Origin: Sphaerodactylus townsendi
Lineage: Eukaryota
Direction: 5' to 3'
Length of the DNA stretch: 64,000 nucleotides
Assembly (NCBI RefSeq): GCF_021028975.2
Contig: NC_059439.1
Location: 23,002,001-23,066,000, forward strand
Shown: positions 1 to 64,000 of the stretch, one piece after another
How positions within the stretch are numbered: position 1 is the stretch's first letter
Layout: each line of letters begins with the position of its first letter
Position numbers and translations under genes: made by a program
Notes under the pieces: model-generated
Told to the model about the DNA's origin: nothing
Seen by the model: only the letters and a program-made list of their open reading frames with translations
The model's database searches: none

Positions 1-242
1 CAACAACAACAACAAAGAATATGGTAGAAAAGTTGACTATGGATCTCTAGTCACGTGTAGGTCACATAATTACTGCCAGATAGCAGTCACTATACATTTA
101 GGAACTCATATTATGAATGGTAACCAACTATCCTTAATTGGGTACAAATTCATAGAATGTGTGCCAGTGCAAATAAAAAAGTGCTAAATTCTTGTGTGTG
201 GGGGGGGTAAGAGACCTGAATATCCTACACTAGCCTTGCCAA

Positions 243-343
243 TTCTGGGAAGCTAAGCAGGGTTGGTCCTGATCAGTATTCGGATGGGAGACCTCTAAGG
301 AATAACAGGTCACAATACTGAGGCAAACCACCTCTGATTGTCT
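243..343 (+). mobile_element. 5S rRNA-derived SINE (paralogous copies near 8720-8820 and 20575-20680; other members at 47225-47430 (+) and 30860-31150 (-))
   Basis: ggaagctaagcagggttggtcctg...gtattcggatgggagacc matches the 5S internal control region, followed by a non-5S body (ggcaaaccacctctg). Confidence 0.7.
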
Positions 344-359
344 CTAGTCTTGAAACTCT

Positions 360-993
360 TCCCCCCTGACCCTGCTTATTCCAATTGAACAAGGACACAT
401 GGCCAATTATTTACAGTGGATCACCAACCCTAAATTAAGAAGAGCTTTAACACTGGCCAGATTCAATCTAATGCCTTCTATGCTGCTCTATGGCAGATAT
501 CAACAAATTGATAAACAGAGGAGGCTATGTCCATGCAATATGGGTCAGGTGGAGACACTCGATCATACCCTCTTTCATTGTGTAAGGTTTGCAAAAATCA
601 GAATGTCACAATCTGCACTTATCCCATTTCTGTATAACAATCTAACTGATGCTCTTAAGATACCTATGCTTTTGAACAACATGGATCCCACAGTGTGTGA
701 GAATGTAGCAAAATTTCTGCTAACAATAATAGACGTAAGTCTAGATGAATACCAACCAATGTCTATGTATTATGACCACATATAGCCAGCAGTAATTTTG
801 CTAGCTTCTGTCAGTATCCGATGACGTTTAAGTGAGTTAACTTAGCTGAAGGAATGTCCTATAGTTACAGAAGGACCATGTATATATTTTAGTATTTAGT
901 ATTTTAGTACCAGCGTCTATAATTGTGAGCAATAATGGGCAAATTTTGTATGCTGATTTTGTATGTTTATTTTATGCCAATAAAGGCTTGTGA
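360..993 (+). mobile_element. 5'-truncated RTE-X-like LINE, young copy
   Basis: ORF 399-785 ends in RLCPCNMGQVETLDHTLFHC; aataaaggcttgtgact tail; 16-bp TSD ctagtcttgaaactct at 344-359 and 994-1009; empty site in unit B (~8821); near-identical to 15030-15670. Confidence 0.85.
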
Positions 994-1710
994 CTAGTCT
1001 TGAAACTCTGCTGAGTCTCCATAAGTCAGCTGTGAGAGGCTCCTGCTGGCATGCATTTTGCTAGTCTCCACAATGTCATTGGATTCCTCTTGGATTTAAC
1101 TAAAATACGTGGACATGGGTGCATCCCCTTCCCACTCACATACTTTGCTAGCTTTTGAGTGCAGCTACATGGTGCATGGACTGGGGGGGTGGTTCAAGGG
1201 GTGGGATTTGTGTGTCGTTGCAGGGGGTCACTGGGATGAAAGGGGAGTGATGGTAGCAAAGAGCTCTAGGGTATGGTGCAGGTGATTTAGAAAAGGGCAT
1301 GCCTACCAAATTTGAATCCTGGGGTGTCTGCAGCCCATCCTTTCCACGTGGGGATGAACCCAGGAGCCTTGGTTCCAGCACCTTTCTGTGGGATTCCTTA
1401 CAATGGTGATATCAGAGCTTCAATGGAATGACAAATGCCCAAAGGCATCCCTCCTTTGCAAGTACCTGGCTGATCCACCGGTTAGAGCTCTTTTTTTTAG
1501 GATGAGGTGGTAGTGAGATCAAGCCAAGCCTCTTACTTATGTTTTATTAGCAACAGCACTATGATCTGAATATTTCTCTGTGCAGTCTGAAGGGAGGGGC
1601 ATTGAGAAACTGTGGCCATGTTGCCAGACACTGATTGACTGGACCTGTCTTTGTAGCTTGTAGACTCTTTGTTAATTGCAACCACATACAAGTCACGTAG
1701 GGGTGGACTG

Positions 1711-2783
1711 CTGGAATCAAGGGGCATTTCCCCACTCAGCATGATCCCCCCTGTGCCGCGTGCTGCTCACAGCACCCCTATGCCGCGTGCTGCTCACAGC
1801 ACGCAGCATCCCTAGCCCACTCCTGGGCGTCCCCACGACCCCGCACTGTGCATGGGGTCATCAAAAGGTGCCCTTTGCAAGAGCCCCAGGGATGACATGC
1901 ACTGAGGGGGAGCGGCACCGGAAGCGTTGGGGTGGCAGTGCTGTCACTGCCCCTCTCGTGGTGAGTGTCGGGGGACCCCGCGCTACTCTCCTCAAGTAGC
2001 ACGGGGCTTAAGGTAAGAGGGGAAAGGCCCATAGTTGAAACCTTCAAATTTTGGGTCTGCCTTTGTTTTCATACAGACTCGTGTAGTTTATCTCAGCTAG
2101 GAATGTGGGGGCTTCAGCGCTCGAATTGGTGGCTTCATACTGAAGCCAAAGTCCTTTCTCTGGGTTTTAACTGGGAGTCTTTACTAATGCTTACTGCTCC
2201 TGAGTTATTTCACCAACTTAAAGCTAGACTATTTGAACAGGAATACCAATTTCTTTAAGTAAAGTTAAGTAAAGTAAAGTAAAGACTATTTGAACAGGAA
2301 TACCAATTTCTTTAAGTTCTCCATTATTTTTTGGAATTACTTCCCAGAAATTCTACCCCGCTACTTACCTGGACCAACTGGTGAATTATAAACTTAGATG
2401 GCTTACAACCTAAGCAAGATGTAACTCCTTTCCCCTCAGTTTTACTCCAAGGTTGTTTTTCTAATATCGCTCATCTTGAGCGACGCTGCCAGTTATGTCT
2501 CCATATACCAGATTTGCTTGCTCATGTCTTTCTTCCCTGCCATAAACATAATAATCTTAGATCTGACCTGGTTGCATTATTTCCTACAGGATTGGCATCT
2601 CTTCTAGACAAAATAAAAATGATTAAGTTACTGGACAATCCTGAGGTAGAAATATCCGAAGCTGTAGCAACATTCTTGATAAGTGTTTTGCATGCTTTGT
2701 AATAACGTTCTTTTACTGTAACTTTATTTAGTTTTAACTGTTTTTGGGGTTTTTTCTAATGCCTATTTAATGTTTCTGAAATC
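1711..2783 (+). mobile_element. RTE-X-like LINE 3' fragment with nested MITE (paralogue at 10380-11377; pieces at 26195-26380 and 27366-27510)
   Basis: Decayed C-terminal ORF remnants and aatgcctatt(a)aa tail; flanked by a ~35-bp direct repeat taattgcaaccacatacaa...ggtggact (1673-1710 / 2784-2817); single copy of the site in unit C (~21255). Confidence 0.7.
1722..2030. mobile_element. Harbinger-type MITE (paralogue at 10390-10672)
   Basis: TIRs gggcatttccccact / ag(t)ggggaaaggccc; GC-rich non-coding interior. Confidence 0.65.
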
Positions 2784-3110
2784 TAATTGCAACCACATAC
2801 AACTTTAGGAGTGGACTTTATATTCAAAAGAAAATAATAGAAGACCCTTATACATCAAACACTCAGAACAATATTACTCAACATACAATTTTTTCTGGTA
2901 CAGGAGATTTATCATAATTCAAATAACTCATATAGATACAGCCATTAATATAGATATAAAAATTCTGTTACAATTATATGACACATGGTAGAAATATGAT
3001 GCCAATGAGAATACATCAGTAGCCATAACAGCACTATGCACCTATTTACACTCGTATCAACTGGGTTCAGTTCACTGGGAAGTTTATCAAATCTTCAGGC
3101 AAAATCCAGA

Positions 3111-4038
3111 CTATTTCTTTAACATTTTCTGCATGGCTACATGGATTTCTTTGTTTTTCAGACTATAAATAATGGGATTCAGGAGTGGAGGCAAAATGGT
3201 GTACAACACAGCAGCTGTCACGTCTACTGGTACAGAAGACATGGATTTTGGTCTCATATAAGAAAACAAACCAGTAGAGACAAACAAGGAAAGCACAGTC
3301 AAGTGTGGGATGCAGGTAGAAAAGGCTTTAGACTTGGCCTTGGCTGATTTAATTTTCAGCACGTTTTGCAAAATGAACCCATAAGAAGTTAATATACCGA
3401 ACAAGCAAAATGAGCAAATAACAGCTCCTTCAACAACAAGAACCACAGCGTTGGCAGTTGTATCAGTGCAAGAAATCGTTAATAATTGGGGGATATCACA
3501 AAAATATTGTTCAATCTTAGAGCTGCAAAAATTTAACCTGAATGTGTTTGCAGTATTCACAGCAGCGTAGATTATGCTGCTGATCCAAGGTGCTGCGGCC
3601 ATTTGGATGCAAGTATTCCAGTTCATCAACACCGTGTATTGTAGAGGATGACAAATTGCTACATAGCGGTCATAAGCCATCACAGTCAGAAAGGTCAGCT
3701 CGACACCTGCACCAGTCAACACTAAGAACACTTGTGCGACACATCCAGGGAAAGAAATCAGTTTGTTTGTCCAGGAAATCGCCATGGATTTGGGGACAGT
3801 GGCAGAGATGTAGCAAGCATCTGATAAAGAGAGGTTGGCTAGGAAGAAATACATGGGATTGTGAAGGGACTGATTCTGGACTACAGTCAGCATCAAAAGG
3901 AAGTTCCCCACCAAGGCCGCTGAGTAAATGGAAAGAAATGTTACAAAGTGTAAAATCTGGAGCTCTGGGAGATCAGAAAATCCCAAGAGGAAGAAGGCTG
4001 TGACAGTTTGATTCCCCCTTCCTTCAGTGAGACGAACC
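3111..4038 (-). CDS. Olfactory receptor, family-14-like, copy 1 (main coding exon; 319 aa if spliced to 7258-7289)
   Basis: Motifs GN, LHNPMYFFLANLS, TVPKSM, MAYDRYVAICHPLQY, KAFSTCIPHL, PPLLNPIIYSLKN; NQT sequon; open frame 3111-4094. Confidence 0.95.
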
Positions 4039-4926
4039 CTTGTAGAAACAAAAGGAAACATGTCATTGAGGAATAAAACTAATGGAGGAACCATGTCTGG
4101 AGTTTAGAGCAAAGATATACGGACATAGATACAAATTAGGGTCTCTTACATTTGAAGTACATCTTCCTATCTGTACCATTAAGACCACAGTCTAAAATTA
4201 AGTGATGTTGGGGGTGGTGGAAAGTGTCATCAACCTGTAACTGATTTAAGGGTTTTTAGGACAAGAGACTAGCAGAGGTGTCATTACTTGCCTCTGTAAA
4301 GCAACTTTGGACTACCTTGTTGGTCTTTCATCTCAAATACTTGTTGGTATTTGTCTCCTTGTTAAGAGATACCTTTGCATTACAGCAGAGTGCACAGAGG
4401 CAAAACACAGCAGAGTTTAACCAGAAATGTGTGTGTGGGTGGAAAACAAAAGAAACTCAGAGCCAATTCATAATTTCTGTCTAAATAAGAGGAGCTTTTA
4501 TTAGTGAACTCCATTCTGTATAGAACAATGGAGAGATGGGTCCTATATTCTAATCTAACTAGGGGGATGGTGAGGGATGCCATCTGCATCTCTCTGCACA
4601 TATAGCGCAAGATTGAGGAATGTGTGCAAGAATGGTGATTTGAGTGTGAAGGAGAAGCAGGAAGGAAGGAAGTTCCCTGAGACTAGCAATCTACACATCA
4701 AAGGGATAATGTCGGAGCAGTAGAGAAAGGGTGCTCAGTGTCTTGACCTCCTCACCTGGTAGGCCCACATTGAATCAAACATTCCCTCCCTGGGCTTTAC
4801 TTAGGATTAGCTTCACATGCTTTCCCCCAGCATAATCCTTCATCACCTCAAGGACGGACTATTCAACCAAAAATATCAACTCTCAATTGGTAATTTGGCA
4901 TCATACCCAAGAAAGGTACACTACAC

Positions 4927-5232
4927 TTGTCAGTGCTATCAGTCACAGACCAGGAAAGGGATTTGGGCGTCTTAGTTGATAGTTCCATGGGAATGTCAAC
5001 TCCATACATGGCAGCTGTGAAAAAGGCAAACTCTATGCTGGGGATCATTAGGAAAGGAGTTGATAATAAAACTGCAAGGATTGTCATGCCCTTATATACA
5101 GCCGTGGTGTGACCGCACTTGGAGGACTGTGTTCAGTTCTGGTCGCCACATCTCAAAAAGGATATCAAAGAGATAGAAAACGTGCAAGGAAGGGCAACGA
5201 GGATGACTGAAGGATTGGAGCACCTTCCTTGT
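4927..5232 (+). mobile_element. CR1 LINE ORF2 fragment
   Basis: [12 protein letters not shown]...AAVKKANSMLGIIRKG...PLY motif. Confidence 0.85.
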
Positions 5233-5730
5233 CATGTTCTTACAAAAGCTGGCTATCTAAATGTATTGCTTGATCCCAAGTTAAGATGGTAACTACCGAG
5301 GCAAGAACTGACACACTCCCTCCCACCCTATCACCTGAGAGATTCAAGTCAGCTCTACATAAGATGTGTGCCTGTATGTGTTGCCGAACGCTCGATGAGA
5401 CCTTGGAACACATTTTTCTTGTCTGCCCCAAATTAATAGAACTTAGATCTAGTTTTTTTTTTCAAGAAGGTCCCAAGTATGGTTAGCCTGCTTTCATCTA
5501 ACGCCAGCATGAATTATCTTTTGAACAACTAGGACCCTAAGATGCTGGAAATAAAGACCAATTTTTAGTACAAATTGTGGAGCATCCCTCTGGGTGCCTC
5601 CCCCAGTCCAACTGAACAATGTGTGTATGTTCCTGACATTTGTTTAAATTATAAATGTTTTACTTTTCCTACTTGCTACACATTGTATCCATTTGATGCC
5701 TAATAAAGGTCTTTGTAATTGTAATTGTCT
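5233..5730 (+). mobile_element. RTE-X-like LINE 3' fragment
   Basis: CMCCRTLDETLEHIFLVCPK Cys/His motif; aataaaggtc followed by a (ttgtaa)n tail. Confidence 0.65.
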
Positions 5731-5746
5731 CTACTTCCTCTAGCTA

Positions 5747-6535
5747 TCTTAGTTGATAGTTCCATGGGAATGTCAACTCAATGCATGGCAGCTGTGAAAA
5801 AGGCAAACTCTATGCTGGGGATAATTAGGAAAGGAATTCAGAATAAAACTGCAAAGATTGTCATGCCCTTATATAAAGCAGTGGTGCGACTGCACTTGGA
5901 GTACTGTGTTCAGTTCTGGTCGCCTCATCTCAAAAAGGACATTGAAGAGATAGAAAAAGTGCAGAGAAGGGCAACAAGGGTGATTGAGGGACTGGAGCAC
6001 CTTCCTTATGAGGAGAGGCTGCAGCGTTTAGAACTCTTTAGTTTGGAGAGGAGACGTCTGAGGGGGGATATGATTGAAGTCTATAAAACTATGCATCGGG
6101 TAGAAAATGTTGACAGAGAGAAATTTTTCTCTCTTTCTCACAATACTAGAACCAGGGGGCATACATTAAAATGCTGGGGGGAAGAATTAGGACTAATAAA
6201 AGGAAACACTTCTTCACGCAGCGTGTGATTGGTGTTTGGAATATGCTGCCACAGGAGGTGGTGATGGCCACTAACCTGGATAGATTTAAAAGGGGCTTGG
6301 ATAGATTTATGGAGGAGAAGTCGATTTATGGCTCCCAATCTTGATCCTCTTTGATCTGAGATTGCAAATGCCTTAACAGTCCAGGTGCTCGGGAGCGACA
6401 GCCGCAGAAGGCCATTGCTTTTACATCCTGCATGTGAGCTCCCAAAGGCACCTGGTGGGCCACTGTGAGTAGCTGAGAGCTGGAGTAGATGGACTCTAGT
6501 CTGATCCAGCTGGCTTGTTCTTATGTTCTTATGTT
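5747..6535 (+). mobile_element. CR1 LINE 3' end
   Basis: ORF 5725-6228 [28 protein letters not shown]...LFSLERRRLRGDMIEVYK; (ttcttatg)n tail. Confidence 0.92.
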
Positions 6536-7257
6536 TTACTGATCAGTCCCCCTCTGTCACTAATGCAGAAGATAGTGCTTTTGTGCAATCACTTCCAACA
6601 CTACTGACCAGGGCCAATCCTGCTTAGATTAAAGGTTATTATAGGATTTCCAACAAAACACATCTTCCTATGTCTGCTTTTCAAAATAATGCATGCCAAA
6701 CCATTACATGACTGACTGACTGTTCAAAGAAGTTTACAAATGAAGAAAAAGATATGCCAATGGTACGGAGATTTATATCCAACCATCATCCAATTTTTAA
6801 TGTACAGTGGGTTTATTCAGTGTGTGTGTGTTTTGTTTGTTTTGGGGATATGATCAATGGTCATTAAGTGGATAGTTTATAAGTAACCAGAAATCAGGTG
6901 TGGAAACTTGATTCTCTACATTTTGTAGTTGCCTACCATGAGTTATAGCTGTTGATAGAATTAGCCTCTGTGATTGTGACTAACCATGAAGAAATCGACA
7001 GCTGCCTGCCACATTCAGTGGTTGGGAAATCCATATACTATGAGACAGTGTAACTATTACTTATACACACAATTGTGCCCCCATTCGAATTTCAAGTTAT
7101 TTAGACTTTCTTGTCAGCAAAGTGCCCTGTTCCCCTGATAAGTTTGGTGATTTTGTGATTCCCTTCCCACCATTTCGAGATGATGATACCATTATTGAAA
7201 CACAATAAAAATTTCAGTAGCAATTGTTTAAGTATCTTGATTATCTAAATTTAGTAC

Positions 7258-7289
7258 CTTGCATGCCTGGTGGATTCTGAGTCAACCAT
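7258..7289 (-). CDS. Predicted upstream coding exon of OR copy 1 (MVDSESTRHA-R, phase 2)
   Basis: ATG GTT GAC TCA GAA TCC ACC AGG CAT GCA AG|GTACTA; phase matches acceptor tttctacaag|G at 4039/4038; conserved in all four units. Confidence 0.7.
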
Positions 7290-7513
7290 TTGTCTGTGTT
7301 CAATACCAGAACGATGATTTTTCTGCCCTTCTGCTTGAAATCCTGTTGTACAGTTACAAACAAAATACTCAAAACAATTGCAAGCCTTCAAGAAGCAATG
7401 TTAAGTTCCTTGATGCTTTTCCCTTTGAGATGCTGCGCTGTTCCTGGAAGGAAGAAGAATGGGAGATCTCGAGGACCTTGATCCATCGTTGTCCTAATGT
7501 ATTTAGCAAGTGC

Positions 7514-7522
7514 TCCCTGGAG
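7514..7522. promoter_or_regulatory. Candidate O/E (Olf/EBF) site in the conserved OR upstream block (also 16747-16755, 24254-24262, 30498-30506)
   Basis: TCCCTGGAG fits YCCCNNGRR; invariant in four units, ~230 bp upstream of the predicted ATG. Confidence 0.4.
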
Positions 7523-7743
7523 TCTTTTGTACCCCAACGGCATAAATTAAATGTAACAAAGTAAAACTATTTCCTGGCATACAGACTTCTTTGGTTTTAT
7601 GAAATTATGGAAAAGACCATTAAGCAGACTTTTGCTGTTGCTTAGTGAAGAACTGATGCATTCTGGGGGTTGAATCCAGCCTGCTGTTCTGCTGGTGAAA
7701 AATGGCAGGAGTCCTCTTAATCAGGAAAATGGCAGGACTGTCA

Positions 7744-7863
7744 GTATACATTTTACTAGACTCCACTTCTCTCAAAGACTTGAATAAAGCTTTTTCTGTC
7801 TTTTTCACCATCCTAACACCTCTGGTCAATCCTCTCATGTACAGTCTGTGAAACAAAGATGTA
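7744..7863 (+). pseudogene. OR6/11-like gene relic (ECL3-TM7-helix 8)
   Basis: Translates VYILLDSTSLKDLNKAFSVFFTILTPLVNPLMYSL*NKDV. Confidence 0.85.
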
Positions 7864-9208
7864 CCCATCTGTAACACACATAAAAATGGGAATAGGTGGC
7901 AGAGATTAATTTTTCACCAAGCTCCTTGGAATAATAGACTAATTCAATAAAATAAGTGGATTAATTCATAACTTAAATTAGCCCCGTTAATTTGTTGCAG
8001 CAAAAAAGAACAATAACTTTAATTGAGCTTTTTTCAGCTAGAATCCTGTCAGAAAACTGAAGTGTTCGAAGACTCCTCTCTTCTTGTTAAAATGTGTTGA
8101 CCAATCATAAAACAAAACATTTATTCAACTTAGAAATTTTGTTAGAACATTTTGCTTTCCTTTTAAAATTCTCAGGAGTTTTACTGAAGCAAACGTGCTT
8201 CCTTATAGTCCTCAGATGGTATCTTCAGGATGTGTGAAAAATCATTAAAATTAATATGTATAACATATCTTAAATGTTAAATAAAATTACAATAATTCAG
8301 TAACAAAGTGAATCCAAAGACTGCCCTTCTAACAACACCAAAACATCAATTCGATTGCACATAACTTGTTATATGGATTGACCTGATGTGGTTCGGTCAG
8401 ATAAATGTTCTTTGGAGGTTCAAATACATAGACGCAAACACAAAAAGTAGTTATGAAAGAGCAAAAATGAACAAAGGTCACAAAGAATATGGTAGAAAAG
8501 TTGACTATGAATCTCTAGTCATGTTTGGTCATATAGTTTCTGCCAGAAAACAGTCGCTATACATTTAGGAACTCATATTATGGATGGTAACCAACTATCC
8601 TTAACTGGGTGCCAATTCATCGAATGTGTGCCAGTGCAAATCCAAAAAAATGAGTGTTGAATTCTTGGGGTGGGGGGGGGGGGGTAAGTGACCTGAATTT
8701 CCTAGGTTAGCCTTGTCAATTCTGGGAAGCTAAGCAGGGTTGGTCCTGCTCAGTATTTGTATTGGAGACCTTTACAGAATACCAAGGTCAGAATACTGGG
8801 GCAAACCACCTCTCATTGTCTCTTGTCTTGAAAACTCTGCTGAGTCTCCATAAGTCAGCTGTGACTTAACTGGGATAAACAGGAAAAAAGGGATTTTTGA
8901 AGCCTAACATCAGGCAATCAGCTCAGCCAATTGTCAAGGATATCTTGCATTGAGATTGACCACAGCTGATGTCTGGGGGAACTAAGCAAGTATACTTAGT
9001 GCAACTCCTAGCCAAACACCCATGGCACCTATTGCCTCACAGGAATGGACAACTAAACAGCAGCAGCTGAGAATGAAGAAGAGCAACTCCACATGTTGAA
9101 AGTCCATGTGATGAGTACTCTGAAAGGATGTCTCAGCAGATGTCTCTCTCCCCTTTGCCTATGTCTCTTTTTACCATCTGTACAGACAATGATTCAAGAA
9201 GAAGATAA

Positions 9209-9580
9209 TGTGGAGGACTCAACAGGGTGGAAATGCAGTGTGGGTTGGCTGCAGTGCCTTGCAGAGATCCTGCCACTCAACCATGGAGCTGCCATCCCCA
9301 CAGCTCAAGCCCACCTCCTGCACCATTTTGCATGTTCAGACAGCCCTCCTTTTGGTGTGTCTGCACCACTCCAAGGCACAATGTGACAGAGAGAGCTTGC
9401 CATATCTCCCCACGGTTTCCTAGAGCAGCTTGAACAGGCTGCTCTGGGCGATAAAAATACACAACCTTACTGGCACTTGTGACTATTTCCCTGCTGCCAT
9501 TGAATAAAGTCTAGTGTTCGAATTCCATGTTTGTCTCTGGCATTGGGTATTGAGGCCTGCCTCCACCTCTTCTGACCCAC
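9209..9580 (+). mobile_element. Solo-LTR-like insertion
   Basis: Starts TG, has TATA-like gataaaaat and aataaa followed by a GT-rich tract; absent from the homologous position of unit C. Confidence 0.35.
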
Positions 9581-11678
9581 CCACTCATGCCACATCCCCT
9601 CCAGCCCAGCACCTCCTCACACCTCTGTGAATTCTCACTGAGACTTCTCAGAAAGATTCCCTCTTTACACATGTGTAGCGGTTGGGTTGGGTTTGTGAGA
9701 GGCTCCTGCTGGGATGCCTTTTGTTAGTCTCCACAATGTCATTGGATTCCTCTTGGATTTAACTAAAATACATGGACATGGTTGCATCCCCTTGCCACTC
9801 ACATACTCTGCAAGCTTTTGTGTGCAGCTACATGGTGCATGGGCTGGGAGGGTGGTTCAGGGGGTGGGACTTGTGTGTCATTTCAGGGGGGTCACTGGGA
9901 TGAAAGGGGAGTGATGGTAGCAAAGAGCTCTAGTGTATGGTGCAGGTGATTTGGAAAAGGGCATGCCTACCAAAATTCAATCCTGGTATGTCTGCAGCCC
10001 ATCCTTTCCAGGTGGAAATAAACCCAGGAGCCGTGGTTCCAGCACCTTTCTATGGGATTCCTTACAATGGTGATATCAGAGCTTCAATGGAATGACAAAT
10101 GCCCAAAGGCATTCCTCCTTTGCAAGTATCTGGTTGATCCACTGGTTAGGGCTCTTTTTTTTTTTAGGATGAGGTGGGAGTGAGATCAAACCAAGCCTCT
10201 TACTTGTGTTTTATTAGCAATGGCACTATGATATGAATATTTCTCTGTGCAGTCTGAAGGGAGGGGTATGGCATTTAGAAACTGTGGCCACGTTGCCAGA
10301 CACTGATTGACTGGACCTGTCTTTGTAGCTTGTAGACTCTTTATTAATTGCAACCACATACAACTGTAGGGGTTGACTGCTGGAATTAAGGGACGTTTCC
10401 CCACTCAGCATGATCCCCCCTATGCCACGCGCTGCTCACAGCGCGCGGCATCCCTAGCACACTCCTGGGCGTCCCCATGACCTCATGCTGTGTGTGGGGT
10501 CATCAAAAGGCACCCATTGCAAGAGCGCCAGGGATGACATGCACTGAGGGGGCGCAACAGCGGAAACGTCGGGACGGCAGCGCTGTCACTGCCCCTCTCA
10601 TGGTGAGTGCCAGGGGACCCCACGCTACTCTTCTCAAGTACCGTAGGGCTTAAGGTAAGTGGGGAAAGGCCCATAGTTGAAACCTTCAAATTTTGGGTCT
10701 GCTTTGTTTTCATACAGACTCATATAGTTTATCTCAGCTTGCAATAGGGGGCTTCAGCGCTCAAATTGGTGTCTTCATACTGAAGCCAAAGTCCTTTCTC
10801 TGGGTTTTAACTGGGAGTCTTTACTAATGCTTACTGCTCCTGGTTATTTCACCAACTTAAAGCTAGACTATTTGAACCGGAATACCAATTTCTTTAAGTA
10901 AAGCACAAAGCTTTCCATTATTTTTTGGAATTACTTCCCAGAAATTCGACCCCGCTACTTACCTGGACCAACTGGTAAATTATAAACTTAGATGGCTAAC
11001 AACCTAAGCAAGATGTAACTCCTTTTCCCTCAGTTTTACTCCAAGGTTGTTTTTCTAATATCGCTCATCTTGAGCGACGCTGCCAGTTATGTCTCCATAT
11101 ACCAGATTCACTTGCTCATGTCTTTCTTCCCTGCCATAAACATAACAATCTTAGATCTGACCTGGTTGCATTCTTTCCTACAGGATTGGCATCTCTTCCA
11201 GACAAAATAAAAATAATTAAGTTACTGGATAATCCTGAGGTAAAAATATCGGAAGCTTTAGCAACATTCTTAATACGTGTTTTGCATGCTTTGTAATAAC
11301 GCTCTTTTACTGTAACTTTATTTAGTTTTTACTGTTTTTGCGTTTTTTTCTAATGCCTATTAAAGGTTTTTGAAATCTAATTGCAACCCCATAAAACTGT
11401 AGCGGTGGACGGTATATTCAAAAGAAAATAATAGAAGAGCCTTTTACATCAAACACTCAGAACAATATAACTCAACAAAGAAATTTTTCTGGAACAGATT
11501 TATCATAATTCATATAGATACAGCCATCAATAGCTATCGTTAATATAGATATATAAATTCTGTTACAATTATATTACATGTGGTAGAAATATCATGCCAA
11601 TGAGAATACATCAGTAGCCATAACAGCACTATGCACCTATTTACACTCGTATCAACTGGGTTCAGTTCAGTGGGAAGT

Positions 11679-12636
11679 TTAGCAAATCTTCAGGCAAAAT
11701 CCAGACCGTTTCTTTAACATTTTCTGCATGGCTACCTGGATTTCTTTGTTTTTCAGACTATAAATAATGGGATTCAGGAGTGGTGGCAAAATGGTGTACA
11801 GTACAGCAGCCGTCAGGTCTACTGGTGCAGAAGACATGGATTTTGGTCTCATATACGAAAACATAGAAGTAGAGAGAAACAAGGAAAGCACAGTCAAGTG
11901 TGGGATGCAGGTGGAAAAGGCTTTAGACCTGGCCTTGGCTGATTTAATTTTTAGCACGTTTTGCAAAATGAACCCATAAGAAGTTAATATACCGGAAAAG
12001 CAAAATGAGCAAATAACAGCTCCTTCAACAACAAGAACCACCGCATTGGCAGTTGTATCAGTGCAAGAAATCATTAATAATTGGGGGATATCACAAAAAT
12101 ATTGTTCAATCTTAGAGATGCAAAAATGTAACCTGAATGTGTTTGCAGTATTCATAGCAGCGTAGATTATGCTGCTGATCCAAGGTGCTGCGGCCATTTG
12201 GATGCAAGTATTCCAGTTCATCAACACTGTGTATTGTAGAGGATGACAAATTGCTACATAGCGGTCGTAAGCCATCACAGTGAGAAAGGTCAGCTCAACA
12301 CCTGCACCAGTCACCACTAAGAACACTTGCGCGACACATCCAGGGAGAGAAATCAGTTTGTTGTTCGTCCAGGAAATCGCCATGGATTTGGGGACAGTGG
12401 CAGAGATATAGCAAGCATCTGATAAAGAAAGGTTGGCTAGGAAGAAATACATGGGATTGTGAAGGGACTGATTCTGGACTACAGTCAGTATCAAAAGGAA
12501 GTTCCCCACCAAGGCTGCTGAATAAATGGAAAGGAATGTCACAAAGTGTAAAATCTGGAGCTCTGGGAGATCAGAAAATCCCAAGAGGGAGAAGGCTGTG
12601 ACAGTTTGATTCCCCCTTCCTTCAGTGAGACGAACC
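11679..12636 (-). CDS. Olfactory receptor, family-14-like, copy 2 (main coding exon; 329 aa if spliced to 16489-16520)
   Basis: All OR motifs intact. The ORF-track start at 12737 is a GTG inside a MITE; no in-frame ATG before PMYFF. Confidence 0.93.
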
Positions 12637-12725
12637 CTTGTAGAAAGAAAAGGAAACAGGTTAATGAGAAATAAAACTAATGGAAGAAATAAGTCTGGGC
12701 TTTGGAGCAAAAGCCTAGGGACTGA

Positions 12726-12865
12726 GGCCCCTTCCACTCACACAAAATAATGTATTTCAAACCACCTTCACAACTGTTTGCAAGTGGATTTTGCTATTCC
12801 GCACAGCTTCAAAGAGCACTGAAAGCAGTTTGAAAGTGCGTTATTCTGCATGTGCGGAATGAGCC
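12726..12865. mobile_element. Harbinger-type MITE, ~140-bp family (also 45020-45070 partial, 55335-55464, 61668-61808)
   Basis: TIRs ggccccttcc(g)ca / tgcggaatgagcc; the 55335 copy has a 3-bp TSD gaa. Confidence 0.8.
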
Positions 12866-12943
12866 ATAGATATAAAGCAGGGTCTCTCACAATTGAAGCA
12901 CATGTTTCCATCAGTACCATTGAGACCAGAGTCTAAAATTAAC

Positions 12944-12984
12944 TGGTGGTGGTGGTGGTGGTGGTGGTGGTGGTGGTGGTGGTG
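12944..12984. repeat. (TGG)n microsatellite
   Basis: Direct; expanded relative to the other units. Confidence 0.95.
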
Positions 12985-13196
12985 GAAAGATTTATCAACA
13001 TATAGCTGTTTTAAGGGTTTTCAGGACAAGAGACTAGCAGAGGTGGTTTGCCATTACCTGCCACTGCATAGCCACTTTGAACTTCCTTGTTGGTCTCCCA
13101 TCTCAAAGACTTGTTGGCATTTCTCTCCCTGTTAAGAGATACCTCTGCATTACAGCAGAGTGCACAGAGGCAAAACATGGCAGAGCTTAACCAGGA

Positions 13197-13197
<1 letters not shown>

Positions 13198-13246
<49 letters not shown>
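13198..13246. repeat. (TG)n microsatellite
   Basis: Direct. Confidence 0.95.
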
Positions 13247-13250
<4 letters not shown>

Positions 13251-13547
13251 CAAAAGAAGCTCAGAGACTATTCATAGCTTCTATCTAATAAGAGGAACCT
13301 TTATTAGTGAACACCATTTTCGATAGAAAAATGGAGTGATAGGTCCTCCATTCTAATCTAACTAGCTGGATGGTGAGGGATGGGAGATCCAACCCCTACA
13401 TGGGAGATCCATATACGATGAGACAGTGTAACTATTACTTTTACATACAATTGTGCTCCCATTTGAATTTCAACTTATTTAGGCTTTCTTGCCACCAACA
13501 TGCTCTGTTCCCTTGATAAGTTTGGTGACTTTTTGATTCCCTTCCCA

Positions 13548-16402
13548 GCAGCAATCCAAGTATTTAAAATAAAGGTACTTTTTCAAAGTTTATGTTGCAC
13601 CCCAGTCTGGAGTACTGCTTTAAACAAGGCTGTTGAATGTGCGCAAGCGTCTTTCTTTAGACCTACCTTAGAAGTCAAAAATGTGTCCCTTACTTGGCCA
13701 TGCGTGCTGAACTAGGTCAAAGTCATGTTGAAGTCATGGCTTGGATTGCCACTTTTAAATACTGGATCAAAACACATTTTAGAAATGATATCACAAGCCT
13801 ACTGGATTTCCTAAAGAGCGATTCTTACTGTTCCAAATATTCTCATGCAGTTATGCTAAAATTAACACAGATTGGAATTGCTTTTGATTCATAATTACTT
13901 TTTGATGGAAGAAATATATTTACATCTATTAAACAGAGAATATTGGACCAGGAGCATCAACAATTCTTTCCTGCTCAGCCATTTGTGTGTTCTCCTGCTT
14001 TTATTGGCATTCAGAACCAACTGTTTCTTATAAAACAGCTACACACTTGCACTAGCTGCAGAATAAGAGCCGCAACAAAAGGACCGCTCACAGAAAATAT
14101 CATCACAACCAGAGGGGTCAAACAAGGCTGTACATTGGCCCCCACTTTGTTCAATATATTCCTTAGTGATCTAGTGCCAACCCTCCAGAAGGCCAATGGG
14201 CATGTTCCCAAACTAAGCACTAAACACGTGCCCGCGTTACTGTATGCTGACGACTTACCGTTCTTCTTTCCCACACTAAAGAAGTTGGTCTCTACCTCGT
14301 CCTCTTTAAATTGCTGTGCTGAATATTGTAAGAGGAACGAACTGGTAATTAACTATGAAAAAACCAAAATAATGGTCTTCGCTAGAAGACCCCCTAGTCA
14401 TACATGGACCATCAATAACAGACCCATAGAACAAGTTAACCAGTTCAAATATTTGGGCATAACTCTTACTAGCAACCTTAATTGGGCAGTACATAGGAAA
14501 TTAGCACTTTCGCTGCAGCTAACAACGCCAGTGCCCTAGCAATTCGAAAGCGTTTCTTTTTTCACTGTGGGCCACCAGGTATATACCATCCGCATTGAAG
14601 GTGTTCAATGCTAAATGCCGCTCTCAGCTCCTCTATGGAGCACCTATTTGGATCGGAGCTATAAACAAAATATAAACACAGCCCAGCCCGTTTCTTCCAC
14701 AAAATTATGGGCTTACCAAATTGTGCTTCATATGCAGCCCTATGTTTAGAACTCGGGCAAATATCATATGCCACGATGGCCTGGCTGAGAACTGTCAGAT
14801 ACTGGCTACGTATCCACTATTTGCAGGATCACTCCAGTTTGTTACACCTCATGCTTTCCGACTATGCAAATTCTGGGTGGCTGAAACTAGTTGAGGGAAA
14901 AATCAACACTCTTGGCTTTTCATTAGAGTCGTTAGTCCCTCTTTCCCTATCAGAAGCATATAGCTGCTTGAAAACTAAGCTATTAGAACAAGACTATCGG
15001 GATATGATAACAGCTGCGAGGAAAACGTGTTCCCCCCTGACCCTGCTTATTCCAATTGAACAAGGACACATGGCCAATTATTTACAGTGGATCACCAACC
15101 CTAAATTAAGAAGAGCTTTAACACTGGCCAGATTCAATCTAATGCCTTCTATGCTGCTCTATGGCAGATATCAACACATTGATAAACAGAGGAGGCTATG
15201 TCCATGCAATATGGGTCAGGTGGAGACACTCGATCATACCCTCTTTCATTGTGTAAGGTTTGCAAAAATCAGAATGTCACAATCTGCACTTATCCCATTT
15301 CTGTATAACAATCTAACTGATGCTCTTAAGATACCTATGCTTTTGAACAATATGGATCCCACAGTGTGTGAGAATGTAGCAAAATTTCTGCTAATAATAG
15401 GCGTGGGGAGTCTAGATGAATACCAACCAATGTCTATGTATTATGACCACATGTAGCCAGCAGTAGTTTTTCTAGCTTCTGTCAGTATCCGATGACGTTT
15501 AAGTGAGTTAACTTAGCTGAAGGAATGTCCTATAGTTACAGAAGGACCATGTATATATTTTAGTATTTAGTATTTTAGTACCAGTGTCTATAATTGTGAG
15601 CAATAATGGGCAAATTTTGTATGCTGATTTTGTATGTTTATTTTATGCCAATAAAGGCTTGTGACTGACTACTCCGGAATCTCAAACCGAGGTCGCCAGG
15701 AAATGGAGATTATTGGACCAGGAGCATCAACAATTCTTTCCTGCTCAGCCATTTGTGTGTTCTCCTGCTTTTATTGGCATCCAGAACCAACTGGGTCATA
15801 TGAGCCAATATTTTTATTTCCTTGAAGTTCTCGCCTAAAGAAGGGCTTTTACTTTAGCATGCATGAATGCTTTTCCTTTCAGCGTTCTCTCTGGCAGATA
15901 TCTACATATCCCCTATCATGAGAGACTATGTCCATGTGGGGCTGGGACGCCTGATTCATTCATTCACATTATTCTAGAATGCCACTTATTTGCTGAGCCT
16001 CGTAGAATATTTCTTTCACCTACATTACGGAGAAAAATTCAGTAATGCTCAGAACTTTCTGTTCCTATTGTCAGGCTCTAATAAGGCGATATCCATTTTA
16101 GTAACTAATTTTTTTTATTAACAATGTTAACCTTAGATAAATAAGGGTTTTATTTGCATTTCAGTCAAATGGATGAGCTGATTATGTGCTATTTTAATTG
16201 ACTTAGTAATTTTATCTGTGTTGGATTTTAATATTTGAATTAGCATTTTCTTTTACAATATGGAATACCTTAACTAGATGTTACTTATAGGGATCATTTA
16301 GTTGTTCACTGCAAATGTTAAACTCATTTTATGTACTTGAATTATGCCTATTAAAGGTATTAAGAATAAAAATTATTAAAGGTATTAAGAATAAAAATAA
16401 AG
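13548..16402 (+). mobile_element. RTE-X-like LINE 3' fragment hosting a nested younger LINE
   Basis: RLCPCGAGTPDSFIHIILEC at 15863-16045; 13-bp TSD gattcccttccca at 13535-13547 and 16403-16415; empty site in units A, C and D. Confidence 0.8.
14024..15670 (+). mobile_element. RTE-X-like LINE (RT domain to 3' end), nested insertion
   Basis: GVKQGCTLAPTLFNIFL, LLYADDL, INYEKTKIMVF, EQVNQFKYLG; C-terminal Cys/His motif; (gact)n tail; frameshifted. Confidence 0.9.
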
Positions 16403-16488
16403 GATTCCCTTCCCACCATTTTGAGATGATCATACTATAAAATTTCAGTAGCAATTATTTAAGTACTTTGAATATCTTATTTAAGTAC

Positions 16489-16520
16489 CTTGCATCACTG
16501 TTGGATTCTGAGTCAACCAT
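16489..16520 (-). CDS. Predicted upstream coding exon of OR copy 2 (MVDSESNSDA-R)
   Basis: gcaATGG Kozak context; GCA AG|GTACTT donor; phase 2 matches acceptor at 12637/12636. Confidence 0.75.
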
Positions 16521-16972
16521 TGCTCTGTGTTCCATACCAGAAGGATGATTCCTCTGTCCTTCTGCTTGAAATGCTGTTGTGCAATTACAAACAAAACACT
16601 CAAACAATTGCAAGCCTTCAGGAAATAACAATGTAAAGTTCCTTGCTGCTTTTCCCTTTGAGATGCTGAGCTGTTCCGGGAAGGAGGAAGAATGGGAGAC
16701 CTCAAGGAGCTTGATCCATGGTTGTCCTAATGTATCTAGCAGGTGCTCCCTGGAGTCTTTTGTAACCCAGCAGCATAAATTAAAAGTAACGAAGTAAAAC
16801 TATTTCCTGGCATACAGACTTCTTTGGTTTTACGAAATTATGGAAAAGACCATTAAGCAGACTTTCTCTGTTGCTTAGTGAAGAACTGATGCATTCTGGG
16901 GGCTGGATCCAGCCTGCTGCCAATGTAATATTGCGGAAAATTTCTTCAGTCAGGAAAAAGACAGGACTGTCA

Positions 16973-17110
16973 GTGTACATCTTACCAGACTCCACTTCTC
17001 TTAAAGACTTGAAGAATGCTTTTTCTGTCTTTTACACCATCCTAACATTTCTGGTCAACACTCATATATATATATGTGAAACAAAGATATTAAAGACTCT
17101 CTTCAGAGAT
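16973..17110 (+). pseudogene. OR6/11-like TM7 relic, second copy
   Basis: VYILPDSTSLKDLKNAFSVFYTILTFLVNTHIY, then frameshifted *NKDIKDSLQR. Confidence 0.8.
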
Positions 17111-17402
17111 TTGAAATTATACTATTTGGCAGAGTTCAGGCATTGAAATAAAAAAGTAAGATGGCATTGTGCTTAAAACAGGAACCCAGAGAATTCTTGA
17201 AATAGTCAAAAACCAAGATCACAATTCAGAACACATTCACTAAGGATTAAACCTCATTTTGTTTTGTGGAACTAATATCAGAGCAAACATACTTAACAAT
17301 GTCCTGTGTGTTTGCCTTTACTACTTTTTGGTTTCTATAAGGAATGAATCAGATCCTAACAACTTTTCTGCTCAATATGTTATTATTGATTCTTACCATT
17401 TA

Positions 17403-19140
17403 ATCATAGAATCATAAAGTTGGAAGAGACTCCAAGGGCCATCAAGTCCAACCCCCTGCAATACAGGTACACTTAATCAAAGCCCTCCCGACAGATGGCC
17501 ATCCAGCCTCTCTTTAAAAACCTCCAAAGAAGGAGACTCCACCATACTCCTAGGTTGTGCATTCCACTGTCGAACAGCCCTTACTGTCAGGAAGTTTTTC
17601 CTGCTGTTTAGGTGGTATCTCTTTCCCTTCACCTGGTCCTGGCAGAAAACATGCAGCTCCCTCACCAACATGGCATCCCTTCAAATATCTAAACAGGGCA
17701 ATCATGTTACCTCTTAAGCTTCTGTACACCAAATTAAACATACCCAGCTCCCTAAATTACTCCTTGTAGGGCATGGATTCCAGACGGTTTGCCATGTTGC
17801 CCTCTTCTGGACCCGTTCCAGCTTGTCAATATCCTTCTTGAACTGTGGTGCCCAGAACTGTACACAATATTCCAGTTGAGGTCTATCTAATGCTGAATAG
17901 AGAGGTACAATTACATCCCTTGATCCAGACACTATATTCCTACTGATACAGCCCAGAATCACATTAGCTTTCTTGGCTGCCCCATAACACTGCTGACTCA
18001 TGTTCAGTTTGTGGTCTACTAAGACTCCCAGATCCCTTTCGCATGTAGTGTTGTTACCCAGCTTTCACAGGTTGTGAACTTATTTTTAAGGAATCTCCAC
18101 CAGATGCTAAGAGTGTAGTCAAGCCAAGTGTCACCCATCCTATATCTGTGCATTTCATTTGTTCTGCCAAAGTATCTTACATATATCTCTGCTGACATTA
18201 ATTTGTTTATTTTGGTCTCTAATCTCTGTCTCTAACCTCTCTAATAAACCAGGTCATTTTGAATTCTGACTCTGTCTTCTGGGGTATTAGCTGCCCCACC
18301 TATTTTGGTGTCATCTGCTAATTTGATTAGTATGCCTTCTATTCCATCATCCCAGTTGTTGATAAAAATATTGAATAGCACTGGGCCCGGGATAGAACCC
18401 TGTGGACACTACTAGTCACTTCTCTCCAGGATGAAGATGAGCCATTGATGAGCACCCTTTGAGTTTGGTCCATCAACCAATTACAAATCCATCTAATAGT
18501 ATCATTGTCTAGTCCACATTTCACTAGGGCCGTTTCCACACGGCGGCGGAACATAGCTTCGGCTTCTTGGCGCCGACCGGAAGCAGGGACCGTCCGCCGT
18601 GACGGTCCGGGAAGAGGCGGGCAGCCGGCGCCACGGAGTGCCGGCGCCAGCACGACCCGGCTTGTCCCTGGGCCTCTGGCATGTCGCCGAGGCCTGGGGA
18701 CACGCCCTGACCCTGTCGGCCTGCTCGGCGAGCAGCAGGGCGAGGCGGTCCCCAGGCCTCAGTGACGCGCCGGAGGCCCAGGGACAAGGTGAGTGCCGGG
18801 TCGGGGAGGCGCGGTGAAGCGGCGTATTCAAAAAAGAACGCTTCTTAGCATTCTCAGAATACGCCGGCTGCGCCGCCCGTGCGAATGGCAGCCTGGAGAC
18901 GGCGTTTTTACCGTCTCCAGGCCGTCATTTTCCGCCCGTGCGGAAACGGCCTAGGTTACTTGCGAGAATATTATGGGGTACGTTGTCAAAAGCTTTACTA
19001 AAATGATGGTATGCTATGTCCACAGAATTCCCTTCATCTACCAAGCTTGTCACTCTATCCAAAAAAAAGAGAGATAAGATTAGTCTGGCATGTTGTTTTT
19101 TAGAAACCCATGCTGACGTTTTATGATCACGGTATTCTGT
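17403..19140 (-). mobile_element. CR1 LINE ORF2 3' portion, interrupted by a MITE
   Basis: [52 protein letters not shown]; (ttctatga)n tail at ~17403. Confidence 0.92.
18528..18951. mobile_element. Harbinger-type MITE, CpG-rich (young)
   Basis: TIRs ggccgtttccacacgg / ccgtgcggaaacggcc; 3-bp TSD tag. Confidence 0.85.
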
Positions 19141-19443
19141 CCTAAGTTGGCAAATATTAAAATTAAAATATTCTAATATGTTTTCTCTGGTTCCTGATGA
19201 AATGGATGCTTCATGCAGACTCCTTTTTTTAACTGGATAATTCTGATCTCACAACTTGTAAAATGGTAGCAAAATTTTAATTGGAAGTGATGTATAACCA
19301 GTAGCCTACACTCATGCCAGATATTTTGTATTTGAATACTGCTCTTATTATAAATTCTGTATTTTTGATATGATCTTATTTTAATTGTTTTATGCCAAAT
19401 AAAGACTAAAGAAAAAAACCAATGTTAAATAAAATTGCAATAA

Positions 19444-20124
19444 AACGCAGCCCTGGAATTACCCAGGGCTACTATTGCGGCAGTGAACAGGAGACCAAGA
19501 AAAGACTGGCTGCAAAGCAGCAGGACTGCCAGGCCAGTGGTCACATGACTGGGGCCGGTCATGTGCCAGGGGAGCCTGGGCGCACCTATATAACGTTGTG
19601 CCCGGCTGGCCACAGCCTCTTTCAAGGCCATCAGAGCCAGCAGACCCACCCTCCCTCCCTGTGTTATGAGTTGGATTGGGGGTATTTATTGTTGAGTGTT
19701 AATTTGTTTTTGTCACAGCTTGGATGGTTTTGGGCATAGGAGCACATCCTTTATGGGGAGGCCGAGCTTGTGTGCTGGACCTCCCCCCAGCTGGGGGCCT
19801 CAATAAGAGGTCTGGGGTGGGGTGGGCTCATGGTGCAGGCCATGGAGCCTTGCAAATGAGCCTGCTAACCCCAGCAGGAAGGGTTGTCACATAATGGGTA
19901 TGCGCTAAGGTGGCACCTAGTAACTTTCTGTCTCATCCCCCAGTAAGGATTGGGGATAATGCCGGGTTCAGCAGGCCGTACGCTTGCTGTCCACGGTCTG
20001 GGTTCAGCATTGGTGCTGCCCAGCTTTCTACACTGGTTTTAATAAACAGGCTGTGGCCAAAATTTATTCCAATGAAAACAGTGTCTGTCATCTTTGGAAG
20101 CGACCCTCTGCACATCAGCATGCA
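19444..20124 (+). mobile_element. LTR-like solo repeat (possibly a DIRS/Ngaro terminal repeat)
   Basis: cctatataa at ~19586; aataaacaggctgtggccaaaatttattcca near the end; absent at the unit B site (~8290). Confidence 0.5.
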
Positions 20125-21555
20125 ATTCAATAACAAAATGAATCCAAAGACTGCACTTGTAACAGCACCAAAACATCAGTTCGATTGCTTGTAGCTTTTA
20201 TTATGGATTGATTTGATGTGTTTTGGTCAGATAGGTCTTCTTCAGAGGTTTAAATACATAGACACAAACACAAACAGTAGTTAAGAACGAGCAAAAACAA
20301 AGGACACAAAGAATATGGTAGAAAAGTTGACTATGAATCTCTAGTCATGTGTAGGTCATATAATTACTGGCAGATAACAGTCGCTATACATTTAGGAACT
20401 CATATTATGAATGGTAACCAACTATTCTTAACTGGGTACAAATTCACAGAATGTGTGCCAGTGGAAATCTAAAAAAAAGAGTGCTAAATTCTGAGCGGGG
20501 GGATGGGGGGGGGTACCTGACCTTAATTTCCAATTCCTAGGCTAGCCTAGTCAATTCCTAGGCTAGCCTAGTCAATTAAGCTAAGCAGGGTTGGTCCTGC
20601 TCAGTATTTGTATGGTAGACCTCTAAGGAATATCGGGTCACAATACTGGGACCTCTAAGGAATACCGGGTCACAATACTGGGGCAATTGGTTTTCCTCCT
20701 GCTAGAAAGTGACCTACATGAAATCTACTTACTTGTCTCTAGTCTTGAAAACCCTGCTGAGTTTCCATAAGTCAGCTGTGAGTTGGCTGGGATAAACAGA
20801 AGAAAAAAAGGGGTTTTTGAAGCCACATACCAGGAAGTCAGTCAGAGATAACTCGGATTCAGACTGACCAAAGCTGAAAACTGGGACAACTAAGCAGCTA
20901 TGCTTAGTGCAACCTCTATCCAAACACCCATGGCACCTATTATCTCACAGCACTGACTAAGCAGCATCTGAGAATGGAGAAGAGCAACTCCAAACAGTGG
21001 AAGTCCATGTGATGAGTGCTCTGAAAGGGTATCTCAGCGGATGAAACCATCCCCCCCCATGTCTATGTCTCAGTTTACCAACAATTGCTGTGACAGCCCA
21101 AGAGATTGAGCTCCCCCCCCCCAAAAAAAAACTTTGAAAGATACATTAATCAAAACCAAAGAGTCTAAAGGAAGGGAATGCTGAAATATTAATACTGTGA
21201 TTTCTTTGTGAGTCATTCTACTTCTGCAACAAAATCACAGAATTACTCTTTATAAATTGTAACCACACAAACTGTAGGGGTAGACTGTATATTCAAAAGA
21301 AAATAATAGAAGAGCCTTATTCATCCAACACTCAGAACAATATTACCCAACATACAAATTTTTCTGGTACAGGAGATTTATCATGATTCATATAGATATA
21401 GCCATTGATAGCCATTGTCTGCATATATAAATTAGGTTAGAATTATATTATATGAGGTAAAAATATCATGCCAATTAGAATACATCAGTATCCAAAACAG
21501 CACAATGCAGCTATTTACACTAGTATCAACTGGGCTTAGTTCACTGGGAAGTTTA

Positions 21556-22510
21556 TCAAATGATCACGCAAAATCCAAACCGTTTCTTTAACATTTTCTG
21601 CATGGCTACATGGATTTCTTTGTTTTTCAGACTATAAATAATGGGATTCAGGAGTGGTGGCAAAATGGTGTACAATACAGCAGCCGTCAGGTCTACTGGT
21701 GCAGAAGACATGGATTTTGGTTTCATATAAGAAAACAAAGCAGTAGAGAGAAACAAGGAAAGCACAGTCAAGTGTGGGATGCAAGTGGAAAAGGCTTTAG
21801 ACCTGGCCTTGGCTGATTTAATTTTTAGCACGTTTTGCAAGATAAATGCATAAGAAGTTACAATACCGAAAAAGCAAAATGAGCAAATAACCACTGCTTC
21901 AATAACAAGAACCACCATATTGGCAGTTGTATCAGTGCAAGAAATCATTAATAATTGGGGGATGTCACAGAAATATTGTTCAATCTTAGAGCTGGAAAAA
22001 TGTAACCTGAATGTGTTTGCAGTATTCATAGAAGCACTGATTATGCTGCTGATCCAAGACGCTGCTGCCATTTGGATGCAAGTATTCCAGTTCATCAACA
22101 TTGTGTATTGTAGAGGATGACAAATTGCTACATAGCGGTCATAAGCCATCACAGCCAGAAAGGTCAGCTCGACACCTGCACAAGTCAACACTAAGAACAC
22201 TTGCGCGACACATCCAGGGAAAGAAATCAGTTTGTTGTTTGTCCAGGAAATCGCCATGGATTTGGGGACAGTGGCAGAGATATAGCAAGCATCTGATAAA
22301 GAGAGGTTGGCTAGGAAGAAATACATGGGATTGTGAAGAGACTGATTCTGGACTACAGTCAGCATCAGAAGGAAGTTCCCCACCAAGGCCGCTGAGTAAA
22401 TGGAAAGGAATGTCACAAAGTGTAAAATCTGGAGCTCTGGGAGATCAGAAAATCCCAGGAGGGAGAAGGCTGGGACAGTTTGATTCCCCCTTCCTTCAGT
22501 GAGACGAACC
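21556..22510 (-). CDS. Olfactory receptor, family-14-like, copy 3 (main coding exon; 328 aa if spliced to 23997-24028)
   Basis: All OR motifs present; open frame 21556-22566. Confidence 0.95.
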
Positions 22511-23996
22511 CTTGTAGAAAGAAAAGGAAACATGTCATTGAGGAATAAAACTAAGGAAGGAACCATGTCTGGAGTTTAGAGCAAAGATATATGGACATAG
22601 ATACAAATTAGGGTCTCTTACATTTGAAGTACATCTTCCTATCTGTACCATAAAGACCACAGTCTAAAATTAACTGATGATGGTGGTGGTGGAAAGTGTC
22701 ATCAACCTGTAGCTGATTTAAGGGTTTTTAGGACAAGAGATGAGCAGAGGTGTCGTTACTTGCCTCTGTAAAGCAACTTTGGACTTCCTTGTTGGTCTCT
22801 CATCTCAAATACTTGCTGGTATTTGTCTCCCTGTTAAGAGATACCTTTGCATTACAGCAGAGTGCACAGAGGCAAAACATGTCAGAGCTTAGCCAGGAAT
22901 GTGTGTGTATGGAAAACAAAAGAAGCTCGGAGGCAATTCATAGTTTCTATTTAATAAGAGGAGCCTTAATGAACTCCATTCTTGATAGAACAATGGAGAG
23001 ATAGGTCCACTTTCCTAATCTAACTAGCTGGATGGTGAGGGATGCCATCTGCATCTCCCTGCACATACAGTGCAAGATGGAGGAATGTGTGCAAGAATGG
23101 TGATTTGTGTGTGAAAAAGAAGCAGGAAGGAAGGGAGTTCCCTGAGGGTAGCAATCTACACATCAAAGGGATAACGTTAGAGCAGTGGAGAAAGGGTTCT
23201 TTCTCAGTGTCTTGACCTCCTCTGGCTATTTGATTTACTAATCAGTTCCCCCACCCCCATCACTGAGGCAGAAGACAGTGCACAGTCCTTCACTTCCAAC
23301 AATACTGACCAGGGCCAACCCTGCTTTCATTTATGGTTATTATAGGTTTTCCAACAAAACACAGCTTCCTGTGGTTTTCAAAATAATGTGTGCCAAACCA
23401 TTACAAGACTGACTGTTCAAAGAAGCTTGAAAATTTAAAAAAATGTATGCCAATTGTACTGAGATTTATATCCAACCATGATCCAATTTTTATTGTACAA
23501 TGGGTCTACTCTGTGTGTTTTGGAAATATGATCAATGGTCTAAGGATATACCGTGATAAGTATCCAAAAATCAGGCGTGGAAAATTTTCTTTCCCTATTA
23601 TTTGGACTTCTGGAATTTAGATGATACATATTGTAAGTGTCTGCCATAGGTTATTGATGCCAGACATTGATGCCAGACATTGTAAGTGTCTGCCATAGGT
23701 TATAACTGTTGATAGAATTAGCCTCTGTGATTGTAACTAATCATGAAGAAATCTACAGCTGGTAGGGAAATCTATATACTATGAGACAGTATAACTATTG
23801 CTTAAAAATACAATTGTGCTCCCATTCTAATTTCAAGTTATTTACGCTTTCTTTCCACTTAAGTGCCCTGTTCCCCTGATAAGTCAGGTGACTTTTGATT
23901 CCCTTCCCACCGTTTTGAGATGATGATACCATTATTGAAACAATAAAATCTCAGCAGCAATTTTTTAAAATTATCTTGAATATCTTATTTAAGTAC

Positions 23997-24028
23997 CTTG
24001 CATCACTGGTGCATTCTGAGTCAACCAT
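23997..24028 (-). CDS. Predicted upstream coding exon of OR copy 3 (MVDSECTSDA-R)
   Basis: gcaATGG; GCA AG|GTACTT; phase 2 matches acceptor at 22511/22510. Confidence 0.72.
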
Positions 24029-25220
24029 TGCTCTGTGTTCAATGTCAGAAGGACGATTTTTCCGCCCTTCTGCTTGAAATGCTGTTGTACAGTTACAAAC
24101 ACAACACTCAGACAATTGCAAGCCTCCAAGAAGCAATGTAAAATGTCTTGCTTCTTTTTTTCCTGTGAGATGCTGCACTGTTCCTGGAAGGAAGAAGAAT
24201 GGGAGACCTCAAGGAGCTTGATCCATGGTTGTCTTAATGAATTGAGCAAATGCTCCCTGGAGTCTTTTGTAACCCAGTAGCATAAATTAAAAGTAACAAA
24301 GTAAAACTATTTCCTGGTATGCAGGCTTCTTTGGTTTTATGGAGAACACAATTAAGCAGTCTTTTGCTGTTGCTCAGTGGAGAACTGATGCATTCTGTAT
24401 GCTGGATCCAGCCTGCTGTTCTTCTGAGGAAAAATAGCAACGGTCCTCTTTAGTCAGGAAAATGACAGGACTGTTACAAGATGGCTCTTTTTGCCCTGGC
24501 GGCTAGGAAAATGCGAGCAGAGTATTTAAAGCACTCTTTGAACTGATGATTCAATGAGCTTGTGGTCCACTTAGTTTAGTATGAAGAAGTTGTTAAAACA
24601 CCTGACATGGAAAGTATTTGATGGGGCAATTTAATTTGGATATAGTGAATATAAATAATTTATATTTTAACCGAAAGATAAATTTAGTATTTTAATCTGA
24701 ATGTTTTAACTGTATGTATTTTTGGATGTTATAGCCAATGGCTCAAACAATAAATACTACTTGACTTGACAGGACAGTCAAAAACCAAAATCATATAATT
24801 CAGAACACATTCACTTAGAATTAAGCCTCATTTTGCTTTGTGGAGCTAATATATCATTGCCAACATTCTTAGGAATGCACTGCGTACATTTTGGTTTCTA
24901 AAAGCAATGAATCAAATCCTAACAGCCTTTCTTCTCAATATTTTATTATTGATTCTTACGATTTAATCTAATTTACCTGCCTATAGCACACATAAAAATG
25001 GGAATAGGTGGCAGAGATTAATTTTTCATCAAGCTCTTTGGAGAAATAGGGTAATTCTGTAAAAAAAGTGGGCTAATTAATAATTTGAATTAGCCATGTT
25101 AATTTGTTGCAGCAAAAAAGAACAATAACTTTAATTAAGCTTTTCTAAGCTAGAATCCCCTTTGTCAGAAAAGTGAAGTGTCCTAAGACTCCTTTCTTCT
25201 TGTTATAATATGTTGATCAA

Positions 25221-25877
25221 ATCCTGGCCAGGATTTGTTTTAATCGAGATGAACTGGACTATACATCCCAGGGATGCTCCATCCTCCACACAACCCAGCG
25301 GTGGGTTAAAATCGAAGCCAAACTTAATGAGTTAGGCATTTCCTTGGATGACCTGCTAATGCTAACAGAGCAGGAGGTCTATGGGGCTAACAAGAAGAGG
25401 TTTTTTGACAGAGAGTTTCAACAGATGCTAGAGAGGAACCTGTACTCTCCTGGTTCGGGCCGGTGGCGTAGAGCAATCACATATGGCTAGGTGTAAATGC
25501 CTGCGCTTCTTCCTTTAGCCTTGGACAAGGCCACCTTGCAGAATCCCACATAAAAGAAGAGGAAATGCCCGTGTGGCATGGGTTCTCAATCAAACAAGTA
25601 TCTCATATGCTGTTGAATTGTCCTTTTGAGATAGGTAGGAAGAAGCGCATAATCCCCTTCCTGCATGGAAGTTGAAGGGCATTACAGATACCAAGCAGAA
25701 GGTTCATATCCATCTTTTAAACAGCCACAACTACGAGCTGTTGGAAGCAGTGGCTAAATATTTAAATGGTGTTATTTTAACTCGTCAGAAGTTGTAAAGT
25801 TGTAAAGGCTGTTATTATCTTGCTAAGTTAATCTTAAACTATTTATATGCCATTAAAGGTATTCGAAATCGAAATCG
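25221..25877 (+). mobile_element. RTE-X-like LINE 3' fragment
   Basis: attaaaggtatt(cgaaat)n tail; 14-bp TSD aatatgttgatcaa at 25207-25220 and 25878-25891; empty site at ~8090. Confidence 0.75.
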
Positions 25878-26386
25878 AATATGTTGATCAATCATAAAAC
25901 AAAAACCCCATTCAACTTAGAAATTTTGTTAGAACATGTTGCTTTCATTTTAAAATTCTCAGGAGTTTTACTCAAGCAAACATGCTTCCTAATAGTTCTC
26001 GGATGGTTTCTTAAGGATGTGTGAAAAATTGGACTTTTAGTTTGGCCGTAGCTTCAGAAGGACGTAGTTAACTCACAGAGACTTCAATCCCCAAACATCT
26101 TCTGATCCTAAATGTTTGCATCACTATTTTGACCCCATACCGGGGGGGGGGGGAGGGAACAGAATAGAAAGCAGAGAAGACAAAACCCCACCCTTATGTC
26201 TTGCTTCCCTGCCATAAACATAATAATCTTAAATCTGACCTGGTTGCCTTATTTCTTACAGGACTGGCATCTCTTCCAGACAAAATAAAAACGATTAAGT
26301 TACTAGATAATCCTGAGGTAGAAATATCTGAAGCTGTAGCAACATTCTTAATACGTGTTTTGCATGCTTTGTAATAATGTTCTTTC

Positions 26387-27190
26387 GTGGGCGGATGGGG
26401 AGAGCTTGCTCCTGGGCCAAAGATAACACACACACATACAATTGTGGAATAAAATTGGGCTGCAGCCCGTTTTATTGCAAATCAGAAGCTAGGGTGAGCA
26501 GAAGGGATCACATCAGAGCTGTGGGCTAGCACCTTTGCTGGCCCACAAAAAACCATCCCCAATCCCTATTGAGGCATGGGACAGGGAGTTAGTGGGTGCC
26601 ACCTGGGCGCAAGCCCTATTCGAGACACCCCCTTCCTGCTGGGGGTAGCAGGCTCGATTGCATAGCCTTCACGGCTTGTGCCATGAGACCCACCCCACCC
26701 CAAGCCTCTTACAGAGGCTCCCAACCGTGGAGAAATCCGGCTCGCAGGCTCGGTTTTCTCCCCAAAGGATGTGATTCCCTGTCCTAAACCTGCCAACGAG
26801 CTGACCTATCAGCTCCCACCCCCCTCAAGCCTCCTGCCAGCCCAGTAGTGCATGCCTCACTGCATGGAGCCACAGATCCATTCCCCAATCTGACAGATGA
26901 ACCCCGTCTGACTGAAAGAGGGCCAGCTGTAGGTGGGAGATGTCCGGATGCGTGATGACGTCCCCGCCAAGTTCCAGCACAACCCGGGAAGCTGCTTTCT
27001 CCACTTTGCCCCATGCCTGGTTAACTTTGCCCGGATGTTCAGCACCCCTTCACAACAGCAGCTGCAGCAGGCGACACCAGAAAAGTTTTGTCGTGGGCAG
27101 ACGATGATGCAACTCACGAAGGTCAGCGGCCATCCCTAAAGACAGCTCCACACTCTTCAGAGCCGGCAAATCATTTTTGCCCAAACCCAA
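26387..27190 (-). mobile_element. LTR-like solo repeat related to 19444-20124
   Basis: Minus strand reads aataaaacgggctgcagcccaattttattcca...tgtgttatctttgg. Confidence 0.5.
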
Positions 27191-27817
27191 CTTACAAATT
27201 TTTCTGGTACAGGAGATTCATCATAATTCATATAGATATAGCCATTTATAGCCATCGTTAACGTAGATATATAAATTATGTTACAATTACATTATACATG
27301 GTAGATATATGATGCCAATGAGAATACATCAGTAGCCTTAAGAACACAATGAAGCTATTTATTTAACCCTGAGGCAGAAATATCTGAAGCTGTAGAAACA
27401 TTCTTAATACGTGTTTTGCATGCTTTGTAATAACGTCCTTTTACTGTAACTTTATTTAGTTTTAACTGTTTCTGGTTTTTTTCTAATGCTTATTAAAGGT
27501 TTCTGAAATTTAATTGCAACCACATACAACGTTAGGAGTGGACAGTATATTCAAAAGAAAATGTTAGAAGAGCCTTATACATCAAACACTCAGAACAATA
27601 TTACCCAACATACAAATTTTTCTGGTACAGGAGATTTATCGTAATTCATATAGATATAACCATTTATAGCCATCGTTAACATAGATATATAAATTCTGTT
27701 ACAATTATATTATACATGGTGGAAATATGATGCCAATGAGAATACATCAGTAGCCATAAGAACACAATGCAGCTATTTACACTAGTATCAACTGGGTTCA
27801 GTTCAGTGGGAAGTTTA

Positions 27818-28817
27818 TCAAATCTTCAGGCAAAATCCAGACCATTTCTTTAACATTTTCTGCATGGCTACATGGATTTCTTTGTTTTTCAGGGGCTACT
27901 AAAACCAATAGTGGATTCAGGGACATTTGTGGCAAAATGGTTAATAGCCAATACAACGGCCCGTCAGGGTCTACCGATACTAGGCGACATGGAGTTTTGG
28001 GTCCCTCATATAACAAAACTATACCAGAAGTACTTAAGAGAGAGAAACAAGAGGAAAGCTACAGTAGTCAGGAGTGTGGGATGCAGGTTGGAAAAAGGGA
28101 AACTTTGACCTGGCCTTAGCTGATTTAATTTTTAGCACGTTTTGCAAGATGAACCCGTAAGAAGTTAATATACTGAAAAAGAAAAATGAGCAAACAACAA
28201 CTGTTTCAATAACAAGACCCACTACTATGGCAGTTGTATCAGTGCAAGAAATCATTAATAATTGGGGGATGTCACAAAAATATTGATCAATCTTAGAGCT
28301 GCAAAAATGTAACCTGAATGTGTTTGCAGTGTGCATGGCAGCATGGATCATGCTGCTGATCCAAGACGCTGCTGCCATTTTGATGCAAGTATTCCCGTTC
28401 ATCAACACCGTGTATTGTAGAGGATGACAAATTGCTACATAGCGGTCATAAGCCATCACAGTCAGAAAGGTCAGTTCAACATCTGCACCTGTCATCACTA
28501 GGAACACTTGCGCGACACATCCAGGGAAAGAAATCAGTTTGTTGTTTGTCCAGGAAATCGCCATGGATTTAGGGACAGTGGCAGAGATATAGCAAGCATC
28601 TGATAAAGAAAGATTGGCTAGGAAGAAATACATGGGATTGTGAAGGGACTGATTCTGGACTACAGTCAGCATCAGAAGGAAGTTCCCCACCAAGGCCGCT
28701 GAGTAAATGGAAAGGAATGTCACGAAGTGTAAAATCTGGAGCTCTGGGAGATCAGAAAATCCCAAGAGGGAGAAGGCTGTGACAGTTTGATTCCCCCTTC
28801 CTTCAGTGAGACGAACC
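27818..28817 (-). pseudogene. Olfactory receptor, family-14-like, copy 4; frame broken in TM6-TM7 (pseudogene or assembly error)
   Basis: Intact to KSAKARSK, then dense small insertions over ~27890-28110; homology resumes at KNKEI(H)VAMQKMLKK. Confidence 0.75.
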
Positions 28818-30242
28818 CTTGTAGAAAGAGAAGAAAACATATCATTGAGGAATAAAACTAATGGCTGGACTATGTCTGGGCTTTGGAACAAAAGCCTAGG
28901 GACATAGATACAAAGCAGGGTCTGTCACAATTGAAGCACATGTTCCCATCAGTACCATTGAGACCAGCATCTAAAAGTAACTGATGTTGTGGGTGGTGGA
29001 AAGTATCATCAACCTGTAACTGATTTAAGGGTTTTCAGGACAAGAGACTAGCAGGGGTGGTTTGCCATTACCTGCCATTGCAAAGCAACTTGGGACTTCC
29101 CTGTTGGTCTGTCATCTCAATTGGTATTTTTCTCCCTGTTAAGAGGCACCTTTGCATTACAGCAGAGTGCGCAGAGGCAAAACACAGCAGAGCTTACCCA
29201 GGAATGTTTGTGTGTGTGTGAAAAACAAAAGAAGCTAAGAGACAATTCATAGCTTCTGTCTAAGAAGAGGAGCCTTTATTAGTGAACTCCTTTCTCGATA
29301 GAACAGTGGAGAGACAGGTCCTCTATTCTAATGTAGTTAGCTAGATGATGAGGGACGCTGTCTGCATCTCTCCTCACACATAGTGCAAGATGGAGGAGTG
29401 TGTGCAACAATGGTGATGTGTGTGAAGGAAAAGCAGGAAGAAAGGAAGGAAGTTCCCTGACAGTAGCAATCTACACATCAGAGGGATAATGTTAGAGCAG
29501 TAGAGAAAGTGTTCTCAGTGTCTTGACCTTCTAGCTACCTGACTGACTGATCAGTCCCACCCCACCCCACCCCACTGAGACAGAAGACTTCCAATAATAG
29601 TGACCAGGGCCAACCCTGCTTTGTTTTAAGGTTATTATAGGATTTCCAACAAAACACACTTTCCTACGTCTGCTTTTCAGAATAATGCATGACAAGCCAT
29701 TATATAACTGTCTATCTGTTCAAAGAAGCTTAAAAATAAAGAATAATGTATGGCAATTGTACTGAGATTTTTATCCAACCATGATTCAATTTTTATTGTA
29801 CAGTGTGTGTTTTGGGAATGTGATCAATGGTCATTAAGGATATGTATAACCTGATAAAAGTAACCAAAAATTAGGTGTGGAAAATTTTCTTTCCCTATTG
29901 TTTTGGCTTCTGGAATTTAGATACATATTGGAAGTGCCTACCATAGGTTACAGCTGTTGATAGAATTAGCCTCTGTGATTGTATAGGGAAATCTGTATAC
30001 TATGGAGACAAGATTAGTAGCCAACATGTGGCTTAAAAACTTTTCTAATTGTGTTCCCCAGTATCTAATTTCAGGATTATTGGCACAGGAAGCTTTCTTT
30101 CCAGCTAACTGCCCTGTTCCTCTAATAAGTTTGGTGACTTTTGATTCCCTTCCCACCATTTTGAGATAATGATACCATTATTGAAACACAATAAAATTTC
30201 AGTAGCAATTATTTAAGTATCTTGATTATCTTATTTAAGTAC

Positions 30243-30274
30243 CTTGCATCCCTGGTGGATTCTGATTCAACCAT
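30243..30274 (-). CDS. Predicted upstream coding exon of OR copy 4 (MVESESTRDA-R)
   Basis: gcaATGG; GCA AG|GTACTT; phase 2 matches acceptor at 28818/28817. Confidence 0.68.
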
Positions 30275-32932
30275 TGCTCTGTGTTAAATACCAGAATGAT
30301 GATTTTTCTGCCCTTCTGCTTGAAATGCTGTTGTACAGTTACAAACAAAAGACTCAAACAATTGCAAGCCTTCAAGAAGCAATGTAAAATTTCTTGCTGC
30401 TTTTTCCTTTGAGATGCTGGGCTGTACCTGGAAGGAAGAAGAATAGGAGACCTCGAGGACTTTGATCTATGGTTCTCCTAATGTATTTAGCAAGTGCTCC
30501 CTGGAGTCTTTTGTATCCCAGCAGCCTAAATTAAAAATAACAAAGTAAAACTGTTTCCTGGTATACAGGCTTCTTGGGTCTTATGAAATTATGGAGGAGA
30601 CAATTAAGCAGGCTTTTGCTGTTGCTTGGTGAAGAACTGATGCATTCTGGGGGTTGAATCCAGCCTGCTGTTCTGCTGGCGAAAAATGGCAGGAGTTTTC
30701 TTTAGCTGGCAAAAAGACAGTGCTGTCAGTGGTAGTAAAAGTAACATTAGGCTGAGCAAGTGAATAAAAAAGTATGAATGCCCTTTGTAATGTTAGCTGT
30801 GCTCTTATGTCATTTTGGCATTGTGAAGAGCTACTCTATGTCATTTCCAGGTCTTCTCTGTTTTCTTTTTTCCTTTTGTGCCATCAAATCACAGCTGATT
30901 CATGGCAACCCTGGATGGCAACCCATCATTCTGGCAGGGGATGATGGGAACTGTAGTCCATAACATCTGGAAGGCCGCAAGTTTGACACCTATGCTGTAG
31001 GGTTTTCAAGATGAGATATGTTCAGAGGTGATTTGCTATTGTCTATCTCTGTGTCATGACTTTGGTGTTCCTTGGAGGTTGATCCTCCAAATACTAACTA
31101 GAGCTGACCCTGATTAGATTCTGAGATCTTATGAGATTAGACTACCTTGTTATATTTCAGGTATATTCAGGATCTTACATATTCTTACTTGTTTAATCCT
31201 TCTAGAAAAGAAGCATATAGGAAGGGTTGCCTTGTTTTTTTAATAGATAAAAAGCACTGCATCGTGGCTGAACCGTTATGAAATTGTATCCTCAGCCCAA
31301 GCTGGGAATCTAACTGCCCTGTAGACATGCTGCTGTGTGGCCCTCTTACCAATGATGCTGGGTAGTTTCTTCTCTGGACATAAAATTATATCAGTTTGTG
31401 GTTAACTTGCAGCATTATTTCTTTTGTAGCCATTTAATATTATCTCTTATCTGATGTTCCATGATTGCGGTTTGCCAATATATAAAACCATACATGGTCA
31501 CTGATGATAGGCAATTAATGTTTCTTGATAGTAATTGGGTCTTAGGTCAATATTTTCTTGCTGGATGCTCTTCTGATGTCCAAGTTAGATGGGGGGGCAT
31601 TTATTTTGTGGCATTTTCAATCAGCCAAACTCAGGTGGTATCATCAGGGCAGTCTCTGGATGATGCCCTGAAATCATGGTGCCGCTAGCTTTAAAAATGC
31701 ACTCCCTTCAGGCTGAAAAAAACACCAAAAATACGCCCCCCCCAAACCCAAATACTTTGCATTCACATTTGGTAATTTTGGGGCAGGACATAATCAGACA
31801 ATTTTTGTCTGAATGTGCCCAAATTTGTCCAGATTCCAGCCGAATCTGCTATTTGTTTCATCTGAATCTCCAACCCTCAAAAGTGATGCTGTTTCAGGGT
31901 GGGGGAGAATCCACCCCCAAACAGCATCACTTTCAATTTTGTTTTAACCGGGGACCCCAGATTCTCCCTTTAAGGTAGATTTAAAAGAAGAATCTGAGCT
32001 CCCTAGTTTAAACACCAATGAAAGTGGATTCCACTGGAGGTGTTTTGTGAGAGATGATGCTGACATTTGTTTGGTAAATGTTTTGCTGGGGGTGATTTGT
32101 GAGAGATTTACATGCTTAATACCCACTTGCACTAGCTTGGAATTGTTTCTCAGGCTAACAACCTACCTCACAGGGTCGTTGTGATTAGGAAATTAGGAAA
32201 AGAGTTGGTGGGTAGAGAGCCATGTATGTTTTGATGGGAGTGGGAGGTGATTTGTGAGCTGGTACAAAAAATCATTGTTTGGTCATGTTGGGGGAGGGTG
32301 GCCGCCCATACACCGGGCCGGGGAGGGGGGGGCGCCAAACTCAGGTTTTGTCCCCGGGCGCCAGTTTGCCTAGGTACGCCCCTGGATTCCCAGGAATAAT
32401 TTGGAAGGAACTGGATGTTTGAAGTGGGATGGAGGAATTGACAAACTTCTTTCTATGGAAATTATAAACAGGACCTGACCCAATGCATTTAAGCATTTCG
32501 ATGAAAGGCCAAGTTGTCTCTTCATATCAGCTTTACAAGATACCTTTTTAGAATTATAAGATTTTTTGCATAATCATCCATAGGATCAGACTGAACCTTG
32601 TGTCCAATTTCATCCTTTTGGCATGATTTAGCTTAATTTAATCAGCCTACTATTTTCAATCTTAGCTTGGTTCAGACCCATTCAGTTTTGGAATAAATTT
32701 CAAAGAGCATGAAGTCCAAAGAGAATATATAGAAAACATGAAGTCCAAAGAGAATATGATGTCCAAAGAGAATATATAGAAATCCAACAGAGTGCTTTGG
32801 TGCAGTCTTCTTAACATGTATCCAAAGGGGATTTGGTCCCTTAACTGCAGAAAGACATTAAATAATGTTTTCCTCAAATCATCAGCTATAGTTTATTTGC
32901 CACATCCAAGCTCCATTACCCAGGAGTCTGTG

Positions 32933-32971
32933 ATGAACTACAATGAAGCATCCAACATCACAGTCTTAAAG
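32933..32971 (+). CDS. Possible upstream coding exon of the 33404 OR (MNYNEASNITVLK, phase 0)
   Basis: AAG|GTAAGA donor at 32971/32972, in frame with acceptor tttctccgcag|ATG at 33403/33404. Confidence 0.45.
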
Positions 32972-33403
32972 GTAAGATATTTTGTGGAGTTATGTATAGT
33001 TTATAAATTTTAGCAATGATAGCGAGTTCTCCTGAACTCGTGACAGCAGAAATATTATGCTGAGTATGTATTAAAAAGATGATATAGTCCTCATTTCTGA
33101 AGACAGACCATTTCTTTCATCACTGAAATATTGCTTCTAAAGTAATGAGTAATGGGGAGTATCATAACATTGCCAGTTGTTACAGGAATGATTGTGGAAT
33201 GAATGTATATTAATACTTAGGGATGCCTCTGTTCTACCGTGTTCAAAAGTAATCTTACCCCTGCCCTCTAAATGAATTTTCAATCTCTTTTTGAATATGA
33301 ATGGGCTTATTTGGCAGCAGTTCCTTTAATGAGACCATCATCGCAGGTTTACTTTCTGATTTGTGACCACTAAGAAAAGTAAACCTTCCTCGTTTCTCCG
33401 CAG

Positions 33404-34351
33404 ATGCAACTGAATGCGAACGGACAATGGAGAAACCAAACGGTTGTCACCATATTCATCCTCCTGGGATTTGGAGACCTCCCGCAGCTTCAAATTCTTT
33501 TCTTTCTAGTGTTTCTGGTCATCTACCTGATGACCATGACTGAAAACATCCTCATTGTTTTGCTTATCATTGGCGATCATCGCCTTCACACTCCCATGTA
33601 CTTCTATCTAGGAAACTTGTCATTCATGGAGATCTGTTATGCATCTACTGTTATTCCTCGGATTTTGGCCAGCCTTCAGACTGGGGACAAAACCATTTCC
33701 GTAATTGGATGTCTGGCTCAGTTGTACAGCTTTGGCACCTTGGCGGCCACTGAATGTTATCTATTGGCCGTGATGTCATACGATCGATATATAGCAATAT
33801 GCAAACCACTTTATTATTCCGTTCTCATGAATGCCAGAATTTCCATCCAGCTAGCTATATATTGCTGGGGAAGTGGCCTCCTCGGCAGCACTGTTGTTAT
33901 TGCATTGATATCTAACTGGTCTTTTTGCAAAGCCAATGAAATTGACCATTTCTTCTGTGATTTCCCTCCGCTGAGAAAGCTCGCTTGCAGTGATACAAGT
34001 CTTGCAGAGATAGCACTAACGGTGGTTACTAGCATTATATCAGTATTCCCCACTACCTTAACTCTAACGTCTTACATTTGTATCATCAACGCTATCCTGA
34101 GAATCCCAACTAATACAGGGAAACAAAAGGCCTTTTCTACCTGCTCTTCCCATCTAATAATAGTGACTATATTTTATGGAAGTCTCTTTGCTGTGTACTT
34201 GGTTCCTTCTTCAACGAACTTGAACAAAATTGTCTCAGTCTTCTATTCTCTTCTGATACCATTATTCAATCCACTCATTTACACACTAAGAAATAAAGAA
34301 GTAAAGCGAGCCTTGGGAAGATATGTCGGTAAATTAGTCTTTTCTACGTGA
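33404..34351 (+). CDS. Olfactory receptor, OR6/OR11-like, 315 aa
   Basis: NQT, LHTPMYFYLGNLS, MSYDRYIAICKPLYY, HFFCD, KAFSTCSSHL, PLFNPLIYTLRNKEVK; splice acceptor directly before the ATG. Confidence 0.97.
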   Translation: MQLNANGQWRNQTVVTIFILLGFGDLPQLQILFFLVFLVIYLMTMTENILIVLLIIGDHRLHTPMYFYLGNLSFMEICYASTVIPRILASLQTGDKTISVIGCLAQLYSFGTLAATECYLLAVMSYDRYIAICKPLYYSVLMNARISIQLAIYCWGSGLLGSTVVIALISNWSFCKANEIDHFFCDFPPLRKLACSDTSLAEIALTVVTSIISVFPTTLTLTSYICIINAILRIPTNTGKQKAFSTCSSHLIIVTIFYGSLFAVYLVPSSTNLNKIVSVFYSLLIPLFNPLIYTLRNKEVKRALGRYVGKLVFST

Positions 34352-36039
34352 TTACATATGGGTGGAAAGTATTCATATGATGAAGACTATATTGTGCCCA
34401 TTTCTCTAATTATAAAAGGAGTGGGTACTGACAGTTCCTGAGTCTTCAAAAGCAAGACAGAAAAGTCATCTCCTGTAATTGTATTTAAAATTTCACATGG
34501 TAGGTAAAAATTTTGTTGCAAGCATCCTGCTTCCATTATGTGATAATTCTTCATCCTGATATTATGTTTATCTGTTTTGGAATAAGCACTGTACCTATTT
34601 TGTAAGATTTGCCCATCTGCATTGGCTAGTATTCTATACCTTCTTGGTCCATAAATGCAAGCTGAGTTTATATATGTACTTTTATATACTTAAAAAGCAG
34701 AACAATTCCACCACCACTATCACTCCAGTGCTCACAATTATTTTTTAGTATGTATGGGGTGGGTGGGGTGGTACATGGGATAATTACCTATGTATACCAG
34801 GATAGTCCTGGGTAAAATCTCTCAAATGAGCAGACAGTTGTATACATGAAATTAGTTTATTAAAGAATAAAAATAGTAAAACAAGAAATATATTTTATCA
34901 TACACACAGGAAACATACAAGAGCTGGCATTATACCCCTCTTCCTCCCAAGGACTGTTTTTTTCCTGAAACCTTGTCTTTCCAGGCCAAATCTGCAGGAC
35001 TTTCTCAACCTAGAGTTAGCAAAGCTAGGGTTTACAACAGCCTTTCTCCATTCTATAAACTACTGGGATAAAAGCTTAGATTTTTATATAGAATTCAGCC
35101 AGATAAAATTATCTGAAAGTCTGAAAGTCAAATATCTGTCAACCAGAACAAATCATCCTTGTTCATGATTTATAGAATTACCTCCCCGCCTTCCTGTATC
35201 ATGTCAGGTTGGGTGGATAATATTTTCTTTGTTGATCATCATTCACAGTGTCTCAATAATCCCCATATTGGAAGATGAGATGGATTATAACTGGTAGCAA
35301 TTAACAGGAAAAGAGATTCTGAGGTTCTGACAAAAGTTTTCTACAATTCTTAACATTTTTCAACATTAAAAATGGACACTAAAAATGGTGCAACCTATTT
35401 TCATGAACCTGAAGACCATAGTCCAAAAAGCCAAAACATTCCTGGCAGCACCACCTGCAGAACCAATTTTTCACCTCCACTATTCTTTTCCTTCCTGGGC
35501 CCTGACCTTCAACCGGGAGTAGAGATGAAATGACAACCTGTGCATCCAGATCCTTCAGCTTCCTTCCCAGAGCCTCAAAATCCCTTGTGATGTCTAAGGT
35601 TGCCTGTCAATAGACATTAACCAGACTCTGATATTGATAATGATAGTCTTTATTGAAGTTCTATGCAAAGCAATTACCCATACTATTTCTTAACCAGATC
35701 TGATGAACATGGGAAAGCCAAGGGAAGATATAGCTTGAACAACACCTGCCCTTCCCCCCTTGCAGCTGGGAAAGGCAGGGAGAGTCAGGATGTTTATGCC
35801 TAGCTAGGTGACACAGCATAGCTTCATTATCACTGGTTGCCCAGCACTGCTGTATTTAGGAATGTGAGGGCTGAGCAAGCATGAAGCCTGAGATCTTGGG
35901 AAGAAAAGCCAGGCACGGATTAGAGTCAAGCACCTGGGAACCTAAGTAATGTAATTCTGACCTGATCAGACTCTTGGGTCCCAAGCTCCCAACAGGCAGC
36001 AGCAATAAGTGGCCAGCAGCTGTAAAAGGAGCTGTAAAA

Positions 36040-36300
36040 GGAATTAGGTGAGAATGGGACTCTGACAGATCTTTCAAAGCTATGTCTTACAATGTCATTT
36101 GTTCTCGCATGGATCAAGAGGAAGGGAAATTTGTCAGTGGGTTTGACAAGTCTTGTTAGCCTCTCTGTGACATCACAGATATTTTCCCCCCCAGGGAGAC
36201 AGCACAACTCTCAAAACATCTTGTCAGGCCTTCAAATCACTGCTTCAGTTCCACCACACGTCTCCTCTGGGGTTTTGCAAGGGCCATTTCATGGACTGAA
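36040..36300 (-). mobile_element. CR1 LINE ORF1 fragment (SGNH esterase-like)
   Basis: CCLPGGENICDVTERLTRLVKPTDKFPFLLIHARTND. Confidence 0.75.
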
Positions 36301-36459
36301 CCTTCTGTGACTTCCACATTCTCCAAGGGGTGATTCTTTTTCTTGTGTGCCTGTTTCTTACCCTCACTGACAACAGAGAGAACTTTACATCAATTCTGTA
36401 GCTCCAAACTCCCAGAATGATAAAATTATATAATTGCGTGCAGATGGTGAGACCCTTCT

Positions 36460-37200
36460 CCGGCAAATAAAAACACTACAACGACAGGCTTGGAAAATGG
36501 ATTGGGCCGCAGCCCAATTTATTAATATATAATAATATAACTATTTACAGAGAAGCTGGGCAGCAAACGGGTCGCAACATCAAACGATCCCCAATCTCCA
36601 TTGCGGCCACCTGCAGGAAGCGGGAGCCCCAGGGGCGAATCCCCGGCTTCAACCCTTCCTGCTGTTGCTGAGGAGGCAGGCACCGGCTAAGCCTACTGGT
36701 CGCCTACCGGCCCGCCATCCTCCCCAAGCTTGCTGGGGTGTCAGGCACCGGCTAAGCCTACCGGCTGCCTACCGTCCCGACCCAACACCACTCCATGGGG
36801 TGTCGGGCACCGGCTAAGCCTACCAGCTTGCCACCAGCCCGCCACACACCCCGGCCCTTCCACAGGGCACAAGCATGGTAGAACCAGACGGGTGGCTCGG
36901 TTTCTCCCCAGATGTTGCGACTCCCGTTGCCAACCTGCCGGGCTGCGACAATTAAGCAAAACAACAATTTCTTATAACATAGGGAGGGTGGGCCACGCCA
37001 TTCCAAGTCTCGCCGCCAAGAAGGCCGAGCTCTGGGTGTGGCTTCCCTTTATACCCGGGCTCTTCCCGCCTTTTAAGGCTTAGAGCCAATCAATGCAACC
37101 CTCCTTGCAGCGTGCTGGCCAGCATTGCTTTGCAAGCAACCCTTTTTTGCCTCCTTTGCTCATCACAGCCACAATGGCTACCCCCGTGATTTGGTTGCTG
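36460..37200 (-). mobile_element. LTR-like solo repeat with internal ~63-bp tandem triplication
   Basis: Minus strand has gggtataaaggg and aataaattgggctgcggcccaat; ggcaccggctaagcctac occurs at 36679, 36744 and 36806. Confidence 0.5.
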
Positions 37201-37388
37201 CTATTTGTTTTTACGATACATGCCATTGAATAAATATAACTCTCTTGTTAACTTTGAAGATTTCTCTTACCCCCACCCTTCAATGAGTGATTTAAAAAAC
37301 AATAATTCACTTGAGAAGCAGAGGTTTGATTCCCGCCCCCTTCCCCCGAGGCTACAAAACTACACAAAGCATCTTGCGACATATCCAA

Positions 37389-40300
37389 TGTAAGGAATTC
37401 CATAGAAGCAGAAATAAAAGGCTTTTATGTGTAAAAGACCGTTTATTCAGACATCCTAGAAAGCTCACGTACACGCCGTGGCAGGAATAACATTTCCCGC
37501 CAGAAGCACAGGTTATAACTCTGTCCATCCCATCCCCCTCCCGGCTTCCCATGGGAACGTAGGTCTCATCTCCCTACATGGCGATAAGATCTCCGCCTTG
37601 AAACTGTTATCGCCCGGGTTGTGGAATGCGTCAAGGCTGGCAGGCGGCAGGCCAGCTCATCGGCACCACTGAATCGCTACACTCTCTGCCTCCCATAAAA
37701 AAGGCTTCTCCCCCCCCAGGTTTGTCGCGGAAAGGTGCGATCTGGAAAGCAGAGAATGAAGGCGGAGAGCGTCAATATTTTCGGAATAAACCCATTGATT
37801 GCCTTGGAGGTATACCCCACCCAAGAGACTAAATATTGTAAGCGTTTGCGATTAAAGCGAGAGCCCAGGATGGCGTCAATTTCGTAATGCTTGTGGCCAT
37901 CAATAATAGTCGGTGGGGGTCTCTCCGGCAGGTCGTGCCAGGCATCGAGGAAATAGGGAGCCTCCTTGAGTAAACTGGAATGGAAGACAGGATGGATATT
38001 ACTAAGAGAATTAGGCAAGTCCAATAGGACATTGACATCATTAATCACTTTAATGTCTGAAAAGATTACACGAATCTTTTGCCGAGGGCTGAAAATTTAT
38101 GTACGTCTCTGAGATTTTGGTTGTTGAACAAATACACCCAAAGCCCACGCAGAGAGGAAAATCAGAGCGGTGCCTTATCAACAAAGTTTAGAGTCACAGC
38201 CTGCTGTAAGGCTGTCTGGACCATTTTCCACCCCTACGACCCAGAGATGAAATCCACTGCTGAAACTCCGGTGGATCCAATACTTCCGCAGGTATTGGTG
38301 CGGCGCGGAGAGAGGAAAGAGCGACGAGACACAATCTCGAAGGGTTCTTTTTTGTACTGCTATGAACACATTATTATAAGCGTATTCTGCGAAAGCGGAA
38401 TTAGCTTCGCGCTGAAACTGTGCCGGGCGGTAATTGGTGCCAACAACGTAAATACTGCTCCAGAGGTTCTGTTGATTCTCTCGGACTCACCGTCACTTTG
38501 AGCGTGGTATGGGGCGGCAACCGCCGGGGCGGCCCCCAACAAACCTAGAAAGAGCTCTCCAGAACTTTGAAATGAGTTGGGGTCATGGTTGGAGACCACC
38601 TTAACGGGGGCGGAGTGTAGGCGATAAATATGCTGAATGAACAGGCAGCATACTAACCGGAGCGGAGGGGATGGAAGCACATGGGATGAAATGGGCTTGT
38701 TTAGAAAATAAGTCCACCACCACCCACAGAACCGTGTTGCCATGACTTTCGGGCAAATCTGTAATAAAAATCCATGGAGATGACTTTGAGGCGGGAGGCT
38801 ACCGGGAGAGATTTCAACAGACCATGGGGTTTTCCCGGAGCGATCTTGGCTTCCGCTGAAACAGAGCAACCTTTAATATATGCCTCAATGTCGCTGGCGC
38901 ATCAGCGCCACCAAAATTGACGGCCGGGCCAAATGCAGAGTTTTTTGGAAGCCGTGCGCTCCAGCTGAGCGAATCATGACAGGCCTCTCCGAGAACACCA
39001 ACACACGGAGGGGGGGACGCACGTACCAACAATCTTACCGCCGCCAAACCCACCATTCTCCGGCAATTGGTAGAGACCTTGCGCTATCAGTGGCTCGCGC
39101 AGCATCGCCTCCTCGAGTTCCCATGGAAAAGGAGAGACCAGCGGCTAAGAATGAAGCGGGAGAAAAGGAAGAGTGGACGTCTGAGAATCGGAGTGACGGC
39201 CAGCTGCCCAATTGGGAGGTAGAGAACAGTGCTGGAATAAGATCCCGCAAGGCAGCTCCACCCTACCCGGGGCGAAGGCGGCGAGAAGAGGCGCATCAGC
39301 CAGCGTTTATTGGTTTTTCCGGGGGAAAAATGGACCGATATGAAAGAGAAATTCGAGAAAAGAAATCGGCCGCAACGAAGTTGTTTCAGCGGACATCTTG
39401 AGGGGGGTGGAGAGAGCTGCCAAGTTCTGCATGATCCTAATCGCTGAAAACTTGAAAGGGGTGTTTAGCCCCTTCCAGCCAGTGGCGCCAAGTGGAGAGT
39501 GCTACCTTGATGGCGCGCAGTCTCTTTATCCCCTACCCCCCAGTCCAGTTGGAAGGCCTTGTGCACCGCAGAAGTTTCTTTGATAAATAAGCACCACGGA
39601 ACCAGCCTATCATCTTTATTTCTCTGCAACAGGGCTGCCCTTAAGCTGCTTTGTCCGAGGCATCCACGTGAACCACAAACGGGAGATCTGGGTCAGGGTG
39701 CTTCAGGATAGGTTCGGTAGTAAAAGCAGATTTTAAAAGCTGAAAGGCTGTCTTACATTCTTTAGACCAGGAGAAAGGGGGGCCCCGGGCTTGGCAGTCA
39801 GTGGATCTTTACCCTTAGTGCGTAAGAGGTCTGTGAGTGGGAGAGTCAGTTCAGCCGGTAATTCGGGGTATAAAGTCACGATAGAAGTTAGCAAAACCCA
39901 GCAAAGATTGGAGCTCCTTTCGGTTGGTAGGGGCAAGGTACCATTGGAGGACTGCATCAATTTTAGCAGGGATCCATTTTTAGAGCCCTCGGGTGAGATC
40001 CGGTAACTCCAAATAGTCCAATTTCAGAGGTTTGGTGGAAACAGCATTTTGAAAGTTTGGCAAAGAGGGAGTTGTTGAGCAAACTTTTCAATACTTCCCG
40101 AACTAACGCGGCATGGCTCCTCCACTGGTTTGCTTAACAAATTAAAACATCATCTAAGTTACACCACTACTCCCTTGTACAATAAATCATGGAGAACTTC
40201 TCAAGGTGATAGAGACCGCATAAAGCTCGGGGCCCCACTTTAACCCGAATGGCATTATTACATTCAAACTGTCCAAAACCTATTGGCTTTCGTGTTAAAT

Positions 40301-43300
40301 GCAGTCAAGTCGTTCATAGCGCTTCCGCACCTCTGACCCTGTAGTAATGGCTTCTCTCAAGTCCAACTAGTAAAGATGCGGCCCCTGCCCAATAGCGCCT
40401 AAAGGGTCCTTGATTAATGGCAGCGAGGGTATTTATTGGACAGGGAGACTGCATTGCCCAGATCCTCGGTAATTCTGTGCAGAAGTCGTAGAAGACCCAT
40501 CTTTCTTTTTACAAACAATACAGGAGCAGCATGTTATTGTGTGTTTCAGTAGCTCACTTTATGAACCCGCTGAAACAAGGGTTCTTTGTCTAAAGCACGG
40601 GGTTCCTTCTCCTCGGTATTGGGACTCATGCGGTAGATTCTACCTTTGGGCAGTTGCGCCCCTGGCTGTATTACCAATGGCATTTTACAGTCAGTGTCTC
40701 TATGCTGGGTGGCAACTGATCGCGATTCTTGCTCCTGAAATACTCTGGCTAGAAATCTTGGTAAGCCGGTGGAATGTCGGTCTTTAGAATCAGGAGCAAT
40801 TAGAGCCGAGCATCGCTGATGCGAAAGCCAGGGGGGGTGTGTGTCCCAGGAGAAGCCGAAGATTTCCCCCCAATTCATGTGGTCACACGCGAGGGAGGGT
40901 CAGTGAATTCTAAGATCCTTTCTTTTCCAAAATGAATTTTGGTTGTCATGCAACAACAACCATGGCATGCCCCAGAATCTATGGAGTGTTTGGCCACTGG
41001 CACCAGAATAAAACTAAACTTTTCTCCCAATGGTCGGGCGCATGGCCGAGGAGAACCAGACTGCGTTTTGAATCTAGGCGGGTCCTTTTCAGTCCTCGAG
41101 AGGACTGCACCCAGTCCATTTGGAGTGAATGGTATGATAGCCAGGGGGACCCCAGTCTGAACCTAGTTCCTCACCGGCCACCCAAATAGAGACACATTAA
41201 GCAAATGGGAGCACCACAGAATCTACAAGGAACTGAGGCTATAATGCGAGTATGCTTAGCGGGGTTGGCCAGAAACGCTTGGCAGGGTTAGCCAATGGGA
41301 GCGCTGCCTTCACTCACCCGCTGTCTGGAGTCGAACCACATGTCTATGGGGGGAGTTGAAGAAAGGCAAACAGCTGCTTCCCCCCCTCTCACTGGGTGTA
41401 GCCTTCGGTAACTTTTACCTTGTGGGACCCAGCAGCCTGTTTAGAGGCGGCCCGGATTTGCGAGGTGACTTATGCTTGGCAGATGGGGTGCGCAAGCGGC
41501 AGGAGCGATTTGCGGCATTTTGCGGGCAGTTGGCGGCCATAAGGACCTGGTCTCCGCGGTAAAGACACACAATCACCAGTCAGGCGACGGCGCTCGGAGG
41601 TGGTCTCGGTAGGGGCGGCTGGAGCTTGGCTTGGTGGTCGCTTGGCGGTGGGTCGTAAGTCGGCGGGTTTGGGAAGTGCCCTCGGCACGCAGCCGTGCTC
41701 CAAACGAGATGCCACCTGGGATCCCAATTCGATCCAATCAGGCAATAGATGCGCGGGATCCGAATTAAAAACACCGTTTCACGCAGCTTGCCAGGCGACA
41801 TTGTGCGCATCCGAGAAGTATTCCATGATTGCTGGCGAAACTCCAGGCTACTCAGGAGGGAGTCGCAGCAGCCGCCGCACGAAAGTTACCGGGCAAATTC
41901 AGCAAACGAAATGTTGCGCTTTGCTGAATAGATTTGATGGATGCGGGATAAAGCTTCATTTCCAGCACCAGGATGCTTTGGAAGCGAGCCCCATAGGCTT
42001 GGAGGAACGGGCAATCGTCACGAAAGTATCTTCATCTTGCAGGTTCAAAAGAGTCACAAACCAGTCGGCTGCCGCCCCATCCAGGACTGTTTCGATGTCC
42101 CGTGATTTTTTCGCGCACAGCTCAGACCGCGTATAAATCAGACTATAGTCCTCCATAGCTGGGCATCGAGAAGCGTAGGATGAAGTAGGGAGAGTTTGGA
42201 AGCGGTCCCATCGGAAACGGGCAGGTATTGTGAGGTCTGTAATATCCCTCCATCGCTCCTTTATCAGAGGGCGCCGGCGCGGCGCATTTAGAGGGCTGAG
42301 GCAGCGGCGCAAAATGGGCGAGAATTCCAGTGGAGGTGGAGGGTACCAACGGCGGTACAGCTGGCGTTCCGGTGGGAGCCGGTCCTTTGAAGGTGTAGCA
42401 GGACCTAAAGCAAAAGCGTCAGCCGCCTCTGGCACCGGGCTGTAGCCTGAAAGTGACAGCGTAGAACTCCAACTTGGGTTGTCCTGTTCTGCTGCTTCTT
42501 CAGTTCCTCCAAGGCAGCCAGCTCTTCCTTGCGAACACGCGCCCTGGTGCGCATGCAAAGCTTCGCTTTCTCGCGTTCCGACTTTAGCCAAGCCCGCCTC
42601 GCTGAACAGCTGCAGTTAGGATTCACTTTATGTACGCGAAGGCCTGAAACGCTTCAGCGCTGACGCCGTGAAGATCCAGTTTGGATGGCGTTCCGCAGGA
42701 CTTTATCATGGACTGATAGATTCTGCGCGATATTGCCGCTTGCGTTAGCGCCGATCTTCGGCACGGTCCAATTCGAAGTTGATTTCTTTATGCCGTTGCT
42801 ATTTCCCGGCCTCTTTGCAGGTTTTCACGCTCTTGCTGCAGCTGCTGCCTCGCTCCCTCTTCCCATAGCTGGCGTTCTCGGACCCATGCTTCTGGGCATC
42901 TCGCAGTCGGCCGCACTTCCTCATCCCAGCTCTCTTTCGATGGAGAGAGGGAATAGATCCGGATGGGAGTGCAGGCTTTCTCCGGACTATCTTCATCTGA
43001 ACGCAGGACGCCGTGGCTCCACCGGTGGCTCCATCGGGGCATCTCCAGGTGCCAGCACGCTGGTCCGGGATCTGGGGGTTCCGATCGGAATGACGGGTAC
43101 GGATAATTCTCCTCAATCCCCGATATAGTCCCAGTTTCAACGGTGGTCTTCGGACGGGCCCCTGTGTTATGCCACGGTGTAAGATCCTTGCGGAGCATCA
43201 CCAAAATACGAAGTCCAGGAATACGCTCGAATGGACTCCGCTATAATGGCACGCATTTAAAGGTGCGTCAATTTGCCCGCCTCCTCGCGACAGGTTGCAT

Positions 43301-43942
43301 CTGAGGTTTTGTAATCCATACGTAAACGGTAGATATCCGATCCGTCAGGCGCTCGATCCATAGACAGCGCCCCTTTAAAAGCGACTCATAAGTCCTCATG
43401 GTCGCCTTCGCCCCTCATTCCAACGGAGTAAAGGAAGAACTCGTGCTGATACGAGGGCGGGAAAGAATGCTGGCGGGAATTGCGTTCACCCGCCGGTTCC
43501 GTCCGTCCAGAAGGGAGAGTTCGGAACCCTCTTTGGGGGCTACCGAACCTTCCACGGGCGTATTCAACCTCTCCATGCGGAATTTTGGTCCACTGCACTA
43601 GGAAGATAGATGGCGTTCGATTCCTGCCGATATATAAAGGAATTCCATAGAAGCAGAAAAAAAAGGGCTTTTGGGTGTATAAGGCCGTTTGTTCAGACAT
43701 CCTAGAAATTTCGCGTACATTTCGCCGTGGCAGGAATAACGCTGGCTACCGCTGGCGGCACCGGTTATAACTCTGTCCATCCCAACCATCATACCGCCAA
43801 ACCCACGCAGGAACGACCGGTCCTCACCTTCCTCGCTGATCGATAAGGTCTCCGCCGCAGAAGCTGGCCCATCGCCCGGGTTGTGGAATGTAGTCAAGGC
43901 CAGGCGGCTGACCCGCTCATCAACACCACTGAATCCTTTACA
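37389..43942 (-). mobile_element. Full-length Ty3/Gypsy chromovirus (sushi-like) LTR retrotransposon, heavily frameshifted
   Basis: LTRs 37389-37681 and ~43633-43942; 5-bp TSD tccaa (37384-37388 / 43943-43947); PPT gggaggcagagag. Domain order: gag knuckle (~41540), protease (~41220), RT VV(Y)LDDVLI (~40150), RNase [13 protein letters not shown] (~39670), integrase YHAQSDGESERIN (~38480), HPVFHSSLLK and chromodomain YEIDAILGSR...QYLVSWVGY (~37800-37990). Confidence 0.93.
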
Positions 43943-44199
43943 TCCAAAGGGGAGTTGCTGTCTTAACCATGGAAAGGCTTGCCTCAAAACAACCAGCTTA
44001 AAAGACTGCAACTTATTTGAGATATACAGGCTTCATTACTAATCAGCTTATGACAATGGGGTTGATCACACACATTGAAGTATCTAGCATCACAGCCTGA
44101 ACTATAGTGCCTTCAATTGACTTACATATGCATTTACAATCAGAATGAGATTCTTCAAACTGAGAAGCATTCACAGTTAAGGACCTACCAAGACACTGT

Positions 44200-44339
44200 G
44201 GCTGATTCTGCATGGGCCAAAAACAGTGGTGTGAAAACGGTGTGAAAACAGTATAAACCCTTTTACACCATTTTAAACCCCTTTATACCATTTTCACACC
44301 GTTTTCAAACTGCTGTTTTTGGCCCATGCGGAAACAGCC
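44200..44339. mobile_element. Palindromic Harbinger-type MITE (second copy at 53191-53319)
   Basis: ggctgattctgcatgggccaaa...tttggcccatgcggaa(t)cagcc; whole element is self-complementary. Confidence 0.8.
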
Positions 44340-44369
44340 TATTTTTAAAAGGTACAGTAACTTGCTTAT

Positions 44370-44630
44370 AGCATAGTGGTTAAGAGCAGTTGACTCTAAT
44401 TTGGGTTTGATTCCGCACTCCTCCACAGACTCTTATTGGGTGAATTTGGGTTGACGCTTTAACACATGGAAGCCTTCTGGGTGACCATGGACTGATCGCC
44501 GTTCGCTGGGAACTATCCCAATATCATCTACGGGTATCTGCTTGTAGGGAGAAAAAGGGAAAGGAGTTTGTATGTTGCCTCGAGTCTCCTTACAAAAAAG
44601 AAATGTGGGGTATAAATTCAAACTCTTCTC
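44370..44630 (+). mobile_element. tRNA-derived SINE (also ~50222-50340 and ~55835-55985)
   Basis: A-box-like tagtggttaagag and B-box-like ggtttgattcc heads shared by three loci. Confidence 0.65.
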
Positions 44631-45187
44631 TTTCTCTTGTGATTACATTACACATTTTTGAATCACCAAGAAATGTCTCCAAAGTGGTAGGTTTATGTTT
44701 TGTTCTAATGTTACATTGACTTTTGATAATGAAAGAAATGTGCATTCTATACTCTATTAAACTATGTTCACCTCTCTACATTATGGTTGTATGTCTTCAC
44801 TCTAAATCGGTTTTTAATCTTCTTATAAATGCATTGATCTTCATTGTGTAATCAGCCTTTCGTATCAGTAAGAATGTCAGACTATGACACTTTTCTGCAC
44901 AAACACTTTAAAACATTTTTAGGCAGGAAATAAAACATTTCCTCCATGGAGTTGCACACTGTTTCCCCCACTTTGGTTCTGAAAATGTTTTATTTCCACC
45001 CTGGAAATGTTTTATCTGAGGCTCATTCCGCACATGCAGAATAATGCACTTTCAAACTGCTTTCAGGCATGGCCAATTGTGGCCATGCTGACAGAAACTG
45101 ATGGTGTAGTTCCTAACATCTGGAGCCGCAGGCCTACTATCATGTACTCAACTGCTGCAAAAGATCACCCAGACTGAGTTCAAATGA

Positions 45188-45642
45188 GGCCCTTTCCACA
45201 CAGCAGCAGGGCTTCTCCATGCGGCATAATTTGTATCCCATCCCCTAGCCAGAGGCGGCTCTGCACAGAGCAGCCTCTCGTCGCCCTCCCCACTCACCTG
45301 CCTCTCAGCGTCATTCTGGAGGCTGCGAGGACCTGCTTACGCTGCCCACCCGACCCCTGGAGGTCAGAAGGCAGCATGGGCGGGGCCCTGCAGTCCTCCA
45401 GAATGGCGCTGGAGAGGCAGAGTAGTAACGAGTAAAGGCTTCCTGTGGTGCAGTTTGCGCAGCGCCCGGCTGAGCCGCCTCAACAACCTAGATCGTGGGG
45501 AGGTGGGAAAATGGCGGCTTCATGCGCTGGGGCTTGAGGGCGGCTGCTGTGATGCAGCAGTGCCTCCTATGCGAACAACTCCTAGGGATGGTGTTTTACT
45601 GTCCCTAGGATGCTGTTTTTTTAACCCGATCGCGGAAGGGCC
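45188..45642. mobile_element. Harbinger-type MITE
   Basis: TIRs ggccctttccaca / cgcggaagggcc; internal inverted arms. Confidence 0.7.
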
Positions 45643-46766
45643 AGAAGAAACAAATGTGTTTTCAGCTCCTTGGTGATTTTTTTCAGATTTGGGCCCCAGA
45701 ATCTTGGGGATCCAGCCATTACAAAGAAGAACATTGGGCCTGCAAAAGGCAAGCAGAAGTTAATCTCTTGGTACTGATCATAATGCACTGATTCAGCAAT
45801 CCTGCATCCACTTTGAATATGCAGGATGTAATGACATAGGCTTAAATAAAACCACAAAACGAAAAAAGCAAAAAAACCTGCTGGGATCTGGCTGCGATGG
45901 GACCCGGCATAGCTGGATTTTTCTGGAAAATAGTCTTTATAAAGAAGTGCAACTTGGAAACCAATTTCGTTTAGTTGATTTTTTTAGAAAAGAATAATGA
46001 GGGCAGGTCAGAGCGTCATATAGCGTGGGCAACTTTCCCATCAATAGTTTTTAACTGAATAAGGGTGACTTTGCTGTAGCGACAGGAGTTGCCTGGGCAA
46101 CTGAGTTGTTCTTCTGGTGCTTTTGGAGGGTTGCTATTCAGATTTGTGTCCATTTATTTATTTTTTTGTACAGAGACTCACCTATAGAAAGGGCATTCCT
46201 AAATAGATGATGTCATACACATCACATTGAAAGATGGGTAGCTTACTGTGCCCTTGATGGCAGGTCCTTTAGGATTGCCTGAGTGAAAATAGGACAAGAG
46301 CTCACATTCCTGTCACGGTGCTCAAAATGGATCAAAACTACAAGAGTAATGGCACCAGAAGCTCCACCCCAGGTGTGGCATGGGAGGATGAACCATCCAG
46401 AAACAAGACCTGGGAAACTTGGAAGATGCCAAGATTTAAACTCATACACACTAACCAGGATGACCTTGCTTTGCTTCGACTGATGAAATCAGGCTATCAA
46501 GTTAAAGACCACACTATAATGACATCTTTGAATTTCAAACAGCTATTATACATTGATGGATATGGACATATAGACCCAGTGTACCTATAGTAGGGCAGCC
46601 AGGATGCAAGCCCTGGATTCCCACTTGAGAAGGCCACCAAGCCCTCTCCTCACCAAGAACTCCCACTTCAGGGGTCGCCGGAGGTTGAGTCCAGCAGTAA
46701 GCGGTCTAGCCACGCTTTGCAGGTGAGGGAAAAGAGGATTTCAGTGCTTACCACAGGTGCTGTTTT

Positions 46767-46958
46767 NNNNNNNNNNNNNNNNNNNNNNNNNNNNNNNNNN
46801 NNNNNNNNNNNNNNNNNNNNNNNNNNNNNNNNNNNNNNNNNNNNNNNNNNNNNNNNNNNNNNNNNNNNNNNNNNNNNNNNNNNNNNNNNNNNNNNNNNNN
46901 NNNNNNNNNNNNNNNNNNNNNAACAGACAGATAGAAAGACAGACAGACAGATAGATAC

Positions 46959-47004
<46 letters not shown>

Positions 47005-47206
47005 GGAGAAATAGATAGATAGTAAATANNNNNNNNNNNNNNNNNNNNNNNNNNNNNNNNNNNNNNNNNNNNNNNNNNNNNNNNNNNNNNNNNNNNNNNN
47101 NNNNNNNNNNNNNNNNNNNNNNNNNNNNNNNNNNNNNNNNNNNNNNNNNNNNNNNNNNNNNNNNNNNNNNNNNNNNNNNNNNNNNNNNNNNNNNNNNNNN
47201 NNNNNN
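46767..47206. other. Two assembly gaps (46767-46921, 47029-47206) flanking a (GATA)n microsatellite
   Basis: N runs seen directly. Confidence 0.99.
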
Positions 47207-47549
47207 TTCTAAGACTTAGTATTACAGTGTGGTCCCTGACCTGAAAAGTGGATCTCATCAAATCTCAGAAAGCAAAAGCAAGTATTTGGATGAGAACCAC
47301 CATAAGAATACTAAGGGTCCCTATGCAGAGACAGGCTATGACAAACCACCTCTGAATATCTTCTGCCTTGCAAACCCCTTACAAAGAATCAACATAGAGT
47401 TGGCACAACTTGATGCTACTTCACACATGCTTTGTAGGAATCTAAAGGGTGCCCCGGAAGAGAGTCAAGTCCTTGTTTCTTCACGTGCAGTTCCAGCTAG
47501 CAGCATGACAGCCAATCAGGGCGAAAAGGAAGAGCGCTGACGGGTAAAC

Positions 47550-48950
47550 TTGATTGCGCAGCAGTAGGGATTACTGCACTGTTTGGCAGCGATTGAGATG
47601 GATATTACTCATCACACATGCAGCGGTGGGGAGGGTGATATACTCTCGATGAAACTTGGTTGTGTCTGTATTTAATTTTCAGCGGGATTCAGTCAAAGAC
47701 AGCTGAAGACAGCCAGGGAGCAGCGAGGATTCAGCCGAACACGGCCGCCTCCCAAAAAGAGGCATGCAGTAGGAACGATGCGGCAAAGAAAATAGTGAAA
47801 TAGCCCTGAAGCTCTCCTATCAGCCCAATAGGCACATGGTGATGTAAGTCTGGCGGCAGCAAGGGGTATTCCCTGGGTGAGAAAGGCCTGAGGCGTTAAA
47901 GACGGCTGTGAATCACCCACGACTCACGGTTCCCTCTACAGAAGTGGGATGCGGTGGAGCCAAAGCGACCTTCTGCATGCAGCAGTGAGCGAAGCCGAAC
48001 CACATGTTGGGCAGAGCGCTGACATCACCAGGAGGAGGCGGATTGACCCTTTAAAGCCGCCCGCTTTGTTCACAACCATGTGCTGGCCAGCCCGGCGTTA
48101 CCACCTCCCCTGGGTTTTATTCCGGTTGTGCATATTTCTGTAGCTGTTGGCGGTGGCGCATGGGTAATGAGCAGAATTGCCAACGGTGGCAAAGGCAGCT
48201 CGTCCTGCCGAACACCAGCAAATCCGGGATCATGTCTTGCTAGGGCGTCTGCCCGGCAGAGCCCTTCAGCGGGAAGCGAAGTCAATACAGGGCATCCGCC
48301 CGTTGGAGCTTCGCTATGAAGGCCAGATCCAAGACCCAGCTGCGCCTCACGCTTCTGTTTTGGTTGGCTAATAAAATGGCTATGGCCAAAATGTTTATCC
48401 CAGCAAAGAGTCCAGTGTGGTTGTGGAGAGAGGATTCACGGGTGGTTCCCTCCCCTCAGATTCACCCAGGTGGTTCCCTCCCTCAAAGAAACGCTAAGGT
48501 GGCTCCACCCCAGGGATGCACCCCATCGAGTGCCAGCATGGGCCAGTTAACTTACCCAGTTGAGTCGGTGCTGCTGAAAGCACCCCTGCAGTGGCATAGG
48601 TGCGTTTATGCACGATGGGTGCTTTGCCCTGTGGCACAGGGGTTATACCAGTTTCATAGCTCTTTCATCCCCACCCCAGTGGATTGCACACTGTTCTCAC
48701 CTGCAGTGTTGTTGTACATAATGACAAATTGACCCGGTGATATGTCTCCAGGGCAAAAAAAAAAAGGCTGATTATAATTCCTTGTTTTTCCAGCTCAATT
48801 TAAACAGGTTATCCGTGCAGATTTATAGGGAGGGAATACCTGCAGAAGAGGGGAGTAGCGATTCCACATCAGTTGTTTGGTGTTCCACTCGCTAGCAAGC
48901 TGAGATAGCGGACGGTTTCTTTTGCGCTCAGGTGAGAGGTATGGTGCGTG
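47550..48950 (+). mobile_element. Possible degraded DIRS/Ngaro-type element (tyrosine recombinase region)
   Basis: CpG-rich; weak motif remnants PWVRKA (~47870), HDSRFP (~47920), LCPVA (~48620); no long frame. Confidence 0.3.
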
Positions 48951-48959
48951 TCAACGGCC

Positions 48960-49492
48960 CAGTGCAAAAGGTCTTGTGCAAATTTCTGGGGGTGCCTGCA
49001 GGGGGTGCATTTGTAGATGTATCGGTACCAATATTTCAGTGTATCATCAGGAGACTGTCCTGATTATACCCTCCAAGTTTGGTGCAGTTTGGTTCAGGGG
49101 GGCCAAAGTTATGGACCCTCAAAAGGGTAGCCCTCATCTCCTTAGTTCCCATTGGAAAGAATGGGAGATAGGGACACCCCTTTTGGGGGTCCATAACTTT
49201 GGCCCCCCTAAACCAAACCTCACCAAACTTGGAGGGTATCATAAGGACAGTCTCCTGATGATACCCTGAAATTTTGGTGCTGATATGTTTAAAAATGCGC
49301 CCCCTGCAGGCCGAAACGTGAAAAAAACCCCAAAAAATAAAAACGCAATTTGGCTGGTGATCCGAATCCCATGGATTCGGATCTGTTAGGATTCGGACAG
49401 TTCAGATTCGGCCCCTCCTCGTCCGAATCCGTCCGAATCAGTGCAGATTCGGTAAAAATTCGGATTTGGACTGGCTGAATCTCCAACCCTAG
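48960..49492. mobile_element. Non-autonomous DNA-transposon-like repeat with internal inverted repeats (related terminus near 31860)
   Basis: ccaagtttggtgcagtttgg.../ccaaacctcaccaaacttgg inverted arms; shared end gaatctccaaccct. Confidence 0.5.
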
Positions 49493-49835
49493 TGATAAGA
49501 TTGCTCTGGCATGACTTGTTTTTCAGAGAGACATGCTGATTTTGGTGATCACAGTATCTCCTCCTAAGTGCTGGCAGACTGTCTTTCTAATGATCTGTTC
49601 CAGAATTTTCCCTAGTATTGATGTCAGGATAAATGGATGGCAATTATTAGGGTCCTCCTTTTTCCCCTTTTTGGAGATGGCAATAACATTAGCCCTCCTT
49701 CAGTCCATTGGGATTTCTCCTGTTCTGCAGGAGTTCTCAAAGATTAGAAAGTGGTTCTGAGATTACTTCTGCAAGTTCTTTTAATATCCTGGGATGCAGT
49801 TCATCAGGCCCTGAGATCTGAAATCATTTAAAGTA
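49493..49835 (-). mobile_element. CR1 LINE RT-domain fragment
   Basis: Minus strand reads ISKKGKKEDPNNCHPFILTSILGKILEQII-type CR1 sequence. Confidence 0.75.
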
Positions 49836-50953
49836 GCCAGGTATAAATGCATCAGATGTTTTTCTTTGACTAAATAATAGCGAATTTGTAATCCCAGTTA
49901 GCATCCTATGTTTTTTCTTTATTTTTGGTGCTCTTTTTTATATCAGTACTAACTACTTACCTAGTTAGGTATCAAACACAGTTTTAAAATGTAAATGAAA
50001 TACTTACAACCTATCCATATTATTATCATATGATGCTGACAGTTAATTTATGGATGAATTAAAAAAAACATTTTGGAAGATGCTGGATTTTTCCTTTGCT
50101 CTTACTCCATTCCATTATACTTCTTTTACAAAAGCTCCAAGAAAGTACAGAAATTCTTCCACACTATATATTTTATTCCACCACTTTAATCTTACTTTAT
50201 ATCTCCAACAAATCATTTGCCAGTGTGATATAGTGATTAAGAGCAGCAGACTCTAATCTGAAGAGCCAGGTTTGATTCCCCACTCCTTCCCATGAAACCT
50301 ACTCAGTGACCTTTGGCCAGTAACAGTTTGCTGAGACCAATTACGCATAAGGCATCTGTTTTGGGATGTGGATGAATGTACATTGCTGCAAGATTTCATG
50401 TATGAACATCTATACTCAAGCCCCGCTTTCACTTTCATTCTCCCTGCAGTAAGCAAGAACACTTCCAACACTAATTTAATTTTGCTTTATGGCCAGAGCA
50501 GTCAGAGTTGCCAGTGAACACAGTATTACCCCAGACCTCTTCCCACCACCCACAGCCAGCCTGCCTAGTTTCACTTCCCCCACACTCCCTTTCACTGATT
50601 TACACACACTTCCCCCTCTGCCTGTCTAAATGCTACTATCAATACATATATAGAAATAACACAAGCAGGGTCTCCTTCTGGCTCCATCCCACCTCCCCTG
50701 ATCTGCTTCTGCTCTCTCTGATGATCAGGAGGGCTTTTTAAAATTTCTTTCAGACAAACTTCTGTTTTTAAAAAACAAGCCTTTCTTTTTGGCTTTTGCA
50801 AAGGAGCAAAACAAGCAGGGTCTGTTTTTGTCTTCACCTCATCTCCCCGACTCCCTGACTCTGCTTCTGCCCTCCCTGCTGATTGGGAGGGCTTTTTACA
50901 ACTTTATTTCAAACAATACCGTATTTTAAAACAATTTTTCCAGCTGCAGTAGT

Positions 50954-50956
<3 letters not shown>

Positions 50957-51014
<58 letters not shown>
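50957..51014. repeat. (AG)n microsatellite
   Basis: Direct. Confidence 0.95.
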
Positions 51015-51018
<4 letters not shown>

Positions 51019-51506
51019 GAGTGGCTTCCTATTTCAGCAGCGTGTGATCCAGGAAATGACCTTGGTTTTTTTTAGGGGGGTGTTGGGAAACAGGCTACAA
51101 TACCTGCTATCACAGATATGTTGATATAAATGCAATTTAAAGGGTTTTAACAAAGCCCTTTATCTTGTAATATGGATATAATTAAATCTGTGCCTTTAAG
51201 AAAAGTTGATAGGCAGAGTTAAGAAAACCAGGAAAATCTGCAGAAGCCCTTTGAGACTAACAAGCTAGCTTTCCAGCAGCTCCTCGTGTTTAAATAGAAA
51301 AATGTGAGGAGACTCCACTGCAAGCCCATTGCGCACTAAAGAGCCCATAAAGAGCCCCATTCTATTCGTAATGAGTCTGAGAACTCTCTCACTCCATGTA
51401 CTTGACAATATGTTTGTTGTGGGGAGGGGAAGAGAAGGTGATTTTAAGTCCCTTAGAGAATCCTTTAGGGCACAGAAAACCAGGTATAAATACCAACTGT
51501 TCTTTA

Positions 51507-52460
51507 TCAACATTTCATAGAAATCCCACATTTTTTTACAACTCTTCTTAAAGCTTTTTTAACTTCTTTGTTTTTTAGGCTATAGATAAGGGGATTAATT
51601 AGAGGAGTTAATATTGTGTAGAAGACTGAGAATATCTTGTCTACTTCATTCAGAGCTTCTTTTTTTGGTAGCACATATACAAATATCAATGAACCATAAA
51701 ATATAGAAACTACAATCAGGTGGGAAGAACAGGTGGAAAAGGCTTTTTTCCTCCCATTTGAAGATGGGATTTGTACAATGGCAGCAATTATGCACATGTA
51801 AGAAAGCAAAGTCAGAAGACACGGTGGAACCGTATCTATGACAGAGACTGTGAGTCCCACCAATGTCACCAGAGTTGTGTCACTGCATGCAAGGTTAATT
51901 ACTGGGGCTAGTTCACAAAAGAAATGATTAATTTCATGGGGACCACAAAATTTCAGTTGTGACATCAAACTCACTACTAAAGTCATAACTGCTATCCCCC
52001 AAAGCCAAGATGCAGCTGACAACACAAAGCAGAGTCTTCTGCTCATGAGGGTTGCATACTGGAGGGGCTTGCATATTGCCAAACACCGATCATATGCCAT
52101 TGACGCCAGTAGATATATTTCTGCGATCAGGAGCATACCAAAACAATAAAACTGTATGAAGCAGCCCCCAACAGAAATGCTTCTGTCCCCTGTCAAAAAG
52201 CTGGCCAACATCCTGGGCAGAAGTGTTGAACTATAGAAGGTCTCCAAACAGGACAAGTTTCCAAGGAAGAAGTACATGGGGATGTGAAGGTGATGATCCA
52301 GTATTACTAACACAATGATGATGATGTTTCCAGCTAGGGTCACAATGAAGATTATTAGGAAAAGCAAGAAGAGAGGAGTCTGAAGCTCAGGGGTGTTCCC
52401 AAATCCCAGAAGAATAAATGCGTCTATTGTTGTTTCATTGAAGTTCTCAATATGTTTCAT
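51507..52460 (-). CDS. Olfactory receptor, OR6/OR11-like, 317 aa
   Basis: NET, LHIPMYFFLGNLS, MAYDRCLAICKPLQY, KAFSTCSSHL, PLINPLIYSLKNKEVK; acceptor ctgtctttcag at 52472. Confidence 0.96.
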   Translation of the reverse strand: MKHIENFNETTIDAFILLGFGNTPELQTPLFLLFLIIFIVTLAGNIIIIVLVILDHHLHIPMYFFLGNLSCLETFYSSTLLPRMLASFLTGDRSISVGGCFIQFYCFGMLLIAEIYLLASMAYDRCLAICKPLQYATLMSRRLCFVLSAASWLWGIAVMTLVVSLMSQLKFCGPHEINHFFCELAPVINLACSDTTLVTLVGLTVSVIDTVPPCLLTLLSYMCIIAAIVQIPSSNGRKKAFSTCSSHLIVVSIFYGSLIFVYVLPKKEALNEVDKIFSVFYTILTPLINPLIYSLKNKEVKKALRRVVKKCGISMKC

Positions 52461-53896
52461 ATTTTCATTGACTGAAAGACAGTTTGAAAAACCATAAAGT
52501 CTTCAAGTGAAAGATCAAAGCATGGAAGTTATTACATGTTTGCATATAACTGGACAGCTTCCATCCCACAATCAACGTTCAGATTCATAAAATGCTACCA
52601 CGTGTTTTACATGGGCATTGGGAAAGTACCTCGAGGGCCTTTTTGCCATTATGAAGTTAATTGTGCACCTGTTACCTCATCTAACAGGCAATTCCATTAT
52701 TACTTGATGACAACATTAAATAAGGATTATGCAATCCATTTTTGGGGCTGAGCAATAAGATGGTTAACTGACACTGTTCATATATTTATTTATTATTCTT
52801 CATTGGGCTTACATCCCTTCCTTCTCTTTCATTTTATCCTAATAGCAGCCTTGTGTGGCAGGTTATGACAGCGTGGCTGATTTTGTCCAAGCAGTTTCCT
52901 AGTCTGTAAGAATTTCCTAAACCTAGGAATCCCCGTGATCTACAATCCTATTATCCTTTTGAGGAAAACAGCTGTCTTCTGCTTCAATAGAGCATGATGC
53001 TCATTCCAATTGGTCGTGGAAAATTTCTGAATAGTAACTGAGTAACTAAATACTCATTTACATATGATGACACAAGCTAAATGGCAGTTGAGAGTACAAG
53101 CGCTGGGTTGGATCCAGACTGCATTGGCAATTGCCACCAGATCTACCTTCCCCTTCCATGTCCTTCTTATGCCATTCCTTCGGTCCCTTGGGCTGATTCT
53201 GCATGGGCCAAAGACAGCAGTGTGAAAATGGTGTGAAAGGGTTTAAAATGGTATAAAAGGGTTTATGCTGTTTTCACACCGTTTTCACACCACTGTTTTT
53301 GGCCCATGCGGAATCAGCCTTATTCTCCAGGAGCAACATTTCATGGAGATTTCTGGCCTAAAGTTGGAGATATGAGGCAGAAGCTTTCAGTCGTGGATCC
53401 GACCCATCATTGCTTCACCAGTAGGATGCATCCAACTTTTCATTCCACTTCAGATGGTTGCCTATTTCAGGCCCATGACTCAAAAATGCAACCAATGCAG
53501 GTCCGATGATTTCTTTATGTACTCTGTTCAGGTAGCCCCTGCTGCCCCCTTTCTTCTCTGCCCCCCTCATCTCGATCCCCTGGGAACAAGCAGCTGGGCC
53601 AGGAGACCAGGCGGCCCCCCGCACCATGCCAGGCAGCAGGGCAGAGGGCATAAAGTATGTATTCTTTTTGATGATCAAAGGGGAGTTTTCTTCCCTTTTC
53701 TAGCAGCAAAAAATGGATCTAGCCCCATGTGAAAAATGTCAGGGCCATGTGGAATTTCTAAGTTAGTTTACAAACTAGGGATAGAATGGAAACTCACTCA
53801 AATGTTATCTCCTCTCAAAGGTAGCAGATGGTCTTCAAAATAATCCCTTTGTTTTGTTTCTTGCATGTGCTGGTACCAGGCAAGTAATGGTTCTTA

Positions 53897-53914
53897 AACA
53901 CACACACACACACA

Positions 53915-53971
<57 letters not shown>
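53897..53971. repeat. (CA)n microsatellite
   Basis: Direct. Confidence 0.95.
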
Positions 53972-53976
<5 letters not shown>

Positions 53977-54604
53977 ACTATTATAATACATTGCCCTTCC
54001 GCACAAACACACACATTTTGAAGCTAAAGGTTTCATAAGAAAGTTCAATTAGGATTATTCAATAATGTCTACTTTTGAGTGAATTTGGGCATGAATTGGA
54101 AAGTGGGTCATCACACAGACTTTGGGTCCAGTTTAGGGTACAAGTGATTAGCATGGTAGCAATCACTTTTTATGGATAACTGAAGGTTTTTTTTCTTTGG
54201 AGGAAGTCCCATTCTGCCAACTGGAAGACTCAGTTTGGTGGAATACTTTTCACAATATAAGGCCACTGGAGCCAGCTGTATATATTTCCCCAGAAGAACT
54301 CTTTGTGAATCACACAATCTTTAAGCGGAAACAATAAGGCATTCAATAAAATGATTGCTGTGTCATCAGAATTATATCTTGTTCTATATATTACATATAT
54401 CTAGATCTGAGGAGGGTTTATCGGATGCCTTTTCTTGTATTAATTGCTGTTTTTAATGGAATTTTAGTAAGTCTTAATGATTATTTAAATGGATGGAGCC
54501 TATGTATTTTGTTGTTGTGGATTTGTATGGTTTGCTCCCCTATTTAATATTGTATTGATTTTATGTTGTACGCCGCCCGGAGCGGGCTGTATAGAAATAT
54601 AAAT

Positions 54605-54683
54605 AAATGAATGAATGAATGAATGAATGAATGAATGAATGAATGAATGAATGAATGAATGAATGAATGAATGAATGAATGAA
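54605..54683. repeat. (ATGA)n microsatellite, probable LINE tail
   Basis: Direct; follows a LINE-3'-like segment (tgtacgccgcccggagc). Confidence 0.9.
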
Positions 54684-54741
54684 TAATATAGCTATAGATA
54701 TATAGATATATTTTAAAAACAAGAAAACAAAAACCTTTTAC

Positions 54742-55090
54742 CATGAATCATCAGGTGACATCACTGAAGAATAGTGGAGAGGTAGATTCATATAACTGCT
54801 GCACACTTGCCTAGCTATTACGCAGAACGTCTAAGATTTCCTTATGGAGTCAGTCAAATGTTGCCAATTCACAAGGTTCTCTGCATCACACAAAAGAAGC
54901 TTTATAAAGGGGAGCAACAGACTGTCTACAAAGAGCAACCTCTTGATACATTAAAGAGGGAATTTTAGAACAATTAGCAAAATTCCCCATCTGAAACATG
55001 TGATGCAATGCTCACAGAGGCTTCAAAACAGCCCTGTTTGTTATTTGGAACCTTTATACAGAAAACCTATGTGCCACCTCCCCAGAGACC
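54742..55090 (-). promoter_or_regulatory. Predicted first exon and promoter of the 51507 OR
   Basis: Block conserved with 61190-61530; donor CATG|GTAAAA; TATA-like TTTATAAA (54901-54908); homeodomain site CTAATTG (54971-54977); O/E-like TCCCCAGAGA (55079-55088). Confidence 0.55.
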
Positions 55091-57065
55091 TCGTTGAGTG
55101 AGCTGTAGCAAGTGAATTGCCTTGATTACAGGGAGATTCATATTTTTTTCAAGTACAATTAAAATGTTCTTTTTCTTCTTCTGATTAAAAAAAGTACCAC
55201 CAAAGGCAACAGTTCCTAGTGCAAAAAAACCCATGAAGGAAATATAACACAATGGTGGTATCTGCACAGCACACTAATAACATGGGTAACATATTATCAA
55301 TGAACTCAGTTTCCCAAGTTTGCCTTCAGTGGAAGGCCCATTCCGCACACACAGAATAATGCATTTTCAAACCACTTTCACAACTGATTTTGCTATTCCA
55401 CACAGCTTCAAAGGGCATTGAAAGCAGTTTGAAAGTGCATTATTCTGCATGTGCGGAAGGAGCCGAAGTTTCACCTCTCCAGGAAATGATTGCAAACAGT
55501 CTGGGTTGCTGTGGCCCCTTTGGTTTCTCCAAAGAATGCTCGATTAATGATTTTTGAAAAACTCAGGTTGTGGGAAATGTAACAAGCTGAATCCATTTTG
55601 GGGAAGAGCCCTGTTCAAAGTTCTTCCCCAAAAGGGGATAAATAGCTTCCTCACCACACTATATCTGGGCTGTGCTGAAACCACCTATGTGAATGATGAA
55701 GTCTCTAAGGTGGTCTCTAAGGTGATACTGGATGTCAATCAATCACACAGCTACCCTCATGAAAGTATGCTAATGAGTATGATGTTCAGTTTTTTAAAAG
55801 ATATCAGCACAGTATTACCACAACCAATAATAGTGTTATGTAGTAGTTAAGAGTGATGGACTCTATCTGGAGAACAGGGTTTGATTCCCCACTCCTCTTC
55901 ATGAGTGGTGAACTCTATACTGGAGATCCAGGTTTGATTCTGTGCTCTTCCACATGAAGTCTGCTGGCTGACCTTGGGCCAGGACCAAAAAGTTAAAATA
56001 GATAAAAGCCACTAAATTAAAAACTGTTGTATAGCAAAAACACTTTTGCATTTGTTCAAATTAAAATGATCCCATCGTAGCGGATGGCCCATGATAGCAT
56101 TCCTTATATGTATAAAGTCACAATGAATTAACACAAAAAGATCTTATGCCCTACTTTATTACCTGAAACCTAATGTGTTTCGGCCCACTGGCTTTCTTCA
56201 GTGTGATAATACAATATGTATGCTACCCGACTATAAGTACAAATGTATCATTTAAATGACTGAGATCAAGCAGTTGCACACCATTGGCACCGAGCTCTTC
56301 AACATGAAGCCAATGTCTACTCAAAAGGTATAATACAGTGTGTCAATCATGCTAGTCATACCAAGTTCTGTTATGGCAGTATCTTTTAATATCTCAGTCA
56401 GAGGAAATGATGGAACAAACTCTCAGGATGGTGTGTCTGGTATCCTCATTCATTTTCAGAGCATAGTTGAAGACAGTTTTATTTAGGATTACACTTGATT
56501 TATTGATTTTTTTAAAAAAAACTGACAGCCCTAGTTTTTAAATTGTTGTCTTTTAATGATTTTATATATGTATATATGTTTTATAGGGTTTTTTGCAACA
56601 ATGTTTTATTTATATTGGAAACTGTCTTGTGTTCTGTAAAAGAGAAAGGCAGCAAATATGGTAAATGCTTTACATGAAATACACAGATAACATTTACAGT
56701 GAGTGTTTTTTACTTGAGTCTACAATTATAGCCTGGGAGAGCCATGGAGGTATGCTGAGTGTCCTTGAGCTAGCCTTGCTCTTTTACCCTAATTCATTTC
56801 ACAGGGCTGTTATTTTGAATATAAATATGGAGGGAATATTCAGATGAGACTGTTTTCATTAGGACAGAGGAGCTGCCACCTGCTCTTTCCCCCTGCTTAA
56901 CTAAATGTTACAGTCCAGGCTCTCTGGAATCAACTCTCTTCCCCCATAGCCAAAAGAAGCTTTAGGAACTGTCTGCTTAAAATTTAAGAGGAGCCCAATT
57001 GAGCTGAATCACTCTTCCATCATGGGAAGAAGCCCTAATGCCTTTCTTTACACACTACAAACAGA

Positions 57066-57504
57066 GGCCACTTCTGCACGGCCATGCTGGAGGTTGGGTT
57101 GGCATACATGACACCGACCCAACCCCCCCGGGACCATTCGCACGAATGGTCCCAGTTACAACAGGGAAGACGGTGCTGTGCTGCACTGTCACCCGATCGA
57201 CTTACCTTCCCTGCGACCTTCCGGTGCATCACCGAGGCCAGGGGAAATGCCCCCCCTGCCCAGCGCGACCGCTCCGGAGTCGCAGGGCAGGGGGGCATGT
57301 CCCCAGGCCTCGGTGACGCGCCGGAAGGTCGCAGGGAAGGTAAGTCAATCGGGAAAGGGGGGATAGTGCCTTCCAGCCGCTGCTGTTCACACGGCAGCAG
57401 CTGGAAGCCGCCATTTTCCAAAAACCTCGCCATGCGAACATCTCCCTAGGGATGGCGTTTTTGCCGTCCCGAGGTCGCTGTAAATGGCCCGTGCAGAAAG
57501 GGCC
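57066..57504. mobile_element. Harbinger-type MITE with long internal hairpin
   Basis: TIRs ggccacttctgcacgg / ccgtgcagaaagggcc; TSD aga; inverted arms across ~57195-57352. Confidence 0.85.
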
Positions 57505-58171
57505 AGAGTGAGTGGGTAATTCCCCTCTTCTTAACTGCTCCATGTGCATAGAATAATATCCTGTGATAAATACACAATTTTGCAGTAGAATAATTAATTC
57601 TCAAAGGAAAACATGAATGCAGGAAATAAATCTTTATGTAATGGCGTGGGTAGAGAATGTTCCCTGTTGGCTACAATTGTTGATAAGTATTTAGAGGTTT
57701 GGGGGCATCTTCACTATTCATACAAGCACAATGTTTACAATAAAAGTAAGCATCAGCTATTTTTCTCTTTGAGCAAATAATAAAGTATTTGCTGTCCCAG
57801 TTACCATTTCGTGACTGTTGTCTATTGGATATATGGTCTATATTTCAAAACCACTAATGAATATTTGTCTGATGAATGTCAAATATTGTTTCAAAAAGTA
57901 ACTAAAATACACACAACATATTCCTATTAATATGGTGTTTGCAGTTGTTTTATCTATTCGTGGATGAATCAACAGCAGTATAAAAAGGATTTTGGAAGAA
58001 GTTGGATTTTTCTATTGCTCTTGATGCAATTCATAACGCCTCCAGCTGAATACTAAATGATGCAAATAGAATGGAGATAATTACAGAACTATTACAAGGA
58101 CAAGAAATTGCTCTATTCTGTAGATTTTATTATCAAATAGTTTGATTTAATTAGGCTACCTCTCTAACAAA

Positions 58172-59119
58172 TCACTTAGAATTCCTATATTTATTTACAA
58201 GTCTCCTTAAAGCTTTTTTAATCTCTTTGTTTCTTAGACTATAGATAAGGGGATTGATTAGAGGGGTTAAGACTGTATAGAAGACTGAGAAGAACTTGTC
58301 AACATCTCTCAGAACATCTTTTTTTGGTAATGCATATACAAATATCAGTGAACCATAAAATATGGAAACTACAGTAAGGTGAGAAGAACAGGTGGAAAAG
58401 GCCTTTTTTCTCCCATCAGAAGAAGGGATTTGTACAATGGCAGCAATTATACACACATAAGACAGCAAGGTCAGAAGAAAAGGGGGAATAGTGTCGATGA
58501 CAGAGGCTGTGAATGCCACCAGTGTCACCAGAGTTGTGTCACTGCATGATAGATTAATCACTGGTGCAAGATCACAAAGGAAATGGTCAATTTCATGGGG
58601 ACCACAATATTTCAGCCGGGACATCAGACCCGTTACTAAAGTCATAACTGCTATCCCACAAAGCCAAGATGCAGCTGACATCACAAAGCAGAGTCTTCTG
58701 CTCATTAGAATTGTATATTGGAGGGGCTTGCATATTGCCAAGTACCGATCATATGACATTGATGCCAGAAGGTAGATTTCTACAAGCAGAAATGTACCAA
58801 AACAATAAAACTGTATGAAGCAGCCCCCAACTGAAATAGTTCTGTCCCCTGTCAGGAAGCTGGCCAACATCCTGGGCAGAAATGTTGAACTATAGAAGGT
58901 CTCCACACAGGACAGGTTTCCAAGGAAGAAGTACATAGGGATGTGAAGGTGATGATCCAGGGTTACTAACACAATGATGGTGATGTTTCCAGCCAGGGAC
59001 ATGCCGTAGATTATTACGAAAACCAAGAAGAGAGGAATCTGAAGCTCAGGGGCATTTCCAAATCCCAGAAGAATAAATGTAGTTATTGTTGTTTCATTGA
59101 TTGTCTGGACATGTTCCAT
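58172..59119 (-). CDS. Olfactory receptor, OR6/OR11-like, 315 aa from the first ATG (paralogue of 51507)
   Basis: All OR motifs present. The ORF-track start at 59131 is a GTG spanning the acceptor cag|tg. Confidence 0.96.
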   Translation of the reverse strand: MEHVQTINETTITTFILLGFGNAPELQIPLFLVFVIIYGMSLAGNITIIVLVTLDHHLHIPMYFFLGNLSCVETFYSSTFLPRMLASFLTGDRTISVGGCFIQFYCFGTFLLVEIYLLASMSYDRYLAICKPLQYTILMSRRLCFVMSAASWLCGIAVMTLVTGLMSRLKYCGPHEIDHFLCDLAPVINLSCSDTTLVTLVAFTASVIDTIPPFLLTLLSYVCIIAAIVQIPSSDGRKKAFSTCSSHLTVVSIFYGSLIFVYALPKKDVLRDVDKFFSVFYTVLTPLINPLIYSLRNKEIKKALRRLVNKYRNSK

Positions 59120-59939
59120 ATTTTCAATCACTGAAAAAGAATTTCAAAAACCATGAGGTCTACAAGTGAAAGATCCAAAGCCTAAAAGTATTGGACACTT
59201 GAATATAATTTGGCCACCTCTTTCCCCTAATAAATACTCAGATTTATAAAATGGTATCGTGCTTTATCTGGGCATGGGGATTCTACTTCAAAGACCTTTT
59301 TCTCTTATGAAGTTTATTATGCACATATTACATCATCTACATTATGGTTATTTGATGACAACATCAATCTATTCTTAGGACTGAACCACAAGTTGGCTAG
59401 CAGGCACCATTCTTTTCTCTCTTTTTAAAAACTTCATTGGGCATATATTGTTTGCTTTATTTTATCCCTGTGTGGTGTGTTAAGCTGATGTTTTGTGACT
59501 GATTTTTGCAAGCAAATTCCCAGTCTGGAAGTGTTTTCTAGAGGAGTGGAGTCAAAGACTAAGACATCCTCTGATTCACACTTCTACAGCTGTGCTGCCG
59601 CTGTTTCCTCTATTCTGTCTCAAGCATTACATAATACTCACCCCCAACTGGTCATGGAAATAATCTGAATAGAAAAGAATGTCTGAATACACAAGCTAAA
59701 TGATTTGTAAGAGTAGGAGTAGTAGATTGGATCCAGACTAGATTGGCCATTACATTATATTTTCCTCTTCAACACACCCTTCATCCCATTCCTTACAATC
59801 TTTATCCTTTAGGAAAAGCATTTCATGGAGATTGGTGACCTATAGTGAAAGACAGAAAAGTTCTAGTCTGCTGTTGGAAAACGTAGTCTGGCATCCACCA
59901 ATCATTGTTTCATAAGCGGGATGCATCCAACTTTTCATT

Positions 59940-60530
59940 CAACCAATACAAATACATAAACCTTTATTGGCATTTAAAAGGGATTTGGAAAGAGTTCAGA
60001 ACTACAAAATCACAATGTGCCATCTGTATTTAACACTTAAAATGGTGCTATATAGGCTTCATTAATTTCCTTTGCTCACTGCAGGAACGTAGCAACTAAA
60101 TCTATTATATCCCTGTCCTGAGCAGCTTTGTCTGATTGCCACTCCTTGCCAATACGAAATTGATATGCTTGGATCAAAGTATCTAATAAAAGGGGTAGTA
60201 CAGAAGGTCATGCATAACCTACATACTTCTGGCCACAAAGGCATAATCTAGCTACAAGTGGTATTTTCTGTGTGTGGAAACTTATATATGGCAATCAAGC
60301 CGTCAGCTGTGTAGAAAAATCGTAAGTCCTCGCTAATATGTATGCATGCCTTTAAGGGAATACAAAATCGTAATATTACTCTTGTAGGTCAAATTATCAA
60401 ATAAAAGGTGTAGTGCAGAAGGTCATGCATAACCAATTCTACATAGTTCTAGTCACAAAGGCATAATCTAGCTACAAGTGGTATTTTCTGGTATCTCCCA
60501 TATACAATTGCCTTCAGTAGCACATTGAGT
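59940..60530 (-). mobile_element. LINE 3' fragment with internal ~80-bp duplication
   Basis: Minus strand atgcccaataaaggttta followed by a (ttgta)n-like tail; 60190-60270 ~ 60405-60490. Confidence 0.5.
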
Positions 60531-61189
60531 CTTGCTATCATGTACACCCTGTGTTGTTGTGGGTCAATGAGGTGGGAGAGATAGTCACCTGTGGTTGTGT
60601 ACCCTCCCTAGACTCACACAGATGCTATTCTTGCCTGGACTGCTAAATTCATGAAGTTCGTGGTCTAGCAATCTGCATTTAATTATGCCAAACACCAATT
60701 TTTCAATAGAGAGAGTCTAATGAGATTCCCATTTGTTTAATTCTGTATTCAATCCTTCTTAACCATCCTAATGATTGACAATTAACTAGAATAACTTCTC
60801 CACACAAACACCCACATCCTGGAATGAAGTCTCAGGTTTCCTAAGGTTATTAAATCTTAGAATTATTAAATAACATCTACTTTTGTGTGAATTTGGGATT
60901 GAATTGGAAAGTGGGCCCTTTTTGCAGGGTACAATCTACACCACAAATGATTAACATGGTAATAATCCCTGTTCATAGATAAATGTGGCTTTCTTTCTGA
61001 CATAGCCCCCTTTCCTCCAAATGGAAGACTCTTAATTTGGTGTAATATTTTTTTCTCACAATATATGTGCATCGTTGAATAGAACTGTATGTATTTTTCC
61101 CCAGAAGTACTTTTTAAGAATCACACCATCTTAAGCTAGGGGAAAAGCACATCAAATAAGATGTATGAATAGTAATTAAAATATATTAC

Positions 61190-61530
61190 CTTTACTCATC
61201 AGGTGGCATCGACAAAGAATGCTTTAGAGTTATATCCACATAACTGCTGCACACTTGCCCAGCTACTGTGTGGAATGAATAACATTTCCTTTGGAGACAA
61301 ATGTTGCCACTTCACAAGGCCTCCCCTATTACAAGAAGGGGATTTATATAGGGAAGCGAGAGACTGCATACAGAAAGAAACCTCTTGATACTTTAAAGAA
61401 TTTTTAGAACAATTAGCAAATTCCCCATCTAAAACATGTGATGAAATACTAATTAAGGATTGAAAATACTTTTATCTATTATTTGGAACCTTTACCTAGA
61501 AATTTTAGGTCCCTTCTCTCCAGATACCTC
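61190..61530 (-). promoter_or_regulatory. Predicted first exon and promoter of the 58172 OR
   Basis: Donor AAAG|GTAATA; TATA box CCCTATATAAAT (61342-61353); CTAATTG (61410-61416). Confidence 0.55.
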
Positions 61531-63229
61531 TTTTAGTTAACTTTAGCAAGTGATTTTTTTACTGATAAGGAGATACAGAATTTTTTGATAAAAAACAACA
61601 AGTGAGTATTCAAAGGAAACAGCTAATCATGAAAACAGAAATTAAGCTGATGGAAATACAACTGTAAGGCTCATTCCGCACATGCAGAATAATGCACTTT
61701 CAAACTGCTTTCAGTGCTCTTTGAAGCTGTGCGGAATGGCAAAATCCACTTGCAAACAGTTGTGAAAGTGGTTTGAAAATGCATTATTTTGATTGTGCGG
61801 AAGGGGCCGATACTAATTTTGAAGTGAGCTCTAACTCGTGAGAACTAATACCCCAGAAATCTTTTTACAACCCAATGCAGAGCAGGCTGGTGATGTGTGG
61901 GGATGGTTCCACTCTGGCACTGCCCCACCCATTCAAAAGGGCAGGGCAATTTACTCACCTTCCAGAGAATTCTTACGAACTTGGGACCTGATCTGTTGAT
62001 TGATAATTATTTGATGTGGCCACCTTATGCCATAAATTAATCTCATCAGAGTTAGCAGCCATCTTTCTTTTCTTTTTGTATATTTCACCTCTGCTTTGCT
62101 TGAAGAACTCTTCTTTGCGCTGAGGATTACTATCATATCTTCTAGTCAGTATTTCTTTTAATAAGTAAGTGTACTTTGTTATTTTATTGTGTTTCTGGAA
62201 ATGAACCTTGTGATGATGTGTTTACTGCCTGTTCTTTAGTTTTATTTTTTTATTTATTATTTAAATTTATAGACCACCCCATCCCCAAGGGGCTCTGGGC
62301 TCTATTATTTTACAATCTTTCTTTTCAATAAATAATAATAATAATAATAAATTGTTTTGTGTTTGAGTACTGGTTCAGAACCAAGAGCCTGACATTGCAA
62401 CCACACCAAAGGCCTTGATGGGACTTTGATACCAGTACCAGATACCAGTACAGTGAGTTACCATTACAGTGTGTTAATGAGTTATCCAATTAAGCACAAA
62501 CTGGAAAAGTTTCTTGTAACAGAAATGAAGAAATTCTCAATTTCAGTTAATTAAGGAAACTTGAGCAGTAGAGCCATGGGTGAGGGTCAGGCAGGTAAGC
62601 ACAAAATGCACAGTGGTACTGGAAGACACGCTGGAGCAGTTCTCACAAAAGGAGGTGAAGAAATGTTCCTTGAAAGGTCATAAATTATTTTACCCAACCT
62701 GGTCCCTTATCTAAACTCTAGCCTTGAGTTAAGGCTAAGTAGACAAGTTCACATCTATCTACTCAAAGGTAGAAGGGGTTGGATTGGGCAGGCTTCTATA
62801 ATGCTACATATCACAATGACAAACCTCACTACACAGGCAACAAATGACAGCCAGCTGCCCCCAAAAAGAAGGCAAAGATGATGGTTTAGTTTCTTGCTAC
62901 TCTCTTGCAGTAACCAGTACTACAGACTTATTTGAATAAGTGTCAAATATTGATTGAAAAAGCAACTGAAATACAATATATCCTTATTACTATCCTATGG
63001 TGTTTACAGTACTTTCATGGATGAATCAACAGCAGCAAAAAAACATTTTTTGAATAAATTAGATTTTTTTTCTTTTGCCCATATTCGATTCCATTATACA
63101 TTCACTAGACCAACTGAAAATCCAAGTATGTAAACAGAACTGAAAACATTACAGGAACAGAAATTGTTCCATACTGTAGATTTTATTCCAGACAAGTTTA
63201 ATATAATTACTGTATATCACCAACAAATT

Positions 63230-63755
63230 GTTTAGAAATGCCACATTTGTTCACAAGTCTCCTTAAAGCTTTTTTTTTAACCACTTCATTTCTTACACTA
63301 ATAGATAAGGGGATTAATTAGTGTTAACTCCACTAGATAACTAGATAAGAACTAGATAAGATATTTTCAGTTGTCTATACAGTCTTTGTATAGACAACTG
63401 AAAATATCTTATCTAGTTCTTTCAGAGCTTCCTTTTTTGGCAGGGCATATACAAATATTAATAAACAATGAAATATGGAAACTACAATGAGGTGGGAAGA
63501 ACAGGTTGAAAAGGCCTTTCTTCTCCCATCTGAAGATGGAATTTGTGCAATGGCACCAGTTATAAACATTTAAGGCAGCAAAGACAGAAGACAAGAAGCA
63601 ACAGCATCTATTACAGAGACTGTGAGTCCCAATAGTGTCACCAGAGTTGCGTCACTGCATAATAGGTTAATCACTGGTGTGAGGTCACAAAAGAACTGCT
63701 CAATTTCATGGGGACCACAGTATTTCAGCTCTGACATCAAACTCAATAGTAAAGT
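63230..63755 (-). pseudogene. OR6/11-like pseudogene (TM4 to C-terminus), third paralogue of 51507/58172
   Basis: KYCGPHEIEQFFCDL...LP*MFI...KAFSTCSSHL; in-frame stop, TM7 rearrangement, insertion at ~63756. Confidence 0.92.
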
Positions 63756-64000
63756 AAAGTAAAGTAAATAGTAAAGTAAAACCTTCGGGGGACCGTGATT
63801 ACCCCTATATGTCTTGAAGTCGACTCCTCTGCGCCTTCGCGCAGAGGCCAATTTTACTGGAGATCCCTCTTGGCCCCTCAATGCTGTGGCTGGTTTCCAC
63901 TCGGGCTTTCATAGGGCCTTTTACGGCTCTGGCTCCCCTGCCTGGTGGAACACTCTACCACCATTAGCTGTCCTGGAATTTGCAAGGGACCTTGAGAGTT
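63756..64000 (-). mobile_element. Insertion with (TTTAC)n tail interrupting the OR pseudogene; runs off the window
   Basis: OR homology ends abruptly at (gtaaa)n repeats. Confidence 0.5.

Follow-up and report, generated by a model that had tools for sequence, protein, structure and literature searches.

Four olfactory receptor genes devoid of the canonical start codon

The window analyzed in this work (the whole stretch of 64,000 nt of Sphaerodactylus townsendi DNA) harbors four OR14-like olfactory receptor (OR) genes, arranged in tandem on the minus strand; it is 100% identical to S. townsendi CM037628.2 across 24.8 kb. The top matches were gecko OR 14C36-like and 14A16-like proteins, the precomputed domains were PF13853 and PF00001 (7tm_4 / 7tm_1), and the translations of copies 1–3 contain the N-terminal NxT sequon together with MAYDRYVAICxPL, KAFSTCxxHL, and NPxIY. 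Copies 1–4 are class II, family-14-like OR genes.

The main coding exon of copy 1 (3111..4038, minus strand, like all the features reported below) comprises 1 nt finishing a split Arg codon, 308 codons, and a stop; those of copy 2 (11679..12636) and copy 3 (21556..22510) correspond to exon 2 of RefSeq XP_048372541.1 and to the last exon of RefSeq XP_048372542.1, respectively, and in all three copies the body of the receptor is intact. The main exon of copy 4 runs up to a premature stop (28034..28817); this copy is a pseudogene because a 5-nt insertion near 28098-28102 shifts the frame, with the consequent loss of the last OR signature motifs.

All four copies read E-G-R-G-N-Q-T, and the position usually occupied by the start ATG is an AGG in each of them, as anticipated by the initial annotation, which had described the four genes as lacking an ATG at the usual place before NQT. 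At the equivalent position an ATG is found in the neighbouring paralogue P0003, placed just outside the window, and in Paroedura, Gekko, and Eublepharis.

A shared acceptor and an upstream 32-nt block

Just before the main exon, the four copies share the acceptor ...TTTCTACAAG^GGTTCGTCTC (the caret marks the splice site), the first base of exon 2 being 4038, 12636, 22510, and 28817, and all of them exhibit a branch-point-like motif, a pyrimidine tract, and AAG^G. At 1.4–3.9 kb upstream of this acceptor, each copy also embeds a 32-nt block, ATGGTTGA(C/A)TCAGAAT...GCAAG, followed by GTACT. It lies at 7258..7289 in copy 1 (MVDSESTRHA + AG, donor GTACTA), at 16489..16520 in copy 2 (MVDSESNSDA + AG, exon 1 of XP_048372541.1), at 23997..24028 in copy 3 (MVDSECTSDA + AG, where the RefSeq open frame extends upstream to 24082), and at 30243..30274 in copy 4 (MVESESTRDA + AG, with an in-frame stop immediately upstream of its ATG). 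Thus, the pyrimidine tract with its acceptor and the ATG...AG^GTACT block, both of which had been proposed as common to the four genes, were recovered in every copy. The same is true for the claim of a phase-2 donor and acceptor; indeed, the 32 nt plus the single G following the acceptor keep the frame (MVDSE...-R-VRLTEGRGNQT), and the predicted spliced products of copies 1, 2, and 3 are 319, 329, and 328 aa long, with GT..AG introns and an intact ORF.

The introns delimited in this way measure 3219, 3852, 1486, and 1425 nt in copies 1–4, and all of them are of the GT..AG type. That of copy 1 (4039..7257) carries an insertion of ~1.8 kb relative to copies 3 and 4, and its last ~32 nt include the branch-point-like AATGAC, the pyrimidine tract, and AAG; that of copy 2 (12637..16488) carries an insertion of ~2.85 kb, including an antisense ORF at 14707-15456; that of copy 3 (22511..23996) is collinear with the copy 4 intron. 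The many independent transposable element insertions previously invoked were, then, an overstatement, since copies 1 and 2 have one insertion each and the introns of copies 3 and 4 are collinear.

All 7 array copies maintain the exon ATG, in frame, together with the 32-nt length and the GT. This ATG lies in a good Kozak context, with a G at +4 in every copy and a G at -3 in copies 2–4; the donor, AAG^GTACT(T/A), is without the consensus +4A and +5G. Invariant columns among the paralogues amount to 78% in the block, as compared with 67% over the 340 nt upstream and 72% over the 53 nt that immediately precede the ATG; the seven variable sites of the block are all amino-acid-changing, and the chance that ATG, GT, and AG all survive under neutrality is ~0.06. 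The block is not better kept than its flanks, and therefore conservation among the paralogues is, on its own, what is expected from recent duplication; the argument formerly drawn from the similarity of the four copies does not exceed the neutral expectation.

The RefSeq models agree in part with this organization. XP_048372541.1 (olfactory receptor 14C36-like; span 16520..11679; N-terminus MVDSESNSDA^RVRLTEGRGNQT) is exactly the copy 2 model of the initial annotation, and the copy 3 model XP_048372542.1 (14C36-like, 367 aa) has the same donor and acceptor in addition to a doubtful extra 5' exon. For copy 1, RefSeq gives a one-exon model (P0121, 327 aa) whose start ATG is intronic, so that the treatment of the different copies is inconsistent. 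These models are computed and favor in-frame solutions, and for this reason they do not represent an independent proof.

The copy 3 model raises the idea of a still longer N-terminus, with translation starting farther upstream, as in this 367-aa protein or at the additional in-frame ATG that copy 2 has 5 codons above (MEHRA-MVDSE). The frame above the MVDSE ATG is open in copies 1–3, but in copy 4 it contains a stop. Moreover, the first exon of the 367-aa model (27196..27255) lies in an element that immediately follows the stop codon in all OR copies and also in the orthologues of other geckos; because of this position, it is probably the 3'UTR of copy 4, the upstream pseudogene, rather than a true 5' exon. 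Two residues of the same model fit no canonical splice sites. A longer N-terminus appears, on the whole, very improbable.

Other ATGs close to the main exon might suggest a single-exon coding sequence, in which transcripts start in, or retain, the “intron” and are translated from the ATG of the pyrimidine tract (MFPF(V/L)STRVRLTEGRGNQT), the upstream block being a non-coding 5' exon or unused. This ATG (M-F-P-F..) is in frame, 17 codons before the Asn, in copies 1, 3, and 4, and is also in frame in the paralogue cm1; copies 1 and 3 have a second in-frame ATG farther up (MVPPLV..), and RefSeq adopts a tract-type start for P0002 (322 aa) and the still longer intronic one for copy 1. In copy 2, the body of which is intact, the tract ATG is replaced by CTG, and the 34 open codons searched upstream of the main exon contained no in-frame ATG, which makes it the sole such copy of the window; in c0 and cm2 a 1-nt indel in the tract puts the ATG out of frame. 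The absence in copy 2 and the frame shifts in c0 and cm2 indicate that the tract ATG behaves as non-coding sequence, and it is absent from the other geckos, where the tract reads ACACATTT. Finally, the gecko genera have in common a conserved 3' splice site made up of the branch-point-like motif, the tract, and the AG, and for this reason the tract ATG would normally be spliced out. We consider a start within the tract unlikely, even if less so than the other alternatives discussed here.

The start might also be provided by a different upstream exon, that is, a 44-nt ATG...(C/A)A(G/A)^GTAA(T/C)G block located ~290 nt above the acceptor, in phase 2, at 22760..22803 in the copy 3 intron and at 13058-13101 in copy 2. 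The block has an open reading frame continuous with the main exon in copies 1–4, c0, and cm2, and in copies 2 and 4, c0, and cm2 its donor (CAG^GTAATG) is nearer the consensus than that of the 32-nt block. This block, however, is embedded in old repeat-like intronic sequence that occupies the same place in Gekko and Paroedura, where the donor position is GC and, in Gekko, ATA replaces ATG, so that its GT donor is specific to S. townsendi. In addition, the intact paralogue cm1 has lost this region entirely, the sequence adjoining the block has neither promoter-like conservation nor a good acceptor before it, and no RefSeq model uses it. A start in the 44-nt block is thus hardly credible.

Comparison with other geckos and selective constraints

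The evidence on the role of the 32-nt block is comparative. The last ~45 nt of the intron (AATGAC, tract, and AG) and the following 18–19 nt are conserved in Heteronotia, Paroedura, Gekko, and Eublepharis. The acceptor bases are CAAG in S. townsendi and Eublepharis, AAAG in Heteronotia and Gekko, and CAG in Paroedura only; this conservation among gecko genera eases the caveat, raised initially, that the acceptor is AAG rather than YAG. The 5' exon is homologous in the same four genera and is placed directly 3' of a ~450-nt conserved block with homeodomain-like and O/E-like motifs, as might be expected of an OR promoter. In copy 3, the promoter-like block (24251..24291, ~220 nt 5' of the exon ATG) contains TTTAATTTA and ACTCCAGGGAGCA, the putative homeodomain-like and O/E-like motifs, respectively, assigned by their resemblance to those of OR promoters; Paroedura, Gekko, and Eublepharis have kept this block, and the same motifs also occur at 7511-7551, 16744-16784, and 30495-30535.

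In vertebrate ORs, one or more non-coding 5' exons are ordinarily spliced shortly ahead of the one coding exon, and upstream ATGs in frame with the coding sequence are frequent, being reported for 13.6% of human ORs and for 21.5% of those of mouse (PMC7055050). The orthologues of Paroedura, Gekko, and Eublepharis follow this layout, as does P0003, the next S. townsendi paralogue; in all of them, the canonical ATG lies 18–19 nt past the same acceptor and the homologous upstream exon is predicted to be a plain 5'UTR exon. The exon ATG is ACG in Paroedura, deleted in Gekko, and, in Eublepharis, CTG in one copy and an ATG followed by a stop in another. In Heteronotia binoei, the canonical ATG is changed to ATT, an ATG is present at the homologous exon position, 45 nt from the donor, and the acceptor AG is 1 nt later than in S. 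townsendi; the phases differ, and yet the frame is kept. Hence, acceptor and exon are conserved in four other genera, the exon ATG is shared with Heteronotia only, and the position of the donor varies. The split coding sequence would have been acquired within one S. townsendi clade (ATG to AGG), and H. binoei (ATG to ATT) offers a parallel that appears independent. The idea of a whole reptile subfamily with an upstream start was too broad, as Paroedura, Gekko, Eublepharis, and P0003 keep the ATG; it survives as the best-supported reading for that single clade.

As for the evolutionary constraints acting on the AGG clade, the pairwise dN/dS of the intact bodies is 0.25–0.44, significantly lower than 1 (Fisher p 2e-5 to 2e-3), and four bodies, of 308–318 codons, are still open with all the OR motifs. 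Purifying selection on these bodies after the shared ATG loss argues that they stayed functional and, therefore, that another start must exist. On the other hand, one might suppose that the in-frame ATG is coincidental and that the genes of this clade are untranslated or dying, or poorly translated from a non-AUG or downstream codon, the 5' exon being only 5'UTR. Two of the six members of the clade are indeed pseudogenes (copy 4 through its frameshift and cm2 through a stop), the private changes of cm1 give an omega of ~0.8, those on the branch of copy 2 (3 synonymous and 4 non-synonymous) are too few for showing constraint, and the retention of ATG, GT, and AG is only marginally unlikely under neutrality. 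Furthermore, three RNA runs, of unstated tissue and with a species label differing from that of the DNA runs, had essentially zero reads on the OR exons and 5' exon in the region 21301-27300. Against mere coincidence or decay, in addition to the selection and the open bodies, stands the independent Heteronotia parallel, and we regard both as unlikely.

The observed sequence features, the conservation among geckos, the purifying selection following the ATG loss, and the identity between the copy 2 model and RefSeq are in agreement with a start codon supplied by the upstream 32-nt exon, which is the best-supported reading and, in our opinion, a reasonably probable one. We infer that this exon is transcribed, that splicing occurs at the sites described above, and that translation starts at the exon ATG. 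According to this scenario, the ancestral gene would have possessed a short promoter-adjacent 5' exon, an intron, and an acceptor 18–19 nt upstream of the start ATG. The latter would have changed to AGG in one S. townsendi clade, embedding the four copies of the window and two copies just outside it, when the 5' exon already held an ATG that fell in frame upon intron removal (with 32 nt before the donor and 1 nt past the acceptor). This ATG would now start translation, adding ~19 residues (MVDSES...-RVRLTEGRG) before the N-glycosylation sequon; other AUGs upstream may precede it in the transcript.

Relationship with split coding sequences in other vertebrates

Split coding sequences are already known in mammalian ORs, and for these gecko genes the arrangement is partly present in RefSeq. 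Barnes et al. (2020, BMC Genomics 21:196, PMC7055050) described as their first class mammalian ORs without a conserved initiator ATG, which is recovered in an adjacent upstream exon; the introns span 0.55–22.6 kb, and evidence from RNA-seq junctions or expression was required (PMC7055050). Similarly, the gecko main exon encodes the whole 7TM body without the conserved initiator ATG, a short upstream exon would provide one in frame, the predicted intron interrupts the extracellular N-terminus and, with its 1.4–3.9 kb, falls inside the mammalian range, and the genes would otherwise be called pseudogenes or mis-started. It is fairly likely that the gecko copies represent a reptile example of the same class. 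Unlike the mammalian class, which is backed by RNA-seq junctions or expression, this squamate case is known here from genomic sequence, and its initiator Met is conserved in one species' array and one parallel lineage rather than order-wide. Since the canonical ATG is AGG in copies 1–4, the upstream ATG is no longer optional in them.

If shown, squamate split-CDS ORs would carry the finding of Barnes et al. (2020) beyond mammals and would point to a simple route of origin, in which the in-frame upstream ATG comes first and the canonical one is lost later. The biological effect would be modest, given that the receptor gains no more than a short extracellular N-terminal extension and its body stays the same. 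Multi-exon OR genes are reported also for cichlids (Azzouzi et al. 2014, as cited in PMC10869828); they belong to another lineage and to other OR families than the gecko copies.

It is also conceivable, at slightly less than even chances, that the relocation of the start to the promoter-proximal 5' exon occurred at least twice independently in geckos (in Sphaerodactylus and in Heteronotia), each time from an old upstream ATG lying in frame at the same position of the exon; compensating changes (the 1-nt shift of the AG, and 32 vs. 45 coding nt) would have held the frame. If so, the in-frame upstream ATGs of OR 5' exons would constitute a standing reservoir, repeatedly making split-CDS ORs outside mammals, and squamate OR counts based on single-ORF mining would misclassify whole tandem clades. 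Outside mammals, OR repertoires are usually searched for as single-exon ORFs (e.g., Policarpo et al. 2024, PMC10869828); such a pipeline would call copy 2 start-less, or would place the start of copies 1 and 3 spuriously in the intron, as RefSeq did for copy 1.

Structure of the OR14-like copies and of their gecko relatives

The long open reading frames of copies 1-4, the tandem minus-strand OR14-like genes of the window, lie at 3111-4094, 11679-12737, 21556-22566 and 28034-28891 (-), and in all four ...R-V-R-L-T-E-G-R-G-N-Q-T precedes the first transmembrane segment. Upstream of this main exon (exon 2), each copy reads ...AATGAC-(A/C)TG-TTTCCTTTT-(G/C)TTTCTACAAG|GGTTCGTCTC, and each possesses a 32-nt block, ATGGTTGA(C/A)TCAGAAT...GCAAG, followed by GTACT. 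The initial annotation had proposed that these genes, lacking a start ATG at the usual position, take it from the 32-nt block (part of the 5' exon). The underlying observations are correct: the blocks lie exactly where they had been placed (7258-7289, 16489-16520, 23997-24028 and 30243-30274), the introns (3219, 3852, 1486 and 1425 nt in copies 1-4, respectively) are all bounded by GT..AG, and the reading frame is preserved by the 32 nt plus the single G after the AG, which together encode 11 residues. In copies 1-3, the proposed junctions would connect ...GCAAG (7258, 16489 and 23997) with GGTTCG (4038, 12636 and 22510), respectively. The intron of copy 2 embeds an insertion of ~2.85 kb (approx. 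12723-15577) that includes a 249-aa ORF on the strand opposite to the OR gene (14707-15456 (+)), for which a Pfam search gave no match, and the microsatellites (TGG)14 at 12944-12985 and (TG)24 at 13198-13246.

The loci of Heteronotia binoei (L002), Paroedura picta (L003), Gekko japonicus (L006) and Eublepharis macularius (L007, L008) were compared, together with the next two S. townsendi paralogues, located just beyond the window (L004, L005), and donor and acceptor were assessed both against the consensus and by their conservation. The final ~45 nt of the intron and the next 18-19 nt are conserved in all genera (alignment A4); this intron end consists of AATGAC, a pyrimidine tract and AG, and AATGAC, about 25 nt from the AG, would fit a branch point. 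Four of the five genera have AAG as the acceptor, which answers the earlier caveat that it departs from YAG. After the acceptor stretch, the canonical ATG-G-N-Q-T is found in Paroedura, Gekko, Eublepharis and the neighbouring S. townsendi paralogue P0003; the ATG position is occupied by AGG in copies 1-4 and in cm1 and cm2, two paralogues outside the window (together, the AGG clade), and by ATT in Heteronotia. The 5' exon is also homologous between genera (alignments A1 and A2) and marks the 3' end of a conserved ~450-nt block. About 220 nt upstream of the ATG of the 32-nt block (the exon ATG), the ~450-nt block contains TTTAATTTA and ACTCCAGGGAGCA, ~20 nt apart (7511-7551, 16744-16784, 24251-24291 and 30495-30535 (-)) and kept from Sphaerodactylus to Eublepharis, which, from general knowledge of OR promoters, we take to be putative homeodomain-like and O/E-like sites, respectively. 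The conservation of this pair directly upstream of the 5' exon makes the ~450-nt block a candidate OR promoter. An alternative acceptor might lie ~150 nt ahead of the exon ATG, where a further pyrimidine tract, with CAG|GAA, is conserved. The ancestral gene is thus an ordinary OR, in which a non-coding exon close to the promoter is followed by an intron whose acceptor immediately precedes the ATG.

Loss of the canonical ATG and candidate start codons

The AGG mutation is common to all six copies of the AGG clade (pairwise dS 0.10-0.15) and is therefore older than their divergence. Two of them are pseudogenes: copy 4, in which a 5-nt insertion close to 28098-28102 (-), on which the initial annotation was silent, shifts the frame, and cm2, with an in-frame stop (TSI*MAAAS, L005:20111-20968). 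Among the four intact bodies, nevertheless, dN/dS is 0.25-0.44 in pairwise comparisons (Fisher p from 2e-5 to 2e-3): they went on encoding a protein after the loss of the ATG. Which codon, then, might have replaced it? All seven copies of the array possess the exon ATG, the 32-nt spacing and the GT, and we consider it fairly probable that the window copies are read from two exons, with the start supplied by the upstream one, which in copy 2 would give an extension of 19 residues. Heteronotia, which lost the canonical ATG via a different mutation, has an ATG at the homologous exon position, followed by 45 coding nt up to the donor, and its acceptor AG is shifted by one nucleotide downstream relative to S. 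townsendi. The phases there are 0/0 rather than 2/2, but the reading frame is preserved. The paralogue P0003 has both the canonical and the exon ATG, which suggests that an in-frame upstream ATG probably came first, and that the loss of the canonical one would then have been tolerable.

Two donors overlap at the end of the Heteronotia 5' exon (CCAAG|GTACGT and GGTAC|GTAAGT, L002:10040-10056), the upstream ATG being in frame with the first only, and an out-of-frame ATG lies 14 nt ahead of the in-frame one. Past the donor (7230-7257 (-) and equivalents), the S. townsendi copies harbor a tandem duplication of ~22 nt, CAAG(G/A)TACTTAAATAA, whose first unit retains the GT used as the proposed donor, while the second (CAAGATAC), aligned to the Heteronotia and Eublepharis donor, has lost it.

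A single-exon coding sequence might instead begin at an ATG within the pyrimidine tract (MFPF..), not mentioned in the initial annotation, which is in frame in copies 1, 3 and 4 but is missing from copy 2 and, owing to a one-nucleotide difference in the tract, falls out of frame in P0003 and cm2, as is typical of non-coding sequence. Copies 1 and 3 have an additional in-frame ATG farther upstream, likewise absent from the initial annotation; copy 2 alone has none among its 34 open codons upstream. Another candidate start lies ~290 nt ahead of the acceptor, in a 44-nt block, ATG..|GTAATG, that is in frame and found in copies 1-4 (donor side at 22760 in copy 3 and 13058 in copy 2); however, this block belongs to old repeat-like intronic sequence shared with Gekko and Paroedura, both of which read GC at the donor position, Gekko has ATA in place of its ATG, and the intact paralogue cm1 has lost it by deletion.

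Public annotation and known split receptors

In a database search, exon 2 of copy 3 matched gecko "olfactory receptor 14C36-like / 14A16-like" proteins, the best being from S. townsendi itself. The genomic locus of the top match shows 100% identity to window 26520..1679, which places the window on S. townsendi CM037628.2 (GCA_021028975.2). The two-exon structure proposed for copy 2 coincides exactly with the computed RefSeq model XP_048372541.1 (P0001, 329 aa, window 16520..11679, N-terminus MVDSESNSDA-RVRLTEGRGNQT), and the model of copy 3 (XP_048372542.1, P0122, 367 aa) has the proposed donor and acceptor, with the open frame extended upstream and an extra exon; for copy 1, the annotation has one exon only, opening at an intronic ATG (P0121, 327 aa). 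Public annotation therefore already contains the idea of a split start, although applied inconsistently and in computed form. RefSeq models are biased towards in-frame solutions and do not count as independent evidence. Residues 1-40 of P0001 retrieved only S. townsendi models from a set of 5.8 billion proteins. In a second sphaerodactylid, Euleptes europaea, protein P0005 reads MLSDAVERIDA-VRFNEEMGNQT (protein level only).

Could the longer N-terminus of the 367-aa model be the genuine one? Its first exon (MAINGYIYMNYDESPVPEKF, window 27196-27255 (-)) maps to an element, with similar copies at 27605-27673, 21347-21415, 11481-11537 and 2890-2949, that recurs 30-800 nt past the stop codon in each OR copy and likewise in the orthologues from four other gecko genera. 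This element is probably a conserved 3'UTR element, at the start of XP_048372542.1 most likely that of the upstream pseudogene, with which the 367-aa model looks chimeric; two of its residues (AA) found no placement on canonical splice sites.

Barnes et al. 2020 (PMC7055050) reported that 13.6% of human ORs and 21.5% of mouse ORs have in-frame uATGs; their first class comprises split ORs without a conserved initiator ATG, in which an adjacent upstream exon restores it. The gecko copies match this class, both having an N-terminal intron of similar size. Large-scale surveys look for ORs as single-exon ORFs (PMC10869828), and our literature search found no paper on split-start ORs in squamates. 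The gecko case is a new reptilian example of the known split-CDS ORs, already partly captured by RefSeq.

Constraint on the 5' exon and read coverage

The conservation of the 32-nt exon among the four copies, on which the initial annotation had relied, does not indicate selection: invariant columns among paralogues amount to 78% in the block vs. 67-72% in its flanks, so that we rejected this argument, and all seven variable sites change a residue. The probability that ATG, GT and AG all survive under neutrality is about 0.06. By chance, roughly 15% of gecko OR bodies without the canonical ATG would be expected to have an in-frame ATG in the homologous 5' exon. Where the canonical ATG is kept, the exon-ATG position is ACG in Paroedura, deleted in Gekko, and CTG or followed by a stop in Eublepharis; the exon peptide is therefore no long-standing coding sequence. 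In the donor, AAG|GTACT, the consensus +4A and +5G are missing, and the private branch of copy 2 has three synonymous and four non-synonymous changes, too few to show constraint.

Reads were examined over 21301-27300 in X1, one of four indexed runs of unrecorded type, and in three 2026 RNA runs under a different organism code. X1 covers the introns and has no intron joints, which identifies it as genomic DNA; in this interval the RNA runs cover neither exon 2 nor the 5' exon, their reads falling only on repeats within 23.1-23.3 and 24.3-25.9 kb. The high-copy repeats between copies 3 and 4 (25100-25900 and 23100-23300) are very deep in the DNA run and have tens to hundreds of reads in each RNA run; consistent mismatches to the window suggest an expressed transposon family. 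The window also contains N runs at 46767-46921 and 47029-47206 and three more intact OR genes with ordinary ATG starts (33404-34351 (+), 51507-52460 (-) and 58172-59131 (-)), which share only about 39-41% identity with the OR14-like copies.
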